A DNA stretch of 64,000 bases. Origin: Negativicutes bacterium. Lineage in GTDB: Bacteria; Bacillota; Negativicutes; UBA1444. Shown one piece after another: positions 1 through 64,000 of this stretch (its first letter is position 1; each line of letters starts with the position of its first letter). The stretch spans positions 32,001 through 96,000 of the forward strand of contig CAXXIN010000001.1 of the NCBI GenBank assembly GCA_963665275.2. Reading direction: 5' to 3'. The notes beneath the pieces are model-generated. The model had not been told where the DNA came from, made no database searches, and worked only from the letters and a program-made list of their open reading frames with translations. A program made the position numbers and the translations under genes.

Positions 1-1107
1 TTTCTCATAAATCATCTGTGCTTGTTGCGCAGCAAAGGAAGATTGCCGACGGCAATTTTCCAACAACTGAAAATCATCGATATACCGGATCGTTGCCAAC
101 AATGCCGCACAACCGACCGCCGGTTTTTCATGGGTGTAGTGCCCTAGCGAAATCTCTGGAGCCACATCCAAGGCTGCTTTTGCCAGAACAGCAGCCTGAG
201 GGACCACTGCGCCGCCCAGCCCTTTGCCCAAAACCAAAATGTCCGGCTCGATGCCGAACTTCCGGTGAACGTAAAATTCGCCGCTGCGACCCAGTGCGGT
301 GGGGATTTCATCAAAGATCAACAAGAGGCCTTTTTGGTTGCATAGATCCCGCAACCCTCGGAAATAGGAGAGGGGAGGGACGTGAGTATCTGTGGCGCGG
401 ATGGGCTCTAGTAGAATCGCTCCCACATCACTCTCGTGCCTGAGGATATACTCTAGATAGTCCAGGCAAAATGAAGCGACTGTCTCGGGACAATCGCTGT
501 GAATTAAGTTGCGGTAAGCATTATAAGGGATTGCCTTGATGCAGCCCGGCAACATGGGCCCCATATCTTGGCTGAAAACAGCTTCGCCACCAACGGAAAT
601 CGCATCCAACCCAGCTCCGTGAAATGATTCCCACAGGGAAATCACCTTGTGCTTTCCTGTTGCCTTGCGGGCTATTTTCAGCGCTAACCCGATTGCTGCG
701 CTTCCCGATGGGGTAAATAATACCCGGTAGTCTTTGGAGGTCGTTTTGTTGATCAATGCAGCAGCAGCCTGAATGGCTATTTCAGCTGTATATCGGCGTG
801 GGATAAAAGGGAGATCCGCCAATTGGGATTTTACAGCCTCGATCACATAGGGGTTTTTGTAACCGACTTGGTGAAGACTGTTACCGTGAAAATCAAGATA
901 GCTTTTGCCGTTTCGATCCCAGAGATAACAGCCTTTGGCATCGACGATTTCGTTCATGCAAGGCGTAGACATGGATTGTCTCATAAAAACCGCCGCATCG
1001 GCATCGATTGCTGCGCGAGTTTTGGAATCCAGGGTTGCCACCCAGTTCTGCCGCAACTGACTGGTGTTAAGTTCCCCTTCGCGATTCAACTCAGGGTTAG
1101 CGCACAC
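1..1107 (-). CDS. pbfA: (R)-1-hydroxy-2-aminoethylphosphonate ammonia-lyase, class III aminotransferase fold; 3' end runs off the window
   Basis: Absent from the ORF track; translated by hand from GTG at 1107: ...REGELNTS...FMRQSMSTPC...YLDFHGNSLHQVGY...SLGHYTHEK. Overlaps the phnX stop and follows phnWX. Confidence 0.85.
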   Translation of the reverse strand, partial: MCANPELNREGELNTSQLRQNWVATLDSKTRAAIDADAAVFMRQSMSTPCMNEIVDAKGCYLWDRNGKSYLDFHGNSLHQVGYKNPYVIEAVKSQLADLPFIPRRYTAEIAIQAAAALINKTTSKDYRVLFTPSGSAAIGLALKIARKATGKHKVISLWESFHGAGLDAISVGGEAVFSQDMGPMLPGCIKAIPYNAYRNLIHSDCPETVASFCLDYLEYILRHESDVGAILLEPIRATDTHVPPLSYFRGLRDLCNQKGLLLIFDEIPTALGRSGEFYVHRKFGIEPDILVLGKGLGGAVVPQAAVLAKAALDVAPEISLGHYTHEKPAVGCAALLATIRYIDDFQLLENCRRQSSFAAQQAQMIYEK

Positions 1108-1912
1108 CGGGGCGAATTCCTGCCTGAATCAGACTGTCAATCCAACCAATCGTGACAGGTAGCTCTGATATCGTTTTAATTGTAAAGTCTGCGCCCGCAT
1201 CCAAAAACGCGTTTTCGGCGACTTGAATCGACGCTGTTTTATCGGTCGCCGTCAATTCTTCAAATTCAGCTTGGCTGAGTCCTAGCTGCGAACTGCCTAC
1301 AACAACCCCTACCGACCAAACTCCCGCTCGAATCCCTTCCTCGATATCGGCTGCGGTGTCGCCGACCTTGACCACAGTCCAGGGCGCATGGAGACGTAGG
1401 GCTTCAATATTGCGGAAGATCATGTACGGATAAGGCCGACCAAGCGAACGCGTAGAGTCGGGCGTGATCCAGTAATCAGGGGCGTAGCCCTTAGTTTTGG
1501 CGCCAGCAGTCAGTATCCGCATCATGGAGTCGGTATAGCCGGTGGTGGAACCGATCTTCAGTCCGTTTTCACGCAAGCTGTTGACGGTCGCGACCACTCC
1601 GGGCAATGGCTCTGTGAATTGGTCAAGAGAGGCAAGAAGTAGTGGCTCGAAATTGGCGTATAGCTCTTCGACATCTTCCGGTTGGACAGGACGACCTTTT
1701 TGTTTTTCCCAGTGGGCCTTTATTCTTGGCATATCCAGCATCGCGCGAATATGATCCCGTTTCAGCATTCCCATCGGCGCTCGCGCTTCCGCCATGGTTA
1801 CTTCGACGCCCGCCTCACGGAAAATCTGCAGGAATACCTGCACCGGTGCGAAACAACCGAAGTCAACAGTGGTTCCGGCCCAATCGAATATGACTCCGTC
1901 AACCTTATTCAT
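1097..1912 (-). CDS. phnX: phosphonoacetaldehyde hydrolase (phosphonatase)
   Basis: DWAGTTVDFG HAD motif, PMGMLKRDH, GRPYP, KVGDT; ATGA overlap with the phnW stop. Confidence 0.95.
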   Translation of the reverse strand: MNKVDGVIFDWAGTTVDFGCFAPVQVFLQIFREAGVEVTMAEARAPMGMLKRDHIRAMLDMPRIKAHWEKQKGRPVQPEDVEELYANFEPLLLASLDQFTEPLPGVVATVNSLRENGLKIGSTTGYTDSMMRILTAGAKTKGYAPDYWITPDSTRSLGRPYPYMIFRNIEALRLHAPWTVVKVGDTAADIEEGIRAGVWSVGVVVGSSQLGLSQAEFEELTATDKTASIQVAENAFLDAGADFTIKTISELPVTIGWIDSLIQAGIRPGVR

Positions 1913-3012
1913 GTCAGATGTTCCTTCGTGTAATCCGCAATGATGTCGCATAATTGCCGGATGTCCGACTCGTAGATTTCGCCGATATTGCCGATACGGA
2001 AGGTATCAAAGTCGGTAAGTTTTCCCGGATACAAGACAAATCCCCGCTCTTTGACGTAATGGTAAAATTCGTCGAAATCAAAGTCGAACTGTGGAAATAA
2101 GAAGGTAGTGATAATCGGCGACTGCAGGCTTTCTTCGATATAAGCCGCAAACCCGAGTTCCTTCAGCAAATCCCTCAACAACTGGTTGTTGGCCCGGTAG
2201 CGCTCATATCTGGCTGCCACTCCACCCTCGGCGGCCAATTCATCCAATGCCTTGGAAAAAGCTGCAACAACATGGGTGGGTGAAGTGAACCGCCACTTGC
2301 CGTCTTTGTCCATGTGCTTCCATTGGTCGAACAAGTCCAGCGACAGGCTGCGTGCATTACCTTCGCAGCCAAGCAATTTAACTCGATTCGCCAATACGAA
2401 GCAAAACCCGGGGACCCCTTGAATGCATTTATTGGCGCTACTGACCAAAAAGTCAATTCCCAATTCCTGCACCGGGATTTCTACGCCGCCCAAACTGCTC
2501 ATGGCGTCAACGATCAAAGTTTTCCCCTGCGATTTGGCCAGTGCGGCGATTTTGTCCAATGGATTTAAAATACCGGTGGTGGTTTCGCAGTGGACCATGG
2601 CGATATGCGTGATCGCCGGGTCTGCGGCGAGAAGGGTCTCGATGTCCCGGGCTGACGGCGGACTGTTGTAAGCAACTTGATAAACTACATGGGACAGACC
2701 CAGGCGCCTCGCCATAGCGACCATTCTTTCCCCGTAAGCCCCGTTGGTCACGATCAGGCACTTGTCCGCTTCACCGAGCGCGGTTCCCAGGACGGCTTCC
2801 ACGCCAAAGCTGCCGCTACCCTGCAGTAATACGGCCGTATATTCCTCCGGAGATACGCCGGCGATTTCCAAAAGTTGCCGACGTATCTTTTGCGTGATTT
2901 GTTTATATTCGTCGTCCCAGGTACAACGATCCACCAGCATTTCTTCCTTCACGGTGGCCGTCGTGGTCAAAGGACCCGGCGTCAAGAGCTTGTAGCGATT
3001 CATTTGCAACAC
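1909..3012 (-). CDS. phnW: 2-aminoethylphosphonate:pyruvate transaminase
   Basis: LLTPGPLTT, VHCETTTG, DAMSS, SSANKCIQG (PLP lysine), WRFTSPTH. Confidence 0.95.
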   Translation of the reverse strand: MLQMNRYKLLTPGPLTTTATVKEEMLVDRCTWDDEYKQITQKIRRQLLEIAGVSPEEYTAVLLQGSGSFGVEAVLGTALGEADKCLIVTNGAYGERMVAMARRLGLSHVVYQVAYNSPPSARDIETLLAADPAITHIAMVHCETTTGILNPLDKIAALAKSQGKTLIVDAMSSLGGVEIPVQELGIDFLVSSANKCIQGVPGFCFVLANRVKLLGCEGNARSLSLDLFDQWKHMDKDGKWRFTSPTHVVAAFSKALDELAAEGGVAARYERYRANNQLLRDLLKELGFAAYIEESLQSPIITTFLFPQFDFDFDEFYHYVKERGFVLYPGKLTDFDTFRIGNIGEIYESDIRQLCDIIADYTKEHLT

Positions 3013-3041
3013 CTGCTTTTCGTATTATGCTATTCGAAACA

Positions 3042-4061
3042 TTATTGAGGTTGGGCTGCTTTGAAAAAGTTCTGATGTTCGGAAAGCAGTTCCACCGTCA
3101 ACGGCTTGGGGAAAACCTTCGGATTGCCGGGCTTGTTCAATTCGGTCACGGTTTCACCGGCATAGAGCGCCACCGGATAATCTTTGATGAGCGAAGCTCT
3201 TGCTTTGGTTATGATTACTTTTGCCATATCCATCGCCAGTTGTGTCGTAGGTGCATCCGCTTTCTTTACCACGGCTACCGCTTCGGTCAAGGAATAGTTG
3301 CCTTCAATCGGGTCAATGAAGTCAATCGGCTTGCCGGCAGTCTTATCGGCCACCGCCTGATGACGCAGCCCAAATCCGGCAGCTACTTCTCCGGCCCGGA
3401 CTTTCTTGATGGGGCCTGAACCGGATTTTTCAATATGCGGTCCGCAATTTTGAATCAACTTGCTGAGGATGACTTTGCCTTCGGTTTCGCCATACTGGCT
3501 GATAATGGACTGGATCAACAGCCACGCCGTGGACGAGTTCATGATGTTCGGTATGGATACCAATCCCTTGTATTCATCGCGGGTCAAATCCTTGACGGAC
3601 TTGGGCATCGGTAGATTTTTTTCCTTGAGCATCTGCGTGTTGACGAAGATGGCTCCTGTGTTGGCCAAAATCGGCGCATAATAGGAAGGGTGTTGGCTTA
3701 GGGCTTTAGTGTCAAAAGTTAGATCCGCAAACATTTTGTATTTGTTCTGCGCACTGTCAAGAAAATAGGAGCTCATGGTCACCAGGTTCGCTTCGATTTT
3801 GTCCCCTTCGGCCATCAGCTTGCCGCCAAGCTCGGAAGTTCCCAGTGTCTGCAGCACGTATTTGCCTTCGTAACCTGCTTCGTTCAGACTTTTTTGCATC
3901 GCATCGGTGGCTTCTTTGTCGGCGTTGGTGTAAATCACCACTTTCTTGGCCGGTTCGGGAGTTTTGCTCGCCGGGGTATTGCTGCCGCCGCAACCGGCCA
4001 AGCCTGTTGCCAATGCGAGTATGACCAGACCCGGTATCAGTTTTTTTACTACCTTATTCAT
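3042..4061 (-). CDS. ABC transporter substrate-binding lipoprotein, probably for 2-AEP
   Basis: Lipobox LAGC; Fe3+/AEP-type binding-protein features; co-oriented with phnWX. Confidence 0.8.
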   Translation of the reverse strand: MNKVVKKLIPGLVILALATGLAGCGGSNTPASKTPEPAKKVVIYTNADKEATDAMQKSLNEAGYEGKYVLQTLGTSELGGKLMAEGDKIEANLVTMSSYFLDSAQNKYKMFADLTFDTKALSQHPSYYAPILANTGAIFVNTQMLKEKNLPMPKSVKDLTRDEYKGLVSIPNIMNSSTAWLLIQSIISQYGETEGKVILSKLIQNCGPHIEKSGSGPIKKVRAGEVAAGFGLRHQAVADKTAGKPIDFIDPIEGNYSLTEAVAVVKKADAPTTQLAMDMAKVIITKARASLIKDYPVALYAGETVTELNKPGNPKVFPKPLTVELLSEHQNFFKAAQPQ

Positions 4062-4101
4062 CCTTACACGCTTCCTCTCAATTTTATTTATGTGAAAACT
4101 G

Positions 4102-5733
4102 TCATCTGCCGGATAGCGAGGACAATTTTTTATTGGCTTGGTCGCAGCCGATTTTGACGAGCATGTTGGTTGCCAAAATCAGAATCGATAAAACGAAAAT
4201 TTCATTGAAGCTGGCAAAGTGCTGCAATTCTTTGATCTTGCTTGTTACCACAGCCGTTCGGGCCGTAACCAAAAAGATAATGGCGCTGATGGTAACCATC
4301 GAATTGATGAAGAAGTAACCGAACATTTCCACGACCGTCGCGGCTGAATTGGGAATGATGACCCGCCGGATCGTTTTGAACCAGGTATCGCCCATCAATT
4401 CGCCGGTCGTTTCCCACGCCGGGTTTAATTTGGTCAGTGAATTTTTGGCCATCAGATAAGGCGTGGTAAAAAAATGCACAATGTTGCAGAGGATCAGGAT
4501 GAGAAAAGTTCCTTTGAAATCGCTGTCGTTAAAGAGCATCAGATAAGAAAGGCCCAGAACCATTCCAGGAACCGTATTGGTGATCATGGATAAAACATCC
4601 AGACTGACTTTGGCCTTGCGGTTCATGGTGGTGCGAACATTGATAATTGCAGAACTGTAAGCGATCAACGTTCCTACGGCCGCAGAGGCGAACGCTACCA
4701 TAAGGGAATTTTCATATACTCCCAGCATTGCCCGATTGAACAAGGCGTTTTTGATGAATTGCATGCTGAAGCTCATATCGTAGGGATAGTTTTTTACGAA
4801 CGGAGCAATGAACATTACCAGGAAAATTGATATCATCCCGGTGACCACGATCAGCGATATGCCGGAAAAAATGGTATCCCGCAACTTGTTCTCCGGCAGT
4901 TCGGTGGCGGAGATTGTGTCATAATAAAAATTGAACCGTTCCAAATAATTCAAAAAAACAACGCCGACCGCTGCCGGCAGCAACATCAAGATAGCAATCA
5001 CCGAACCGCTGTTGAAATCAGGAATCGCACCCAGCATTACTTGGTAAAGTTCGGTTGCAATCACAGTATAGGTTCCTCCCACAGAAGCGGGGATGCCAAA
5101 ATCCGTAAAGCTCAAAATGAAAGAGACGGCGAACGCTGCGCCGATCGTTCCAATCAACGGACGGAAAACCGCATTCATAAAGCTGCGGCAAAAACCATCG
5201 CCCATCAGTTCGGACACGATCAGAAATTTCTTGTCGATATAGGCGAACGAGTTGTGCAGGAGCAAAAATGCAAAAGGCAGTGTGTAGATGACATACCCGA
5301 TTAACAGTCCCTGGAAGCCGTAGATCTGAAACAGTTCCACACCCAAAAGCTTGGTCAACAATCCTTGCTTGCCAAATGAATAGATGATTGCGAATCCGTA
5401 GGTGATGGTCGGCAATAGCATGGGAATCACAATGCCGAATCTGATCAGTGCCTTGACTCGGTTGCCTGCTTTGGTGAAAGTGACCGTGTACGCCAGCACA
5501 AAGGCCAGTACGGTGGAAATCAAAGCGGCCAGAGCGGAGATGGTTACGCTGTTTCTGACAGCCGTCAAGATTGTCTTATCACGCAATACGGTGGAATAAT
5601 TGGCAATCGCATAGCCTTGGCTTGTTTGAAACGATTGCAACAGCAGTACGAGCAGGGGAGCAGCCAGGAGAACGGCGAAAAAAACGAGAATGATGCCATA
5701 GACTACCTGAATTTCCGGTGGCTGCTTACGCAT
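4102..5733 (-). CDS. ABC transporter permease with two fused domains, probably for 2-AEP
   Basis: About 12 hydrophobic segments, SFTDFGIP; AGGAG RBS before ATG 5733. Confidence 0.85.
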   Translation of the reverse strand: MRKQPPEIQVVYGIILVFFAVLLAAPLLVLLLQSFQTSQGYAIANYSTVLRDKTILTAVRNSVTISALAALISTVLAFVLAYTVTFTKAGNRVKALIRFGIVIPMLLPTITYGFAIIYSFGKQGLLTKLLGVELFQIYGFQGLLIGYVIYTLPFAFLLLHNSFAYIDKKFLIVSELMGDGFCRSFMNAVFRPLIGTIGAAFAVSFILSFTDFGIPASVGGTYTVIATELYQVMLGAIPDFNSGSVIAILMLLPAAVGVVFLNYLERFNFYYDTISATELPENKLRDTIFSGISLIVVTGMISIFLVMFIAPFVKNYPYDMSFSMQFIKNALFNRAMLGVYENSLMVAFASAAVGTLIAYSSAIINVRTTMNRKAKVSLDVLSMITNTVPGMVLGLSYLMLFNDSDFKGTFLILILCNIVHFFTTPYLMAKNSLTKLNPAWETTGELMGDTWFKTIRRVIIPNSAATVVEMFGYFFINSMVTISAIIFLVTARTAVVTSKIKELQHFASFNEIFVLSILILATNMLVKIGCDQANKKLSSLSGR

Positions 5734-6487
5734 GGCACTCCTTGAACAATCCAAAGATGTTATCCCGCTTGATGATGAGTTGCCGCAGAATAAATTCTTC
5801 CACAAAAGTGTTCTTCGGTTGGTGAATCACCTGCGTGGGCGTACCGTATTGGGAAATCGTTCCTTGATCCAAAATCATTACTTTGTCCGACATAGTGAGG
5901 GCTTCTTCCGGATCATGCGTCACGATGATCGTCGTCAGCTTGTAGCGTTTGGTAATCGCTTTGATCCGCTCCTTGATGGTTTCCTTGATGACCCCGTCAA
6001 GTGCACTTAAAGGTTCGTCGAGCAACAGGATTTTGGGCTGTGTCGCCAGTGTTCGGGCTAGAGCCACCCGCTGTTTTTGCCCGCCGGACAATTGATCGAT
6101 TCTTTTGGATAAATGAGGACGCAGCTCCAGAAAATCTATGAGTTCCTCGACTTCTTCCCTGGCAAAATGATTCGGTTTGTTTTGCAGTCCATAGATGATA
6201 TTCTTGTGGGCATTCAAATTGGGAAACAACGCGTAATCTTGAAAAACAATATTGAATCCGCGATCTTTCATGGATACGTGGCTGATGTCGACGCCTTCAA
6301 ATACTATGGCGCCGCTATCCATGGCGGTCAATCCCAGTATAATGTTCAAAAGTGTGGTTTTTCCGCTGCCGCTGGGTCCGAGCATCGAAACGAGTTCACC
6401 GCGCTGAATTTCAAGATCGATTCCATCCAATACAACTTTCCCGCCAAACTGCTTCCGAATATTTTTTAACTCCAGCACGCGCTTCAC
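5726..6487 (-). CDS. ABC transporter ATP-binding protein
   Basis: GPSGSGKT, LSGGQKQR, LLLDEP. Confidence 0.93.
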   Translation of the reverse strand: MKRVLELKNIRKQFGGKVVLDGIDLEIQRGELVSMLGPSGSGKTTLLNIILGLTAMDSGAIVFEGVDISHVSMKDRGFNIVFQDYALFPNLNAHKNIIYGLQNKPNHFAREEVEELIDFLELRPHLSKRIDQLSGGQKQRVALARTLATQPKILLLDEPLSALDGVIKETIKERIKAITKRYKLTTIIVTHDPEEALTMSDKVMILDQGTISQYGTPTQVIHQPKNTFVEEFILRQLIIKRDNIFGLFKECHA

Positions 6488-6526
6488 CTACATTTCATTT
6501 TTTTTTGCAATCCTTACGACAATTAC

Positions 6527-6580
6527 AGTATACAAATTGCATGTTTCAGTCATGTTATGGCTGGGTTAAGAAATTGTTAA
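6527..6580 (-). promoter_or_regulatory. Pho-box-like repeats and -10 of the AEP operon
   Basis: Minus strand TTAACA-N5-TTAACC-N5-ATAACA, then 20 nt to TATACT. Confidence 0.75.
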
Positions 6581-6760
6581 GCTATTGGGGTTCTTGCGCA
6601 AATATTAAATACTTTTTGACTATATAATGATATAAGTATGACAATGTTTGGCTGTTTGTATGATAAAATATTAAATAATTTGTGTCAGGTCATTGAATGT
6701 GTTTTGCCTTTGCGGTACACTCGCAGTATTGATGATTATGTTGAAAATGATGGAGGATAT

Positions 6761-7525
6761 ATGTTACCCAGCGAAAGGCAAAAAAAAATAATAGCTCTTT
6801 TGGCGACAAAAGACGTTGTTTCAATTTTGGATTTTGTAAACGCTTTCGAGATATCGGTTGAAACCGTGCGCCGAGACTTGGCTATTCTAGACAAGCAAGG
6901 GGCCATTGAAAAAGTATATGGCGGCGCAAGACTGAAAGTGGGTGGATTGCACGAGGCCACTCTCGAAAGTCGGTTGGTTGACCAACTGTCACAAAAAAAG
7001 GCGATCGGCAAAAAATGCAGCGAATTTATTCATGATGGGGACTGCATCTTTCTCGACAGCGGGTCCACAACCTATCAGATAGCCAAGAACATTACAACGC
7101 GGAAGAATCTCACGGTGATAACCAACTCCATTCCGATTATCAACGAATTAATGCATACCGATTTTGAAATGATCATAATTGGCGGGCGCATACGTCACGA
7201 CGAACGGTCTGTAGTAAGCTTCGACTATCTTTTTGATTTTTCCGGCCTCAATATTCAAAAGAGTTTTATTTGCGCTGGCGGAATTACGGTCGAAAAAGGA
7301 ATTTCTGATTTCAATATGGAAGAAGCGGTAACACGCAGAAAAATAATTGCGCAGTCAAAAGAGGTGTTCGTTGCAGCCGACAGCAGTAAATTCGGTCGCG
7401 ACGTGACAATCCACATCGCCACGCTGTCCCAAATCAACTATGTTATTTCCGACTCGCAAGTGGGTAAAAATACAGTCAGTGGTTTTCAAAAAACGCCCGT
7501 GTCGCTTATTCTGGCGGATGGTTAA
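6761..7525 (+). CDS. DeoR/GlpR family transcriptional regulator
   Basis: SVETVRRDL HTH, FLDSGSTT, ADSSKFG; GGAGG RBS before ATG 6761. Confidence 0.92.
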   Translation: MLPSERQKKIIALLATKDVVSILDFVNAFEISVETVRRDLAILDKQGAIEKVYGGARLKVGGLHEATLESRLVDQLSQKKAIGKKCSEFIHDGDCIFLDSGSTTYQIAKNITTRKNLTVITNSIPIINELMHTDFEMIIIGGRIRHDERSVVSFDYLFDFSGLNIQKSFICAGGITVEKGISDFNMEEAVTRRKIIAQSKEVFVAADSSKFGRDVTIHIATLSQINYVISDSQVGKNTVSGFQKTPVSLILADG

Positions 7526-7527
7526 TG

Positions 7528-7544
7528 CTAACCCAATCTTAATC
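7528..7544 (+). promoter_or_regulatory. Pho-box-like repeat pair
   Basis: CTAACC-caatc-TTAATC, nearly identical to TTAACC-caaac-TTAATC in the phoA box. Confidence 0.55.
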
Positions 7545-7613
7545 TTGCGGTGCTTGTAGGCAAAGGGGCTATGTATCATAATAGAAGTATCGCTGGTAGA
7601 AAGGGTTGGGGTT

Positions 7614-8546
7614 GTGCGCGCGAATCATGCGAATCGCAAAGACTATTGCATAGGGCGTGTCGGAAAGTTACTTGCTTTTGGCTTAATCCTGTTGGCGTTG
7701 ATTGTGGTTGGTTGCGCCGCTGTTCCCCCGGCTGCGGAGGCTCCGACGGTTGATTCGCGTCCGCTATTAAGATTGGGAGCTATTCCTTCCGAACGCGCTG
7801 AAAAGATTCAGGATCAGTACAAAGGGTTTATTGAGTATCTTGAACGCCGGACCGGCTTCAGGATTGAACTTGTTGTTGCGCAAGATTATCAGGGGATTAT
7901 TGAAAAGATGGGCAATAAAGAACTGGACATCGCGCTGTTGGGACCCTTTTCTTATGTTATCGCCCATGAAACAGCCGGTGCGCATGCGTTTGCCAGTCCG
8001 GAATACAAACTCACAGGATCCAACTATACCAGCAATATCATTACTCATACAGGAACGGGGATTACTAGCCTAGTTCAATTGAAAGGCCATTCTTTTTCTT
8101 TTACCGATCCCGAATCTACGTCAGGCTACCTGATTCCCAAAGCGGCATTACTAAAACAGAAGATCGATCCGGAGCGGGACTTTTCACAAATCCTGTTTTT
8201 AGGACATCATGACGCAAACGTTCTCGCCGTCAAAAAACGTACCGTTGACGCCGCCGCGGTTTCTTCCAATGTGCTGAAGAGTTTGTTGGCGAAGGGAATT
8301 GTCGATGAAGACGAAATCAAGATCCTGTTCACTTCCGATCCCATTCCCCAGAGTGTGTGGGCGTACAGGGAAGGGTTATCTGCCGATCTTATGGCCCAAG
8401 TGAAACAGGCGTTTTTCAACGCACATATTGAATCAGGAGCTTTAGGCATCTATGGCAAAGATGTGAATCGCTTTGTTCCCCGTGATGATGCTGCGTACAA
8501 CATTATCAGGGAGACGGCAAGACTTCTGAACTATAAACCGCGATGA
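7614..8546 (+). CDS. PhnD-like phosphate/phosphite/phosphonate-binding lipoprotein
   Basis: Lipobox VVGC, GPFSYV, FTDPESTSGYLIP, GHHD; no permease alongside. Confidence 0.85.
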   Translation: MRANHANRKDYCIGRVGKLLAFGLILLALIVVGCAAVPPAAEAPTVDSRPLLRLGAIPSERAEKIQDQYKGFIEYLERRTGFRIELVVAQDYQGIIEKMGNKELDIALLGPFSYVIAHETAGAHAFASPEYKLTGSNYTSNIITHTGTGITSLVQLKGHSFSFTDPESTSGYLIPKAALLKQKIDPERDFSQILFLGHHDANVLAVKKRTVDAAAVSSNVLKSLLAKGIVDEDEIKILFTSDPIPQSVWAYREGLSADLMAQVKQAFFNAHIESGALGIYGKDVNRFVPRDDAAYNIIRETARLLNYKPR

Positions 8547-10756
8547 GAAAGACAGAATGGGTTTTTAAGAAACATTTTATGACAACTCGCATCTTGATGA
8601 GCGGAACGGTTTTGCTCATCGGGTTTGGTGCGGCTGTCTTTCTTTTTGTCCAGGCGTTTGCGGAAGATCTGTATGTCGAAAAACGCCAAGGACTGAAACA
8701 TATTGTCTCGCTGGCAACGAATGCCATGGAACCCATTCTGGAGGACCGGCGCAACGGAAAAATTACGATGGCCCAGGCGCGGGTCCGATCAACAGAGGTC
8801 GTGAAACGATTCGTCTATTCCGACAACAATGGTATTAATTACTTGTTCTTAACTACTGATGACGGGTATCTGCTCGTAGAGCCAACTGCCGAAGAGGCGG
8901 TTGGCACTTATCAAATGCAGCGGCGAGACAGCGAAGGAGTTCTCGTTACCCAGGCATTGCTGAAGAAGGCCAAGGCTGGCGGTGGGTTTGTAGAGTATCT
9001 GGAGGCGCGCGCGACGAATGGCATTCCTGAAAAAAAGATTTCGTACGTAGTCGGCATACCCGATATTGAATGCTATGTGGGAACCGGAATGTACGTTAAT
9101 GATCTGGATGAAGCAGTCAAACGCCTGTTGATGGAGCTTTTGGTTCTGGGATTGTTCATTTTCACGTTGGTTTTTGGATTGCAGTATTATTCCATGCGAC
9201 CGTTGCTGTACTGTGTGCACTTATTATCGGAGTCGTTCAAACGCCTGAGTGAAGACCCGGCTGCATTGCTGCCGTTGACGCCTGATGATCAACTTCATGA
9301 CCCCCATACCAAGGTGATGATCGATAATTTCACTTCCATGATGAAGCAGTTGCAGTCGCACCGGGACGTAATAGAACAGCACGCCGAAAAATTTCGCCAG
9401 ATTGCTTATGCCTCAACCGACGTTATTTGGCAATGGGAAGGATCGTCAGGGCGAACTCACTGGTCGGAAAATATTCGTGATATCCTTGGAGAGTCAGCTG
9501 GAACAGAACTGCCGCATTTCGAAGTGATTGAGGCCTGGGTTCATGTGGATGATCGGGAGAAGAGGCGTCAAGTGCTTGCGGCTTACTTGGCGCAGGAAAC
9601 AGAAACCTATGTCTGCGAATATCGTATTCAGTCAAGTGACGGAAATTATCATTGGGTTCAGGCTCGCGGCGTGGCAACCTTTGGTGGGAATAAAGTCCCT
9701 GTTCGCATGGTCGGATCGCTGCTTGACCTGACCGGGTTTATGCAGCAAACTTCTACTGCGCAACAAGAACTAAGAGCGGTGGGTGCGTCTGCGCAGGTGC
9801 TGCAAACAATCGAGGGAGTGCTGGTGCAAACTCCTTCGGTCCCTCCTGATGCCTTGGTCATTGATGTGAAGAATCGACTGGAAGCCGAAAAATGGCAAGG
9901 CTTTGTCGTGGTCGAAAACGAGGCTCCGGTTGGGCTTGTTATGAAAAATTCTTTGAACCAGCAACTTAGCGGTCAATATGGCGTTTCGCTCTACTATAAC
10001 CGGCCGGTTGCGATGGTGATGGATAGCGCGCCCCTGGTTGTGGAGGCTGATTCCTCGTTGGACAAGGTTTCTGTGTGTTTGCAGAGTCGGCCGGAAGACA
10101 AGCTCTATGACTTGATTGTGGTCTCCCGCCGGGGGAAATATATCGGGACTGCTTCGGTTATGGATATTGTGACACACCTTACCGACCTGCGGATTCAACT
10201 GGCGGCTAACGCCAATCCGCTTACCGGCTTGCCGGGGAATCGGGTTATCGATGAAAAAATTCGGGCGGCAGTTCAACACAACCAAGCATTCGTGGCGCTG
10301 TACCTCGATTTGGATAATTTCAAGGCGTTTAACGACAAATACGGTTTTGAGCGCGGGGATGCAGCCATCAAACTTACTGCGGACATCTTGAAAAACGCAA
10401 CGGATATATATGGGGAACAGGATGCCTTTACAGGCCATATTGGCGGCGATGATTTTATCATCTTGCTAGCTCGAAATGTTCCGCATGTTTTGCTGGCCGA
10501 ACAGATCATCCGCAGCTTTGACGCTGCGATACGCAACCTTTATTCCGCGGAGGATCTGGCGCAGAGCTGTATTGCCGTGCAAAACCGCAAAGGCGAGTAT
10601 GAAGAGTATCCGATCATGACCATTTCAATTGCGATTATTGATTCACGTTGCAATCGGTTTACAAACCCACTTGAAGTCGCTGAAGTTGCGGCTGCTCTAA
10701 AACGCCTGGCCAAATCCAGGGACGGATCTGTCTGGGTGAGTGATAGAAGAAGCTAA
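8543..10756 (+). CDS. membrane diguanylate cyclase (Cache-PAS-CBS-GGDEF)
   Basis: Two TMs flanking a Cache-like domain (KKISYV...GTGMY), PAS/PAC (EYRIQ..G.YHWV..RG), CBS pair, ANPLTGLPGN, DLDNFKAFND, GHIGGDDF; ATGA overlap with the upstream gene. Confidence 0.85.
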   Translation: MRKTEWVFKKHFMTTRILMSGTVLLIGFGAAVFLFVQAFAEDLYVEKRQGLKHIVSLATNAMEPILEDRRNGKITMAQARVRSTEVVKRFVYSDNNGINYLFLTTDDGYLLVEPTAEEAVGTYQMQRRDSEGVLVTQALLKKAKAGGGFVEYLEARATNGIPEKKISYVVGIPDIECYVGTGMYVNDLDEAVKRLLMELLVLGLFIFTLVFGLQYYSMRPLLYCVHLLSESFKRLSEDPAALLPLTPDDQLHDPHTKVMIDNFTSMMKQLQSHRDVIEQHAEKFRQIAYASTDVIWQWEGSSGRTHWSENIRDILGESAGTELPHFEVIEAWVHVDDREKRRQVLAAYLAQETETYVCEYRIQSSDGNYHWVQARGVATFGGNKVPVRMVGSLLDLTGFMQQTSTAQQELRAVGASAQVLQTIEGVLVQTPSVPPDALVIDVKNRLEAEKWQGFVVVENEAPVGLVMKNSLNQQLSGQYGVSLYYNRPVAMVMDSAPLVVEADSSLDKVSVCLQSRPEDKLYDLIVVSRRGKYIGTASVMDIVTHLTDLRIQLAANANPLTGLPGNRVIDEKIRAAVQHNQAFVALYLDLDNFKAFNDKYGFERGDAAIKLTADILKNATDIYGEQDAFTGHIGGDDFIILLARNVPHVLLAEQIIRSFDAAIRNLYSAEDLAQSCIAVQNRKGEYEEYPIMTISIAIIDSRCNRFTNPLEVAEVAAALKRLAKSRDGSVWVSDRRS

Positions 10757-11880
10757 TCAATAGCAACAGGACGCACCAACAAGTATCCGGCGAGAATCGC
10801 GGTAAAGGGGGCTACTAAAACAACCCCGAAACTTCCTACCAAAGTGTGGAGAATTTCCGCGGCGATGTAGGTGAGATTGAGAATGTTGGCGACCGGCGTT
10901 CCCTGGGCGATGAACACCATCATTAGCGCGGTGAAGGAACCGGAATAAGCCAGCAACAAGGTGGTTGTCATTGTGCCGACGACGGCCCGACCCACGTTGA
11001 AGCCGGAGGCGATGGCTTCCTTTCTCGTGATCTCCGGTTTCTTTTCCACCAGCTCGGCAACCGATACCGCGATATCAACCGCAACATCCATCATGGCGCC
11101 GGAGGAGGCCAGGAATATCCCGGCGATGAACACCTTCGTCAAGTCTATTTGACTGAAGCCGACATGCAGCAGTGTTTCGGCGTAGGGAACAACGGCGCCG
11201 TGAACCTTGAACAAGTGACCGAATAGCAGTGCCAGAAGGCAAGCTGCCACCGCTCCCGCCACCGTACCGCAAAAAGCGGCCAATCCGGTGCGGCTGAGCC
11301 CGGTTACGAGGAAAATGACGCAGCCAACGATGGCGCACACGACAAGCAAGGCAATGATGATCGGGTCCCAGCCCTGTAGGAACAGCGGCCAAAGAACCTT
11401 CCACAGAATGAGAATGGTGAAAACAAAGGATAATATCGCTTTCGCGCCTGTCCAGCGGGCATACCATAGCAGCAGCAGGACAAAAAGCGCGAATAGAATC
11501 AGCTCAGTGTCAATGCGGTAATGGTCGATCAGGTTGGCAGTAATTATTTGTCCCTGTTGATTGGTTTTTACGACAACGAGGGCATAGTCGCCAACTCGGA
11601 AAAATTTATCCATTTCTAACTTTCCCAGTAGCGGGTTCGTGGTTTCCACCTGTTGTCCTTGCAGAGCGCCTGCGGATAACACAAGGGTGACGCCCTGCAC
11701 ACCGGTTTGGACAACCCCGCGTTGATGCACATTGCCGTTGTCAACGGCGATTACCTCCGCGCGCAGGCGGTCGTACCCGTCTTCCTGCGTCGGAAAGCCG
11801 GTCGGCAAAAAGTATAGGGCAAAGCAAACCAGCGTAATGAATAGCACGAAATATTTGTCGGCTGTTAGTGAGTGGCGCAT
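10753..11880 (-). CDS. YibE/F family membrane protein
   Basis: GAMMDVAVDIA, GTMTTTLLLAYSG, many TMs. Confidence 0.8.
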   Translation of the reverse strand: MRHSLTADKYFVLFITLVCFALYFLPTGFPTQEDGYDRLRAEVIAVDNGNVHQRGVVQTGVQGVTLVLSAGALQGQQVETTNPLLGKLEMDKFFRVGDYALVVVKTNQQGQIITANLIDHYRIDTELILFALFVLLLLWYARWTGAKAILSFVFTILILWKVLWPLFLQGWDPIIIALLVVCAIVGCVIFLVTGLSRTGLAAFCGTVAGAVAACLLALLFGHLFKVHGAVVPYAETLLHVGFSQIDLTKVFIAGIFLASSGAMMDVAVDIAVSVAELVEKKPEITRKEAIASGFNVGRAVVGTMTTTLLLAYSGSFTALMMVFIAQGTPVANILNLTYIAAEILHTLVGSFGVVLVAPFTAILAGYLLVRPVAID

Positions 11881-11971
11881 GATTTTCCTTCTTTCAATAT
11901 AATCGACAAAGATGGAGCAGAGAATTTTCCTCTGCTCCATCTTCCGCACTGGAGTGGTTTTTAGTGCTGCT

Positions 11972-13453
11972 TTATTGGAACTGGACGCCCATGATTCCCA
12001 TGAGTTTCTTGGCGACATCGGTATTATCATAGTAGCCTTGGAAAGACTCGCCGCCAACTCCCTGGGCAAATACGGGGACCGCCACTCCTGTATGAGCGTA
12101 GGTGGTCCAGCCGATACCGGCTTTTTGGTTAAGGATATGGGTTACGGTAACGGAGAAAGGTTCATAGGAACCATACATGAGATAGCTTTGAGGATCTTTA
12201 TTGCGTTTTTTAGGATCGGCCATGCTTGCTGCAAGCGCATTGCTCAGACGAGTTTGGTCAAATTCGGTTAACTCTGTCAGACCAAACTTGTCCGCGAGAA
12301 TTGGCAGCCAGTCGTCAAGCTTGGCATCGGCTGGGGCTGTGGTATCGCGATACGCCTTGATCTGTTTGTCAAAATCCTCGAACGATAAAGTTTGTTTATT
12401 GATTTTATTAAAGAACGTTTGGTATTCGGTTCCGGCGAATCCGATGCTCATGCCGCCGGTCTCATGGTCGCCAGTGACAACGATGAGGGTTTCATCCGGA
12501 TGTTTGGCGTAGAAATTGAGGGCTTCCTGAATCGAAGCTTCAAAAGAAAGGACATCCCGGATCGTGGTCGCGGCGTCGTTGGCATGACAGGCCCAGTCGA
12601 TCTTGCCGCCTTCAACCATGAAGAAGAAGCCGTTGGGGTTGTCGAGAACCTCGATGCCTTTGCGGGTGAAGTCTGCCAAAGAGAGTTGATTTACACGATC
12701 AATATCATAGGCCATCGCCGATTCAGCAGCCAGGGCAGGGTCGATCGCGATGGTTTTGCCCGAATTCTTGTTTAGTTTGTACAGGTCTTCCTTATTGTTG
12801 ACGATGGTATATCCTTTTTGTTTGGCAATATCCAATACGTTCGGCTTGTCTTTCGTTTTTCCGGTCGGCTGCAGGAAACCGCCGCCGCCGAAATAATCAA
12901 AGCCGCTATTGGCTAAGGAAATGCCGATTTCATAAAGATTTTTGCGGCTGGATTCATGAGCGTAAAAGGCGCCTGGTGTGGCATGGTCGATTGAAACGCT
13001 GCTGACTATCCCGACCTTCATTCCTTTTTCCTTGGCCATCTCCGCCATGGATTTAAATTTAATGGTTTTGGTGGCATCCATCCCCAGGATGTCGTTGTTG
13101 GTTTTGTGGCCGGTCGCCAGCGCGGTGCCGGCTGCTGCTGATTCAGTGATGAAGGTATTGGCGGAGTGGGTAGCTTGCATACCCATATGCGGGAATACGG
13201 TGAAGTTCAGCTTTCCTCGATTCATAGAGTCGTTCCCATTAAGAGTGCCTTTGAAAATTTCCGAAGAATTGATCTGTGTCATGGACATTCCATCGCCAAT
13301 AAAGAAGAATACATACTTGGCCTTTTTCCCGTAGTAGGCATTGTCAACTCCGGCGGTGACTGTGTTTTGCACCGGAGCGGCGGCAAAAACCAATGCGGAT
13401 ATTACTAGCAGTGCGGTCAGTGGAATGGCTAACCATTTTTGTCTGTTCAACAT
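11972..13453 (-). CDS. phoA: alkaline phosphatase
   Basis: Signal peptide, FIGDGM, ITESAAAGTALATG, HATP, VEGGKIDWACH, TGDHETGG. Confidence 0.93.
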   Translation of the reverse strand: MLNRQKWLAIPLTALLVISALVFAAAPVQNTVTAGVDNAYYGKKAKYVFFFIGDGMSMTQINSSEIFKGTLNGNDSMNRGKLNFTVFPHMGMQATHSANTFITESAAAGTALATGHKTNNDILGMDATKTIKFKSMAEMAKEKGMKVGIVSSVSIDHATPGAFYAHESSRKNLYEIGISLANSGFDYFGGGGFLQPTGKTKDKPNVLDIAKQKGYTIVNNKEDLYKLNKNSGKTIAIDPALAAESAMAYDIDRVNQLSLADFTRKGIEVLDNPNGFFFMVEGGKIDWACHANDAATTIRDVLSFEASIQEALNFYAKHPDETLIVVTGDHETGGMSIGFAGTEYQTFFNKINKQTLSFEDFDKQIKAYRDTTAPADAKLDDWLPILADKFGLTELTEFDQTRLSNALAASMADPKKRNKDPQSYLMYGSYEPFSVTVTHILNQKAGIGWTTYAHTGVAVPVFAQGVGGESFQGYYDNTDVAKKLMGIMGVQFQ

Positions 13454-13487
13454 TTGACAACCTCCCTATGTAAATCTTCTGCCTTTT

Positions 13488-13552
13488 AGTCTATCAAGGC
13501 TGAAAGACGGAAGTGTTGTCATTGCGTTAACGCTTGATTAAGTTTGGGTTAA
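13488..13552 (-). promoter_or_regulatory. Pho-box-like repeats and -10 of phoA
   Basis: Minus strand TTAACC-N5-TTAATC-N5-TTAACG-N5-ACAACA, then 20 nt to TAGACT. Confidence 0.75.
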
Positions 13553-13568
13553 TTCGGAGTGTGATGAA

Positions 13569-14018
13569 CTATTTCCCGACGCGGGGTGGCTTGACATTGA
13601 TTATGCGACCGTAATCTTCTTCCATCAACGGGGACGAAATGATGAAGTCGGCGCTGGCCAGGTTGCAGGCGGTCGGAATATTATAAACGACTGCAATGCG
13701 CAACAACGCTTTGACATCAACATCATGGGGCTGCTGTTCGAGAGGATCCCAGAAAAATATGATAAAGTCGATATCTCCTTCAACAATTTTGGCGCCAACC
13801 TGCTGGTCGCCTCCCAACGGACCACTCGAAAAACAATGGATTTTTAAATCCAGTTCTGTAGCCAGAATTTGGCCGGTTGTTCCGGTAGCATACAGGACGT
13901 GCCGAGACAGAAGGTCTCGATTGAAACGGGCCCATTCGAGCATTGCTGCTTTTTTGTTGTCGTGAGCGATCATGGCAATTTTCTTTCGTTTCTTCATTGT
14001 AATTAAGTCGGGTGTCAT
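13569..14018 (-). CDS. mgsA: methylglyoxal synthase
   Basis: IAHDNKK, ATGTTG, SGPLGGDQQ, FFWDPL, PHDVDVKALLR. Confidence 0.96.
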   Translation of the reverse strand: MTPDLITMKKRKKIAMIAHDNKKAAMLEWARFNRDLLSRHVLYATGTTGQILATELDLKIHCFSSGPLGGDQQVGAKIVEGDIDFIIFFWDPLEQQPHDVDVKALLRIAVVYNIPTACNLASADFIISSPLMEEDYGRIINVKPPRVGK

Positions 14019-14064
14019 TTTTTAACCTCACTCATTAATGAATTTGGCGCCGTTGCGCGGTTCA

Positions 14065-14118
14065 ATTTTCTCACGTTAACAGGAGGGAAGTGTTAAGGGG
14101 TTGTGATAATTGGGTAAA
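14065..14118 (-). promoter_or_regulatory. Pho-box-like repeats and extended -10 of mgsA
   Basis: Minus strand TTTACC-N5-ATCACA-N5-TTAACA, then 20 nt to (TGA)GAAAAT. Confidence 0.6.
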
Positions 14119-14277
14119 TTATTAAACATGGGTGGATCAGAATTTTGCTTGCAAATGCTTCGACAAATATGCAAAAATGAATCACAACAGCCCCGCTGAT
14201 GGCGAAAGAATTTTTTTGCGCGTATCATATGATCTGTGCTGGTAAAATCGGTTTGTGATTGTTAAGGAGATGAAAAT

Positions 14278-15738
14278 GTGCTCGTCGATAAAAATACGAA
14301 CTCCGATACTCATGAGGTTACCCGCAAACAACCCTCCTCCAAAATTAACGAAGAGATCACTTTGGACCAGGTTATCTCCCATTCACATGATGGCATCTTT
14401 GTCACTGATAAGTTGGGCAATGTCGTTATGGCAAATCCTGCGGCGATAAGATTGATGGAACAAACTCCCGACACCGTGATCGGGGCCAATGTGCAAGATC
14501 TCGTAAAAAAAGGGGTCTATGACAGATCTTCAACAATGGAAGCCATTAATAGGAGAGCTGTTTTTACCGGGTTAGTTAAGCTGGCTTCCGGCGTAACCCT
14601 GATGTCCACCAGCATGCCTATCTTTGATGATAGCGGCGAACTTGTGATGGTGGTCACCAATACCCGCGATAAAGATCTGGTCGACAAATATATTGCCGCC
14701 TTGGCCGCCGAACGGGATAAAGCGGATCGTTATAAAACCGCTGCCGAATATCTGGGCGGTCTTGATTCGGACAATAAAACCCCGGTGGCGGAAAGCGCGG
14801 TGATGCGACACATTATTCGCCTGACAAGTACCATCGCCAAAGTGGATACCAGTGTATTGCTGCTCGGGGAGTCAGGCTCAGGCAAAGATGTGATTGCCAG
14901 GCACATTCACCGGAGCAGTCCGCGCGCGAAAGAACCGTTCATCCCGGTAAACTGCGCGGCGATCCCCGATAATCTGATGGAATCCGAATTTTTTGGTTAT
15001 GTCCGTGGCGCCTTTACGGGTGCTAGTACCCATGGAAAACCCGGGATCTTTGAGATAGCGGATAAGGGGACCTTATTTCTGGATGAAATTGCCGAATTGC
15101 CGTTGAGCCTGCAGTCCAAACTGCTCAGGGTGCTGGAAACGGGAGAAGTCCAGAGATTGGGTAGCGCCTCGAGCCGTCAGACCCATGTCAGACTGATTGC
15201 TGCGACCAATAAAGATTTGAAGCAGATGGTCGACAATGGCCTGTTTCGTAGCGATCTGTATTACAGGCTGAATGTCATTCCAGTAAGTTTGCCGCCGCTT
15301 CGCGATCGTCCGGAAGATATCAGGGCGCTTTCCCAGAGGTTCCTGGATGAGTTCAATAAGAAATACAGCTTGAACAAAACATTTTCACCGGAAACAGTTC
15401 AATCTTTTCAAGACTATTCCTGGCCCGGCAACGTTCGGGAATTGCGTAATGTTGTGGAACGGCTGGTCATCATCTCGACTAGTGATGAATTAAGCCTTGG
15501 AGTCGAATTTGCCGGCACTGCCGCTGCGCATTCAAAAATAGCGCCTGCGTTATTCGATGACAACAGGAGCTATCAGGGCAGTCTCAAAAGCGTTGTAAAA
15601 ACGGTTGAAGAACAATATATCAACCAAGTTCTGCAAGAGTGCGAGGGACGACTGAACGAAGCCGCCCGGCGCTTGGGGATACACCGGTCGATGCTTTATC
15701 GGAAGATTTGTCAAATTAACGAAAACAGCGGCAAATAA
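14278..15738 (+). CDS. sigma54-dependent transcriptional activator (PAS-AAA+-Fis HTH)
   Basis: [29 protein letters not shown]-terminal HTH. Confidence 0.95.
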
Positions 15739-15742
15739 GTTG

Positions 15743-15783
15743 CGTGTTGCATAAACGATACGTTGTAGATAAAATGCAACACG
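15743..15783. promoter_or_regulatory. probable upstream activator sequence
   Basis: 10-bp perfect inverted repeat CGTGTTGCAT...ATGCAACACG about 190 bp upstream of the sigma54 promoter. Confidence 0.55.
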
Positions 15784-15966
15784 GAGCGTAGACTTTTTGC
15801 AACGCCATTTAAGCCGAAAAGAAAAGCGGCCAGAACAATATCATAAAAACCAATCGAAACAAAAATGTTTTTAAAAACTCTGAAAGTGCTAATTTACAGG
15901 CATTTTCAGAGTTTTTTATTTTGCGAAATGCGTAAAAAAACCGTTGTGGCTGAATGTTCGGAATGC

Positions 15967-15982
15967 TGGCACGGTATTTGCA
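15967..15982 (+). promoter_or_regulatory. sigma54 (-24/-12) promoter
   Basis: TGGCAC-GGTAT-TTGCA matches the consensus TGGCAC-N5-TTGCW. Confidence 0.9.
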
Positions 15983-16045
15983 ATTATATGAAAACAGAGG
16001 GCGCCTTAAATAACAGTAACAAAATAATCAGGAGGGTGATCGGGT

Positions 16046-16897
16046 ATGAGTATTAAAAAAATCGGTGTTGTCGGGGCTGGCGCAATGGGAACAGGTATTG
16101 CCCATGTTGCAGCTCAAGCCGGGTATGAAGTGGTCTTGTGCGATGTGGCGGAGGAGTTTCTCCAACGCTCTGTCGCCTCGATGAGCAAGCTGATTGACAA
16201 AGCCATCGCCAAAGGAAAACTGACCGAAACCGATAAAACGGAAACGCTGGGCCGAATAATAATCACTACCGATTTGCAGGCGATGCAGGATGTGGATTTA
16301 GTGGTCGAAGCGATTATCGAAAAAATCGAGGCAAAGTTGGATTTGTTTGCGCGGCTGGATAAAATCTGCGCGCCTCATGCTCTGATTACATCTAATACAT
16401 CGACGATGTCCATTACCAAAATGGCAAAAGTTACCCAACGGCCGGATAAGGTGGCCGGTCTGCACTTCTTCAATCCGGCGCAGGCTATGAAACTTGTTGA
16501 GATCATCCGCGGCTACTACACGTCTGATGAAACGGTAGCCTTCTTGAAAGAGTGCGTAACGACAATGGGTAAAGTGGGCATCGAAGTTAAGAAAGATACC
16601 CCAGGTTTCGTTGTCAACAGACTCATGTTGCCGCAGATCAGGGAGGCATTCATTCTCCATGAACAAGGCGTTGCCTCCATGGAAGATATTGATAAGGCGA
16701 TGACTCTGGGGCTGAATCACCCCATGGGACCGTTTACGCTGATGGATTTTGCCGGTAACGATATCTGCCTCGCGTCTCTTGAGTATCTGTACGAGGAGTT
16801 TGCAGAACCCCACTGGGCACCGCCGATTTCTTTAAAACAATTGATTAACGCAGGCAGGATGGGCAAAAAAGTCGGCAAGGGATGGTATGACTATTAA
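16046..16897 (+). CDS. hbd: 3-hydroxybutyryl-CoA dehydrogenase
   Basis: GAGAMG, EAIIE, SNTST, GLHFFNP, PGFVVNR, HPMGP. Confidence 0.9.
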   Translation: MSIKKIGVVGAGAMGTGIAHVAAQAGYEVVLCDVAEEFLQRSVASMSKLIDKAIAKGKLTETDKTETLGRIIITTDLQAMQDVDLVVEAIIEKIEAKLDLFARLDKICAPHALITSNTSTMSITKMAKVTQRPDKVAGLHFFNPAQAMKLVEIIRGYYTSDETVAFLKECVTTMGKVGIEVKKDTPGFVVNRLMLPQIREAFILHEQGVASMEDIDKAMTLGLNHPMGPFTLMDFAGNDICLASLEYLYEEFAEPHWAPPISLKQLINAGRMGKKVGKGWYDY

Positions 16898-16942
16898 TTC
16901 GGCAACCGTTACGTATCCAAAATAACAGGAGGTAAAAAATAT

Positions 16943-18256
16943 ATGGAGACGACACTGAGCGTTCTAGGTATTTTTCTCTCATTGGCTTTTATCATTTTCT
17001 TAGCCATGAGAGGATTCGGGATCATCATCATTGCACCGCTGGCAGTTGTCATCGTGGCCCTATTCTCCAATATGAGTGTTCTGGATTCTCTTACCGGGCC
17101 TTATATGAAAGGGTTCGTAAATTATGCCGGAAAATTTTACCTCATCTTTTTGACGGCTGCTATTTTCGGTAAATTCATGGAAGATTCGGGCGCCGCCAAA
17201 GCCATAGCCCAAGGCCTGCTCAAAGTGGTCGGCCGCGGCAGCGCTTATAAAGTATTGATCAGCATTTCGGTAATCTGCATGGTCCTGACACTCGGCGGCG
17301 TTAGCCTGTTTGTCGTCATTTTCGCCATTGTACCTATCGCCCGCCCCCTGTTTCGCGAATTGAATATCCCCTGGCATTTGTTTATGGCTGCGTTCATGTT
17401 TGGCAACGGCGCCATTACCATGAGTTTGATCCCCGGAACTCCTTCAGTTTTAAATATCATGCCGACGAAATACATGGCTTCCTCTCCAACTTCCGCTCCC
17501 ATGTTGGGGATTATCGGAGCAGTGACTGTGGCGGCTTTCTGCCTATGGTACATCAAGTCGCAGTTGCAGAAATGTCGTGACCGGAATGAAAATTACGTGG
17601 AACCTGCCATCGGTGTCGGTGCGCCTGATTCGGCAAACGAATCAGCGGATGCTCCCAATTTGTGGCTCAGCATGCTGCCGCCGGCAACGTTGGTGATATT
17701 GTTGAACGTCGTGAAAATCGATATCGTCTGGTCGCTTTCGGCAGCTGCCATATTGTGTCTCGCCATATTCTGGCCCCGCTATAAAAATAAATTGGAGACT
17801 ATCAACAAGGGAGCGCTGAACACCGTAGTGCCAATCATTAATACCTGCGCCGATGTCGGGTATGGCATGGCTGTTGCAGCGACCATCGGGTTCAAGGTCA
17901 TTGCCGATAACCTCCTGACCATGCCGGGGCATCCCATTGTTTCACTGGCGATTGCCGTTAACCTTCTCGCGGGAATTACCGGATCGGCTTCCGGCGGTCT
18001 GGGCATCGTCCTGGAGACTCTTTCGGCCAAATATCTGGCGCTCGGCCTCAGTCCCGACCTCATTCACCGGATCGCCGTGGCTTCGGCAGGAGCTTTCGAC
18101 GCGCTGCCGCATAATGGTGTCGTCATCACGTCATTGGCAGTTTGCGGCCTGACTCATAAAACTGCCTACAAGCACATTTGGTATACCCACTGTGTCGGAA
18201 CATTCCTGGCACTGTGCGTGATGATTCCCTTCGGTATATTGCTTTACAGTAAATAA
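16943..18256 (+). CDS. GntP-family permease, probably for a short-chain organic acid
   Basis: GGVSLFVV, PGTP, GITGSASGG, LPHNG; many TMs. Confidence 0.8.
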   Translation: METTLSVLGIFLSLAFIIFLAMRGFGIIIIAPLAVVIVALFSNMSVLDSLTGPYMKGFVNYAGKFYLIFLTAAIFGKFMEDSGAAKAIAQGLLKVVGRGSAYKVLISISVICMVLTLGGVSLFVVIFAIVPIARPLFRELNIPWHLFMAAFMFGNGAITMSLIPGTPSVLNIMPTKYMASSPTSAPMLGIIGAVTVAAFCLWYIKSQLQKCRDRNENYVEPAIGVGAPDSANESADAPNLWLSMLPPATLVILLNVVKIDIVWSLSAAAILCLAIFWPRYKNKLETINKGALNTVVPIINTCADVGYGMAVAATIGFKVIADNLLTMPGHPIVSLAIAVNLLAGITGSASGGLGIVLETLSAKYLALGLSPDLIHRIAVASAGAFDALPHNGVVITSLAVCGLTHKTAYKHIWYTHCVGTFLALCVMIPFGILLYSK

Positions 18257-18294
18257 ATGGATCAATCCCAATCTATTTTTGGAGGAGTATTAGG

Positions 18295-19512
18295 ATGAAA
18301 AAATATGTAATTACCAGTTTTGCCAGAACAGCGATCGGCGCCTTTATGGGCGGCCTGAAGGAAGTGCCGGTTCAGGACTTGGCGGCGCTTACGATCAAAG
18401 AGGCGGTGAAACGCTCCAATCTAGGCAGCAAGGATGTGGGTGGCGTCGTCCTCGGCCATGCGATATCCACTGCCGATGCGGGAAATCTGGGCCGACTGGC
18501 GCCCTTGATGGCTGGACTTGACGACGGAACTCCCGGATTCACAGTCAACCGAATTTGTGGTTCCGGCATTCAGGCGGTTATTTCCGCCGTACAGGAAATG
18601 CAGGGGGGCGATCTGGATATTGCGGTTGCCGGCGGCGCCGAAAGCCTGTCGCGAGTTCCGTATTACCTGCCGATGGAAACGCGCTATAAACCGCTGCGCA
18701 ATGGCAATACCACACTCTATTGTTCCAACGAGATGTATGCTCGCAATTGTCAGCCGCTCGACCGTTTCCCGGCGCTGAACATGGGATTGACCGGCGAAAA
18801 TGTAGTTGCGCACCACAATATTTCCCGGGAAGATCAGGATCTCTTTGCCTATCAAAGTCAGATGAAAGCAAAAGCCGCTATGGATAGCGGGCGCTTCGCC
18901 GAAGAGATTGTTCCCGTCGAAATCAAAACCAGGAAAGGTATTGCTTACTTCGACGTGGATGAACACCCCAGACCGGAAGTTACGCTGGAATCCCTGGCGA
19001 AAATGAAACCGGCGTTCAAAAAAGACGGCTCGGTTACGGCCGGCAATGCTTCTGGCATGAATGACGCGGCGGCGGCGCTCGTCATCATGACGGAAGAAAA
19101 GGCGAAAAGTTTGGGGTTGAAACCTCTGGCCTGCATCGGCAGCTATGCAATTTCCGGCATCGATCCGGCCATCATGGGTCTGGGCCCTGTCGGCGCGATT
19201 CAAAAACTGTTGAAAAAAACAGACCTAAGTTTGGAAGATATTGATCTGCTTGAAATCAATGAAGCTTTTGCCGGGCAGGTCCTAGGTTGCTTGAAAGAGC
19301 TGGGCAACTATATCGGTACGCCGCTTTATGACCGCCTCAATGTCAATGGCGGCGCTGTGGCCTTGGGTCATCCGCTTGGAATGAGCGGCGCCCGGCTTGT
19401 CGGCACGATTGCTTATGAATTCCAGCACCGCAAAGAAGCAAGGTACGGCATTGCCTCGGCCTGCATCGGCGGTGGCATGGGCATAGCGCTACTCTTGGAA
19501 AACGTCCAATAA
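18295..19512 (+). CDS. acetyl-CoA acetyltransferase (thiolase)
   Basis: NRICGSG, NEAFA, GHPLG, ACIGGG. Confidence 0.95.
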   Translation: MKKYVITSFARTAIGAFMGGLKEVPVQDLAALTIKEAVKRSNLGSKDVGGVVLGHAISTADAGNLGRLAPLMAGLDDGTPGFTVNRICGSGIQAVISAVQEMQGGDLDIAVAGGAESLSRVPYYLPMETRYKPLRNGNTTLYCSNEMYARNCQPLDRFPALNMGLTGENVVAHHNISREDQDLFAYQSQMKAKAAMDSGRFAEEIVPVEIKTRKGIAYFDVDEHPRPEVTLESLAKMKPAFKKDGSVTAGNASGMNDAAAALVIMTEEKAKSLGLKPLACIGSYAISGIDPAIMGLGPVGAIQKLLKKTDLSLEDIDLLEINEAFAGQVLGCLKELGNYIGTPLYDRLNVNGGAVALGHPLGMSGARLVGTIAYEFQHRKEARYGIASACIGGGMGIALLLENVQ

Positions 19513-19542
19513 ACAGCCGAAAGTGTGAAAGGAGTAAAATTC

Positions 19543-21117
19543 ATGGCTAAAGTAATAACGGCTGATGAAGCGGCCGCGATCATTAAAGACGGTTCGACTG
19601 TGTTATGGACCACCGCGGGATTGTGCGGTTTCGCCGAAGAAATCGCGATGGCGGTCGAGAAGCGTTTTCTGGAAACCGGCTACCCCCGCCAGATTACGGC
19701 CGTACACGATTGCGGTTGCGGCGAAGGCAAAATAAAAGGGATGAACCGATTAGGTTATGAAGGGCTGGTCAAAAGAATAATCTCCGGCCATATTGGTCAA
19801 GCGCCGCGCATGGGGCAATTAATTCTGGAAAACAAAGTGGAAGCTTACCTGATGCCGCAGGGTGTTTTAGCTCATTTATGGCGGCAAATTGCGGGTAAGA
19901 AGCCCGGCGTCATTACCAAAGTGGGAATGGGAACTTTCGTGGATCCCCGCCTAGAAGGCGGTAAAGGAAATGCCAGAACCACAGAGGACCTGGTGAAAGT
20001 GATCGAGCTGGAAGGCGAAGAATGGCTGATGTTCAAAAAATTCCCGGTTGATATGGCCATTATCCGTGGGACTACAGCCGACGAAAAGGGCAACCTTACC
20101 ATGGAAAAAGAGGCTCTTTTCCTAGAATCCCTGCCTATGGCGCAGGCTGTAAAAAATAGTGGCGGCATCGTAATTGCCCAGGTGGAATACCTGGCCAAAG
20201 CTGGGACTATGCATCCCAAGCAAGTCAAAGTCCCTGGCGTTTTGGTCGATTATGTGGTTGTCGCCAAACCGGAAAACCATATGCAGACGATGGGCACTTA
20301 TTTCAATCCGGCGTTGTCCGGCGATGTCAAGATGCCTCTTGCGTCCTTGACGCCGCTGCCTTTTGATGCGCGTAAAATTGTTGCCAGAAGGGCAGCGATG
20401 GAGCTCATGCCCAATACCATCATCAACCTGGGGATCGGTATGCCGGATGGAGTAGGCAGTATTGCCGCCGAGGAAGGGATTACCGAATTACTTACATTAA
20501 CCACCGAGCTGGGGACCTATGGCGGTATGCCGGCCAGTGGAGCGGATTTTGCCACGGCGTACAATGCCGAGGCCATCATTGAACATGAGGCCCAATTCGA
20601 TTTTTATGATGGCGGCGGGCTCGATACTTGTTTTCTGGGGTTGGCGCAAACAGACAAAAACGGTAATTTGAACGTCAGCAAATTTGGCGCCAAAATGGTG
20701 GGTGCCGGCGGGTTTATCAATATTTCACAAAACGCAAAAAAAGTTGTGTTTTGCGGTACTTTCACCAATGGCGCTGAAATTTCTTTGGAAGATGGGAAGA
20801 TTACAATTCTCAAAGAAGGGAAAAACAAAAAATTTATTGACAAAATCGACCAGGTAACTTTCAGCGGACACTATGCGCAACAAACCAATCAACCGGTGCT
20901 GTACGTTACCGAACGAGCTGTTTTCACATTGGAAGATGGTGAATTGACATTGATCGAAATTGCGCCGGGTATTGATCTGGAAAAAGATATTCTGGGAGCT
21001 ATGGAGTTTAAACCTCGAATTTCTCAAAAATTAACAGAAATGTCATCAGCAATTTTCCGGCCCGAGTGGGGTAAATTAAAGGAATTCATCGAGGCAAAAT
21101 CGCACAACGCAAGCTGA
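19543..21117 (+). CDS. acyl-CoA:acetate CoA-transferase (YdiF/Pct type)
   Basis: GTFVDPR, RGTTADEKGN, NLGIGMP, GAGGFINI, YVTERAVF. Confidence 0.9.
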   Translation: MAKVITADEAAAIIKDGSTVLWTTAGLCGFAEEIAMAVEKRFLETGYPRQITAVHDCGCGEGKIKGMNRLGYEGLVKRIISGHIGQAPRMGQLILENKVEAYLMPQGVLAHLWRQIAGKKPGVITKVGMGTFVDPRLEGGKGNARTTEDLVKVIELEGEEWLMFKKFPVDMAIIRGTTADEKGNLTMEKEALFLESLPMAQAVKNSGGIVIAQVEYLAKAGTMHPKQVKVPGVLVDYVVVAKPENHMQTMGTYFNPALSGDVKMPLASLTPLPFDARKIVARRAAMELMPNTIINLGIGMPDGVGSIAAEEGITELLTLTTELGTYGGMPASGADFATAYNAEAIIEHEAQFDFYDGGGLDTCFLGLAQTDKNGNLNVSKFGAKMVGAGGFINISQNAKKVVFCGTFTNGAEISLEDGKITILKEGKNKKFIDKIDQVTFSGHYAQQTNQPVLYVTERAVFTLEDGELTLIEIAPGIDLEKDILGAMEFKPRISQKLTEMSSAIFRPEWGKLKEFIEAKSHNAS

Positions 21118-21201
21118 TCCAAGCGGGGCTCTACAGACGACGAAGCAGTTTGTAGGGCCTCCGGTATCCTAATCATTCAACGGCACGGGAGGTTTCTGGT
21201 T

Positions 21202-22425
21202 GTGAATTATGATTCTCGAAGATGGATGTTTTTGCTTGTGGGCATAATGATTAATATTTGTGTGGGATTTGGGTATGCCTGGAGTGTTTTCCAAAAACCA
21301 CTGATCGATCTGCAAAACTGGCCGGCTGCCGATGTTTCACTGGCGTTTACCCTAATCATGGGAACGTCGGCGCTGCCACAGGCTTTTGCCGGCAAGGCGC
21401 AAGAATATACAGAACCCAAACAAGTTATTTTGGTGGGCGGCATTATGCTGGGATGCGGCGTTCTGGCGCTCGGATACATTCAAACTCTTGGGCATTTGTA
21501 TATGGGAAGCATCATTGTCGGTCTCGGTATCGGCGTCGTTTATTCAGGAACTGTTTCCAATTTAGTCCGCTTCTTTCCTGACAGGCGAGGGCTTGCGGCA
21601 GGGCTGCTGGCGGCGGGAATGGGCTCAGGCGCCATCCTGATAGCGCCGCTCGCTTCGTTCATTATCCTTAAGTACGGAGTTCTCATGGCATTGAAAACTC
21701 TCGGACTATTATTTTTAGTCATAACCTGTGGCCTTTCCCGTTTGGTTGAAACCGCGCCGTTGAATTATCTCCCAGCAGGGCATATAGCGACTGCGGGCAA
21801 CCTACCGATCAACTGCGACACAAATAAAACTTGGCGGGAAATGCTGATGGATGTAAGATTCTACGCTTTGGCCGGGGTATTTGTGATTGGAGGAACATCT
21901 GGCATGATGATCATGGGTCATGCCTCTCCGATCGCACAAGAAGTTCTCAAAATTTCGCCTCAGGCTGCCGCTGCCATTGTTGGCTTTTTGGCCATTGCCA
22001 ATGCGGCTGGACGAGTCTTCTGGGGGTGGTTGTCTGATAAAACCGGCCGCTACCCGATTCTAGTAATCATGTATCTGGTGGGTGGCGGCGCGATGTTGGC
22101 TTTGAGTCAAGTCAGTTCTTCTTTATCTTTTACATCTGTGATGATGAGTGTTGCCCTATGTTATGGTGGATTTATGGGAATGATGGCTTCATTGACTGCG
22201 GATACGTTTGGTCCCAAGTATCTCGGTGTAAATTTCGGAATTATGTTTCTCACAGTCGGCGTAGCAGCATTCATCGGTCCCCATTTGGCGGCTGTTGTTC
22301 GTGAAACCAACCATGGAGATTATTCGCAGGCGTTTGTTATTGCAGCGGCGTTGAATTTGCTCGGCATTGCATTCGCTCTCTTTGCGTATCGTAAACAGAT
22401 CGGACTGCCCAGATTCGCATCATGA
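21202..22425 (+). CDS. MFS transporter, OFA (oxalate:formate antiporter) family
   Basis: YAWSVF, FPDRRGLA, GRVFWGWLSDKTGR. Confidence 0.85.
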   Translation: MNYDSRRWMFLLVGIMINICVGFGYAWSVFQKPLIDLQNWPAADVSLAFTLIMGTSALPQAFAGKAQEYTEPKQVILVGGIMLGCGVLALGYIQTLGHLYMGSIIVGLGIGVVYSGTVSNLVRFFPDRRGLAAGLLAAGMGSGAILIAPLASFIILKYGVLMALKTLGLLFLVITCGLSRLVETAPLNYLPAGHIATAGNLPINCDTNKTWREMLMDVRFYALAGVFVIGGTSGMMIMGHASPIAQEVLKISPQAAAAIVGFLAIANAAGRVFWGWLSDKTGRYPILVIMYLVGGGAMLALSQVSSSLSFTSVMMSVALCYGGFMGMMASLTADTFGPKYLGVNFGIMFLTVGVAAFIGPHLAAVVRETNHGDYSQAFVIAAALNLLGIAFALFAYRKQIGLPRFAS

Positions 22426-22448
22426 ATCGATAAAGGTCTAAGCGACTA

Positions 22449-22488
22449 AAAGAGCCTTTGCAGAAAACTGCAAAGGCTCTTTGGTTTT
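22449..22488. terminator. bidirectional intrinsic terminator
   Basis: AAAGAGCCTTTGCAG-aaaa-CTGCAAAGGCTCTTT between convergent genes. Confidence 0.85.
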
Positions 22489-22498
22489 TGGTAGAAGG

Positions 22499-23020
22499 CT
22501 ATTCTCGATGTAGGTTGTATTTTCTATTCTCATTGCCGATTTGTCCCGTAGCGGTTAACTTGCCATCGGCGGTCAGTTTGTAGGCGATGTTTGCTTGCTT
22601 GTTTTCATAGGGGTAACTGACCAGAAGCTCCTTGGTGTCCGCACTCCAGGACGCCTTGTAGCGCGCCCAGAAAGCTTTTGTCGGATACTTTTTGAGCGCC
22701 TGGAAATCGCCCCTGGCATAAATGACGGTAATGATCCCGACTTCGTCAATCTTTTCCACGATCAAAACGTGCTGCGTAGTATCGCCCCAGTTCTTGCCAT
22801 CCCCTGCCGATATACTGAGCGTTCCCACCCACTTGCCGGACAATCGCGCCAGGTCTTCAGGCACGTTTGGTCCGGGCGGTACAATATTGATGTTCGCGGG
22901 AAGCGGCACCGCATCGGCGCAAAAGCCTATAGAGCCGATTGAAAGAATCGATAAGAGGATACACAGGACTCGCAACGCTAAAATTTTTTTCTGTAGCAGC
23001 AAAATCTTCACTCCTTTCAT
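22499..23020 (-). CDS. secreted hypothetical protein
   Basis: Signal-peptide-like N-terminus, LSGKWVG; start uncertain. Confidence 0.6.
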   Translation of the reverse strand: MKGVKILLLQKKILALRVLCILLSILSIGSIGFCADAVPLPANINIVPPGPNVPEDLARLSGKWVGTLSISAGDGKNWGDTTQHVLIVEKIDEVGIITVIYARGDFQALKKYPTKAFWARYKASWSADTKELLVSYPYENKQANIAYKLTADGKLTATGQIGNENRKYNLHRE

Positions 23021-23298
23021 AATACGAAAATAGAACGCATTTTGAGAAGGGTTTGTGATTTCCTGAGAATCCTGGAGAAGGAAATTGCCTATTTGTGTTG
23101 GCAAGTTGTAGTTTCGATATCAATTTAATAATACCTGCAACAAAATAGAACCTCGAAATAATATAGTGGGTTTCCCGCTCATACTTACACAAAGCTAAAT
23201 TGGCGTTGGCAGGTCGCGATGCATAAATCGGTGTTCGTTAACGAGAAAGAAAGAGTTAAGCAAAGTAAGAAGGGGGATTTGTAGAAAATATTTGTATT

Positions 23299-23883
23299 CT
23301 AATTGGGGGGAGCCGCAAAATCCGAATTCAGTGTTGTCCTATTTTCAGCGATGTAATAAAAACACGCATCGGTGTCACCCCTGTTGAACCATTCATGTTT
23401 TGAACCAATCTGATAAGCGATTGAGTCGCCTTCATCAAGAACAATCTCTTCGGCATTAGATGCGATGCGTAGCGCGAGCTTGCCGGATGCGACCACCAGA
23501 TATTCTTTTAGCGGGGGATTGTGCGGCATGATAAGACCAGTGCTTTTTCCGCAGGGGACGACACAATATTCGAATTCGATCATGCTGAACGGCAGTGAAG
23601 GTGAAAGCAAAAAGCGTTGGTATGAGTCAGCACAGATCTGAACAGGTCGTTCGTTTTTTCGAATAACTCTAATTTTGCTGTCTTCGCTTCGGCCAAGAAG
23701 CTCCGCGATGGAAATTCCCAACGCATCTGCAATTTTACAGGCAACCTCAATGGTGGGGCTTTTTGCACCGCGTTCGATTTCGGAAAGCATTGATAAACTT
23801 ACGCTGCTTGTAGACGATAACTTTTTCAAGGTAAATTGTTGTATCTTGCGATAGCGCTTAACATTCAAGCCGAACTTTGCCAT
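23299..23883 (-). CDS. XRE-family HTH regulator with cupin domain
   Basis: MLSEIERG...PT HTH; cupin GDSI...H.W.N. Confidence 0.88.
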   Translation of the reverse strand: MAKFGLNVKRYRKIQQFTLKKLSSTSSVSLSMLSEIERGAKSPTIEVACKIADALGISIAELLGRSEDSKIRVIRKNERPVQICADSYQRFLLSPSLPFSMIEFEYCVVPCGKSTGLIMPHNPPLKEYLVVASGKLALRIASNAEEIVLDEGDSIAYQIGSKHEWFNRGDTDACFYYIAENRTTLNSDFAAPPN

Positions 23884-24076
23884 GTATATCCTCCATGTTT
23901 AGATAAATATTCCATTGTTATTATAAAACTGTGTGTAATGGGTTGAAAAATACGCTATAGAGGTATAAAATTACTCAATAAAGGAATTGTCATTGGCGAA
24001 TAATTTTTCCGATTCTATGAAAAGTATAGTATACCAACGAAAATAATACTATCGTTGATCGATGGAATGACTTTCC

Positions 24077-24109
24077 TTCGGCTCTGGCAACGGAGCCGAG
24101 TTTATTTTT
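24077..24109 (+). terminator. leader terminator upstream of the MCP operon
   Basis: TTCGGCTCTG-gcaa-CGGAGCCGAG-TTTATTTTT, ending 26 nt before ATG 24136. Confidence 0.7.
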
Positions 24110-24135
24110 GCAAATAGCATGGACGGGGTGAAAAA

Positions 24136-25911
24136 ATGTTAAGCAAGTTTAGTGTGGGAAAAAAGTTGATGGGAGCTTTTTCCTTGTTCACGCTCCTCAC
24201 GTTGGGCGTCGGTTTTGTGGGTTATCATGGCATGGGTAAGATGATGCGGGATTCACAACAATTATTGGGAAATGTTATTCCGGGAATGCAAGCCGTTTTG
24301 ACCATAAGCGATGGACAAAAAGGGGTGTTGGCGGCAGAACGGCTTTTGACAGATCCCAGAATATCGGATCAGAAGCTTAAGGCTCAGCAATACAAATTTA
24401 TTGAGGGAGAAATGAGGAGAATCGATAAAGCCTGGGAGGTATATGAGAATGCCCCCAAGGGGGAGCAGGCAGAGTCTTTGTGGAAAAACATAAAAATGGA
24501 ATGGGGAACTTGGAAACAGCACATACTAAAGACGTTGGAACTTATGAAGGAAAAAGACCGGCTACTGCTATCGGGGATGCTTGTTACCGACCTAAGGGTG
24601 GCGGAACTTGATGCAAAAGCCTTGGAATCTTCAATGCTGGCGAGACAGTCATATCTTGCGATTCAGCCATCTATCGAGCAACTCATTACGCTTAGCGACA
24701 ATGTTGCGCGTGACGCAGGTAAGGTAACAGACGCTACCTATCTACTGGGGCGAAATTTGCTGGCGATCACTCTCCTGTTTGCAATAATGATCGCAATGAT
24801 TTTGGGTGCATACCTTACCCGTTCCATTACGGGACCGATAAAAAAATTGTGCGGGTTGATGTCCAAGGCGGGCGAGGGAGATCTGACTGTTCACGGACAG
24901 GTAGAGTCTCATGACGAGGTTGGACAATTGGTGAATTCGTTCAACAATATGCTGGATCATTTGCGGTCATTGGTTTCCAAAGTCGGTCAGACGGCAGTGG
25001 AACTGTCAGCCGCTTCGGAAGAACTGGCCTCCTCCAGTGAAGAGGTCAGTGCAACTTCTACCGAAGTGGCCAATACCATCCAGGCGGTGACACGGGAAGC
25101 TGAAGCCGGCAATGATTCAATGCTTGAAATTTCAAAAGTTCTGCTGGAGTTGTCCTCCCTGATTCAAATCGCCAAAGAACGAGCCAATGAGGCGGACGAC
25201 GATTCGAAATTGATGCAGAATGCGGCCATTGAAGGGCGTAAAACTGTTGATGAAACCATGCAGTGTATGGACAATATCAAAAGCCAAACGCTGGAAAGCG
25301 AAGAACTGACCCATACACTGAACGTGTATTCGGCTGAAATTCACACGATTACTGAAACAATAACCTCAATTGCCCAACAAACCAATCTGTTGGCGCTCAA
25401 CGCCGCGATAGAAGCGGCTCGCGCCGGGGAAGCGGGAAGAGGGTTTTCTGTTGTCGCAGAAGAGGTGCGAAAACTTGCGGAGCAGTCTAGTAATGGCTCA
25501 AAAGAAGTTGCGGAAAAGCTCGCTAAAGTGACCGAGGCGACCCAGGCGAGCGTAGAGGCAACTATCAAAAGTCGTAACGAAGTTGAGCGTGGCGCTGATT
25601 CGGTTGTGCAGCTTGGCCAAGCGTTGGAAAGAATTTTGGGAGCGATTGAACGGACAGTGGAAAATACATCCCGGATTATTTCTGTGACCGATAACGAGGT
25701 TTCCTCTTCTGAAAAGATTGTTGCGCTGATTAGTACAACCGCTGGCGGAATAGAGACAACTGCGAAACATGCCGAAGAGGTTGCGGCAGCCACCCAAGAA
25801 ACAACGGCGACCATGGAGACCATTGCCGCCAGCGCGGAAGAACTGAGCGCCATCGCTCACGACTTGAAGCAAGGCGTCGAAAAGTTTAAATATAACGAAA
25901 TAGTGGGGTGA
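24136..25911 (+). CDS. methyl-accepting chemotaxis protein
   Basis: TM-4[34 protein letters not shown]. Confidence 0.95.
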
Positions 25912-26219
25912 ATATTATGGGGTTCAGAATGGAGGAAAACAACGGAAAGGTAACGGTGAAACTCACAGGCGATATGTTTGTGAAGGCAGTGGCCGGGCTG
26001 AGGGAAGAATTGTTGAAGCTCGTTGCGACCGGCAAAATTTGCTTTATTTTTGACATGGGTGAGCTTCGGTATATTGACAGTGCCGGGCTGGGGTTGATGG
26101 TTACTTTGTTGAAAAGAGTAGCTCCGCTAGGCGGTGAAATCCGTGTGCGACACATGAATGGAGTCGTCAAAGAATTGTTTGAACAGACCCGGTTGGATAG
26201 AGTATTCATTATTGAGTAA
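25908..26219 (+). CDS. STAS-domain anti-anti-sigma factor
   Basis: YIDSAGLG with the phosphorylatable Ser; GTGA overlap with the MCP stop. Confidence 0.9.
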
Positions 26220-26250
26220 AAATGCAATTCTCCAGAAAGGAACGGAAAGA

Positions 26251-27789
26251 ATGAAAAAAAAGGAAAATCGGCAAATTGTTGCTGAAGTGCTAAATTTTCA
26301 GGTCACAACTTCTATTTTGGATCATGTTTCAGATCTCGTTTGGATCAAGGATAACAATGGTCGGTATATGGCGGTTAGCGAGTCGTTTGGCAACTTGTTC
26401 GGGTTGGAAAAAGACGCATTTATCGGCAAGACGGCCGATGAATTTGATTTTGGCAGTCTTGAGGATGTAGCCGATGACCAAACCGTAATTCGCGATCGAA
26501 AAATTTCAGTCATGCAAAAGACGAAAGTTCTATCGGAAGGAGGGCGACGATTCTTCGAAGTACACAAAGCGCCGATTTGCGATATTGCGGGAAACGTGGT
26601 CGGCATCATCGCAACAGGTCGGGATATTACTGAACTGGTTCAGAAGCAGGAGCATCTACGGTATATCGGTTATCATGATATGCTGACGAAGCTTCACAAC
26701 CGGAATTATTTCGAGCAGCTTCCAGAGAAACTGTTAAAAGATAATGTGGAAAAATTAGGAATGGTGATCTGTGATATTGATGGCCTGAAGTTAGTTAATG
26801 ATACCTTGGGGCATACAGCAGGTGACGAAAGATTGAAAGTTTCCGCAGGCATTCTGGCGCAGTCCGTAGGAAGTTGCGGTGAAGTGTCGCGGATAGGTGG
26901 CGATGAATTTGTGGTTGTTGTGCCGGATGCTTCACAGAAAATAGTTGATATTATTGTTCATCGTATGAAAGTTCTGTTAGAGGAGCATAACTGCAGCTGT
27001 GAACATTTCCCGTTGAATATTTCCTTTGGCGTAGCCATCGGCAATCTAAGCACGACAGACTTTTTCACAATTTTTCGCGATGCTGATAATTCAATGTACC
27101 GGGATAAGATGCTTCATGCCGAAAGCTCTCAGAATGTCATGGTCAAAACCGTTATTAAGATGCTTTCCATGAAAGATTTTATTATGGAAGGGCATGCTGA
27201 GCGGTTGCAAGGGTATGTGACTGCCCTGGGGCAAGCCGCAGGGTTGCATGCAAGTAAGCTGAACGACCTGCGATTGTTAGCGGAATTTCATGATATTGGC
27301 AAGATTGGCATATCGGAGGCTATTCTCAAAAAACCGGGACCCCTTTCAGCCGATGAACTTGTTCAGATGCGGCGACATCCGGAAATAGGGTACCATTTCT
27401 CCAAAGCAATTCCGAACCTTAGTCCCATTTCGGATTGGATTCTTAAACACCATGAGTGGTGGGATGGTTCCGGCTATCCCCTGGGGATAAGAGGGGAAAA
27501 CATCCCTATCGAGGCAAGGATTATACATATTGCCGATGCGTTTGATGCAATGACGCATAATCGCCCGTATCGCAAGTCTCTTGGTCAAAAGTCGGCCATT
27601 CTTGAATTGAAAAGAGGCTCCGGCACTCAATTTGATCCCGATCTGGTCAAGAAATTTCTTCGCTTGGACGAGATCAATACTGTGCAAGTAACAGAACAGG
27701 CTAATTTCACAAAGCCGATTATCCACAAGATGGAGAAGGAAGTATGGATGCAGCAGGCAAACAAGGCTTGCGCAACTGCGGGAATATGA
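26251..27789 (+). CDS. PAS-GGDEF-HD-GYP cyclic-di-GMP enzyme
   Basis: RIGGDEF, FHDIGK, HHEWWDGSGYP. Confidence 0.92.
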   Translation: MKKKENRQIVAEVLNFQVTTSILDHVSDLVWIKDNNGRYMAVSESFGNLFGLEKDAFIGKTADEFDFGSLEDVADDQTVIRDRKISVMQKTKVLSEGGRRFFEVHKAPICDIAGNVVGIIATGRDITELVQKQEHLRYIGYHDMLTKLHNRNYFEQLPEKLLKDNVEKLGMVICDIDGLKLVNDTLGHTAGDERLKVSAGILAQSVGSCGEVSRIGGDEFVVVVPDASQKIVDIIVHRMKVLLEEHNCSCEHFPLNISFGVAIGNLSTTDFFTIFRDADNSMYRDKMLHAESSQNVMVKTVIKMLSMKDFIMEGHAERLQGYVTALGQAAGLHASKLNDLRLLAEFHDIGKIGISEAILKKPGPLSADELVQMRRHPEIGYHFSKAIPNLSPISDWILKHHEWWDGSGYPLGIRGENIPIEARIIHIADAFDAMTHNRPYRKSLGQKSAILELKRGSGTQFDPDLVKKFLRLDEINTVQVTEQANFTKPIIHKMEKEVWMQQANKACATAGI

Positions 27790-29606
27790 TTTCAGCGACA
27801 AGAGCGCGAAATCTTTTCAAACATATGATGCACGGCTGCGTGTTCTGCGAAGTTGTGATTGATTCGACCGAGAAAGCGGTGGGCTATTCTATAATTGCCC
27901 ATAATGATGCCATGATTGCCCTTGTTGGCAATGATGCTGCAGGGAATGACGATCGTGCCGTTAAAGATTTTTTTGATGAAATTAATTTGTTATCTGTGTT
28001 TGAAGAAGTTCGCGGCGACAGCGAATATGTGGCCTGGGAACAGTACTTATCGATGCGGCAAAAATGGTATTCCATTTCCGCGTTTAGTACGGAACCGCAG
28101 GCCATTGTTTTAATGGTTGAAGACATTTCAGAACGAAAACAACTGGCATCAAAGCTGGAAGAAGATCGAAAACGCTATGAGGCATTATTGAAGCAGTCCT
28201 CGGATGCGATTGCCCTTGTAGATGCAGTGTCAACCAAGATTATCGATGTGAATTCTCGTTTGTGCGAGATATCGGGTTACAGTGAACAAGAACTATTTAA
28301 CATGAATATCTATCAGTTGCTCGCAGATCCTACCCATAACATCACTGAATGCCAGAGCGAATTGGCAAGTAATCGCTGTTTGCCAGCCGCAACGAGGTGG
28401 ATTAAGTGCAAGGATGGCTCAACCATAGAGGTTGAACGAGTGGGGTCACTGATAGATAATAACGCAAAAATGTTGGAACTGCTGACATTCTACGATGTCA
28501 GTGAGGAACGAAGACTACAACAAATTATCAATGAAGAAGCGGTTCTGGCGAGTCAGGTACAGCGCCGGATGCTACCCCGGAATTTTCAAAACGACGTTCT
28601 TGAAATCGCAGGGATCTATAAACCCTTGCATATGGTAAGCGGAGATTTTTTTGATTATCGATTTTCTGCGGACCACAAAACATTGACCGGCTTTCTAGTG
28701 GATGTAGCTGGTCATGGCTTAGCGACCGCGCTGCAAACAGCGGCAATCAATGTGTTGCTTCAGGACGTTATTATTCACGAAAAAATGCCGACAACGAATG
28801 AACTGCAAGTACTGAACAACAAAACGAGGGCCTATTTTAACGAAAGTGATTTCGCGGCACTGATCATCTTTCATTTTGATTTTGAGAAAAACATTCTTTC
28901 ATGCGCTTGTTGCGGAATCAATCAAATTTTGACTTTTTGCAGAGAAAAACGGGGCTGGGTGAAAGCCAAAGGAAGTTTCATAGGTGCATTTGATGATCCG
29001 GTATTTGATGTCGTTAGCATTCCTCTACAGTCTGGCGATTGCTTTTATTTTCTTACTGATGGGCTGAGCGATAAATTGAATGAGACGGTGTGCAACGATC
29101 TTTGTAACTTTCACTTCGTATTAGGATACTTAACTGATTTGGCCGGATCTTCGGTCGTGCAGGACGATTGTTCGGCTGTTTGCATCAATATTAAAAAGGT
29201 GACTCGCCATTGTCGCTATGATTTTGCGGGGATGGACGATGTGGAGAAGTTGCAAAAGATTATACGGCATCAATTGGAAAATATAGCAGGAAATCATGCG
29301 TTGCACTTGGAAATCGCATTAAATGAGGCTATCAATAACGTTTTGTTGCACGGCTCAGGGGAAGGCTGTTTTACAATCAAACGCATTAGACGACGAATCA
29401 TATTGAGGATAAAAGATGCTTGGCAAGGATTTGACGTGCGATCCGCTTTGCATCCGTTTGAAAGCGAATCGACGGGGAAAATTGCTGAGCGGGTATTGTC
29501 AAGTGAAACTGGCCGGGGATATCTCATTATGAAACTCTTTACGGATATGGTTTATTATAATCGCAACGGCAGTGAAGTAATGCTTGTCTATCGCTCGGAT
29601 ATATAA
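27786..29606 (+). CDS. PAS-PAS-PP2C(SpoIIE) phosphatase fused to an RsbW-type kinase domain
   Basis: VSGDFF, DVAGHG, TDGL, DDCS; then NEAINN..HG, D..QGFD, GRG; ATGA overlap. Confidence 0.85.
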   Translation: MISATRARNLFKHMMHGCVFCEVVIDSTEKAVGYSIIAHNDAMIALVGNDAAGNDDRAVKDFFDEINLLSVFEEVRGDSEYVAWEQYLSMRQKWYSISAFSTEPQAIVLMVEDISERKQLASKLEEDRKRYEALLKQSSDAIALVDAVSTKIIDVNSRLCEISGYSEQELFNMNIYQLLADPTHNITECQSELASNRCLPAATRWIKCKDGSTIEVERVGSLIDNNAKMLELLTFYDVSEERRLQQIINEEAVLASQVQRRMLPRNFQNDVLEIAGIYKPLHMVSGDFFDYRFSADHKTLTGFLVDVAGHGLATALQTAAINVLLQDVIIHEKMPTTNELQVLNNKTRAYFNESDFAALIIFHFDFEKNILSCACCGINQILTFCREKRGWVKAKGSFIGAFDDPVFDVVSIPLQSGDCFYFLTDGLSDKLNETVCNDLCNFHFVLGYLTDLAGSSVVQDDCSAVCINIKKVTRHCRYDFAGMDDVEKLQKIIRHQLENIAGNHALHLEIALNEAINNVLLHGSGEGCFTIKRIRRRIILRIKDAWQGFDVRSALHPFESESTGKIAERVLSSETGRGYLIMKLFTDMVYYNRNGSEVMLVYRSDI

Positions 29607-29687
29607 GGCAGAAGTGCTTTTGTATGTATACTGTTGATCCAATACGAGTTCTCCATGAAGGGCGGCGTGAAATTGAACAAACTAACT

Positions 29688-29727
29688 AGTCCCTCTGATT
29701 TGCTGCGGCATTTCGGAGGGATTTGTT
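29688..29727 (+). terminator. intrinsic terminator abutting attL
   Basis: AGTCCCTCTGA...TCGGAGGGATT stem followed by a T-rich tract. Confidence 0.55.
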
Positions 29728-29749
29728 ATGGAAATGTTAAGGTTGGGTT
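29723..29749 (+). repeat. attL core
   Basis: TTGTTATGGAAATGTTAAGGTTGGGTT, identical to 49333-49359. Confidence 0.93.
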
Positions 29750-29843
29750 GAGGGATGTCTGTGTTTTCAAGTATTTTCCTGTACCGTCGAAGCCTTTATT
29801 TTATTGGCTCGACGGTCTTTTTTTGTCTCTGCTGTATTCTTGC

Positions 29844-29885
29844 GTTTTGTCCTGTGTTTTGGCGGTTTTGGTATTTGTTTTGGTA
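29844..29885 (+). repeat. integrase arm-type sites, left
   Basis: GTTTTGGTA at 29865 and 29877 (12-bp period), degenerate copies at 29844 and 29856; same 9-mer pair at 49266/49278. Confidence 0.7.
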
Positions 29886-30252
29886 CTTGGAATTTTGATG
29901 AATCTGGTTTTGTCCAGATTCATCATGTTGCTGTTGTAAATTTTATAAAGGATCAGTGAGACCCCTGCATGCGTCCATTCAAATTGCGCTTGTCGGGCAT
30001 GATGGAGTAGGCTGTCATACGTTTACGGAAGCGGTCGATACGAGAACTCATAGGAAGAACTGTAGAATAATGAAATTCCGATTGAATAATCGGATAAGTG
30101 CTTTTGTTGAAAATAATTTTCTCTAAAAGCAGGATTTTATTTTTTTGCACAGAAGTGCGATAATATGATATAGAAAGATTTGCAGTTTAATGATTGTTGT
30201 GGTAATATAAACAATTCGTCAAGAGTTTAATTTTCCGAAGGGATGGATTAAA

Positions 30253-30909
30253 ATGAATAAAGCAATTGATTTTGCAAGATGGTTTATTAAAAACGGGTGT
30301 GATTGGCCCAGGAACAGTCGTGATGGGAATATGCGTTTGCAAAAAATACTGTATTTTTCACAACTAATTCATTTAGCAAGAACCGGAGAAGTGCTTTTTG
30401 AAGACCCGATATTTGCCTTTCAGAATGGATCAGTTATTGAAGACGTGCGATTAGCTTACAAAGAAAATTTTGTATTATTAATTGAGGAATCTCTTTCGTT
30501 TAATCCACAATTTACTTCAGAGCAAGAGAAAACGATACAAACTACTGAAACGCTTTTTTGTGATTTAAGAGCAAAAGAATTGTCTGACCTAAACCATTTG
30601 CATCATTCATGGAAAAATGCTTTCGAAAAATCATGTATGTATGGAAGCCCTCAAAAAAGCTTAAGTACGATATCAGTAGATGATATTAAACTTTACGATT
30701 TGGAAAAAATTAAAGAGATGCTGGTTGCTTATGACATGGCAAAAGGGCAAAGTGAAACTTTTGAGGTGATTAACGGAAGTAAGTTTTACTATAATCCTTC
30801 AGAGTTAACTTTGACGGAAGAAATTTTGGAAACTTTAGAATCATATAGCGGAAATGGAGAGTCCTATTCAATATATATAGACGAGACGCTCGGGATGGTA
30901 GTATCTTAA
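30253..30909 (+). CDS. Panacea (DUF4065/SocA-type) antitoxin
   Basis: MRLQKILYFSQ...GEVLFEDPIFAFQNGSV...LSDLNH...W motif series. Confidence 0.82.
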   Translation: MNKAIDFARWFIKNGCDWPRNSRDGNMRLQKILYFSQLIHLARTGEVLFEDPIFAFQNGSVIEDVRLAYKENFVLLIEESLSFNPQFTSEQEKTIQTTETLFCDLRAKELSDLNHLHHSWKNAFEKSCMYGSPQKSLSTISVDDIKLYDLEKIKEMLVAYDMAKGQSETFEVINGSKFYYNPSELTLTEEILETLESYSGNGESYSIYIDETLGMVVS

Positions 30910-30910
30910 A

Positions 30911-31330
30911 ATGATTATAATTCCTGGGAATGGAGTGGGAATTATTGTCCCCTCTTTTGCTACTGGAAAAGGGACGGCTTATCCAAGGACTCTTTTGGTA
31001 ATCGACACTAATCCTGGTTTAAGACAGTTCACTTTATTAAATGTGTCTTCAGTAAAAGGGAAAGAACATAAAATATTGTGGCCATCAAATGAACCTCTAA
31101 CTTGCTTTAATCCTCCATTTCGCGTTCCGTCTTTCGTTAAACTAGATGAAATGTATACTTTTGATTATTTTCCAAAGTTTGATAAGGCTGTTTTTTCATC
31201 CGGGGTCTTAATTGCGAGCGAGTTGGAAAGAATACAAAAAAAGTTTGCGGAATTTAGCTTAGCGAGCCGCGTCATGAGGGTCAATTTTTCGGAAACGGAT
31301 ATAAAAAATTCGAACCCGCAGCTCGTTTGA
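30911..31330 (+). CDS. PemK/MazF-like toxin (PanT)
   Basis: P..RTLLV, VSS, PSFVKLD pattern; starts 1 nt after the antitoxin stop. Confidence 0.6.
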   Translation: MIIIPGNGVGIIVPSFATGKGTAYPRTLLVIDTNPGLRQFTLLNVSSVKGKEHKILWPSNEPLTCFNPPFRVPSFVKLDEMYTFDYFPKFDKAVFSSGVLIASELERIQKKFAEFSLASRVMRVNFSETDIKNSNPQLV

Positions 31331-31347
31331 TGTTTCCTTTACCCATC

Positions 31348-31387
31348 AGCTCCCTTCTGCATATGATGTCGGAGGGGGCTTTTTTTC
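31348..31387 (+). terminator. intrinsic terminator of the TA operon
   Basis: AGCTCCCTTCTG...CGGAGGGGGCT-TTTTTTT. Confidence 0.8.
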
Positions 31388-31442
31388 TCCTAAAAAGTCT
31401 CCAAAGGGTGTATTAACCATATCTAACAACATAAATAGTTTC

Positions 31443-31470
31443 AAGCCCTCCGGCATCAGCCGGAGGGCTT
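31443..31470. repeat. inverted repeat sharing arms with 32580-32618
   Basis: AAGCCCTCCGG-catcag-CCGGAGGGCTT. Confidence 0.7.
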
Positions 31471-31641
31471 ATTGTGTTATGGCAGGAAACCGGCGGTGTT
31501 CCCCACTGGCCAATTGCGTTGATCCTGTTGCATGAGGCGGCAGCGTTGACATTTTTTTTGCGGCAGGAAAAGAATGGATGGTGAAGAATATGAAATTGAA
31601 ACAATGCTGTTATGCAGTCAAAAACAGATTTGGAGGTTTCG

Positions 31642-32421
31642 ATGTTTACAATCTATGCTCCAAGAAGTGGCGCGCCAAGCTTTGAGCTGCTTGGAATGGC
31701 TATGCCTAATGATGATTGGCAAAAAGCAAAATGTAATTTAATCGATCTTTTACGGGCAGAAAAGAAAGGGGATTCTGCTGATTTTCTGGAAAAATATCCA
31801 TTTGAAATTATGCAGGGAACAAATACTTTTATGGATGAGTTTTTTGTCTTGCATTTTTACGCACCAATACCGCAATACATTCAGCTTAAAAAGGAAGCAC
31901 ATGCCCCGTCAAGCTTGAAATACGAGAATATTGTCAAGGCATTTGAAGAATTAGAAGTTGGATATCTAAGATTTATTGCAGCAAGTTTAGAAACTAATGA
32001 AAAACCTGCTACTATTATTTCTCGCGAGTATACAGGATGGGAAAGACTTGATCGAACAATAACTGAAGCGGAACGACTGCTTGGCGTTGCAACAACGGAA
32101 GAACAGTTCCAATCTATTGGGTTTATGTGCAGGGAGGCCCTGATTTCATTGGCACAAGAAGTATTTGATAAAGATAAGTACCCATCGATAGATGGAACGG
32201 TCATTAGTGATTCTGATGCCAAACGAATGCTGGAAGCGTATTTTGCAGTTGAATTATCAGGGGATAGTAATGAGTTTGCACGAAAACTCTCCAGAGCAGC
32301 ACTAGATCAAGCTAATAAAGTGCAACATCGGCGAACAGCTGGTTTTAAAGATGCAGCCTTTTGTTTGAATGCGACAATATTTTTGACAAAGGCGATCTTG
32401 ATAGTCAATCAGGATGAGTAA
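31642..32421 (+). CDS. hypothetical protein, possible Abi/HEPN-like C-terminal helical domain
   Basis: GGAGG RBS; C-terminal CREALISLA...ANKVQH pattern reminiscent of abortive-infection C-terminal domains. Confidence 0.55.
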   Translation: MFTIYAPRSGAPSFELLGMAMPNDDWQKAKCNLIDLLRAEKKGDSADFLEKYPFEIMQGTNTFMDEFFVLHFYAPIPQYIQLKKEAHAPSSLKYENIVKAFEELEVGYLRFIAASLETNEKPATIISREYTGWERLDRTITEAERLLGVATTEEQFQSIGFMCREALISLAQEVFDKDKYPSIDGTVISDSDAKRMLEAYFAVELSGDSNEFARKLSRAALDQANKVQHRRTAGFKDAAFCLNATIFLTKAILIVNQDE

Positions 32422-32579
32422 GGGAATTTCGTTACCGATCTGCTCCGAATGCGTCCCAGGGGACTTTTATCTTTGCCTAATACCTGCCGAAGCATTTGCT
32501 CGTAATGTCTGAATTGCCAAATTGTTCTCGTCGTAGAGTTGAGTGGTTGTCTTATGCTTTGGGCCCATCAACCCAAAAT

Positions 32580-32618
32580 AACAACAAAGCCCTCCGACTG
32601 ACGGAGGGCTTTGTTGTT
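32580..32618. terminator. bidirectional terminator
   Basis: AACAACAAAGCCCTCCG-actga-CGGAGGGCTTTGTTGTT between convergent genes. Confidence 0.8.
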
Positions 32619-32661
32619 GTGCGAGACAGATATTGGTGAACATGCAGCAATTTTTTATAAA

Positions 32662-33636
32662 TCAAACGTTTTCTGCTTTTTTCCTCTTCCGACTTGCCGC
32701 GACATTGTCTCTGTTTTTACATCCCGTGCATTTTTTCCAACGAGTGCGTCCTTTATTATCAGTCAAGTCAAAGAACTTTCCGCAGGAAGGACACCATTTG
32801 TAAATTCTTTCTTTGGTTACCCCTTGGAAAATTTGTCCCCACATAAATCCTAACAAATTTGAAGGATAATAACACTGAACTAGTTGTTTTGTTTGAAGGT
32901 GGTACATCAATCTGGGGGTGGCAGGGAATTTGTCCACCATACTGTTTACTTTTTCCTGGATGGCTATTGTTATTCGGATTATTGGAGTATTGCCTTCGCG
33001 CATAATCCTGTGATAGGGCCTTTTGTCATACAAGGCGCTTCCTACGCGATAACGTACAGATTCAAAATCTATCCATATGCCGGGAATTCCTCTAACCATG
33101 CAAACAGTGGCGTCATTGATCGCTTTTTCCACGCTACGCAAGTCATTTTCCAATTTCGGTTCTAATTTTTGAAGGTCTTTTTCAGTTGCGAATTCTAGAC
33201 CTAATTCTTTAATAGTGCTTTTGGCATTATTGTACTGCTCCAGCCATGCCGTCAGTTGGCAAACATATCTCATGTCAGCAATGCTATTCCACCAAAACTC
33301 TTTGCTTTCGCCCATAAACTTAGGGTGAGTTGGGTCCTCGTCAGTGAAAAACGTATTTTTTGTCAATAGGCCCCATCTATTGGCAAAGGCAATAAGTTGA
33401 GACTCGCTTCTGATCTCTGTAAAATTTTCGAACAACATCGGATTTTTTTTATTCTCAGGATCAAAACAATCGTAATAAGAAAGTTCTTCTACGGGATCGA
33501 CTGGCACAATAAACGGGGGACGTATTGGCTCGACTGGCTTATCGGTTGGCTTAACAAGGGATACTTTATCTGTAATTTGGTAACCGGACGTTTTGCGTGC
33601 CCACATAAATACTGTTGTATCTTTTCCAACGAGCAT
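32662..33636 (-). CDS. CGNR-type zinc-finger protein
   Basis: C-terminal CPSCGKFF...CTGCKNRDNVAASRKRKK; GGAG RBS before ATG 33636. Confidence 0.65.
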   Translation of the reverse strand: MLVGKDTTVFMWARKTSGYQITDKVSLVKPTDKPVEPIRPPFIVPVDPVEELSYYDCFDPENKKNPMLFENFTEIRSESQLIAFANRWGLLTKNTFFTDEDPTHPKFMGESKEFWWNSIADMRYVCQLTAWLEQYNNAKSTIKELGLEFATEKDLQKLEPKLENDLRSVEKAINDATVCMVRGIPGIWIDFESVRYRVGSALYDKRPYHRIMREGNTPIIRITIAIQEKVNSMVDKFPATPRLMYHLQTKQLVQCYYPSNLLGFMWGQIFQGVTKERIYKWCPSCGKFFDLTDNKGRTRWKKCTGCKNRDNVAASRKRKKAENV

Positions 33637-33789
33637 GTCCTCATCTCCATTTGTAAGCAAAATGTAATCGGATAAAATATAGATTACTGTTACTATCTTG
33701 ATTATTATTATAGGCAGGGGTGGCCTGGTGTGCAAGAAAAATCTATAATGCGTGAGGCATCAGACAAATAAAAGAGAGGAGATGACAAG

Positions 33790-33981
33790 ATGAATAATGT
33801 AGAACTCAGGTCCATACTGGATCGTGCCCGGAAGGAGAATGGCATTTTTGCATACGAAGTGGCTTATTCTCTGGGCGTAAATGATGTGACTTTTTCCCGC
33901 TGGCTCCGCAAAGAACTTACGTCGGAACGGCGAACGCAAATTTTGGCCGCGATTGATAAATTGCAAAAAAAAGTGGGGTGA
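33790..33981 (+). CDS. Cro-like HTH protein
   Basis: YEVAYSLGVNDVTFSRWLR; GAGGA RBS. Confidence 0.75.
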   Translation: MNNVELRSILDRARKENGIFAYEVAYSLGVNDVTFSRWLRKELTSERRTQILAAIDKLQKKVG

Positions 33982-34169
33982 CGATGATGGATAAAAAAAC
34001 ATTTACCGTTAAAGAATTCATGGCAGCGGTCGGAATATCAAAGAGTTTCGCGTACAGGTTGATCAATATGAACCAATTCCCAGTAATAAGACTAGGACAT
34101 CGCAAAGTGCTGATCTCTGCCGCAGTCGTGGATAAAATCATCGCAGGCTATGATTTCACAAAGGATTAG
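33978..34169 (+). CDS. excisionase/AlpA-like winged HTH
   Basis: TVKEF...GISKS.AYRL...FPVIRLG.RKVLI. Confidence 0.75.
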   Translation: MTMMDKKTFTVKEFMAAVGISKSFAYRLINMNQFPVIRLGHRKVLISAAVVDKIIAGYDFTKD

Positions 34170-34181
34170 CAGGATAACACC

Positions 34182-34370
34182 ATGAAAAATCTTTGCACAC
34201 TTCAACAATTTCGAAGGGCGCTGCAAGAAAACATCGATACGAATATTGATAAGCATCACCGTCGAGTTGATATGGTGCTGGTTTTCATTGAAGACGAGGA
34301 ACTTTTGATAGCCGCATGGATCCGCAGAATTGATCGATATGCAAAGTCTCTCAATTTCAGAGGAAAATAA
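34182..34370 (+). CDS. hypothetical protein
   Basis: AGGA RBS, tightly packed in the operon. Confidence 0.5.
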   Translation: MKNLCTLQQFRRALQENIDTNIDKHHRRVDMVLVFIEDEELLIAAWIRRIDRYAKSLNFRGK

Positions 34371-34421
34371 AGCGCGCCAATGTCCCTGCAAAGGTTGACG
34401 GCGCGCGAGGAAGGGATAATT

Positions 34422-34619
34422 ATGCCACGCGATCGAAGCGAGTATTTCAAAAAGCTTCACATTCGAAAGCAGATGGAAAAATCACTCGACCGGACAGATA
34501 TCTGCGGAAAGGACGACTCGACTCCCGCATTGGCTGTGGCGAGGATGCGGGAAAAGGGAGAACATTTAGGTTCAATTTTGCAACAGAATGAACGTGAAGG
34601 CGTTGGTTGTTATGGGTGA
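34422..34619 (+). CDS. hypothetical protein
   Basis: AAGGG RBS, in the operon. Confidence 0.45.
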   Translation: MPRDRSEYFKKLHIRKQMEKSLDRTDICGKDDSTPALAVARMREKGEHLGSILQQNEREGVGCYG

Positions 34620-34625
34620 TTTGTT

Positions 34626-35393
34626 GTGAGCGCGGCGATTCCGGGCGGCTATATTTTGCTTGCAAGAAAAATCATCGACAGCGAGATATGGAAAAAACCA
34701 CCACTGTATATGAAGATATGGATATACCTTCTAACCCAAGCTCAACACGATCAATACAGAGGATTGCAAAAAGGTCAACTTTATACAAGCATCCCCAAAA
34801 TCCAAAAAGCCTGTGCATGGAAAATTGGCTTCAGCACCGTCACGCCAACCAAAGATCAGGTTTTTCAAGTTATCGATTGGATGCGAAAAACATCTACTAC
34901 ACTAGCAACGATGGAAGCACCAATGATAGCAACGATGAAGGCAACACATGGAATGCTTGTAACCATAGATAAATACTGTGTTTATCAGAACTCGAAACTG
35001 TATGAAAGCAACGATGAACCCGCGATGAAAGCAACGATGAACTACGACAATACAAACAAGAACCACAAAAATAACCAATACTCTCTTGTCGAAGCTAACC
35101 ACATTCGACTTGCCGAACTACTGCGGGATTCAATAACCGCTTGGAAACCAAATGCAAAGGTTGATAAAGATCTTGGCAAATGGGCCAACGTCATCAGGCT
35201 ATGCATGAAGGACGGCAGAACGGAAGCTGAGATTGAAGCCGTCATAATATGGGCAACCTGTGATTCGTTTTGGCAGGTTAATATTCTTTCTGCCGATGCT
35301 CTTCGTCGAAACTTCGATAAGCTTCAGGCTAAGATGATGCAATCAAAACCAACACAATCACCAAGTCGAGATTATTCAACTATACGGATGTGA
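34626..35393 (+). CDS. phage replication initiator (lambda-O-like layout)
   Basis: GYILLARKII.SEIW, KIWIYLL..A N-terminus; internal iterons; C-terminal W...DSFWQVNILS...LR..FDKL. Confidence 0.8.
   Translation: MSAAIPGGYILLARKIIDSEIWKKPPLYMKIWIYLLTQAQHDQYRGLQKGQLYTSIPKIQKACAWKIGFSTVTPTKDQVFQVIDWMRKTSTTLATMEAPMIATMKATHGMLVTIDKYCVYQNSKLYESNDEPAMKATMNYDNTNKNHKNNQYSLVEANHIRLAELLRDSITAWKPNAKVDKDLGKWANVIRLCMKDGRTEAEIEAVIIWATCDSFWQVNILSADALRRNFDKLQAKMMQSKPTQSPSRDYSTIRM
34904..35080 (+). repeat. putative replication origin: four iterons plus A-rich tract
   Basis: AGCAACGATG at 34904, 34928, 35007 and 35030, then A-rich 35041-35080. Confidence 0.7.
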
Positions 35394-35400
35394 TGCTGCT

Positions 35401-37176
35401 ATGAACCCTTACGAATTCGCCAGAGCTCACCTTGGAGAATTCAAACAACACGGTAATGAGATTGTTCCAAAGTATTGCCCGTTTTGCCAAGGTGGACCCA
35501 ATAAAGATAAAAATTCCTTCGCTTTGAATGTTGCTAAAATGACGTACAACTGTAAGCGCGGATCATGCGCCGAACAAGGTCACTTCACACAACTTTGTAA
35601 GCGATTCGGAGTTGAAGCTGACAGAGAGCCTGGATATGAAAACTATCGGCCGGTACCAAAGGTTTATAAAAAGCCGGAAACCGTTATCGAAACGCCCCGA
35701 CAGAAAGTCGAATCCTATTTAAAGCTTCGAGGATTTAGCCCGTCGACATGGGAACGGCGCCGAGTTGGAGAAGCGGCCGGCAATATTTGTTTTCCATACT
35801 ATGAAGATTCCAAAGTCGTTTTGGTGAAGTTCCGGAAGCCTGAAAAATATACCGGCCATGGGCAAAAGGCTTGGCGTGAAACTGGTGGCAAAGACATTCT
35901 ATGGGGAATGGACTTGTGTGATCCTCAAAAACCGCTGGTGATAACTGAAGGAGAATTTGACACGCTGGCTTTAGACGAAGCCGGCATTTTTAATGCCGTA
36001 TCAGTTCCATCGGGCGCAGCAAGCATGGAATGGATTGAGAACTGTTGGGACTGGCTGGAACAGTTCAGCAAAATCATCATCTGGGGGGATGCCGACGACC
36101 CAGGGCGGGAGATGGTCCGGAAGGTTGTTTTAAAACTTGGAGAATGGCGCTGCTTCCTCGTTGATTCCGGGCGCCATAAAGATGCAAACGAAGCATTGGC
36201 AAGAGAAGGCAAGGAAAAGACGGCTGCCTATGTGGCACAGGCAAAGCCGATTCCGATTCAAGGGCTCATTGATCTTGCCGATGTGACGCCGGTCGATATC
36301 TCCAACATTGCACGAGTACGATCTGGTATTCCGGGTCTTGATCAAGAGATCGGCGGATTTCTTATGGGGGAACTTTCTGTATGGACTGGCAAGAGTGGAC
36401 AGGGAAAATCAACGCTATTGGGGCAATTGCTTTTGGAGTCCATTCACCAGGATTATGGCGTTTGTGCATATAGTGGAGAACTCCGGGCGGATCGGTTTCA
36501 ATATTGGACAAACCTTCAGGCTGCCGGCCCAAATTACATCGAGCAGTATTTCGATACGGTAAAAAAACGGCCGGTTGGCTATGTTCCCAAGCCAATCAGC
36601 AGCCAGATTCGCGAATGGTATCGGGGAAAGTTCTGGCTCTACGATAACAATATCTTGTCATCAAGCCCTGAAGAAAGCGGGATCATCAAACTATTTACCT
36701 ATGCAGCGCGGCGTTATGATTGCAAGGTTTTCCTTGTGGACAATCTGATGACTTCCCGTTTTGAAGGTGGAAAATCAGACAGCGATTATTACCGGGCGCA
36801 GTCAACTTTCGTGGGGGACCTGGTTCATTTCGCAAAAGCCTACAATGCGCATGTTCATTTGGTGGCTCATCCCCGAAAGACTCAGGGAAAAGTCGATAAG
36901 GAAAGCGTTTCGGGGAGCGGCGATATTTCAAACAGAGCAGACAATGTCTTTTCCGTCGAGAGGGCAGAAATAGGTGCCCCGATCAATACGACGGTTTCAA
37001 TTCTCAAGAACCGATCTGAGGGGATTCAAAATGTCGAAATCGGATTACTGTTTGACGTCGATTGCAAGAGACTCTGGCAGCCTTCAGATGCAGCTGGAAT
37101 GACAAAACTGTATGGATGGGAGACGCAACGAAAAATAACGTGCGCAGATGATTTCGGGCAGGAAGTTAAGTTTTAA
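35401..37176 (+). CDS. T7 gp4/Twinkle-type primase-helicase
   Basis: CPFC...C...C zinc finger, TEGEFD, VSVPSGA, DAD, KDANE (TOPRIM); GKSGQGKS, VDNL, LVAHPRK, GSGDI...AD, KNR (SF4 helicase). Confidence 0.92.
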   Translation: MNPYEFARAHLGEFKQHGNEIVPKYCPFCQGGPNKDKNSFALNVAKMTYNCKRGSCAEQGHFTQLCKRFGVEADREPGYENYRPVPKVYKKPETVIETPRQKVESYLKLRGFSPSTWERRRVGEAAGNICFPYYEDSKVVLVKFRKPEKYTGHGQKAWRETGGKDILWGMDLCDPQKPLVITEGEFDTLALDEAGIFNAVSVPSGAASMEWIENCWDWLEQFSKIIIWGDADDPGREMVRKVVLKLGEWRCFLVDSGRHKDANEALAREGKEKTAAYVAQAKPIPIQGLIDLADVTPVDISNIARVRSGIPGLDQEIGGFLMGELSVWTGKSGQGKSTLLGQLLLESIHQDYGVCAYSGELRADRFQYWTNLQAAGPNYIEQYFDTVKKRPVGYVPKPISSQIREWYRGKFWLYDNNILSSSPEESGIIKLFTYAARRYDCKVFLVDNLMTSRFEGGKSDSDYYRAQSTFVGDLVHFAKAYNAHVHLVAHPRKTQGKVDKESVSGSGDISNRADNVFSVERAEIGAPINTTVSILKNRSEGIQNVEIGLLFDVDCKRLWQPSDAAGMTKLYGWETQRKITCADDFGQEVKF

Positions 37177-37209
37177 CAATACAGAAATCAAACAGAAGGA
37201 GGGAACTTT

Positions 37210-37680
37210 ATGGCTAATGCAGATCAAATTATTTTGCGACTTGCTAACGGAACATTAGTGCTCTATCCCCAAGAGGTCTTTGAACTGGTAAGAGAATCAC
37301 CGTCGCTTTTGGCTGCCGCACTGCGGCGAGGAATACGGGAGAGGGATGAAATACTGAAGAAAATCCGAAGCTCGAATGGTGGGGCAATGGAGGCCACGGT
37401 CATAAATGATTGGGGCACATTGATTTGGGTTGATTTTATCGACGGTAAATGGTTGGTTAGCCGGCGAAATGACGATGGAACGCACGCAATATTGAAACGC
37501 TTTGATAAACCCCTTCTTGCGTTCCAGAGCGCCTGTAACATGCGAGATGGTGTCCAGATCGTTTGCCCCAATGGCGACTTTAAGCCGTCGGCGGTGAATG
37601 ATATTTGCCGGACAAAGAGCGCTGCAGATGAAATTGATCGAATGATGGGTGGCCCTGGCTGGTGGCCCTGGCTGGATTGA
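37210..37680 (+). CDS. hypothetical protein
   Basis: AAGGAGG RBS; shares a motif with 38261-38590. Confidence 0.7.
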   Translation: MANADQIILRLANGTLVLYPQEVFELVRESPSLLAAALRRGIRERDEILKKIRSSNGGAMEATVINDWGTLIWVDFIDGKWLVSRRNDDGTHAILKRFDKPLLAFQSACNMRDGVQIVCPNGDFKPSAVNDICRTKSAADEIDRMMGGPGWWPWLD

Positions 37681-37736
37681 AAATGCCAACGAGTTTTCAC
37701 GAAGTGAAGATACGAAAATTAATGGAGGTTGTAGTT

Positions 37737-38264
37737 ATGAGTGAGCAAATGACAGAAGAACAATCTGTAGCATATCTAAAAAAGAGTTTTCGCATTAGGA
37801 CAGACAACAAGGGGTTGGTGCTACTGCGTTCAATCAAGGAAATGCTTCCGAAGGCAGATGAACAGACCCAAAAGAAAATAGGCGGGATTATTATTGGGTT
37901 TGCATCGTTTCATAATCTATCGGATTCGCAGCTGTTAAAGTTCTTTGGGGTAACGCTGGAGGCAGCTAAAGGAGCAGTTGGGGAAGAGTTCTTGCGGGAA
38001 CATGGATTTTATAGGGCATTGGTAGCAAGCCCGTATTTGTCACCGACGTGTAAACTGTTCTTTAATGCGTGGTTTGCCGAGGCAAATGATAAATACCCTA
38101 TGGGGTGTTGCCTACGTCGTGTTGGGATGGATACGTTCCGTCTTGTATCGATATTGCCAAGCGGTGCGGAGATTGAATATCCGGAGGATATGACGACTGC
38201 CCAAGTACTCGAGGCGACGAACTGCCCACGAGATGAACTGCAGGCCATGCCGGTGCTGCAATGA
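37737..38264 (+). CDS. hypothetical protein
   Basis: GGAGG RBS before ATG 37737. Confidence 0.7.
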   Translation: MSEQMTEEQSVAYLKKSFRIRTDNKGLVLLRSIKEMLPKADEQTQKKIGGIIIGFASFHNLSDSQLLKFFGVTLEAAKGAVGEEFLREHGFYRALVASPYLSPTCKLFFNAWFAEANDKYPMGCCLRRVGMDTFRLVSILPSGAEIEYPEDMTTAQVLEATNCPRDELQAMPVLQ

Positions 38265-38590
38265 ATAGCCAGGAAAGAACGGCGGCGACAACGTTGAAGG
38301 GTGAAGATATCCGCATTGGATGGATAGATGGCCTATTTTTGGTAGTGACCAAGACAGGAAAAGAAATTAATGGACTGGATGAAGTATTCGTGCTTCGACA
38401 GTTTGATGATCCGGAAAAAGCGTTAGCGTACGGGGCAGCTGTGATGGATGGATTGAAGCTGATGAACGGAGGTGTTTTTACTCCTACCGATGACGGCGAA
38501 GTGCTGGCTTCGCCCGAAGCTATGCTAGCCATGACCGGGATGTTTTTCGAACGAAATAATAAAAGGAGGGAAAACGATGTCAGCAAGTGA
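38261..38590 (+). CDS. hypothetical protein
   Basis: ATGA-coupled to the upstream gene and overlaps the tape-measure start. Confidence 0.7.
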   Translation: MNSQERTAATTLKGEDIRIGWIDGLFLVVTKTGKEINGLDEVFVLRQFDDPEKALAYGAAVMDGLKLMNGGVFTPTDDGEVLASPEAMLAMTGMFFERNNKRRENDVSK

Positions 38591-41500
38591 TGTTCAAATA
38601 CAAATAATCGGCAAGGATTTAGCCTCTGCCGCGTTCAAGTCCGTCGATGCGTCGGCAAAACGGACTGAAGCTCAGATGGCTTCTCTTGGTTCGTCTGCCG
38701 GAAGAATGGGCGGGATGTTTAGAAGCGCCGCTTCTGTCACCGCCGGGATTGCTGGGTACGAAGGAATATCCTCAATAATGCAAAAAAGCGTTGGCGCGGC
38801 GTTCGAATTTGCAACAGGGCTCGAAGCCTCTGCCAACGGCATGGCCGGTATTCTCATGAGCATGGGCCAGGTTGACGGCAGGACGCTTGAATGGGGCGAG
38901 TCGCTATCTGTAGCGCAGGGAATCATTACCCGCATGAATGACGAGGCGCTGCGTACGGCGGCAACCTCTCAAGAACTCGTTCGCGGCGTCCAGGCGCTTC
39001 TGGCTCCCGGCCTTGCATCGGGAATGAATATCACCCAAATTGAAACACTGACCGTAACCGGTGTGAATGCGGTTAAGTTATTACAGTTGCAATCCTATCA
39101 AGTTGTCCAGGAATTGCGTGACCTTGTTGCCGGCGGAATTCAGCCGGCTTCTTCTACTTTAGCGACAGCGTTGGGGTTGAAAGATTCCGACATACAGGCA
39201 GCAAAAGCATCATCGCAAGGCCTGTTCAACTTCCTGATGGAAAGACTGAAAGGATTTGAAGTCGCGTCTGGCGAGTACGCCAAAACCTTCAAGGGCCTTA
39301 ACGAACAAATCAAAGAAGGACTGACACGCGGAGCGGCAACAGGGATGGGAGCTGGCCTTGAATTCGCCAAAGAACAGATGAAAGGCCTTGCCGAAAAAAT
39401 AGTCACGATTGACGAAACGACCAAAACGGTGCAGATAAACCCTGTACTGGTCAGCACGATCGGGGCCATGACTCAAAACACAATCGCATTTGTCGGAGAA
39501 ATGAAAAAGATTGGCGAAATTGTTTCGCCGGTTGTTGTCCCGGCGGTTGAGATGCTAGGGTCTGCAATCGGATATGCTGCACGCAATGCAAGTGACCTGA
39601 CGTTCGCTGTTGGTGGGTGGATGATAGCCAAACAGGCGCAGGTTATATATATGGACGTTGCGGCGGCTACTGCAGGGGCTGCAACGGCGCAGACCCTGCT
39701 GGGAAGAGCGGTTATTGAAACCAATGCGCAACAGACACGACAAAGAGCAATGGCGCTTGAAGCGGCGGCAGTGCAAAAGGCAGCCGTGACAGAGCAGGTT
39801 ATCGCAATAAAATCTCTTCTCGCGGCAGAAGCGCAAAGAACCTCAGGGTTAATGAAAATGACTGCTGGATATGTTGATCAAGCCTCGGTGGTAGATAAGG
39901 CAAGACTTGCACTAATTGGGGCAACACAGGCAGCCAAAAACGGAGAATACAGCCTGGCACAGAGCATTATTTCCACAAACGAAGTTTTGGCAGCACAAGG
40001 GGCCATCGCAACCGCCGTGGCGGAAAAACAAGTCGCTGGAGCCGTGGCCGCTGCGGGAGCGCAAAAATCACTGGCGGCAACTACGGCAACGGCAAGCGCA
40101 TTTAACGCAGGAGCTTCTGTAGGGATGACGGCTGCAAGCTTTGTTGGTAAAGCTGCTTGGAAGGCTGTTAACGGATGGTTCGGCGCCGCAGTGCTGGTAA
40201 GCTATTACGCCTACGATGAAATATGGAAAAACCGCGAAGAAATTAAGCGGATTATGGCCGAAAACTACAACAATAATTTGAACACCCCTCAATCTCCCGG
40301 AGAGGATTATTTGTTTGGGCCCAAGGACAAAACCCCGGTCGCTAATTATGGAGAAAATCGAAAGCCGGACAAGAAAGTTTCTCCCGGCAGCGGCGATCCG
40401 CTCCGCGATCAGCAAGGCCCATTGCAGAAAAACGATAAGCAACTTTCCGAAATCACCGGTAAATATAACAAGCAAAAAGAAGAAATCATGAAGATTGAAG
40501 CTGATCTTCAGACATCAATACTCCAATTACAAGGGTTCACACTGCAAGCAACGCTCAATGGAATTGAAAAAGAGAAAAAGGCGTGGATTGAAAAAGGCGT
40601 CAATAAAGTCGCGGCAGAGCAATGGGCCGCCGCGGCCATCACTAAAGCCAACAAAGACGCCGCCGACAAAATTAAAACAGCCTACGAGCAGGTGAAATCA
40701 TCCCGCGAAAGCGTTGCCAGCACGTTCCAGGGATCGTTTGGATCAGCCATTGACGAAGTGATGCAGAACATCAAGAACAATCGCAGCGAGAACGCCTACG
40801 AAGCGGTTGAAAAGATGCGTAAGGAATTTGAGATCAGGCAGCAAGCCTCAAGGGCCGTGGCTTCGGCGGCAGGGTTTTCTGATGCAGAAAAGTTCGATCC
40901 GGTATCTCCATGGCAGTCGGTCAATAAGTCCATTGAAGCCGCAGCAAAAGCGCAAATAGAGTATTTGAAGATCATCGCGCAGAATACGGCAAGGCCACCA
41001 CAATCCCCGGCTGGGAGTATTCAGAACCCCAAAGATCCTGGTAAGGCAAACAGTTTCCCGCCAATACAGGGAGGCGGGTCAAACCCGAATTATGATGGGG
41101 CATTTGGCGGTGGACAGCAACGTAACGGCGAGGCGATTACTCCAGGAACACTAACCTTTGAACAATATAATAAGGCGACCGGCATGGATAAGTTAATGAA
41201 CATTACGTGGCCGGCAGGGTGGACAGATGAGCGTAAAGAAAAGTGGGGGCGAAATTTAGAGGGGTTCCCAATTCCTGGTCCGTACAACGACTCATCCAAG
41301 AAACCGTTTTGGAAAGCAGATACCCAAGGTGGCATGCTGCAGTCTAACTCCGATCAAGTTGAGCGCGCAAGAATAATCATGGGAAATATGTCTGGCGATA
41401 AAGAGTCAACCAATAGAGTAAGGGCGCTGATGCAGGGGATGAAGGAATCAAGTGGCGATAAATTCGCGCCGCAAACATCCGCTATCGCACCAGTGCAACA

Positions 41501-41663
41501 AGTATCAAATAGCCTTAAATTTGATATCCAGGTCAATGCCAATGGCATGGATCAGGAGTCTGCAAGGCAACTAGGCAACGAAGCGGCAAAGCAAATGCTT
41601 CCTCGCATCGAACAGGCAATTAATCAGTCGCGGACTAGCTTTGCAGGACCAGGACTGAAATGA
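38577..41663 (+). CDS. phage tail tape-measure protein
   Basis: 1028 aa, Ala/Gly-rich and helical; typical N-terminus (DVQIQIIGKDLAS), tape-measure-like core (QELRDLVAG...LATALG), hydrophobic segment, C-terminal DIQVN...IEQAI; AGGAGG RBS. Confidence 0.82.
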   Translation: MSASDVQIQIIGKDLASAAFKSVDASAKRTEAQMASLGSSAGRMGGMFRSAASVTAGIAGYEGISSIMQKSVGAAFEFATGLEASANGMAGILMSMGQVDGRTLEWGESLSVAQGIITRMNDEALRTAATSQELVRGVQALLAPGLASGMNITQIETLTVTGVNAVKLLQLQSYQVVQELRDLVAGGIQPASSTLATALGLKDSDIQAAKASSQGLFNFLMERLKGFEVASGEYAKTFKGLNEQIKEGLTRGAATGMGAGLEFAKEQMKGLAEKIVTIDETTKTVQINPVLVSTIGAMTQNTIAFVGEMKKIGEIVSPVVVPAVEMLGSAIGYAARNASDLTFAVGGWMIAKQAQVIYMDVAAATAGAATAQTLLGRAVIETNAQQTRQRAMALEAAAVQKAAVTEQVIAIKSLLAAEAQRTSGLMKMTAGYVDQASVVDKARLALIGATQAAKNGEYSLAQSIISTNEVLAAQGAIATAVAEKQVAGAVAAAGAQKSLAATTATASAFNAGASVGMTAASFVGKAAWKAVNGWFGAAVLVSYYAYDEIWKNREEIKRIMAENYNNNLNTPQSPGEDYLFGPKDKTPVANYGENRKPDKKVSPGSGDPLRDQQGPLQKNDKQLSEITGKYNKQKEEIMKIEADLQTSILQLQGFTLQATLNGIEKEKKAWIEKGVNKVAAEQWAAAAITKANKDAADKIKTAYEQVKSSRESVASTFQGSFGSAIDEVMQNIKNNRSENAYEAVEKMRKEFEIRQQASRAVASAAGFSDAEKFDPVSPWQSVNKSIEAAAKAQIEYLKIIAQNTARPPQSPAGSIQNPKDPGKANSFPPIQGGGSNPNYDGAFGGGQQRNGEAITPGTLTFEQYNKATGMDKLMNITWPAGWTDERKEKWGRNLEGFPIPGPYNDSSKKPFWKADTQGGMLQSNSDQVERARIIMGNMSGDKESTNRVRALMQGMKESSGDKFAPQTSAIAPVQQVSNSLKFDIQVNANGMDQESARQLGNEAAKQMLPRIEQAINQSRTSFAGPGLK

Positions 41664-41675
41664 GGCGATAGGGTA

Positions 41676-41936
41676 ATGCAGGAACATGACAAAATAATTC
41701 AGTTGACTCACATGGAATCAACCTTGCGTGAAGTTGCAAAACGCGTAATATTGACGGCTGATGTGCTAGAACGGTGCAGGACCATAAGCGATCCTGCACC
41801 GGTACTTCTGGCCTGGACTGTTGTGATTGAACGTCAGTCCAAGGAGCTGGAATGCATTGCAAGGGTAATTCGCCAAGAAGCCGACGCGGTGGAGGTGGCG
41901 CATGGACGAAAAGACGGCAGCAGTTCTGTTGCTTGA
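41676..41936 (+). CDS. hypothetical protein
   Basis: Helical 86-aa ORF in the operon. Confidence 0.55.
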   Translation: MQEHDKIIQLTHMESTLREVAKRVILTADVLERCRTISDPAPVLLAWTVVIERQSKELECIARVIRQEADAVEVAHGRKDGSSSVA

Positions 41937-42438
41937 CTATCCTAAGCGATGGGATGCCCTGCAGGAGCGCCGAGCTCAGATTATTGACGCCTATGGTAAC
42001 GGTAACGCCTATCATGGTGGCGGAGGAGACAGTGGCGGTCATAGTGATAATACTTTCAAAAAAGCCTCGCTGCTGGTTAATATGGGCACAGAAGAAGCCA
42101 ACCTTAAGGTGGTGCGCGAATGGCTTTCTATCGGATTGAACCCTCGGGATTCGAGTGGTATTGATAAATTTATGGAGAGGTTATCCATCAGTTCAGCTCG
42201 ATCGGCACAATATCGATCAGAGCGAGAGCGTAAGCCAGAGAGTGAAAGGCATGGTGAATGGGTTGACTCGCTTTGCTGGACGTGCCTGAGACGAACGTGG
42301 TCGTGCCTATGTCAGTATCCGGAAGAAACGCCGCCAGGACTTGAGACAACTGAACCCAATCCGCAATGTGCTGACCGGATTGTGGTTCGGTGTGGTTGGT
42401 ATTGGCACGATAAGGAAGCGGCACAGGTGCGGAAGTAG
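41902..42438 (+). CDS. RinA/ArpU-like N-terminus fused to a Cys-rich tail
   Basis: GGAGG RBS; LLDY...II...GG.SDNT..KA..L pattern; C-terminal CWTC...CLC. Confidence 0.5.
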   Translation: MDEKTAAVLLLDYPKRWDALQERRAQIIDAYGNGNAYHGGGGDSGGHSDNTFKKASLLVNMGTEEANLKVVREWLSIGLNPRDSSGIDKFMERLSISSARSAQYRSERERKPESERHGEWVDSLCWTCLRRTWSCLCQYPEETPPGLETTEPNPQCADRIVVRCGWYWHDKEAAQVRK

Positions 42439-42623
42439 GAAGAATAATAAGAGTGTAAGGAGGAATGACATATGAGAACAATTGATGAAATCCAAAAGGA
42501 GATTGATTCCTTAGTTTTTGAACCTGGGGACCCAAAACGAATTCTACCCGCGCAAGATCAGCCTGCAACTCGAACTACTCATAGCACTGCTGCGAAGTAA
42601 ATAAGAAGATCGTGAAAAATTCC

Positions 42624-42698
42624 ATGCGAACACAGGTGAAAATGGAATCTGAAGACATCGCAGCCGAGCTGAAAGAAGAAAACCTACTGATAAGGTGA
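42624..42698 (+). pseudogene. truncated copy of the N-terminus of 42950-43369
   Basis: MESEDIAAELKEENLLIR* versus MDPGDVATELKEDYLLIS. Confidence 0.6.
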
Positions 42699-42699
42699 A

Positions 42700-42733
42700 T
42701 GAGGCAGCCCTTTTATGCTAAGGGGCTGCCTCA
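42700..42733. terminator. stable hairpin
   Basis: TGAGGCAGCCCTT...AGGGGCTGCCTCA; U-tract weak. Confidence 0.55.
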
Positions 42734-42803
42734 AGTTTCGTGCCGGTAATTCTCGGCATCCATACCCAATCGATCTTCAAATCCGCAAACGCTTGCGTTT
42801 TTG

Positions 42804-42827
42804 AAACTTCCAAGCGCTTGGAAGTTT
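42804..42827. repeat. 24-bp perfect palindrome
   Basis: AAACTTCCAAGCGCTTGGAAGTTT. Confidence 0.8.
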
Positions 42828-42949
42828 GGCATACATAAGGCATGGTGACCAACGTTTCTGCCGAGACCGACAATCCTTCATAACACAGTAGCGGGTTGAT
42901 ATGGTAGGCAATGCTTCAAACAGTCATGAGAAAGAACGGGAGGAAGCAA

Positions 42950-43369
42950 ATGGATCCTGGCGATGTTGCCACGGAATTGAAAGAGGACTATCTACTCATT
43001 TCAAGTTGGCTGATTTACTACAGTGAACGGAAGCGCAACATAGACATAATGCGGATTTCAACGCAAGACAAGAGGTGGATGGAGGTGTTCGAGCTATTGC
43101 ACCATATGCTTGGACCGAAGAAACGTCTATTACTCGAACTCAGGAGACTAGAGGCAGAGCAACCAGCCGCTCGCAGAACACGAGGAAGGCCCGGCTGGAT
43201 GGTATGGGTGCAACGCCATTGGGTCGAAGCCTACGCGAAGCGATACGGTGATTCTGATGGTGAATGCTGGATATCGGACGGGATGGTCAAGAACATGTGG
43301 AGCGAGATTGTGGCTCGATGCGCAATATTGGCAGGAAAGAGAGGGCTGCTGGCGGGGAGAGCCTCCTAG
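42950..43369 (+). CDS. RinA/ArpU-like late transcriptional regulator
   Basis: GGGAGG RBS; WLIYY, RW.EV, KKRLLLELR, W.S...K..W..IV pattern; directly precedes the cos-like site. Confidence 0.55.
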   Translation: MDPGDVATELKEDYLLISSWLIYYSERKRNIDIMRISTQDKRWMEVFELLHHMLGPKKRLLLELRRLEAEQPAARRTRGRPGWMVWVQRHWVEAYAKRYGDSDGECWISDGMVKNMWSEIVARCAILAGKRGLLAGRAS

Positions 43370-43376
43370 AGGGCGC

Positions 43377-43430
43377 GGGTCCTGTGACGCCCTAAAATGC
43401 GGCAAGGGTCGCGAAGCCCCCGACAATTCG
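43377..43430 (+). other. lambda-type cos-like packaging site (cosQ plus cosN)
   Basis: GGGTCCT (identical to lambda cosQ), 22 nt, GGGTCGCGAAGC (7/12 identical to the lambda cohesive end GGGCGGCGACCT; spacing in lambda is 23 nt). Confidence 0.6.
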
Positions 43431-43763
43431 CTAGTGATAGAAAATTTTTGTGCGCTTCGGATTTCGCTTTTTTGGTGTGCGCTTCTGGTGGGCAAAGCCG
43501 CCGAAAATTCAGTATTTAAAGCACTTGAAGGGGGGTAGCGAAAAACAAAACCAACGGCAAAAGTCGGAAGTAAAGCGAAACTGCGAAAAAAGGGGGGGGG
43601 ATGTGTTTGGGGGTATCTTTTGCGAACTCGATAAAATACGGCGCGGTATCGGGGAAAAAAGCAATGTCAAAAATTAATCAGAAAGGGGCTAAAGATAATG
43701 AACATGCAAAGCGGCGAGGCAATGACAAAAAAAGAAAACGCTAATAATACGGAGGGTAAACCA

Positions 43764-44498
43764 ATGACCGAAAACAGTATGGAAAAGGCCCGGAAAAAGC
43801 TAAATAATGCCTATGCGATGGAATTAGAACAGGCGGCAATCGTCGCAAGTCTAAAGGGTAAAATTAAGGCCGCAGAGGGCGCGACCGTCGAAATCGGCGA
43901 TGACATTGATCTTGTGGCCATTCGGCAGAGAATATCGGAAACGCAGAAAAAACACCAAAACTTGACCGGCGAATTGGCAGCGGCTGAAATGGTGCTGGTG
44001 TCGATTCAAAAACAACGAATCAATGCTTTGATGGCGGTTTATGCGGCGGAACACGAAATCAGACAGGAAGAACGGTCACTATTGATAAAAGAGCGAGCGG
44101 GATTGCAGTCTGAGATAACCAGCCTTCGCGCAAAACTAGAAGTCATTGAAGGAAAGGGTAGACTTCTTGACCGTACATTAGACAGCATGAACCGAGCCGA
44201 GGAAACAGTTGCCGGGAAATGCGCAGCGGCAAGGCTGGCGGGGTATGAAGAATCATTACTGAGGTGTCGTGATCGACAAAAATTTCACGACATAATGGAA
44301 AGCGGCCAGGGCGGCACATACGTAACGATTGACGAGCGCGGCGAATTTATCGAACCGCAACAAACAAGCCGCGACGTTGACCAATGGGGCTATCAAAAGC
44401 CGGTGGCTACGGTTCAGTATAGCGAGCCTAGGCCTATAGAAAATAGGGTTGAAACCCCAAAACGAGAAGTATTTACGGTCGTCCCCATGCAGGCATAA
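43764..44498 (+). CDS. coiled-coil hypothetical protein
   Basis: GGAGG RBS before ATG 43764; long heptad-rich helices. Confidence 0.7.
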   Translation: MTENSMEKARKKLNNAYAMELEQAAIVASLKGKIKAAEGATVEIGDDIDLVAIRQRISETQKKHQNLTGELAAAEMVLVSIQKQRINALMAVYAAEHEIRQEERSLLIKERAGLQSEITSLRAKLEVIEGKGRLLDRTLDSMNRAEETVAGKCAAARLAGYEESLLRCRDRQKFHDIMESGQGGTYVTIDERGEFIEPQQTSRDVDQWGYQKPVATVQYSEPRPIENRVETPKREVFTVVPMQA

Positions 44499-44514
44499 CG
44501 CCGGAAAAGAGGAG

Positions 44515-44552
44515 AACCCCGCGCCGCAAGCTTTTCTTGCGGCGCGGGGTTT
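44515..44552 (+). terminator. intrinsic terminator
   Basis: AACCCCGCGCCGCAAG-cttt-TCTTGCGGCGCGGGGTTT. Confidence 0.8.
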
Positions 44553-44644
44553 GGATAAAAAGAACCTATCAGTATTATATCATGTTAAATTGCTATGGGC
44601 TATTTAAAAAAACGGCCAATAAGGAGCGGTGGAGACAGCTCGAT

Positions 44645-45043
44645 TTATACTCTCAGTCGTTTTTTCAAGGCGGTTTGCAATATGTTGGAAAAGTTGACCC
44701 CCTCACGTTCGGCCATGGTGTTCAACCATTGAGGGATCGTCAGAGTTTTCTTCACAGCCCGGTTATCGTGCTTCTGTTTATAGGCCAGCATATCCATATC
44801 GACCAGGGCGATGAAGCTGCTGCCCTCCGAGCGTAGTCCGGAAGGATCAGAGGCAGCAGGAAATTCCTTCCCGTCTGCTTCCAGTTCGGTCAAATAAATA
44901 CCTATGGCGTCCCGTGTCATTTCAAAAGCCTCTTCCAGGGTATCACCTTCCGTAATGCAGCCGGGAAGATCAGGAACGGTTACAGAGTAGCCACCGACTG
45001 CTTCCGCTTCGAATATGGCCGGATATACAAACTTTGTTTTCAT
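44645..45043 (-). CDS. hicB: HicB antitoxin
   Basis: YPAIF...VPDLPGCITEGDT.EEA; VKKTLTIP.WL...NFS RHH. Confidence 0.93.
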   Translation of the reverse strand: MKTKFVYPAIFEAEAVGGYSVTVPDLPGCITEGDTLEEAFEMTRDAIGIYLTELEADGKEFPAASDPSGLRSEGSSFIALVDMDMLAYKQKHDNRAVKKTLTIPQWLNTMAEREGVNFSNILQTALKKRLRV

Positions 45044-45045
45044 AA

Positions 45046-45252
45046 CTATTCCTCCTTCGGCAGCTGGACCGGCTTCAATCCGGCTTGCTTCATAATCTGG
45101 TTAAAGGTTCCCGGCTTCAGGTCTTTGTTATGGAGAGGAACAACCAGCATACCTGGCTTATCCGTGTGCTTCATGATATGGTGCGATCCATCGATTCGCG
45201 CCACCCGCCATCCATCTTTTTCAAGGATCCTGATCAGGTCTTTGGGCTTCAC
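45046..45252 (-). CDS. hicA: HicA mRNA interferase toxin
   Basis: DGW...GSHH..KH...VVP.H.KDL..GT...I.KQAGL. Confidence 0.93.
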   Translation of the reverse strand: MKPKDLIRILEKDGWRVARIDGSHHIMKHTDKPGMLVVPLHNKDLKPGTFNQIMKQAGLKPVQLPKEE

Positions 45253-45274
45253 GTTATCCCCTCCAAGTGATTAC

Positions 45275-45303
45275 ATTATAACACGTGTTAATACGTGCGT
45301 AAA
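45275..45303 (-). promoter_or_regulatory. hicAB sigmaA promoter with palindromic operator
   Basis: TTTACG-N17-TATAAT; spacer CACGTATTAACACGTGT is an inverted repeat. Confidence 0.75.
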
Positions 45304-45388
45304 TAATAAAACACATTAGCTTTGCATCTCCTCTATTGATGCAGGAGAGCAAAAAGAAGCCGCCATCTTTGGCGGCGGTACTACTTAT

Positions 45389-45607
45389 CTATCGCCTATT
45401 AAACAGGGAGAGCAATATATCCAAGATGGCTTGAGCGCCGAACCAAACAATGATAGCGGAAAAGACATAGCTGGCTGTTACAGAATACTTGGCAAGGCTT
45501 GCGGGAACAATCACAGGCGCGAGATAGCCCCAAATGACGATAGAGGCCAAATATAATCCGTAACCAATGACGGCAAGGAGTATCCACCTAAATAATGTGC
45601 CGAACAT
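45389..45607 (-). CDS. small two-TM membrane protein
   Basis: AGGAGG RBS, 72 aa, two hydrophobic helices, basic C-terminus. Confidence 0.7.
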   Translation of the reverse strand: MFGTLFRWILLAVIGYGLYLASIVIWGYLAPVIVPASLAKYSVTASYVFSAIIVWFGAQAILDILLSLFNRR

Positions 45608-45662
45608 CTTATTCCCTCCTGTGTTTTCTGGGTTGAAATAATAAATACGATCGAGAAGCCTG

Positions 45663-45884
45663 TTAAACTTTCTCTTCTGGAATATACTCCATGAGGTCAC
45701 TGGGTTGACAGTTAAAATACTGGCACAAACGATGAACAACTTCCAGGGAAACATATTCACCTTTACCCATTTTAGCTATCGTTGATGGCGACAGGCTGAG
45801 CTCGATTCTTAATTTCTCTTTCGTTATCCCTTTATCAATGAGCATTTTCCATAAAGGATTGAATGAAAACGGCATAGGATACAC
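45663..45884 (-). CDS. Cro/C1-type HTH regulator
   Basis: LWKMLIDK...SPSTIAKMGKGEYVSL...LC....CQP.D. Confidence 0.85.
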   Translation of the reverse strand: MYPMPFSFNPLWKMLIDKGITKEKLRIELSLSPSTIAKMGKGEYVSLEVVHRLCQYFNCQPSDLMEYIPEEKV

Positions 45885-45900
45885 CTCCCTTCTTCTACAT

Positions 45901-45978
45901 ATAATAGTATAAAATATTCAATATGTCAAAGAAAAACTATGCAAACACATTGACGAAACCTTTGACAAGTTGTAGAAT
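45901..45978. promoter_or_regulatory. divergent sigmaA promoters
   Basis: Minus TTGACA-N17-TATTAT (45929-45901); plus TTGACG-N17-TAGAAT (45950-45978). Confidence 0.7.
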
Positions 45979-46300
45979 AAATCTAGAAATGCGGAGATAG
46001 TTGGCGAAGATGCTTTGACCCATGTTAAATAATACCCCCCCCACAACCGCAAACATTTTGGTAAGCGAAGGATACGAATCGACACCACGCCTGCATTCTT
46101 ACAAGGGCCGCCGTCAGATCAGAACAATTTGTCAAAGTTGTAGTTGGTTTTCCAGGAACTCTCTCGGCGGTGTTATTGTAAGATTAAGGATAATTACGTA
46201 TTGAAAAGGGGTGGCTTATTGGTGACAACACAGAACAGAGCAGGGCCATAGACCGGCTTCATACGATCAAAAAGGAAATGAATGAAAGGAGAGGCCCATC

Positions 46301-46495
46301 ATGAAAAAACCAATCGTCATACCCCATTACGAAGACCAGGACATTCTCTCAGCCGTTGAGGCGGCGCAGTACATGAAGGTTTCAAAAGACACCGTTTACA
46401 CCCTCGTTGCCGAAAATAAAATTCCGCACCGCTATGTTGGTCGGCAGGTCAGGTTCCCGTTCTGGTTGCTCAAGGCCTGGATGGAAGGGGATTAG
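46301..46495 (+). CDS. excisionase-like HTH protein
   Basis: LSAVEAAQYMKVSKDTVY.L....IP...VGRQVRF. Confidence 0.85.
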   Translation: MKKPIVIPHYEDQDILSAVEAAQYMKVSKDTVYTLVAENKIPHRYVGRQVRFPFWLLKAWMEGD

Positions 46496-46637
46496 GTGTT
46501 CACCGATGGCGTACAAAGAAACTGTTGAATCTTCAGTGGCGCAGAGACAATAGGCCTCATTGTGAAAATCGGCGCCACCACTTTCGGTCAGAGATCCGAG
46601 CGATCAACGAGATTTGACTTGGGAAGGAGCAATAACC

Positions 46638-46808
46638 ATGGCAGTTTATAGAGGAGAAATCATCTGGGTCGAAGAGTTTGGCACGAAACCGCGAAGCGAG
46701 GTTTTCGCCAAGCTCATGAAGATACTGGAAGACGGCTATGCAAAGCAGTTGTTGGAGAAAGACGCGAAAAGGGCAGCAGAAGAAGCGGCGCGAGAATCGA
46801 TTACCTAA
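46638..46808 (+). CDS. hypothetical protein
   Basis: AAGGAG RBS; followed by a hairpin at 46820-46847. Confidence 0.55.
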   Translation: MAVYRGEIIWVEEFGTKPRSEVFAKLMKILEDGYAKQLLEKDAKRAAEEAARESIT

Positions 46809-46937
46809 AACTAGAAAAGCCCGGCCCCTGTTTTAACAGGGGCCGGGTCAATCGATCAAAGCAGAATTGAATGAAACTGATATGTATATTTTGATTGTAA
46901 TAGAGATATCGGGTGAAAAGAAAGGGGATATATTTTT

Positions 46938-47198
46938 ATGATCGACTGGCAGGAAATTGAAGCACTGGGCACGGAAGCGGAGCAGCTCGCCACGATGGCG
47001 CAAACGGTAGAGGATGCCATAGCGTATGGGCCTTTTACCGAAAAGACTTATCACGGGGCATTGTCCCTGCTCACAGCGCTTATACACCAACATGCGCAAA
47101 AAATTAATGTGGTATTGCATGCAGAATTGAATGAACTGAAATCGAAAAAGAAAGAAAGGCCGTCAATGGTACGGGATACCGCGGCAGCCTCGCAATAA
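46938..47198 (+). CDS. hypothetical protein
   Basis: AAGGGG RBS, helical. Confidence 0.6.
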   Translation: MIDWQEIEALGTEAEQLATMAQTVEDAIAYGPFTEKTYHGALSLLTALIHQHAQKINVVLHAELNELKSKKKERPSMVRDTAAASQ

Positions 47199-47257
47199 TA
47201 AATATAGTATGGGCGGCTGCTGTCATGCGCCCCCACCATTTTGAAAGGGAGATTATT

Positions 47258-47890
47258 GTGAAACTGATTTGTACGACGGTAGAACCTATCCAATTCAAGG
47301 TTGAGTTTGACTTTGCTACGCATTACCTTCAGGGATTTATTAGGAATCTGCAGCAATTCATTGGTTCCGGCAATATAGACCGCGACGCATTGAAGCGATC
47401 GGTGTTCTATGGCGTGAAGTATGTCGCAGGCAATATAAAAGCCAACAACTCGCAACGAATGCTGGGCCTTGTCACTGGCGTGAAAGTGGCAATTGCGGAG
47501 CTTACACCTGCCGAATTGATTACCATATTCCCCATAACAAAGACATACGATGGGGATCGGACGAAAAGCAAGGATTACTTCTATTCGATAGACCGGCTGA
47601 AGAAACACGGCCTGCAGACCATCATCGGCGATGCGGTGGATGATTTGCTATGGGATATTAGGAATTTGGATCTTGAGCTTTTCACGGTTCGTTGCATGAC
47701 ATTGGTCGACGAGTTGCGCCGGATGGAAGGGAAGCCGGGAATAATTGAGGAATTCTACGGCATTCAACCAAAGTATCTGTGCAAGGATGAGCGCGGCAAA
47801 GAGTTTATGTTTGATCCTGCGACGGGCAAAACCGCAAAGGTGAAAGCGAAGATACGTTTGCACATTGTTGCAAAAAAAGGAAATCATTAA
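47258..47890 (+). CDS. hypothetical phage-associated protein
   Basis: AAGGGAG RBS; TP.EL...FPI.K.YDG....KDYF pattern that I recall from Firmicute phage proteins. Confidence 0.65.
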   Translation: MKLICTTVEPIQFKVEFDFATHYLQGFIRNLQQFIGSGNIDRDALKRSVFYGVKYVAGNIKANNSQRMLGLVTGVKVAIAELTPAELITIFPITKTYDGDRTKSKDYFYSIDRLKKHGLQTIIGDAVDDLLWDIRNLDLELFTVRCMTLVDELRRMEGKPGIIEEFYGIQPKYLCKDERGKEFMFDPATGKTAKVKAKIRLHIVAKKGNH

Positions 47891-48055
47891 ACGAATACTC
47901 TCCATCAGTGGTGAGTATTCGTACTACACGCCGAGTAATCGCTTTGCAACTTCCTGCAAAATGCTTCGCAGGATGAATTCCAAGTTGAGAAAAACACAGT
48001 GCTGGGGGAAACGAAGAGGAGAAATGGCATAGGATCAAAACAGGAGGTGAATTTG

Positions 48056-49261
48056 ATGGCAAAGCAAAAACCGAAACCCGAAGGACCAGAAACACGAAGA
48101 GGGCATGGTGAAGGAAGTTGGTTGTATCTTGATGATCTGGACAAATGGCAGTTCAGGGTATCAGCCAAAACACCGGATGGTATCACAAAACGGTTTGCAG
48201 TGACAGCATCTACTAAAGGCGAATGCAGGGAGCTTGCTAAGACCCGGACGGAGCAGATCGAAAAAGGGATCGGGTTGAACATTGATACGAAGAATATCAC
48301 AGTTACAGAGTACTTGGAACGTTGGATTGTCGACTACTCAGACCCAGATACTTCTGCATCAACCAAGAGAATATACCGGTCGGTGATTAAGAATCAACTA
48401 GCAGGGGCGATTGGCGCAATTCCCTTGAAAAAGCTGCAGCGAGCTGCATGCCAAAGACACTTCAACAATTTGGCCAAGAGTGGATTGGCTTCAGCGACAG
48501 TTTCATTGGCGCATACGGTACTGCGTGCAGCGTTGAAGCAGGCTGTAAGGGACAGGATCATTGCGGAAAACCCAGCAAGTGAACTGAAGCTGGCACAGAT
48601 TAAAAACGCGCCCAGGATGGCCTACGCATCGGAAGAGGTTTCCAAGATTCTGAAGCTGGCAGAGAATCATGAATTGCGTATCGGCTTTCATCTTCTCTTT
48701 GGGCTTGCTCTACGCGAAGGCGAGATGTTAGGCCTGAAATGGAAAAGGGTTGAACTTCCGGAAGCACAGCGCGATCAGAATGGCCAGATGGAAGGAAAAG
48801 TTCATATCGTAGAGCAGTTGAACAGAAATAAGGGCGAAACCTACGCTTCCCTAAAAACGGAGGAATCTGAACGGACCTTGCCAATATCGCCAGCGCTGGT
48901 CATTGAGCTACGAGCACAGATGCTTCGTCAAAAAGCAACGCTGTTAAAAGCCGGCATAGCCTGGAACGAAGATTTCCCTGTATTATCTGATGCGATTGGC
49001 GGACCGGTCAGGCATACGATTTTTTTGGCAGCATACAAGGAAGTTATGCAAGCTGCTGGTCTGAAAACTACCGGGACGCATGACGCCAGACACACACGAT
49101 TAACTATGTTGGCCAATAGCGGGATGGACCCCAAAACCCTGTCGAGATTCGCAGGGCATGCCGATGTCGCTTTCACACTGAATGTATATGTAACACCATC
49201 GGACGAGAAGGCTGCTGCGGCGGTCAATCAATTGGATCAAGTCATTTATAAGGCAAAATAA
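48056..49261 (+). CDS. int: tyrosine integrase
   Basis: N-terminal arm-binding RRGHGEGS; catalytic R (LREGE), K (LKT), HDAR, GH and Y (NVY) all present; GGAGG RBS. Confidence 0.95.
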   Translation: MAKQKPKPEGPETRRGHGEGSWLYLDDLDKWQFRVSAKTPDGITKRFAVTASTKGECRELAKTRTEQIEKGIGLNIDTKNITVTEYLERWIVDYSDPDTSASTKRIYRSVIKNQLAGAIGAIPLKKLQRAACQRHFNNLAKSGLASATVSLAHTVLRAALKQAVRDRIIAENPASELKLAQIKNAPRMAYASEEVSKILKLAENHELRIGFHLLFGLALREGEMLGLKWKRVELPEAQRDQNGQMEGKVHIVEQLNRNKGETYASLKTEESERTLPISPALVIELRAQMLRQKATLLKAGIAWNEDFPVLSDAIGGPVRHTIFLAAYKEVMQAAGLKTTGTHDARHTRLTMLANSGMDPKTLSRFAGHADVAFTLNVYVTPSDEKAAAAVNQLDQVIYKAK

Positions 49262-49286
49262 AATCGTTTTGGTAATCGTTTTGGTA
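49262..49286 (+). repeat. integrase arm-type sites, right
   Basis: Tandem AATCGTTTTGGT x2, containing GTTTTGGTA at 49266 and 49278. Confidence 0.72.
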
Positions 49287-49332
49287 GTTTGAAAACACAG
49301 GCACGCGCAAAGCCTATAATATAAAGCCTCAA

Positions 49333-49359
49333 TTGTTATGGAAATGTTAAGGTTGGGTT
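49333..49359 (+). repeat. attR core
   Basis: Identical to 29723-29749; about 70 bp after the int stop. Confidence 0.93.
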
Positions 49360-49406
49360 AACATCATTCCGGAAGCATTGCGACCGCGCTGGTGATTCGT
49401 TATTAT
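49334..49406 (+). promoter_or_regulatory. pstS promoter with upstream inverted Pho-box-like site
   Basis: Minus strand TTAACC-N5-TTAACA-N5-ATAACA (49361-49334); plus strand TTGCGA-N17-TATTAT (49378-49406). Confidence 0.7.
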
Positions 49407-49456
49407 GAAAACAGGGAAAATAAATTTGCGAACATATGATGGGAGGAAGAATTCAA

Positions 49457-50320
49457 ATGAACATGAAAAAAGGCTTAACGCTGGGGCTGTCCATAGTTGT
49501 GGCGGCAACATTACTGGTAGGGTGCGGCGGGGCTCCCGAAAAAAAAGCGGAAGCGCCGAAACCAGCAGCTGAAATTACCGGTACTGTTAAAGCTTCGGGC
49601 TCTACTGCCCTGCTGCCGTTGTTAAAAGCTGGCCAGGAAGAGTTTCAGAAGAAAAACGCTAAAGTTACGATCAATATCGCCGGCGGCGGATCTTTCACCG
49701 GTCAGAACCAAGTTGCCAGCGGCGCCGTTGATATTGGCAACTCCGACGTGGCACTCGACACGAAGTTGAACGACAAAGGTCTGGTTGAACATAAACTTGT
49801 GGGAATCCCGTTTGTATTTGTAGTCAACAAAGATGTCGCAGTAGATAACCTCACAACAGCGCAATACATGGGAATCATGACAGGGAAAATCACTAACTGG
49901 AAGGATGTTGGCGGACAAGATCTCAAGATCACCTTGATCCATCGTGCGCCATCATCAGGTTCACGCGCTACCATTCAAGCCTTGGTTCTCAAGGAAAACA
50001 AATTTACTGATAATGCAGTAATCCAGGATTCCAACGGCGCCGTCCGGGCCGCAATTGCCAGCACTGCCGGCGGATTCGGTTATGTCGATGCCGCTTATGC
50101 TGACGCAACAGTGAAGATGCTGGCCGTCGATGGGGTCAAATACTCTCTGGCTGACGTTGCCAGCGGCAAATACAAAATCCTCACCTTTGGCCGCATGTAC
50201 ACGAAAGGACAACCGACCGGCGCTGTCAAAGCCTTCATCGATTTCGTGACAGGCAAGGACTTCCAGGAATCCTATGCTGAGAAGAATGGTTTTGTTCCTC
50301 TCACCAAAATGCCCAAGTAA
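49457..50320 (+). CDS. pstS: phosphate ABC transporter substrate-binding lipoprotein
   Basis: Lipobox LVGC, SGSTAL, GGGSFTG, DIGNSD, R..SSGSR. Confidence 0.92.
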   Translation: MNMKKGLTLGLSIVVAATLLVGCGGAPEKKAEAPKPAAEITGTVKASGSTALLPLLKAGQEEFQKKNAKVTINIAGGGSFTGQNQVASGAVDIGNSDVALDTKLNDKGLVEHKLVGIPFVFVVNKDVAVDNLTTAQYMGIMTGKITNWKDVGGQDLKITLIHRAPSSGSRATIQALVLKENKFTDNAVIQDSNGAVRAAIASTAGGFGYVDAAYADATVKMLAVDGVKYSLADVASGKYKILTFGRMYTKGQPTGAVKAFIDFVTGKDFQESYAEKNGFVPLTKMPK

Positions 50321-50433
50321 AAGTTTCCCAACGGAGTGTTGAAGGTGTATGCCGGTAGTGCCTTAAGGCCTCCGGCGTACACTTGTTTTTAAAAGAATGC
50401 GGGATAAAAATCCCTGGAAAAGGTGTGAAGAGA

Positions 50434-51330
50434 GTGAGTTCCATATCAGGAACGCAAACAACAGATCTTCGGTTGGCCTATGATCGATATATTCGCTATC
50501 TGTTTCTCGCCAGTGCAATCCTTATGTCGGTCATTGTACTCTCGATCCTGTTTTTCATGGGTCAACAGGGATTGCAGACCTTTCGGGAAGTGAGTTTCAG
50601 CGAATTTTTCTTCTCGACGAAATGGGATCCGATGGATGAAAAATTCGGGGCGGCCAGTTTTATCGTAGGATCGATATATGCCGCTATTCTTGCGGTGCTG
50701 TTCGGTGCGCCGCTGGGCCTCGCCGGTGCTGTCTTCATGGCCAAGGTGGCGCCCAAGAGGGTGCGTGATATCATGCGTCCGGCCAATGACCTGTATGTGG
50801 CGATTCCGTCGGTCGTTTACGGTTATCTGGGATTGACGGTGCTGGTCCCGTTTCTGCGGGATGATTTGAAACTCGGCATGGGGTTCGGGCTGTTTGCGGC
50901 GGGTCTGATTCTGGGAATCATGATTTTGCCGACCGTGATCAGTATTTCCGAAGATGCCCTGCGCTCGGTTCCGGCTTCTCTGGAAGAGGCTTCAGTGGCT
51001 CTGGGCGCCACCCGTTGGCAGACCATATGGCATGTTCTCATTCCCGCGGCTTTGCCCGGAATTCTGACGGCGATTATTTTGGCGTTGGCGCGCGCTATTG
51101 GCGAAACCATGGCAGTTCAAATGGTTATTGGCAACACGCCGCTTCTGGCTAAATCACTATTCAATCCGACATCTACTCTGACGAGCGAAATCGTCGTGGA
51201 GATGGGGAATGCCCCCTTTAATTCGGCTTATGGAAACTCGCTGTTTTTGATGGCTTTGGTTTTATTGGTTATTTCTCTGCTGTTGATCGTAGCGATCCGC
51301 GGGTTGATCCGGAAGGGAGAGGCAGCATGA
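50434..51330 (+). CDS. pstC: phosphate ABC transporter permease
   Basis: IPSVVYG, EAS.ALGAT, RAIGETMAV.MVIGN. Confidence 0.93.
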   Translation: MSSISGTQTTDLRLAYDRYIRYLFLASAILMSVIVLSILFFMGQQGLQTFREVSFSEFFFSTKWDPMDEKFGAASFIVGSIYAAILAVLFGAPLGLAGAVFMAKVAPKRVRDIMRPANDLYVAIPSVVYGYLGLTVLVPFLRDDLKLGMGFGLFAAGLILGIMILPTVISISEDALRSVPASLEEASVALGATRWQTIWHVLIPAALPGILTAIILALARAIGETMAVQMVIGNTPLLAKSLFNPTSTLTSEIVVEMGNAPFNSAYGNSLFLMALVLLVISLLLIVAIRGLIRKGEAA

Positions 51331-52184
51331 ATGCAAAGCAGATCGACCGATTGGTGACAGTCGTCCTCTGGGGGGCTGGAGTGATCATCATTGGAGTGCT
51401 GACTGTTTTTCTTGGATATATCTTGTTCAAGGGAGTGCCGGTTCTTAGCGGCCACTTTATTTTCGGTCAGTCCAGCGATACCTCCGCCGGGAGCGGGGTC
51501 GGCGCCCAACTCTTCAATACATTCTATATTTTATTTTTGTCGCTGATTGTATCAACTCCGATTGCGATCGGCGCAGGAATCTACTTGGCGGAATACAGCG
51601 CACGCGGCCGGTTGGCGGACATGATCCGGCTCAGCGTCGAATGTCTGGCATCAGTGCCCTCTATTGTACTCGGTTTGTTCGGGATGATTATTTTCATCAA
51701 TCTGATGGGCTTTGGCATCAGTCTCGGAGTTGGTGCGATGACACTGGCATTGATGAATCTGCCGATTATCGTGCGCGTGACGGAAGAGTCGCTGAAAACG
51801 GTGCCCCGAGAATACCGCGAAGCGAGTCTAGCGCTTGGCGCCACCAAATGGCAGACCATCGCCCGGGTTGTGCTGCCTGCGGCCATGCCAGGGATTGTCA
51901 CGGGAATTACCCTGACCGCCGGCAGGGCTGTTGGGGAAACGGCTATTTTGATTTTCACGGCGGGAACTACCGCCTCCCGCATGATACCAGACTTTTCTCT
52001 GTCAGCAGGCGGCGAGACGCTGGCTGTTCACATGTGGTACGTCATGGCCATCGGACTTGTGCCTGATCGCATTGACATCGCCAACGGAACTGGTGCATTA
52101 TTGATTATCGTGATCCTGATGTTCAATCTGGTTCTGGCATCCAGCAGCAAATACTTCCGCAAATGGATGACTGGCGTGCAGTAG
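51327..52184 (+). CDS. pstA: phosphate ABC transporter permease
   Basis: IYLAEY, VPSIVLGLFG, GRAVGETA. Confidence 0.93.
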   Translation: MNAKQIDRLVTVVLWGAGVIIIGVLTVFLGYILFKGVPVLSGHFIFGQSSDTSAGSGVGAQLFNTFYILFLSLIVSTPIAIGAGIYLAEYSARGRLADMIRLSVECLASVPSIVLGLFGMIIFINLMGFGISLGVGAMTLALMNLPIIVRVTEESLKTVPREYREASLALGATKWQTIARVVLPAAMPGIVTGITLTAGRAVGETAILIFTAGTTASRMIPDFSLSAGGETLAVHMWYVMAIGLVPDRIDIANGTGALLIIVILMFNLVLASSSKYFRKWMTGVQ

Positions 52185-52215
52185 AAATGTAGTCCGCATC
52201 AGTGATTCAAAAATA

Positions 52216-52256
52216 AAAATCCCTCTCAGCCGGTTTTGGTTGGTGGGGATTTTTTT
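52216..52256 (+). terminator. terminator of pstSCA
   Basis: AAAATCCCTC...GTGGGGATTTTTTT. Confidence 0.7.
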
Positions 52257-52448
52257 AACATGTTCCAAAATAAAAACGGAAAAATGACGAAACGATAATA
52301 ATGAGTTATTTGTAATGCTTTCCCAAAGGTTTTTAATGGACTGTCGCGAAACTCTTATATAGAAGAAAGGATGGATGTTGCAGTTTCGACGAATTCGAAA
52401 CAGTAAGGTGGATTACCGACGACACGAAAAACAATAAGGGCAATGTAG

Positions 52449-52487
52449 CGGCTTGCGCTTGGAGTGAAGAAGCGGGGCCGATTTTTT
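52449..52487 (+). terminator. leader terminator upstream of an MCP
   Basis: CGGCTTGCGCTT...AAGCGGGGCCG-ATTTTTT. Confidence 0.55.
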
Positions 52488-52580
52488 ATCTCCAAATAAT
52501 AATTGTAAAATTCTTAATATTAACCCGCGCAGTCCAGGCTACAGTGCCCAGAAAAAGACAAACAGGAAGATATATGAAGG

Positions 52581-54335
52581 ATGGTTAGGAAAATGAAACT
52601 AAAAGTGGGAGCAAAAATCGCTCTGGGGTTCGGGATCGTGCTGATAATCATGTTTGTTATGGGGGGATATTCCTATTATTCGTCGGAAGATACCCGAGTA
52701 CAACTGGCGGAGCTTGATCGGGCCAGTCAGCGCAGCGATGCGGCGGGGATCGCGAGGGATCATTATATCAATGGTGTATTGGCTGCCCGCGGGTATATGC
52801 TGTATGGGGACGAGTCGTTTGCCAAGACAACTATGGACCGGTTTGACGCCGCGCTGAAAGCGGCTGAAACGGTAAAAGCCAAAACAGTTCAGGCAGGAGT
52901 AAAGGCAGAAACAGACAAGATCATCGAGGCAATCAAAAAATATCGCGAGGGATTGGAAACCCGCCTATTTCCAGCAGTAAAGGCGTATCATCTGGAGAAG
53001 AAATCTCCGAATGTTGATATGGCAACACTGCGAAGGTTGGATGCCGGCTTCGTCAGTCTGGGAAATGATCTGCGGCCATTCACGGAAACAATTTCAAAGG
53101 GCATAGAGACGATCCAGGCCGAAGCGAATCAAGCGAATGATGAACGGTTGGCCAAGTTGCAGTCCAATGCGTTGGCTGTGGAAAGATTGATGCTGATTCT
53201 TACGTTGGTTGCACTTGGCATCGGCATTGGCATCAGCATTGTGTTGACACGCGGTATTACCCGCCCATTGTTGGCTATGCGGGGGAGGGTGGATGAGCTG
53301 GCCGAAGGCCATTTCAATAGGGATATCGAGAAAGCATTTCTGGAGCGGAGCGACGAGTTTGGTGAAATATCGCATTCGTTCGACAAGATGATTCGAAGTC
53401 TTCGCGGTTTGATTAAGCAAGTATCGCAGTCAGCCGAGCATTTGGCGGCTTCCAGCCAGGAGTTGACAGCCAGCGCGCAACAGTCGGCAGAGGCATCCAA
53501 CCAAGTTGCCGGTTCGATTACACAGATGGCGGAGGGATCGGAACGTCAGGTTACTGCAGTGAACGAAACATCAGCAGTGGTTGAAGAAATTTCGGCAACG
53601 ATCGAAGAAGTGGCGGCTACGGCGCAGGATATGGCCGGAGTGGCCGGCAAAACTTCCGCTGCGACAGCATCCGGCCAGATAGCGGTCGATTCGGCGGTGG
53701 CCCAGATGGCCAGTGTCGGTGAAGGATCGAAAAAAGCCAAGTCAGCGGCAGGAAACCTGGAAACGGGGTCCCGGCAAATTGCCGAGATCGTTGGGTTGAT
53801 TTCCAGTATCGCCGGGCAGACAAACCTGCTGGCTTTGAATGCGGCGATTGAAGCGGCTCGGGCTGGGGAAGCCGGTCGAGGGTTTGCCGTGGTGGCCGAG
53901 GAAGTGCGGAAATTAGCGGAACAGTCCGAACATGCGGCAACTCAGATCACTCAATTGATCGGCAAGAATGATGCCAACATCCGGAATGTGGTTGGCGTGG
54001 TGGATTCCACGATCAATGATATTGATCAGGGAATTAAGCTTGTTAACACTGCCGGCGCCGGTTTCGGCGAAATAGGCAAGTTGGTCAAAGATCTGTCACA
54101 GCAGGTGAATCAGATATCTACCGCGCTTAGTGAGGTTGCAACCGGCAGCGAACGCATTGTGCATTCGATCCGGGATGTGGAAAAAATCAGCCGTGCAGCA
54201 TCGGCAGAGGCCCAGAGTGTGTCGGCAGCCACAGAAGAGCAGTCCGCATCGACGGAGGAAATTGCTTCGTCCAGTCAGGCTTTGGCCAAGCTGGCTACTG
54301 ACCTGCAACATGCGATGACCAAGTTCCGCGTGTAA
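52581..54335 (+). CDS. methyl-accepting chemotaxis protein
   Basis: Two TMs, [24 protein letters not shown]. Confidence 0.95.
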
Positions 54336-54363
54336 GTATGCGGTTAGTAATAATGGCTGCGAT

Positions 54364-54417
54364 GTTACAAAAACATAACAAAGGCTTAACAACCCCACAA
54401 TATATAAACGGTAAGAT
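54364..54417 (+). promoter_or_regulatory. Pho-box-like repeats and -10 of an MCP gene
   Basis: GTTACA-N5-ATAACA-N5-TTAACA, then 20 nt to TAAGAT. Confidence 0.7.
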
Positions 54418-54469
54418 AGGAGTGAGCGATCTGACATATAAAGTGTAGGAAATTGAAGGAGAGAAGTCG

Positions 54470-56161
54470 TTGCGACATTCAATCGGCGCAAAAATACTCG
54501 GGATCTGCATGCTCGTTGTGACGGTTTTTACACTGCTTAATGTTTATTCCTATGTCAAGTCTCAACAAGTCACCGCAGGCTACCGTAATGTGATCGACCG
54601 AAATGCTTCATTGATTTTCAGGGTGTATGCCGCCGACGTCGAACTGGCCAAGCAGTCGGTATTGCTGCAGAAGTATTTGATGTCGAAAAACGAGAAAGAC
54701 CGCCAGGATTTTGAGGAATCAAAAGTTAACATGGAAGCGGTTTTCAGCAGTCTGGATAAAGAACTGATTACCCCGGAAGGCAAAGAGGGCTTGGCGCAGG
54801 TCCGTACGGCTGTGGATGCGTGGCATCTGTCGGCAATGCAAGGTTTGAAAAATTCTCTGGAAAAAGGCGCGTCCGCAACTACGACAGTTACAGATCCCCG
54901 CCTGGAAGCGGAAGCGTTGGCAGCGGAACAGGAAATTAATGCTTATGTACGTTTCCTGCGTGGGAGGATGCACGAGCGAACGGAAGAAAACCTCATGATC
55001 GGCGAGGAGACTCAAAAGTACATTGTTGGCGGCAATGCGGCGGTCGTGATTTTGGCGACGGGGCTGTCGATTTGGCTGTGGCGGCGCATATCCAAGCCGC
55101 TAAGTGAGCTAAATCGCAGGGCCCATGCAATCGCTTCCGGTGATCTTCGGCTGAAAGAGCTGAACTATCGAAATAAAGATGAAATTGGCCAGATCGTCGA
55201 CGCGCTTGGGTCCATGAACCAAAGCTTGCACCACTTGGTCAGTCAAGTGATGGCGGATGCGGGGAAGGTTACCCAGGCCTGCGCTGCATTTACGGTCGCT
55301 ACCGAGGGGTCGGCCGAAGCGGCGGCTCATATCACTGAAAACATGACGGAAGTTGCGGAACGGGCAGAGGCGATATTCAGGGAGGCGGAGGAAGTGAGGA
55401 GGAAGATGGAAGCGATTTCGGCGCGGATCGAACAAGTTACGGCGCATGCCGCCGGGGCAGCGGCGGTGGCACGGTCTACGGAGGAATCCAGCATCGCCGG
55501 ACAGGCCGCAATTGACCGGGCTATCGGACAGATGCGGGTCATCAGCGACTCAACCGAAAATACTGGTAAGGCTGTGGTGAAACTCTCGGCAGGGTCTGAC
55601 CGAATTGCCGAATTTGTCACGGTTATCAACGGGATTGCTGAGCAGACCCACCTACTGGCGTTGAACGCTGCAATCGAAGCGGCACGGGCCGGAGAGTCCG
55701 GCAGGGGATTTGCCGTGGTAGCGCAGGAAGTTAACAAGCTGGCTGCCGAGTCGGCGAAATCCGCCAAGGATGTTCAGTCGATGATTCAGTCCAATCGTCA
55801 GGACCTTGCTGCCGTGGTTTCTTACGTTCGTGCGGGCCGGGACGGCGTGCTGGCCGGAACAGAGATGGTGGGAGCCGCCGGTGCGGAATTTGGGAGAATC
55901 GCTCAAGGCGTCGAGCAGGTATCGGAGCGGATGCGGGGTATTTCACAGGCAGTATCGGAGCTTTCGGATGGCGGCAGAGATATAGTCGCCGCAGTGCAGC
56001 GGGTCGAAGAAAAATGCAGCGAAACTGCCGGCAGAACGCAGGCGATTTCCGCTGCAGTTCAGCAGCAGGCCGCATCTCTTCAGCAGATGGCCGGATCGGG
56101 CCGCTCGCTGGATGGGTTGGCGCAACAAATGCAGGGAGTAGTAAAAAAATTCACCCTGTAA
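54470..56161 (+). CDS. methyl-accepting chemotaxis protein
   Basis: Two TMs, [24 protein letters not shown]. Confidence 0.93.
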
Positions 56162-56166
56162 TAACG

Positions 56167-58689
56167 CTACCAGCCATATTTGGCGAAGAACCAGCGTTTC
56201 ACGAAATCGACGAGGATTAGATAGCAGACAACCAGGCCGCAGATTGCCACGATAAAGGCAAGCGGCAACGGCGTGAATCCGAAAAACAGACCGAACGGTG
56301 TATAGGGGATGATAAAGCCTGCCAAAGCAACGCCGACAGTACTCAGGGTCAGCCAACGGCTGGCTCTGCTTTTCATGATGTTGTAACGGGATCGGATGAT
56401 ATGAACCACCAGAACCTGGGTAGCCAGTGATTCGATGAACCAGCCGGTCTGGAAGGAGGCTTCGTCGGCCCGGAAGAAATATAGCAGCAGCGCGAAGGTC
56501 AGAATGTCGAACAGTGAGCTCACCGGTCCAAAGACCAGCATAAAGTGCTTGATGAATTTGATATTCCAGCGGCGGGGTTTCATCACGGCTTCATCATCCA
56601 CGTTGTCTGATGGAATCGTAATCTGCGAAAAATCGTATAGGAGATTGTTCAACAGGATTTGCACCGGCGCCATCGGCAAGAAAGGAACCAGCACTGAAGC
56701 GATCGCCATGCTGAACATATTGCCGAAATTTGAGCTGGTTCCCATCATAATATATTTCAATGTATTGGCATAAGTCCGGCGGCCTTCCACCACTCCGTCC
56801 TTGAGCGCATCCAGATCTTTTTCCAGCAGAATGATCGAGGCGGATTCTTTGGCCACATCCACCGCATTGTTTACGGAAATTCCGACATCGGCCACATGGA
56901 GCGAGGGGGCGTCATTGATCCCGTCACCGATATATCCGACCACATGTCCTTTGCGTTTCAGCAGGTCCATGATCCGGTTTTTCTGTGCCGGGGACAACCG
57001 GGCAAAAATGGGGGTTTCGTCAATATTGCGGGAAAGTGCATCATCGGACATGGTATCGATATCATTGCCGGTCAGGATTGGTTCTGCTGCAATTCCGATG
57101 TCAGTGCAAACTTTTTTGGTGACCAGCTCATTGTCACCCGTCAGAATTTTTAACGTAACCCCCAGTTCCTTTAGGCCCATGATGGTTTCGCGCACCGAAG
57201 CCTTGGGCGGATCAAAGAAGGCCAGATATCCAAGTAAAGTGACATCTGTTTCGTCAGCCGGCTCAAAAGTGGATTTGGTTGTGGGGTACTCCTTGAAGGC
57301 AACTGCAATCACCCGGTAGCCTTTGGCGCTGTAGTCCTGAAATTTTCGGGTAACATCCGCCAATTCTTGACCGGATAGTTCCACCGGTCCATTCTTCGTC
57401 ATATGGCGGGTTGAAATCTTCAGAATGCTTTCCGGCGCGCCCTTAGTTATCATCAGGACTGAACTAGCGTCGGCCTTTTCCACAATGACCGACATCATCC
57501 GCCGGACAAAATCGAAAGGAATTTCCTCTTTTTTTCGGTACAAGTCAGCAGTTTCCGGCGCTTGCAGGGCAGCGATGGTCATATCCAGAGGATTTTTCAT
57601 GCCGCCTTGCAGAGTACTGTTCAGCCAGGCGTAAAGGAACACCTGCGGGTCTTCGGTGCCGTCAACATTGGTCGATTCGACCAGCTTGAATTCGCCTTCC
57701 GTCAATGTGCCGGTTTTGTCTGAACAAAGAATATCCATGCTGCCGAAATTCTGGATAGATTCCAGTCGTTTGACGATTACGCCTTTTTTCGACATGGAGA
57801 GGGCGCCTTTGGCCAGGGTTACGGTCATGATGACAGGCAGAAGCTCCGGCGTGAGACCGACCGAAACGGCTAACGCAAACAGAAATGATTCGAAAAAGTT
57901 ATGCTTGAGTAACGCATTGACCAGAAAAATCAGTAACACCAAAGATGAGATTACTTTGGTCAGCATCAGGCTGAAGTCATGGATTCCATGCTCAAATTCG
58001 GTTTCCGGCGGTTTCCTCGTCAAGACATGGGCAATATTGCCGATTTCTGTATTTCGCCCGGTGGAAACCACTACTGCTGTGCCCATGCCGCTGGTAACAC
58101 TGCAACCCATAAACACGGCGTATTTCATGTCGGTCAACTGGGTGGATCCTTCTTCCTCCAGTGATAGGGTTTTGGATACGGGAAAGGATTCTCCGGTTAC
58201 CGAAGCCTGATTGACATAAAGATTATTGGTGTGAATCAGTCGGGCATCGCCGGGGATGATGTCGCCGGCGGAAAGTTGGACAATATCGCCGGGAACAACT
58301 TCCGGCAGGATGATATCCTGATATTTGCCGTCACGCAACACGGTCGCGTGCACAGCCACTTGCTTGCGGAGAGCGGCGGCCGCTTGGTTGGAACGATGTT
58401 CGTGGAAAAATTGTAATGATGCGCTGAGGGTGACCAGCACGATAATAATGATGGCGCCGTGCACCTCGCCGAGAAAATAGGACAAAATCGCCGACGCCAA
58501 CAAAATCAAAACCAGAGGATTGGAAAACATTTTAAGGAAAGTGGCGAACGCATTCTGTTCGCCTTTCGTTTCGAGTTCATTGCGGCCATAAACAGCGAGG
58601 CGCTTTTTGGCCTCCACAGAGCTCAGACCGGCCTCGGACGATTGAGTGTGAGCATATATGTCGGTTAGTTTTTCATTTAAAGGATGCAT
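56167..58689 (-). CDS. mgtA: magnesium-translocating P-type ATPase
   Basis: TGES, GLTPELLP, DKTGTLT, GDGIND, TSSNFGNMFS, NLLYD, FQTGWF.ES. Confidence 0.92.
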   Translation of the reverse strand: MHPLNEKLTDIYAHTQSSEAGLSSVEAKKRLAVYGRNELETKGEQNAFATFLKMFSNPLVLILLASAILSYFLGEVHGAIIIIVLVTLSASLQFFHEHRSNQAAAALRKQVAVHATVLRDGKYQDIILPEVVPGDIVQLSAGDIIPGDARLIHTNNLYVNQASVTGESFPVSKTLSLEEEGSTQLTDMKYAVFMGCSVTSGMGTAVVVSTGRNTEIGNIAHVLTRKPPETEFEHGIHDFSLMLTKVISSLVLLIFLVNALLKHNFFESFLFALAVSVGLTPELLPVIMTVTLAKGALSMSKKGVIVKRLESIQNFGSMDILCSDKTGTLTEGEFKLVESTNVDGTEDPQVFLYAWLNSTLQGGMKNPLDMTIAALQAPETADLYRKKEEIPFDFVRRMMSVIVEKADASSVLMITKGAPESILKISTRHMTKNGPVELSGQELADVTRKFQDYSAKGYRVIAVAFKEYPTTKSTFEPADETDVTLLGYLAFFDPPKASVRETIMGLKELGVTLKILTGDNELVTKKVCTDIGIAAEPILTGNDIDTMSDDALSRNIDETPIFARLSPAQKNRIMDLLKRKGHVVGYIGDGINDAPSLHVADVGISVNNAVDVAKESASIILLEKDLDALKDGVVEGRRTYANTLKYIMMGTSSNFGNMFSMAIASVLVPFLPMAPVQILLNNLLYDFSQITIPSDNVDDEAVMKPRRWNIKFIKHFMLVFGPVSSLFDILTFALLLYFFRADEASFQTGWFIESLATQVLVVHIIRSRYNIMKSRASRWLTLSTVGVALAGFIIPYTPFGLFFGFTPLPLAFIVAICGLVVCYLILVDFVKRWFFAKYGW

Positions 58690-58784
58690 TGTTTCAACCC
58701 CTCCTTGCCTTAAGGGCGGATTTGCCGAACGTTAAGCTTATTGAACAGTATTCCGTTTTATTCGTATAGTTTCCTGCAAGGGAA

Positions 58785-58974
58785 AAGCGCCCAAAGCTGG
58801 AATTCAAGTGAATCCAGGCTTTGGGCGCTTAGTATAAAATCTGGAGATTGTTGAAATTTATCCATCGCACAGCCTGTTTATCCCCGCCCTCCTAGGTCGG
58901 GGATAAACAGGCTGTAACTCGAAGTAAATTCGACTAAGATTCAGGTGGCGTTAAAACACCATCTGAATCAAGTC
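58785..58974. repeat. cluster of three long inverted repeats (REP/MITE-like; may include the aminotransferase terminator)
   Basis: Stems at about 58785-58830, 58869-58915 and 58932-58974. Confidence 0.6.
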
Positions 58975-58979
58975 TGCAT

Positions 58980-60149
58980 TTATTTCAGTAAGGGTTTTAC
59001 GAAACGACCAATGCGGTCAAGCGCCTCTGCCAGGTTTTTCGAGGAAGCGGCGTAGGAGCAGCGGACGTAGCCTTCGCCGCAGGCGCCGAAGGCGTCACCG
59101 GGGACCAGCGCTACTTTTTCGGCCTGAAGTAGTTTCTCGGCAAACTCCAGTGAAGTGAGTTCGGTATTTTGGATGGAAGGGAAGACGTAGAATGCGCCTT
59201 TCGGTTCGAAACAGTCCAGCCCCATGTTGCGGAACCCTTCGACCATCAGGCGACGTCGCTTGTCATATTCTGCGACCATGCGCTCCCGGCTGGATTTTCC
59301 CTGCTGAAGGGCTTCCACAGCAGCGATTTGAGCTGTGATTGGAGCGCAGAGCATGGTGAACTGGTGGATTTTGGTCATGGCGGCGATGAAATCCTCATTG
59401 CCAAGGGCATAGCCGATACGCCAACCGGTCATTGCATAGGCTTTGGAGAAGCCGTTGAGCAGAATCGTGCGGTCGCGCATTCCCGGCAGCGAGGAAAAGC
59501 AGGTGTGTTCTCCGTCGTACGTCAGATTGGCGTAGATTTCATCAGAAATTACGATAAGATCATGCTCCTCGGCAAATCGCGCGATGGTAGCTATCTGTTC
59601 CCGTGGCATCACGGCCCCGGTCGGATTGTTCGGATACCCGATCAGCAACGCTTTGGTCCGTGGTGTCAGCGCCGCAGCCAACTGATCGACAGTGACGCGG
59701 AACTCATGCTCGCGGGTGCAGCAAACACTCACCGGCACGCCGCCGGCCAGAGTGACACACGCTTTATAGGAAACATAGCAAGGTTCAGGCACCAGCACTT
59801 CATCGCCGGGGGAAAGGATAGCGCGCATGGCGAGGTCCAGGGCTTCGCTCACCCCAACAGTTACCAGAGCTTCGCATTTCGGATTGTACGAAACGCCGTA
59901 ATCGGTTTCGATCATATGGGTGATTTCCTGGCGCAGTTCCAGCAGGCCATAGTTCGACGTATAGGAGGTATAGCCGCGCTGAAGCCCGTGCACACAGCTT
60001 TCCCGTATGTGCCAGGGGGTCACAAAATCCGGTTCGCCGACGCCTAGTGAAATGACGCCTTTCATTTCAGCGACGATGTCAAAGAATCGCCGGATACCTG
60101 AGGGCGGGATCGAACGGACGAGCGGGGAGACGCGTTCAGCCCAGTTCAT
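58980..60149 (-). CDS. class I/II PLP aminotransferase (YugH/AlaT-like)
   Basis: SGIRRFF, GVGEPDF, PNNPTG, SDEIY, GFSKAYAMTGWRIG. Confidence 0.9.
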   Translation of the reverse strand: MNWAERVSPLVRSIPPSGIRRFFDIVAEMKGVISLGVGEPDFVTPWHIRESCVHGLQRGYTSYTSNYGLLELRQEITHMIETDYGVSYNPKCEALVTVGVSEALDLAMRAILSPGDEVLVPEPCYVSYKACVTLAGGVPVSVCCTREHEFRVTVDQLAAALTPRTKALLIGYPNNPTGAVMPREQIATIARFAEEHDLIVISDEIYANLTYDGEHTCFSSLPGMRDRTILLNGFSKAYAMTGWRIGYALGNEDFIAAMTKIHQFTMLCAPITAQIAAVEALQQGKSSRERMVAEYDKRRRLMVEGFRNMGLDCFEPKGAFYVFPSIQNTELTSLEFAEKLLQAEKVALVPGDAFGACGEGYVRCSYAASSKNLAEALDRIGRFVKPLLK

Positions 60150-60649
60150 GGCGTCACCAATAGACGGCGGTCTGCTTCCTCATCATCGATGATGACGCCT
60201 TCTTCTTTATATTTTTTTAGCACAAAATGCGTGGTGGTGCTGACGACGCCGTCGATGGTGGCCAGTTTGGTGGAAACGAACTGGGCGACTTCCTTGAGGT
60301 TGGTTCCTTCGACTGTCACCGCCAGGTCATAGGCGCCGGACATGAGATACAGGCTGCGGACTTCCGGAAAACGGTAAATGCGGGCTGCAATCGCATCGAA
60401 TCCCACTTCCCGCTGCGGCGTGATCTTGACTTCGATGAGCGCCGAAACGTCATCCAGACCGGCTTTTTCCCAGTTGATGATCGGTTGGCATTTGACCAGT
60501 ATTCTATCTTCTTCAAGTTCCTTCATCCACTGGGCGATCTGTTCCGGGCCGACTGCCAGTTGGCGTGCCAGTTGGTCATGGGTCTGATGATAATCCTGAT
60601 CCAATAATTTGAGTAATTCCTGTTTGGCGGTTACTGCTTGGTCATTCAT
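60146..60649 (-). CDS. Lrp/AsnC family regulator (YugG/AlaR-like)
   Basis: HTH followed by YLMSGAYDL...TTTHFVLKKYK. Confidence 0.9.
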   Translation of the reverse strand: MNDQAVTAKQELLKLLDQDYHQTHDQLARQLAVGPEQIAQWMKELEEDRILVKCQPIINWEKAGLDDVSALIEVKITPQREVGFDAIAARIYRFPEVRSLYLMSGAYDLAVTVEGTNLKEVAQFVSTKLATIDGVVSTTTHFVLKKYKEEGVIIDDEEADRRLLVTP

Positions 60650-60735
60650 GAGAAATCCCCCTCTTTTATTATCAAGTCTGTTGTTCGTCTTGCCCGGGAA
60701 AATAATTTCTGGAGTGCGACAGGATGAAAAAAGAA

Positions 60736-60970
60736 TAAAAAAAGTTCCCGCCCGATTGCTCGGACGGGAACTTAACTGTCCCGTGGTACCACCCAGATTT
60801 AGCCTAAAAGGCCCTCTCATCCCGCTAACGTTGGGAACACGTCGGACTTCAGGATGGTTCGCATCCTTCCTCCGCAGCTCCGGGCTGGCTACGCCTCTGC
60901 AACCACTCCGCCGGATTTCACCCTGCCGGCTCTCTGTAGGAAGTGCAGAAACTTTGTCCCTTCATCGCAT
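60736..60970 (-). ncRNA. T-box riboswitch, probably alanine-specific
   Basis: AGAGA and GGTGAAA stem-I motifs, GCC in the specifier position (60889-60887), T-box GGGTGGTACCACG, terminator GTTCCCGTCCGA...TCGGGCGGGAAC plus U-tract. Confidence 0.88.
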
Positions 60971-61218
60971 GGTCTATATTGAGTTTTTGTCAGCTATCGT
61001 AATTTATTATAAAGGCCCGTGACGAATGTGGCAAGAAGTTTTTGCCGCAAAATGATCATGGGACCAAAATCCCGGTCAAAACAGGACTCGGTGCTCATAG
61101 CAATTGAGACGTTGGCCAGATGTTGGAAATCACCGGAAAGTGCTACACTGAATCTGGAAATCTATACTTTTGCAGATAGAGTTGCACGGGTGGAATAGGA
61201 CGCCGGGAGGATAAGAGA

Positions 61219-62568
61219 ATGGCACTGCTGGAGAGAATGGAAGGTCGCAAACATATTGAGCAGGCTGCGGGAACCAAGATTGGAGATCGGCCCAAAGCGG
61301 CGACTTCATTGCGGAGTGACCCTTTTCAGTCGCTGAAGAGTAAAATCCATAAACGCGTTGTCGATGAACTGGGTGCGGCTGAGATCGGGCAACGCCAGCT
61401 GGAAGAAGCGGTCACGCGAATCGCTGATTATACGATGGACGAGGAACCTATTCCGGTTCCCCGCTTTGAACGCGGACGTATCATTTCGGAAGTCGTGGAT
61501 GAAGTGCTCGGATATGGGCCGATTCAACCGCTGTTAAAGGATGAGAGCGTCACCGAAGTCATGGTCAACGGACCGAATCAGGTCTACGTGGAACGAAAAG
61601 GCAAATTGGTTTTGACCGATGTCCGGTTTCGCGATGATGCACACGTGATGCATGTGATTGAAAAAATCGTTTCACCGCTCGGCAGGCGGATCGACGAGAG
61701 TTCTCCCATGGTGGATGCGCGTCTCCCCGACGGTTCGCGTGTTAACGCGGTAATCCCCCCTCTGGCGCTGAAAGGTCCCACGATCACCATTCGTAAGTTT
61801 GCCAAAGACCCGTTTACGGTACATGATTTAGTGGGATTCGGGACCTTCACGCAGGAAATGGCGGATTTTCTCCTTGCCTGTGTGGAAGGGAAACTCAACG
61901 TCGTGGTTTCCGGTGGAACCGGTTCAGGCAAGACAACGACATTGAACGTGCTGTCCTCGTTTATCCCGTCGGACGACCGGATCGTAACGATCGAGGATGC
62001 GGCTGAGCTGCAGTTGCGTCAGGAACACGTCGTGACTCTCGAGACCCGTCCGGCCAATATCGAGGGAAAAGGCGCCATAACGATGCGGGATCTCGTGCGA
62101 AATTCACTTCGGATGCGGCCTGACCGTATAGTCGTAGGCGAGGTTCGCGGCGGGGAAGCGCTGGATATGTTGCAGGCCATGAATACCGGACATGATGGAT
62201 CTTTGACGACCGGTCACGCCAATACACCGCGGGATATGCTCTCCCGTCTTGAAACGATGGTGCTGATGGCCGGGATGGACCTGCCGGTCCGGGCGATTCG
62301 GGAACAGATTTCTTCGGCGGTTGATCTGATTGTACAACAGTCGCGTCTGCGGGACGGCAGCCGCAAAATCACGCATCTGACGGAAGTGCAGGGGATGGAG
62401 GGCGAAATCATTACCTTGCAGGATATTTTTGTGTTCGAACAGAATGGTTGTGATGAAACCGGTAAGGTGATCGGGCGGTTCAAACCGACCGGTATTCGGC
62501 CCAAATTCCTGGAGAAATTGTCTGCTTCCGGGACCAACATTCCCAATGAACTTTTTTGGCCCAGGTGA
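61219..62568 (+). CDS. tadA: Tad/Flp pilus assembly ATPase CpaF/TadA
   Basis: [37 protein letters not shown]. Confidence 0.93.
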
Positions 62569-62581
62569 GGAGTGTGAGATA

Positions 62582-63508
62582 ATGCTGGGGTTGATTGTCG
62601 CCTTGAGTTTTCTCACTGTGTTCATTTTGGTATACATAGCGCTCAAGACGTATGCACCGATGGAAGGCGCGGCTGATTTTCGCCTCAGGGCCTTGGATTC
62701 TCTTATGGAAAACCGCACAGATTTGGACGAGGAACTTTCGAAGCCTTTCGCCCAGAGGATACTTTCGCCGCTAACAGGGTCTGTGGCGGCCCGCCTCACT
62801 CGGTTCACCCCTCACGCCATCCGCGCCATGGTCGAGGATAAACTGGCAGCGGCTGGGGGGCTGGGCGGTATGGGGGTCAATGAGTTTTTGTTGATGATCT
62901 TGTTTCTGGGAATCGCGATGCCTTTGATCACAGCTCTATTGCTTACGCTGATGCAGGCGCCGCTTTATCGGGCGATCGGCTTCTCATTCTATGCACTGGC
63001 TGCCGGAGTTTACTTACCCTTCATGATCCTGAAACGCAAGATAAAAAGCCGGCGACGCAGTATGGTTCGTGACTTGCCTGACGTGCTGGATCTTTTGACC
63101 GTCAGTGTGGAAGCAGGACTGGGGTTCGACGGGGCGCTGCACAAGTTGTCGGAAAAGATGAAAGGCGCCTTGGTCGAAGAGTTTTCAAGGCTGCTTAATG
63201 AGATGCGCGTTGGCGTTCCCCGCCGGACTGCGTTGCTGGCTATGGCATCCCGCTGCAATCTTGAGGATGTATCGGTTTTCACGACCTCGTTGGTGCAGGC
63301 GGATCAACTGGGCGTAAGTATTGGAAACGTGTTGCGGGTTCAGTCAGCCGCCATGAGGGAGAAACGTCGTCAACGAGCGCAAGAGGCGGCGATGAAGGCC
63401 CCGGTCAAAATGTTGCTGCCCTTGGTGTTGTTCATTTTCCCTACGATTTTCGTGATTTTGCTGGGCCCGGCAATGATTAACCTGATCGGAACTTTTGGCA
63501 CAAAATAA
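62582..63508 (+). CDS. tadC: Tad platform protein, TadC-like
   Basis: LPDVLDLL.VSVEAGLG, A.KAPVKML.PL..FIFP. Confidence 0.85.
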   Translation: MLGLIVALSFLTVFILVYIALKTYAPMEGAADFRLRALDSLMENRTDLDEELSKPFAQRILSPLTGSVAARLTRFTPHAIRAMVEDKLAAAGGLGGMGVNEFLLMILFLGIAMPLITALLLTLMQAPLYRAIGFSFYALAAGVYLPFMILKRKIKSRRRSMVRDLPDVLDLLTVSVEAGLGFDGALHKLSEKMKGALVEEFSRLLNEMRVGVPRRTALLAMASRCNLEDVSVFTTSLVQADQLGVSIGNVLRVQSAAMREKRRQRAQEAAMKAPVKMLLPLVLFIFPTIFVILLGPAMINLIGTFGTK

Positions 63509-63527
63509 TGAAGCAAGGTGAAGCGGT

Positions 63528-63872
63528 ATGCAACTATGGAATCAGACCCGGGGGCGGGTCATGGCGGAAAAACTGAAGATTGCGGACTCGTTCTGGAGCC
63601 GGCTCAAAGGGCTGCTGGGCACGAAAGAACTGCCGAGTGGCGAGGCCTTGTTGATCAGGCCTTGTAATAACATTCACATGTTCGGCATGAAGTACTCCAT
63701 TGACGTCGTTTTCGCTGATGCAGCGAACCAAGTTCTAAAAACAGTTGCCCATTTGACGCCGGGAAAGATTGCAAGCTGCAGGGGAGCTGCCTATGTTGTG
63801 GAGATGCCTTGTGGAACGCTGCAGAATACGGGGACGGAGCCAGGGGACCTGATCGAAATGAAGGATGCGTAA
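63528..63872 (+). CDS. DUF192-family protein
   Basis: ADSFWSRLKGLLG, IHMFGMKYSIDVVF, VVEMP.G. Confidence 0.8.
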   Translation: MQLWNQTRGRVMAEKLKIADSFWSRLKGLLGTKELPSGEALLIRPCNNIHMFGMKYSIDVVFADAANQVLKTVAHLTPGKIASCRGAAYVVEMPCGTLQNTGTEPGDLIEMKDA

Positions 63873-63886
63873 AACTGGATGATACA

Positions 63887-63941
63887 AAGGGGCTGTTTCG
63901 CAATAGGTTTTTTCAACCTATTTGAAACAGCCCCTTATTTT
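63887..63941 (+). terminator. intrinsic terminator
   Basis: AAGGGGCTGTTTC...GAAACAGCCCCTT-ATTTT. Confidence 0.8.
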
Positions 63942-64000
63942 GTTTTCTACCCATATGAATGAAAGTGAGCGTTAGACTGGTATTTTAAAACATTCCGACC

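Follow-up and report, generated by a model that had tools for sequence, protein, structure and literature searches.

A mobile element in a Sporomusaceae genome carries a lone tape-measure gene and may be a phage satellite

Why would a mobile element encode a tape-measure protein (TMP) when no head, terminase or tail tube gene can be recognised beside it? The question is raised by a 19.6-kb mobile element within a Sporomusaceae genome, at positions 29723..49359 of the window (the whole 64-kb stretch of DNA that was analysed). An earlier note on this DNA had proposed an undescribed satellite type, packaged at its own cos site by the terminase of a helper.

Results

Ends and integration module

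29723..29749, no strand: attL core, 27 nt, perfect direct repeat in the upstream region of pstS
29865..29885, + strand: two arm-type repeats GTTTTGGTA inside attL (starts 29865 and 29877)
46301..46495, + strand: excisionase (HTH_17; TIGR01764 1e-14, PF12728 8e-13)
47999..49261, + strand: tyrosine integrase (PF00589 1e-14, PF14659; phrog_1 7e-59)
49266..49286, + strand: two arm-type repeats GTTTTGGTA inside attR (starts 49266 and 49278)
49333..49359, no strand: attR core, 27 nt, perfect direct repeat of 29723-29749

The att repeat occurs in these two copies only across the 3.97-Mb genome. The arm-type motif GTTTTGGTA matches the 64-kb window four times, always at the element ends and twice per end, a count equalled in 0 of 100 shuffles. 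These results confirm the perfect att repeats and the arm sites at both ends that the earlier note had described. Its integrase with all catalytic residues is likewise supported by the PF00589 and phrog_1 matches, the R / HxxR / H / Y residues being present as read by eye. The excisionase is 65% identical to an Xis-like ORF of a related element in another genome (G010). The element is real, and the integrase, excisionase, att core and arm sites represent what it would need to integrate and excise. Contigs from four runs, which are blind to rare circles, contained no excision joints and show the element only in its integrated state.

Regulation and replication genes

32662..33735, - strand: candidate regulator, 357 aa, divergent, with a C-terminal CxxC...CxxC motif
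33790..33981, + strand: HTH-like small ORF, 63 aa, Cro-like by position (weak HTH_Tnp_1 match only, E 0.018)
33978..34169, + strand: AlpA-like HTH regulator, 63 aa (PF05930 Phage_AlpA, 24.7 bits against a cut-off of 21; HTH_17 2e-5)
34626..35393, + strand: DnaD-like replication initiator/loader (phrog_2514 9e-40)
35401..37176, + strand: primase-helicase, Toprim plus DnaB/AAA_25-like (phrog_239 6e-89; Toprim_2, AAA_25, DnaB_C)

The replication module with iterons that had been claimed for this region was recovered as the DnaD-like gene, with three copies of an 18-nt repeat (family D1) inside it at 34923, 35002 and 35025, and the adjoining primase-helicase gene. Together, this initiator with its internal repeats and the primase-helicase represent what the element would require to replicate. 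The 357-aa gene had no significant family match in Pfam, PHROGs or NCBIfam, and its C-terminus is weakly similar (E 0.003-0.005) to a 408-aa minus-strand gene of the G010 element; its position makes the product a candidate regulator.

The tape-measure gene and the ORFs in front of it

37210..37680, + strand: ORF a, 156 aa, C-terminal half paralogous to ORF c, without family match
37662..38264, + strand: ORF b, 200 aa, without family or Atlas match
38261..38590, + strand: ORF c, 109 aa, TMP-linked rare family, with a 14-nt overlap with the TMP start
38577..41663, + strand: TMP homologue, 1028 aa, assigned by homology to TMPs in complete tail operons

The 1028-aa ORF had no Pfam or NCBIfam match, and its sole PHROG match, phrog_30973, is of "unknown function". 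It has 567 homologues, some of them named TMP by their sources. Its nearest relative, 57% identical over 404 aa, is part of the complete head-tail operon of a sister-species prophage, G007:C9, a locus annotated with portal, protease, major head, tail and TMP families. The C-terminal part matches genes in the TMP position of other prophages, and the window TMP is a mosaic in which the N- and C-terminal parts resemble different phage types. We applied a size criterion to 191 loci with TMP homologues; 103 had enough flanking sequence to be judged, on ORF sizes only, and 102 of these show the large neighbouring ORFs typical of tail operons. The one flagged locus, L216, has 824- and 786-aa ORFs upstream. 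Based on this homology to TMPs inside complete tail operons, we identify the ORF as a true TMP homologue, as the lone tape-measure gene of the earlier note had implied.

Most of the TMP divergence is synonymous. When the G010 element is compared with the G007 phage, the N-terminal 400 codons give a pN of 0.155 and a pS of 0.673, and the full-length gene gives an omega of about 0.12; for the window and G010 elements omega is about 0.25. These omega values are not assignable to the element branches alone because dS is saturated.

ORF c belongs to a family with 7 representatives among 1.84 billion proteins. Of 401 genomes of the class, the three that have lone-TMP elements, and no others, carry it: ORF c is 49% identical to the ORF preceding TMP in the G010 element and has a homologue in a third element (G164). 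When window proteins were compared by tblastn with 192 loci fetched via TMP homology (L038-L229), ORF c was found in L039, which belongs to the G010 element, and was absent from the other 191. The ORF-c profile also matches window positions 37420-37647, within ORF a (E 2.8e-8). An AF2 model of ORF c (pLDDT 63.6) has three strands and a helix, and fold comparison gave no informative match and no recognisable fold; that of ORF b (pLDDT 56.5, low confidence) has helices in its N-terminal part, then three strands and a helix. Compared with tail-assembly chaperones from 11 related phages, ORFs a, b and c had no profile similarity (probability <1%).

Recurrence of the layout

A search of other genomes for the lone-TMP architecture, suggested in the earlier note, recovered two further, diverged elements. 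In G010:C53 (L032/L039) the order is a DnaC-like gene, ORFs of 143, 221 and 95 aa, a 1093-aa TMP, a toxin-like gene and Xis; this element has no head or tail PHROG and carries an IS21-type insertion. The element in G164:C1 spans about 17 kb beside tRNA-Lys, with 37-bp repeats at its bounds, and encodes an integrase, a primase-DUF3987 protein, a 94-aa ORF resembling ORF c, a DDE transposase and a 955-aa protein; the relatives of this protein have PF10145 and go by the name TMP. Beyond ORF c, the TMP class, Xis and Int, the three elements have nothing in common.

Structural genes, helper and candidate cos site

43406..43422, + strand: 17-nt motif GGGTCGCGAAGCCCCCG, candidate cos element, in a 330-nt non-coding, G-rich stretch

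Head, terminase, portal and tube families had no matches among 26 ORFs in Pfam, PHROGs and NCBIfam, in agreement with the earlier statement that head, terminase and tail tube are lacking. We ran tblastn with the ORFs of at least 100 aa, most of them head and tail proteins, that lie in 12 related TMP loci: the window's element contained no structural-gene fragments, and the whole genome returned TMP plus four isolated weak matches on contigs C4, C7 and C9. Nor did the window contain a recognisable small-terminase, capsid-size or packaging gene, and HMM and tblastn searches detected no baseplate gene in the element. At least 13 ORFs have no family; the largest ORFs besides annotated genes encode 357, 269, 266, 221 and 200 aa, and the element has no room for hidden head genes.

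The window's genome (92.6% complete) gave no matches to TerL_ATPase, Terminase_6N, GpA_ATPase, Phage_portal or Phage_capsid. The GpA-type helper terminase predicted earlier does fit the nearest full phage, G007:C9, which has a large terminase of this type (PF05876, 2e-63); the search for a co-resident prophage with such a terminase found none, and the assembled genome contains no helper prophage. The proposed cosQ/cosN-like site was not confirmed. Its sole support is that GGGTCGCGAAGCCCCCG, single-copy in the window, matches L238:1372-1388(-) exactly (17 nt, E 0.003), about 110 nt upstream of the small-terminase start of the G007 prophage; the 17-mer also occurs by chance in unrelated viral contigs, where the matches are unrelated coding sequence.

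The TMP of the G010 element is collinear with that of the G007 phage and 63% identical over 941 aa. In the same element, L039:7901-8015 has 89.6% DNA identity to the 3' end of the G007 small-terminase gene, which lies immediately upstream of, and overlaps, the GpA terminase gene; this piece reads as a 42-aa fragment in its own frame. Such matches, with the 86-aa ORF and the 17-nt motif that the window has in common with the G007 prophage, argue for an exchange of sequence that the elements may have had with helper-type phage.

Small ORFs, TA pairs and cargo

30253..30909, + strand: SocA/Panacea-domain protein, antitoxin-like (PF13274 3.2e-11; phrog_1281 1e-33)
30911..31330, + strand: Panacea partner, candidate toxin, adjoining the Panacea gene (phrog_13386 7e-23; no Pfam match)
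31612..32421, + strand: 269-aa ORF without family match, in a low-GC cargo region
41676..41936, + strand: ORF d, 86 aa, without family match
41902..42438, + strand: ORF e, with a probable frame disturbance at 42150 in the window
42472..42600, + strand: small ORF conserved with the G010 element, resembling L039:7194-7364 along its whole length, by eye, when read with the contig base count at 42515
42911..43369, + strand: ORF f, 152 aa, without family match
43698..44498, + strand: ORF g, 266 aa, coiled-coil-rich, only weak coiled-coil-type Pfam matches (E >= 0.058)
44645..45043, - strand: HicB antitoxin (PF15919 9e-17; phrog_497 7e-42)
45046..45252, - strand: HicA toxin (PF07927 7e-24)
45389..45760, - strand: hydrophobic ORF, 123 aa, without family match
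46938..47198, + strand: 86-aa ORF in common with the G007 prophage (tblastn 50% over 74 aa, E 8.5e-21, L238:8851-9072)
47225..47890, + strand: phage-family protein, 221 aa, function not assigned by family (phrog_6329 6e-39)

Contigs from three public runs of two studies (X1, X2 and X3) are one base short of the window at 42150 and at 42515. Because the contigs lack the base at 42150, the window reading of 41902-42438 is probably frame-shifted, through an assembly error or a variant. With the contig base counts ORF e reads as 128 aa and ORF 42472..42600 as 43 aa. ORF e gave no HMM match, whole or in pieces, and the RinA/ArpU-like genes of the earlier note found no HMM match even at E<=5. By eye, ORF e has some likeness to sigma region 4/ArpU. 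The two TA systems stood up as TA-like pairs, one of the Panacea type and one HicAB, in Pfam and PHROG matches. GC is 0.37-0.42 around the cargo region, and PADLOC had no matches among 14 ORFs tested, TMP included.

Discussion

With its own integration and replication genes and a TMP, and without head, terminase or tube genes, the element is probably a satellite that places its own TMP in a helper tail. We put at about 0.5 the probability that it is an integrative, self-replicating phage satellite of its Sporomusaceae host. A helper siphophage of the G007:C9 type, whose large terminase is of the GpA type and whose TMP is homologous, would infect or be induced; the element would then excise, replicate and express the operon ORF a - ORF b - ORF c - TMP. 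Its TMP would replace or compete with that of the helper in tail assembly, and proteins with the ORF-c domain may be TMP-linked accessory factors. The tails that result would be chimeric and of use to the satellite, and those of the helper may be spoiled, as has been shown for Vibrio PLEs; satellite DNA would be packaged by the helper terminase at a helper-like cos site. We infer every step after excision from gene content and from sequence in common with helper-type phage.

The element could instead be what is left of a siphophage after deletion of the head, terminase, tube and baseplate genes, no longer transferred as a virion, with the integration and replication modules and TMP surviving by chance or for another use. 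The nearest relatives of the TMP all lie in complete operons, the 42-aa small-terminase fragment of the G010 element fits decay as well as exchange, both sister elements have transposon genes (IS21-type and DDE), two single-base differences from public contigs change reading frames in the window, and neither a helper in the assembled genome nor excision in contigs was seen. We nonetheless find this history unlikely. A long TMP reading frame (1028, 1093 and 955 aa) has stayed open in three diverged elements, each time beside a member of the rare ORF-c family, which the searches of full phages did not turn up. The two att copies match perfectly, and int, xis and the replication genes are intact. 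The recurrent layout, the mostly synonymous TMP change and the lack of any other structural-gene fragment by tblastn argue against a freshly decayed prophage, in line with the earlier note, which had argued against a decayed one.

Tail interference may also be an end in itself. The TMP and the ORF a-c proteins might mainly block the tail assembly of invading phages, the element, packaged or not, protecting the host population like Rta of PLE11 or the Tai systems rather than building particles of its own. Interference of this kind by satellites and prophages is documented (PMC11364771; PMC12987554), the element has TA modules and a low-GC cargo region, and a mosaic TMP might suit a poison subunit. 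The null PADLOC result and the G010 TMP, which looks like a working TMP in its collinearity with that of a phage over 941 aa, make such a decoy role improbable as the main function, and it would not exclude the satellite reading. That the element is an autonomous virus or another mobile element, with unrecognised capsid or transfer apparatus among its ORFs without family, is most improbable: ORFs b and g are orphans, but none of the ORFs besides annotated genes has terminase or portal size, the low-confidence ORF b model is helical with a small beta-alpha unit, and a TMP belongs to tailed-phage biology.

The satellite reading has its closest parallel in PLEs, which encode TMP, TAC and BhuB and build chimeric tails (PMC12987554, Nature 2026). 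Like them, the element, known from sequence alone, is integrated, has its own TMP without capsid, terminase or tube genes, has a small gene directly in front of TMP, and would yield a chimeric tail with helper parts around the satellite TMP. Compared by description, it differs in its host (Negativicutes against Vibrio), in its helper, which would be of a temperate siphophage type and not the lytic myophage ICP1, in its replication module, and in having no recognised TAC or BhuB homologue. With PICIs (SaPI and Gram-negative AlpA-type) it shares the size class, an integrase at one end, the AlpA-like regulator (PF05930), its own primase-type replication module, a divergent regulatory region, TA/cargo genes and the lack of lysis or capsid genes; it differs in its 3-kb TMP gene and in having no recognised packaging gene, such as small terminase, Ppi or Cpm. 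Its primase-helicase is of the Toprim-DnaB type, whereas the G164 member has a DUF3987 type.

Putative TMPs are reported for PLE-like elements, some cf-PICIs and mycobacterial EPIPs. The EPIPs of Mycolicibacterium likewise combine a small satellite-type genome with TMP and a proposed tail alteration, but also encode small terminase, adaptor, stopper, scaffold, major capsid protein and a serine integrase (PMC12822802, bioRxiv December 2025), none of which was found here. cf-PICIs, also satellites with a predicted TMP, encode their own capsid and packaging genes, of which none were detected in the element. The siphophage TMPs of Negativicutes prophages (e.g. G007:C9, L031/L038) include that of a complete prophage to which the TMPs of the window and of the G010 element are 57% and 63% identical; in the phages searched TMP lies between chaperone genes and distal-tail genes, whereas in the element it stands between the replication module and regulatory-looking small ORFs.

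The anatomy set out in the earlier note holds, namely modules for integration and replication together with a lone TMP and no head, terminase or tube genes, but "undescribed type" is too strong in concept because satellite-encoded TMPs have been published for PLEs. Our best reading is that the Negativicutes harbour a satellite lineage with its own TMP, as the Vibrio PLEs have, and that the lineage itself would be new.

Element boundaries, integration site and gene content

The element is bounded by a perfect 27-nt direct repeat (29723-29749 and 49333-49359), and a third copy is absent from the host genome, an assembly of 3.97 Mb in 20 contigs with an estimated completeness of 92.6%, in which the window corresponds to G000:C1:32001-96000. 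This att core is positioned between a PAS/SpoIIE-type gene and pstS. Just inside either end of the element we identified two copies of an arm-type repeat, GTTTTGGTA; these four are the only copies in the window, and this count was reached in 0 of 100 shuffles. The att repeats, the paired arm sites and the integrase, all described from the sequence in the earlier note, were confirmed. The genes with assigned families, together with the open reading frames discussed below, are as follows:

33978-34169, AlpA-like HTH protein (PF05930, 24.7 bits against a cut-off of 21)
34626-35393, DnaD-like initiator, with three internal 18-nt repeats
35401-37176, Toprim-DnaB primase-helicase (phrog_239)
37210-37680, ORF a
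37662-38264, ORF b
38261-38590, ORF c
38577-41663, tape-measure protein (TMP) homologue, 1028 aa
41902-42438, ORF e
46301-46495, excisionase (family search)
47999-49261, tyrosine integrase (PF00589)

The att core, which lies directly upstream of pstS, contains TGTTA-N6-TGTTA, which we take to resemble a Pho-box-type repeat. Because a contig of the congener G001 ends in 32 nt that are 91% identical to the att core (L009, G001:C285, 1501-1532), the site upstream of pstS may represent a recurrent point of integration or of assembly breakage. No empty attB was found in relatives; the left flank had just two matches there, a fragmented one of 72% in G012 and the 32-nt stretch of G001. In contigs of public sequencing runs from two studies the element is integrated at the same site and no joints were found, such contigs dropping rare forms. 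One lower-depth contig (run X2, record 5, 4219 nt) carries 32 nt that correspond to window 49330-49361 with two differences, as well as a short piece from upstream of pstS (window 49455-49473), in different flanks; this may be the site of a related organism rather than an empty attB.

Functions for integration, excision and replication, which are expected of phage satellites in general, are represented by the integrase, the excisionase, the att core and arm sites, the DnaD-like gene and the primase-helicase. The last two, with the repeats inside the DnaD-like gene, correspond to the replication module with iterons that had been proposed. Family searches also recovered both suggested toxin-antitoxin systems, namely HicA with HicB, and a second pair in which a Panacea-domain protein is accompanied by a phrog_13386 protein. 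This second pair is located in the left 4 kb of the element (window 30001-34000), together with two ORFs (269 and 357 aa) without family; in this arm, GC content is 0.37-0.42 against 0.44-0.51 elsewhere in the element. This arm looks like a cargo or defence hotspot; PADLOC returned 0 matches among the 14 ORFs searched.

The virion gene set is incomplete, as is also expected of satellites. Families of head, portal, terminase, tube and baseplate proteins matched none of the 26 element ORFs (Pfam, PHROGs and NCBIfam), and a Pfam search of 15 of these ORFs at the relaxed threshold of E<=5 yielded no further matches. Searches of the same three databases returned no family match to small terminase, Ppi or Cpm/Ccm. 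The absence of head, terminase and tail-tube genes therefore stands as first described, and so does that of broken structural genes, none of which were found in the window by tblastn with proteins of 12 related phages.

Tape-measure protein

The 1028-aa ORF had no Pfam or NCBIfam match at E<=5, curated TMP models such as PF10145 included, and its sole PHROG match, phrog_30973, is labelled "unknown function". It has 567 homologues at E<=0.001, some of them named tail tape measure protein in their sources. Its closest genomic relative (57% identity over 404 aa) is encoded by the complete prophage of a sister species (G007:C9), in an operon whose PHROG annotations comprise adaptor, portal, protease, decoration, major head, minor tail, TMP and tail proteins. 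Homology to the TMP of this annotated head-tail operon, together with the names of the homologues, supports the initial identification of the ORF as a tape measure.

Loci with TMP homology were retrieved with an alignment (A1); the single TMP sequence retrieved none from genome or viral contigs. Among the 191 loci fetched (80 each from metagenomes and viral contigs, and 31 from genomes), 103 with at least 4 kb upstream and at least 5 kb downstream of the TMP gene were judged for tail-operon layout. By a crude rule based on ORF sizes, 102 of these 103 have large same-strand neighbours in the expected order, HMM annotation covering G007:C9 and G010:C53 only. The lone exception, L216, has ORFs of 824 and 786 aa upstream.

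The C-terminal half of the window TMP is unrelated to the G007 TMP. It shows 29-45% identity to genes encoding 670-706 aa in the TMP position of two congener prophages with full-looking tail operons, G010:C39 (L236 11566-13686(-)) and G005:C23 (L237 9893-11911(-)), which align solely with window TMP residues ~630-845 and 972-1022. Because this half matches these genes and not the G007 TMP, the window gene is, judged from its alignments, a mosaic of two phage types.

In codon alignments of the related element in G010 (see below) and the G007 phage, the N-terminal 400 codons of TMP gave pN 0.155 and pS 0.673 (Nei-Gojobori). Omega (dN/dS) was ~0.12 over the full length for this pair and ~0.25 for the window against the G010 element, values in which dS is saturated and which mix branches rather than reflecting constraint on the element lineage alone. 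At the level of such codon counts, long neutral decay is excluded.

Related elements and the ORF-c family

A search of other genomes for the lone-TMP architecture, as the earlier note had suggested, yielded two further elements. The first is a 15.7-kb contig (G010:C53, also fetched as L039) from the same genus as the window genome, and carries in order a DnaC-like gene, three ORFs (143, 221 and 95 aa), the TMP gene (1093 aa), and genes for a toxin-like protein and an excisionase, with no head or tail PHROG. Its 95-aa product is 49% identical to window ORF c, and the two excisionases are 65% identical.

The second element (G164:C1) was recovered through ORF c, whose profile matched three genomes among the 401 of the class, namely G000 (the window genome), G010 and G164. 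It spans ~17 kb beside tRNA-Lys, with a 37-bp direct repeat at its bounds, and encodes an integrase, a primase-DUF3987 protein, five ORFs without assigned names (150, 104, 94, 236 and 81 aa, the 94-aa one being the ORF-c match), a 955-aa protein and a transposase. The 955-aa protein had no family match of its own, and aligned with A1 over just 32 C-terminal columns (probability 38%). PF10145 is present in relatives of this protein, among them one 36% identical over 98% of its length, and one relative bears the name phage tail tape measure protein; we regard the 955-aa protein as TMP kin because of these relatives, not because of alignment A1. Both related elements contain insertion sequence genes: G010:C53 has an IS21-type transposase accompanied by a DnaC/IstB-like gene (L039 198-2527), and the G164 element has a DDE_Tnp_1 transposase (L234 17962-19110).

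ORF c belongs to a rare family, with 7 representatives of its profile in 1.84 billion proteins. One of these seven, P0125 (1466 aa), was regarded as spurious on account of its membrane-type repeat sequence, despite seven matching stretches (E 1.9e-10). Window ORF a was also matched by the profile, in its C-terminal half (E 2.8e-8). When the 26 window proteins were compared with 192 loci by tblastn, ORF c was found in L039 only; a word-indexed protein search returned the query alone, and ORF-c alignments (A3 and A4) retrieved no loci from viral or metagenome contigs. By their gene content, then, three diverged elements combine a TMP homologue, from two TMP families, with the rare ORF-c family and integration and replication genes, and lack other virion genes.

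The AF2 model of ORF c (pLDDT 63.6) features three strands and a helix, with a second helix at the C terminus. Foldseek against the PDB gave no match at E<=1e-3, a wide VIA-align search gave generic three-strand-plus-helix matches (best Z 5.7), and the best BFVD matches (E 6e-3) were uncharacterised small phage proteins; no assignment was drawn from any of these. ORF b had no usable match in the ESM Atlas, and its single-sequence AF2 model (pLDDT 56.5) contains a helical part and a small beta-alpha unit similar to that of ORF c. ORFs a, b and c showed no similarity (probability <1%) to a profile of the tail assembly chaperones (TACs) that precede TMP in 11 related phages. As these profile and fold searches gave nothing, a putative chaperone role for ORF c is suggested solely by its 14-nt overlap with the TMP start and its co-occurrence with TMP.

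The RinA/ArpU-like genes mentioned in the earlier note gained no HMM match in Pfam, relaxed Pfam or NCBIfam. Contigs from three public runs of two studies (X1, X2 and X3) each have one base fewer than the window at 42150 and at 42515, the latter within a run of five T. As all three are without these bases, single-base errors or variants that alter reading frames are probable at both positions of the window. In the contig-supported frame, ORF e has a length of 128 aa, and the C-terminal part of its product looks by eye like sigma region 4 or ArpU; the two window pieces of ORF e had no Pfam match. A small ORF at 42472 is, in the same supported frame, collinear with L039:7194-7364.

Links to a candidate helper phage

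The prophage of G007 is connected to the elements at several points. Its TMP and that of the G010 element share 63% identity over 941 aa. It encodes a GpA-type large terminase (PF05876, 2e-63), the start of which is overlapped by a 173-aa gene without Pfam match, a putative small terminase by position only. The 3' end of this gene (L238:772-886) shows 89.6% DNA identity to L039:7901-8015 of the G010 element. There, the shared segment reads as an ORF of 42 aa, the product of which is 83% identical to residues 128-169 of the 173-aa protein; a 115-aa ORF with a winged-helix look by eye and no HMM match precedes it. The window element and the prophage share an 86-aa ORF (50% identity, E 8.5e-21).

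A cos-like site had been claimed for the element. In its longest non-coding, G-rich stretch, 17 nt (43406-43422) exactly match a segment ~110 nt upstream of the start of the putative small-terminase gene of the prophage (E 0.003). As the same 17-mer has 12 occurrences in unrelated sequence of viral contigs, this match can be taken as no more than a hint of cos mimicry, and since 9 of the 12 belong to one unrelated coding sequence, they lend no support to a conserved cos. Window 42777-42803 (27 nt) also has a match in G104, which falls within a coding region of that genome and was dismissed as chance.

The co-resident prophage with a GpA-type terminase suggested by the earlier note did not appear in the G000 assembly, in which TerL_ATPase, Terminase_6N, GpA_ATPase, Phage_portal and Phage_capsid were all without match. 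When ORFs from 12 related phage loci were compared with this genome by tblastn, only TMP and four isolated weak matches were recovered. A GpA terminase is present once each in G164 and G007, and none was found in G010. The complete genome of G164 holds its GpA-type terminase gene (G164:C1:4919792-4920538) and, at a separate location, a gene homologous to the window-type TMP (G164:C1:392923-393981), loci that may mark one or two resident prophages able to act as helpers; it has no second copy of the TMP of its own element.

Comparison with known satellites

To our knowledge, satellites were long believed to affect capsids and packaging only. PICIs are defined by an integrase, an AlpA/Stl-type regulator and a primase-replicase. 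The window element resembles them in its integrase (PF00589), AlpA-like regulator (PF05930) and primase-helicase (phrog_239), but differs in its 1028-aa TMP homologue, as PICIs are without virion structural genes; of the PICI packaging module or cos, it shows one 17-nt match only. It is also unlike cf-PICIs, whose own capsid, portal and terminase genes have no counterpart in the element or in G000.

A TMP of its own is a feature that the element shares with PLEs as these are described. A recent report describes PLEs as encoding TMP, TAC and the baseplate hub BhuB, forming chimeric tails from which the helper TMP is excluded, and mentions putative tmp genes in PLE-like elements and some cf-PICIs (PMC12987554, Nature 2026). 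No counterpart of TAC was recognised among ORFs a-c (<1% probability against the 11 phage chaperones, and no clear fold match for ORF c), nor one of BhuB among hub-like families searched in Pfam, PHROGs and NCBIfam. Mycobacterial (Mycolicibacterium) EPIPs carry TMP alongside several head and packaging genes, according to their description (PMC12822802). The window element differs from these in having a tyrosine rather than a serine integrase, and their small terminase, adaptor, stopper, scaffold and major capsid protein were not matched in it. In a full-text literature search, we found no paper pairing phage satellites with Negativicutes.

Interpretation

The initial description of the element proved largely right in its anatomy, although the RinA/ArpU assignment lacked HMM support and the cos site was reduced to a hint. 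The best supported, as yet unproven, reading is that of a phage satellite, to which we assign a probability of about 0.5. A remnant prophage would be expected to retain fragments or pseudogenes of structural genes beside TMP, and tblastn recovered none in the window; the G010 element does contain a 42-aa small-terminase fragment, and on balance we consider such an origin unlikely. Inhibition of tail assembly by satellite- and prophage-borne genes has been described (PMC11364771), and the element could be an island dedicated to tail interference, which we judge quite improbable.

Within the satellite reading, a fuller scheme can be put forward tentatively, at somewhat less than even odds. Sporomusaceae would carry a new satellite lineage in which TMP is the only contribution to the virion. 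Small beta-beta-beta-alpha proteins of a new family would accompany TMP; their ORF-c domain is present in ORF a and ORF c and, by eye, possibly in ORF b. The elements would exchange segments of TMP and terminase genes with helper siphophages of the GpA/Nu1 type. Such a helper would cos-package the element DNA, and the element would re-measure or re-arm the helper tail.

TMP-bearing satellites were already known; what is new is a TMP-bearing satellite-like lineage in Negativicutes and a TMP-linked family of small proteins. The work also points to the pstS promoter region as an integration site and to siphophages with a GpA terminase as a candidate helper type. On the satellite reading, the system would be a compact one for the effects of TMP alone on tail length, on the route of DNA ejection and on escape from TMP-targeting defences, as well as for the function of the ORF-c domain. 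If the satellite reading is right, three diverged elements of an unrelated, anaerobic lineage of diderm Firmicutes have kept TMP as their only structural gene, and tail reprogramming would then be a strategy that is general among satellites and convergent. Under the fuller scheme, replacement of the helper TMP would have arisen independently in Vibrio PLEs, mycobacterial EPIPs and Negativicutes.
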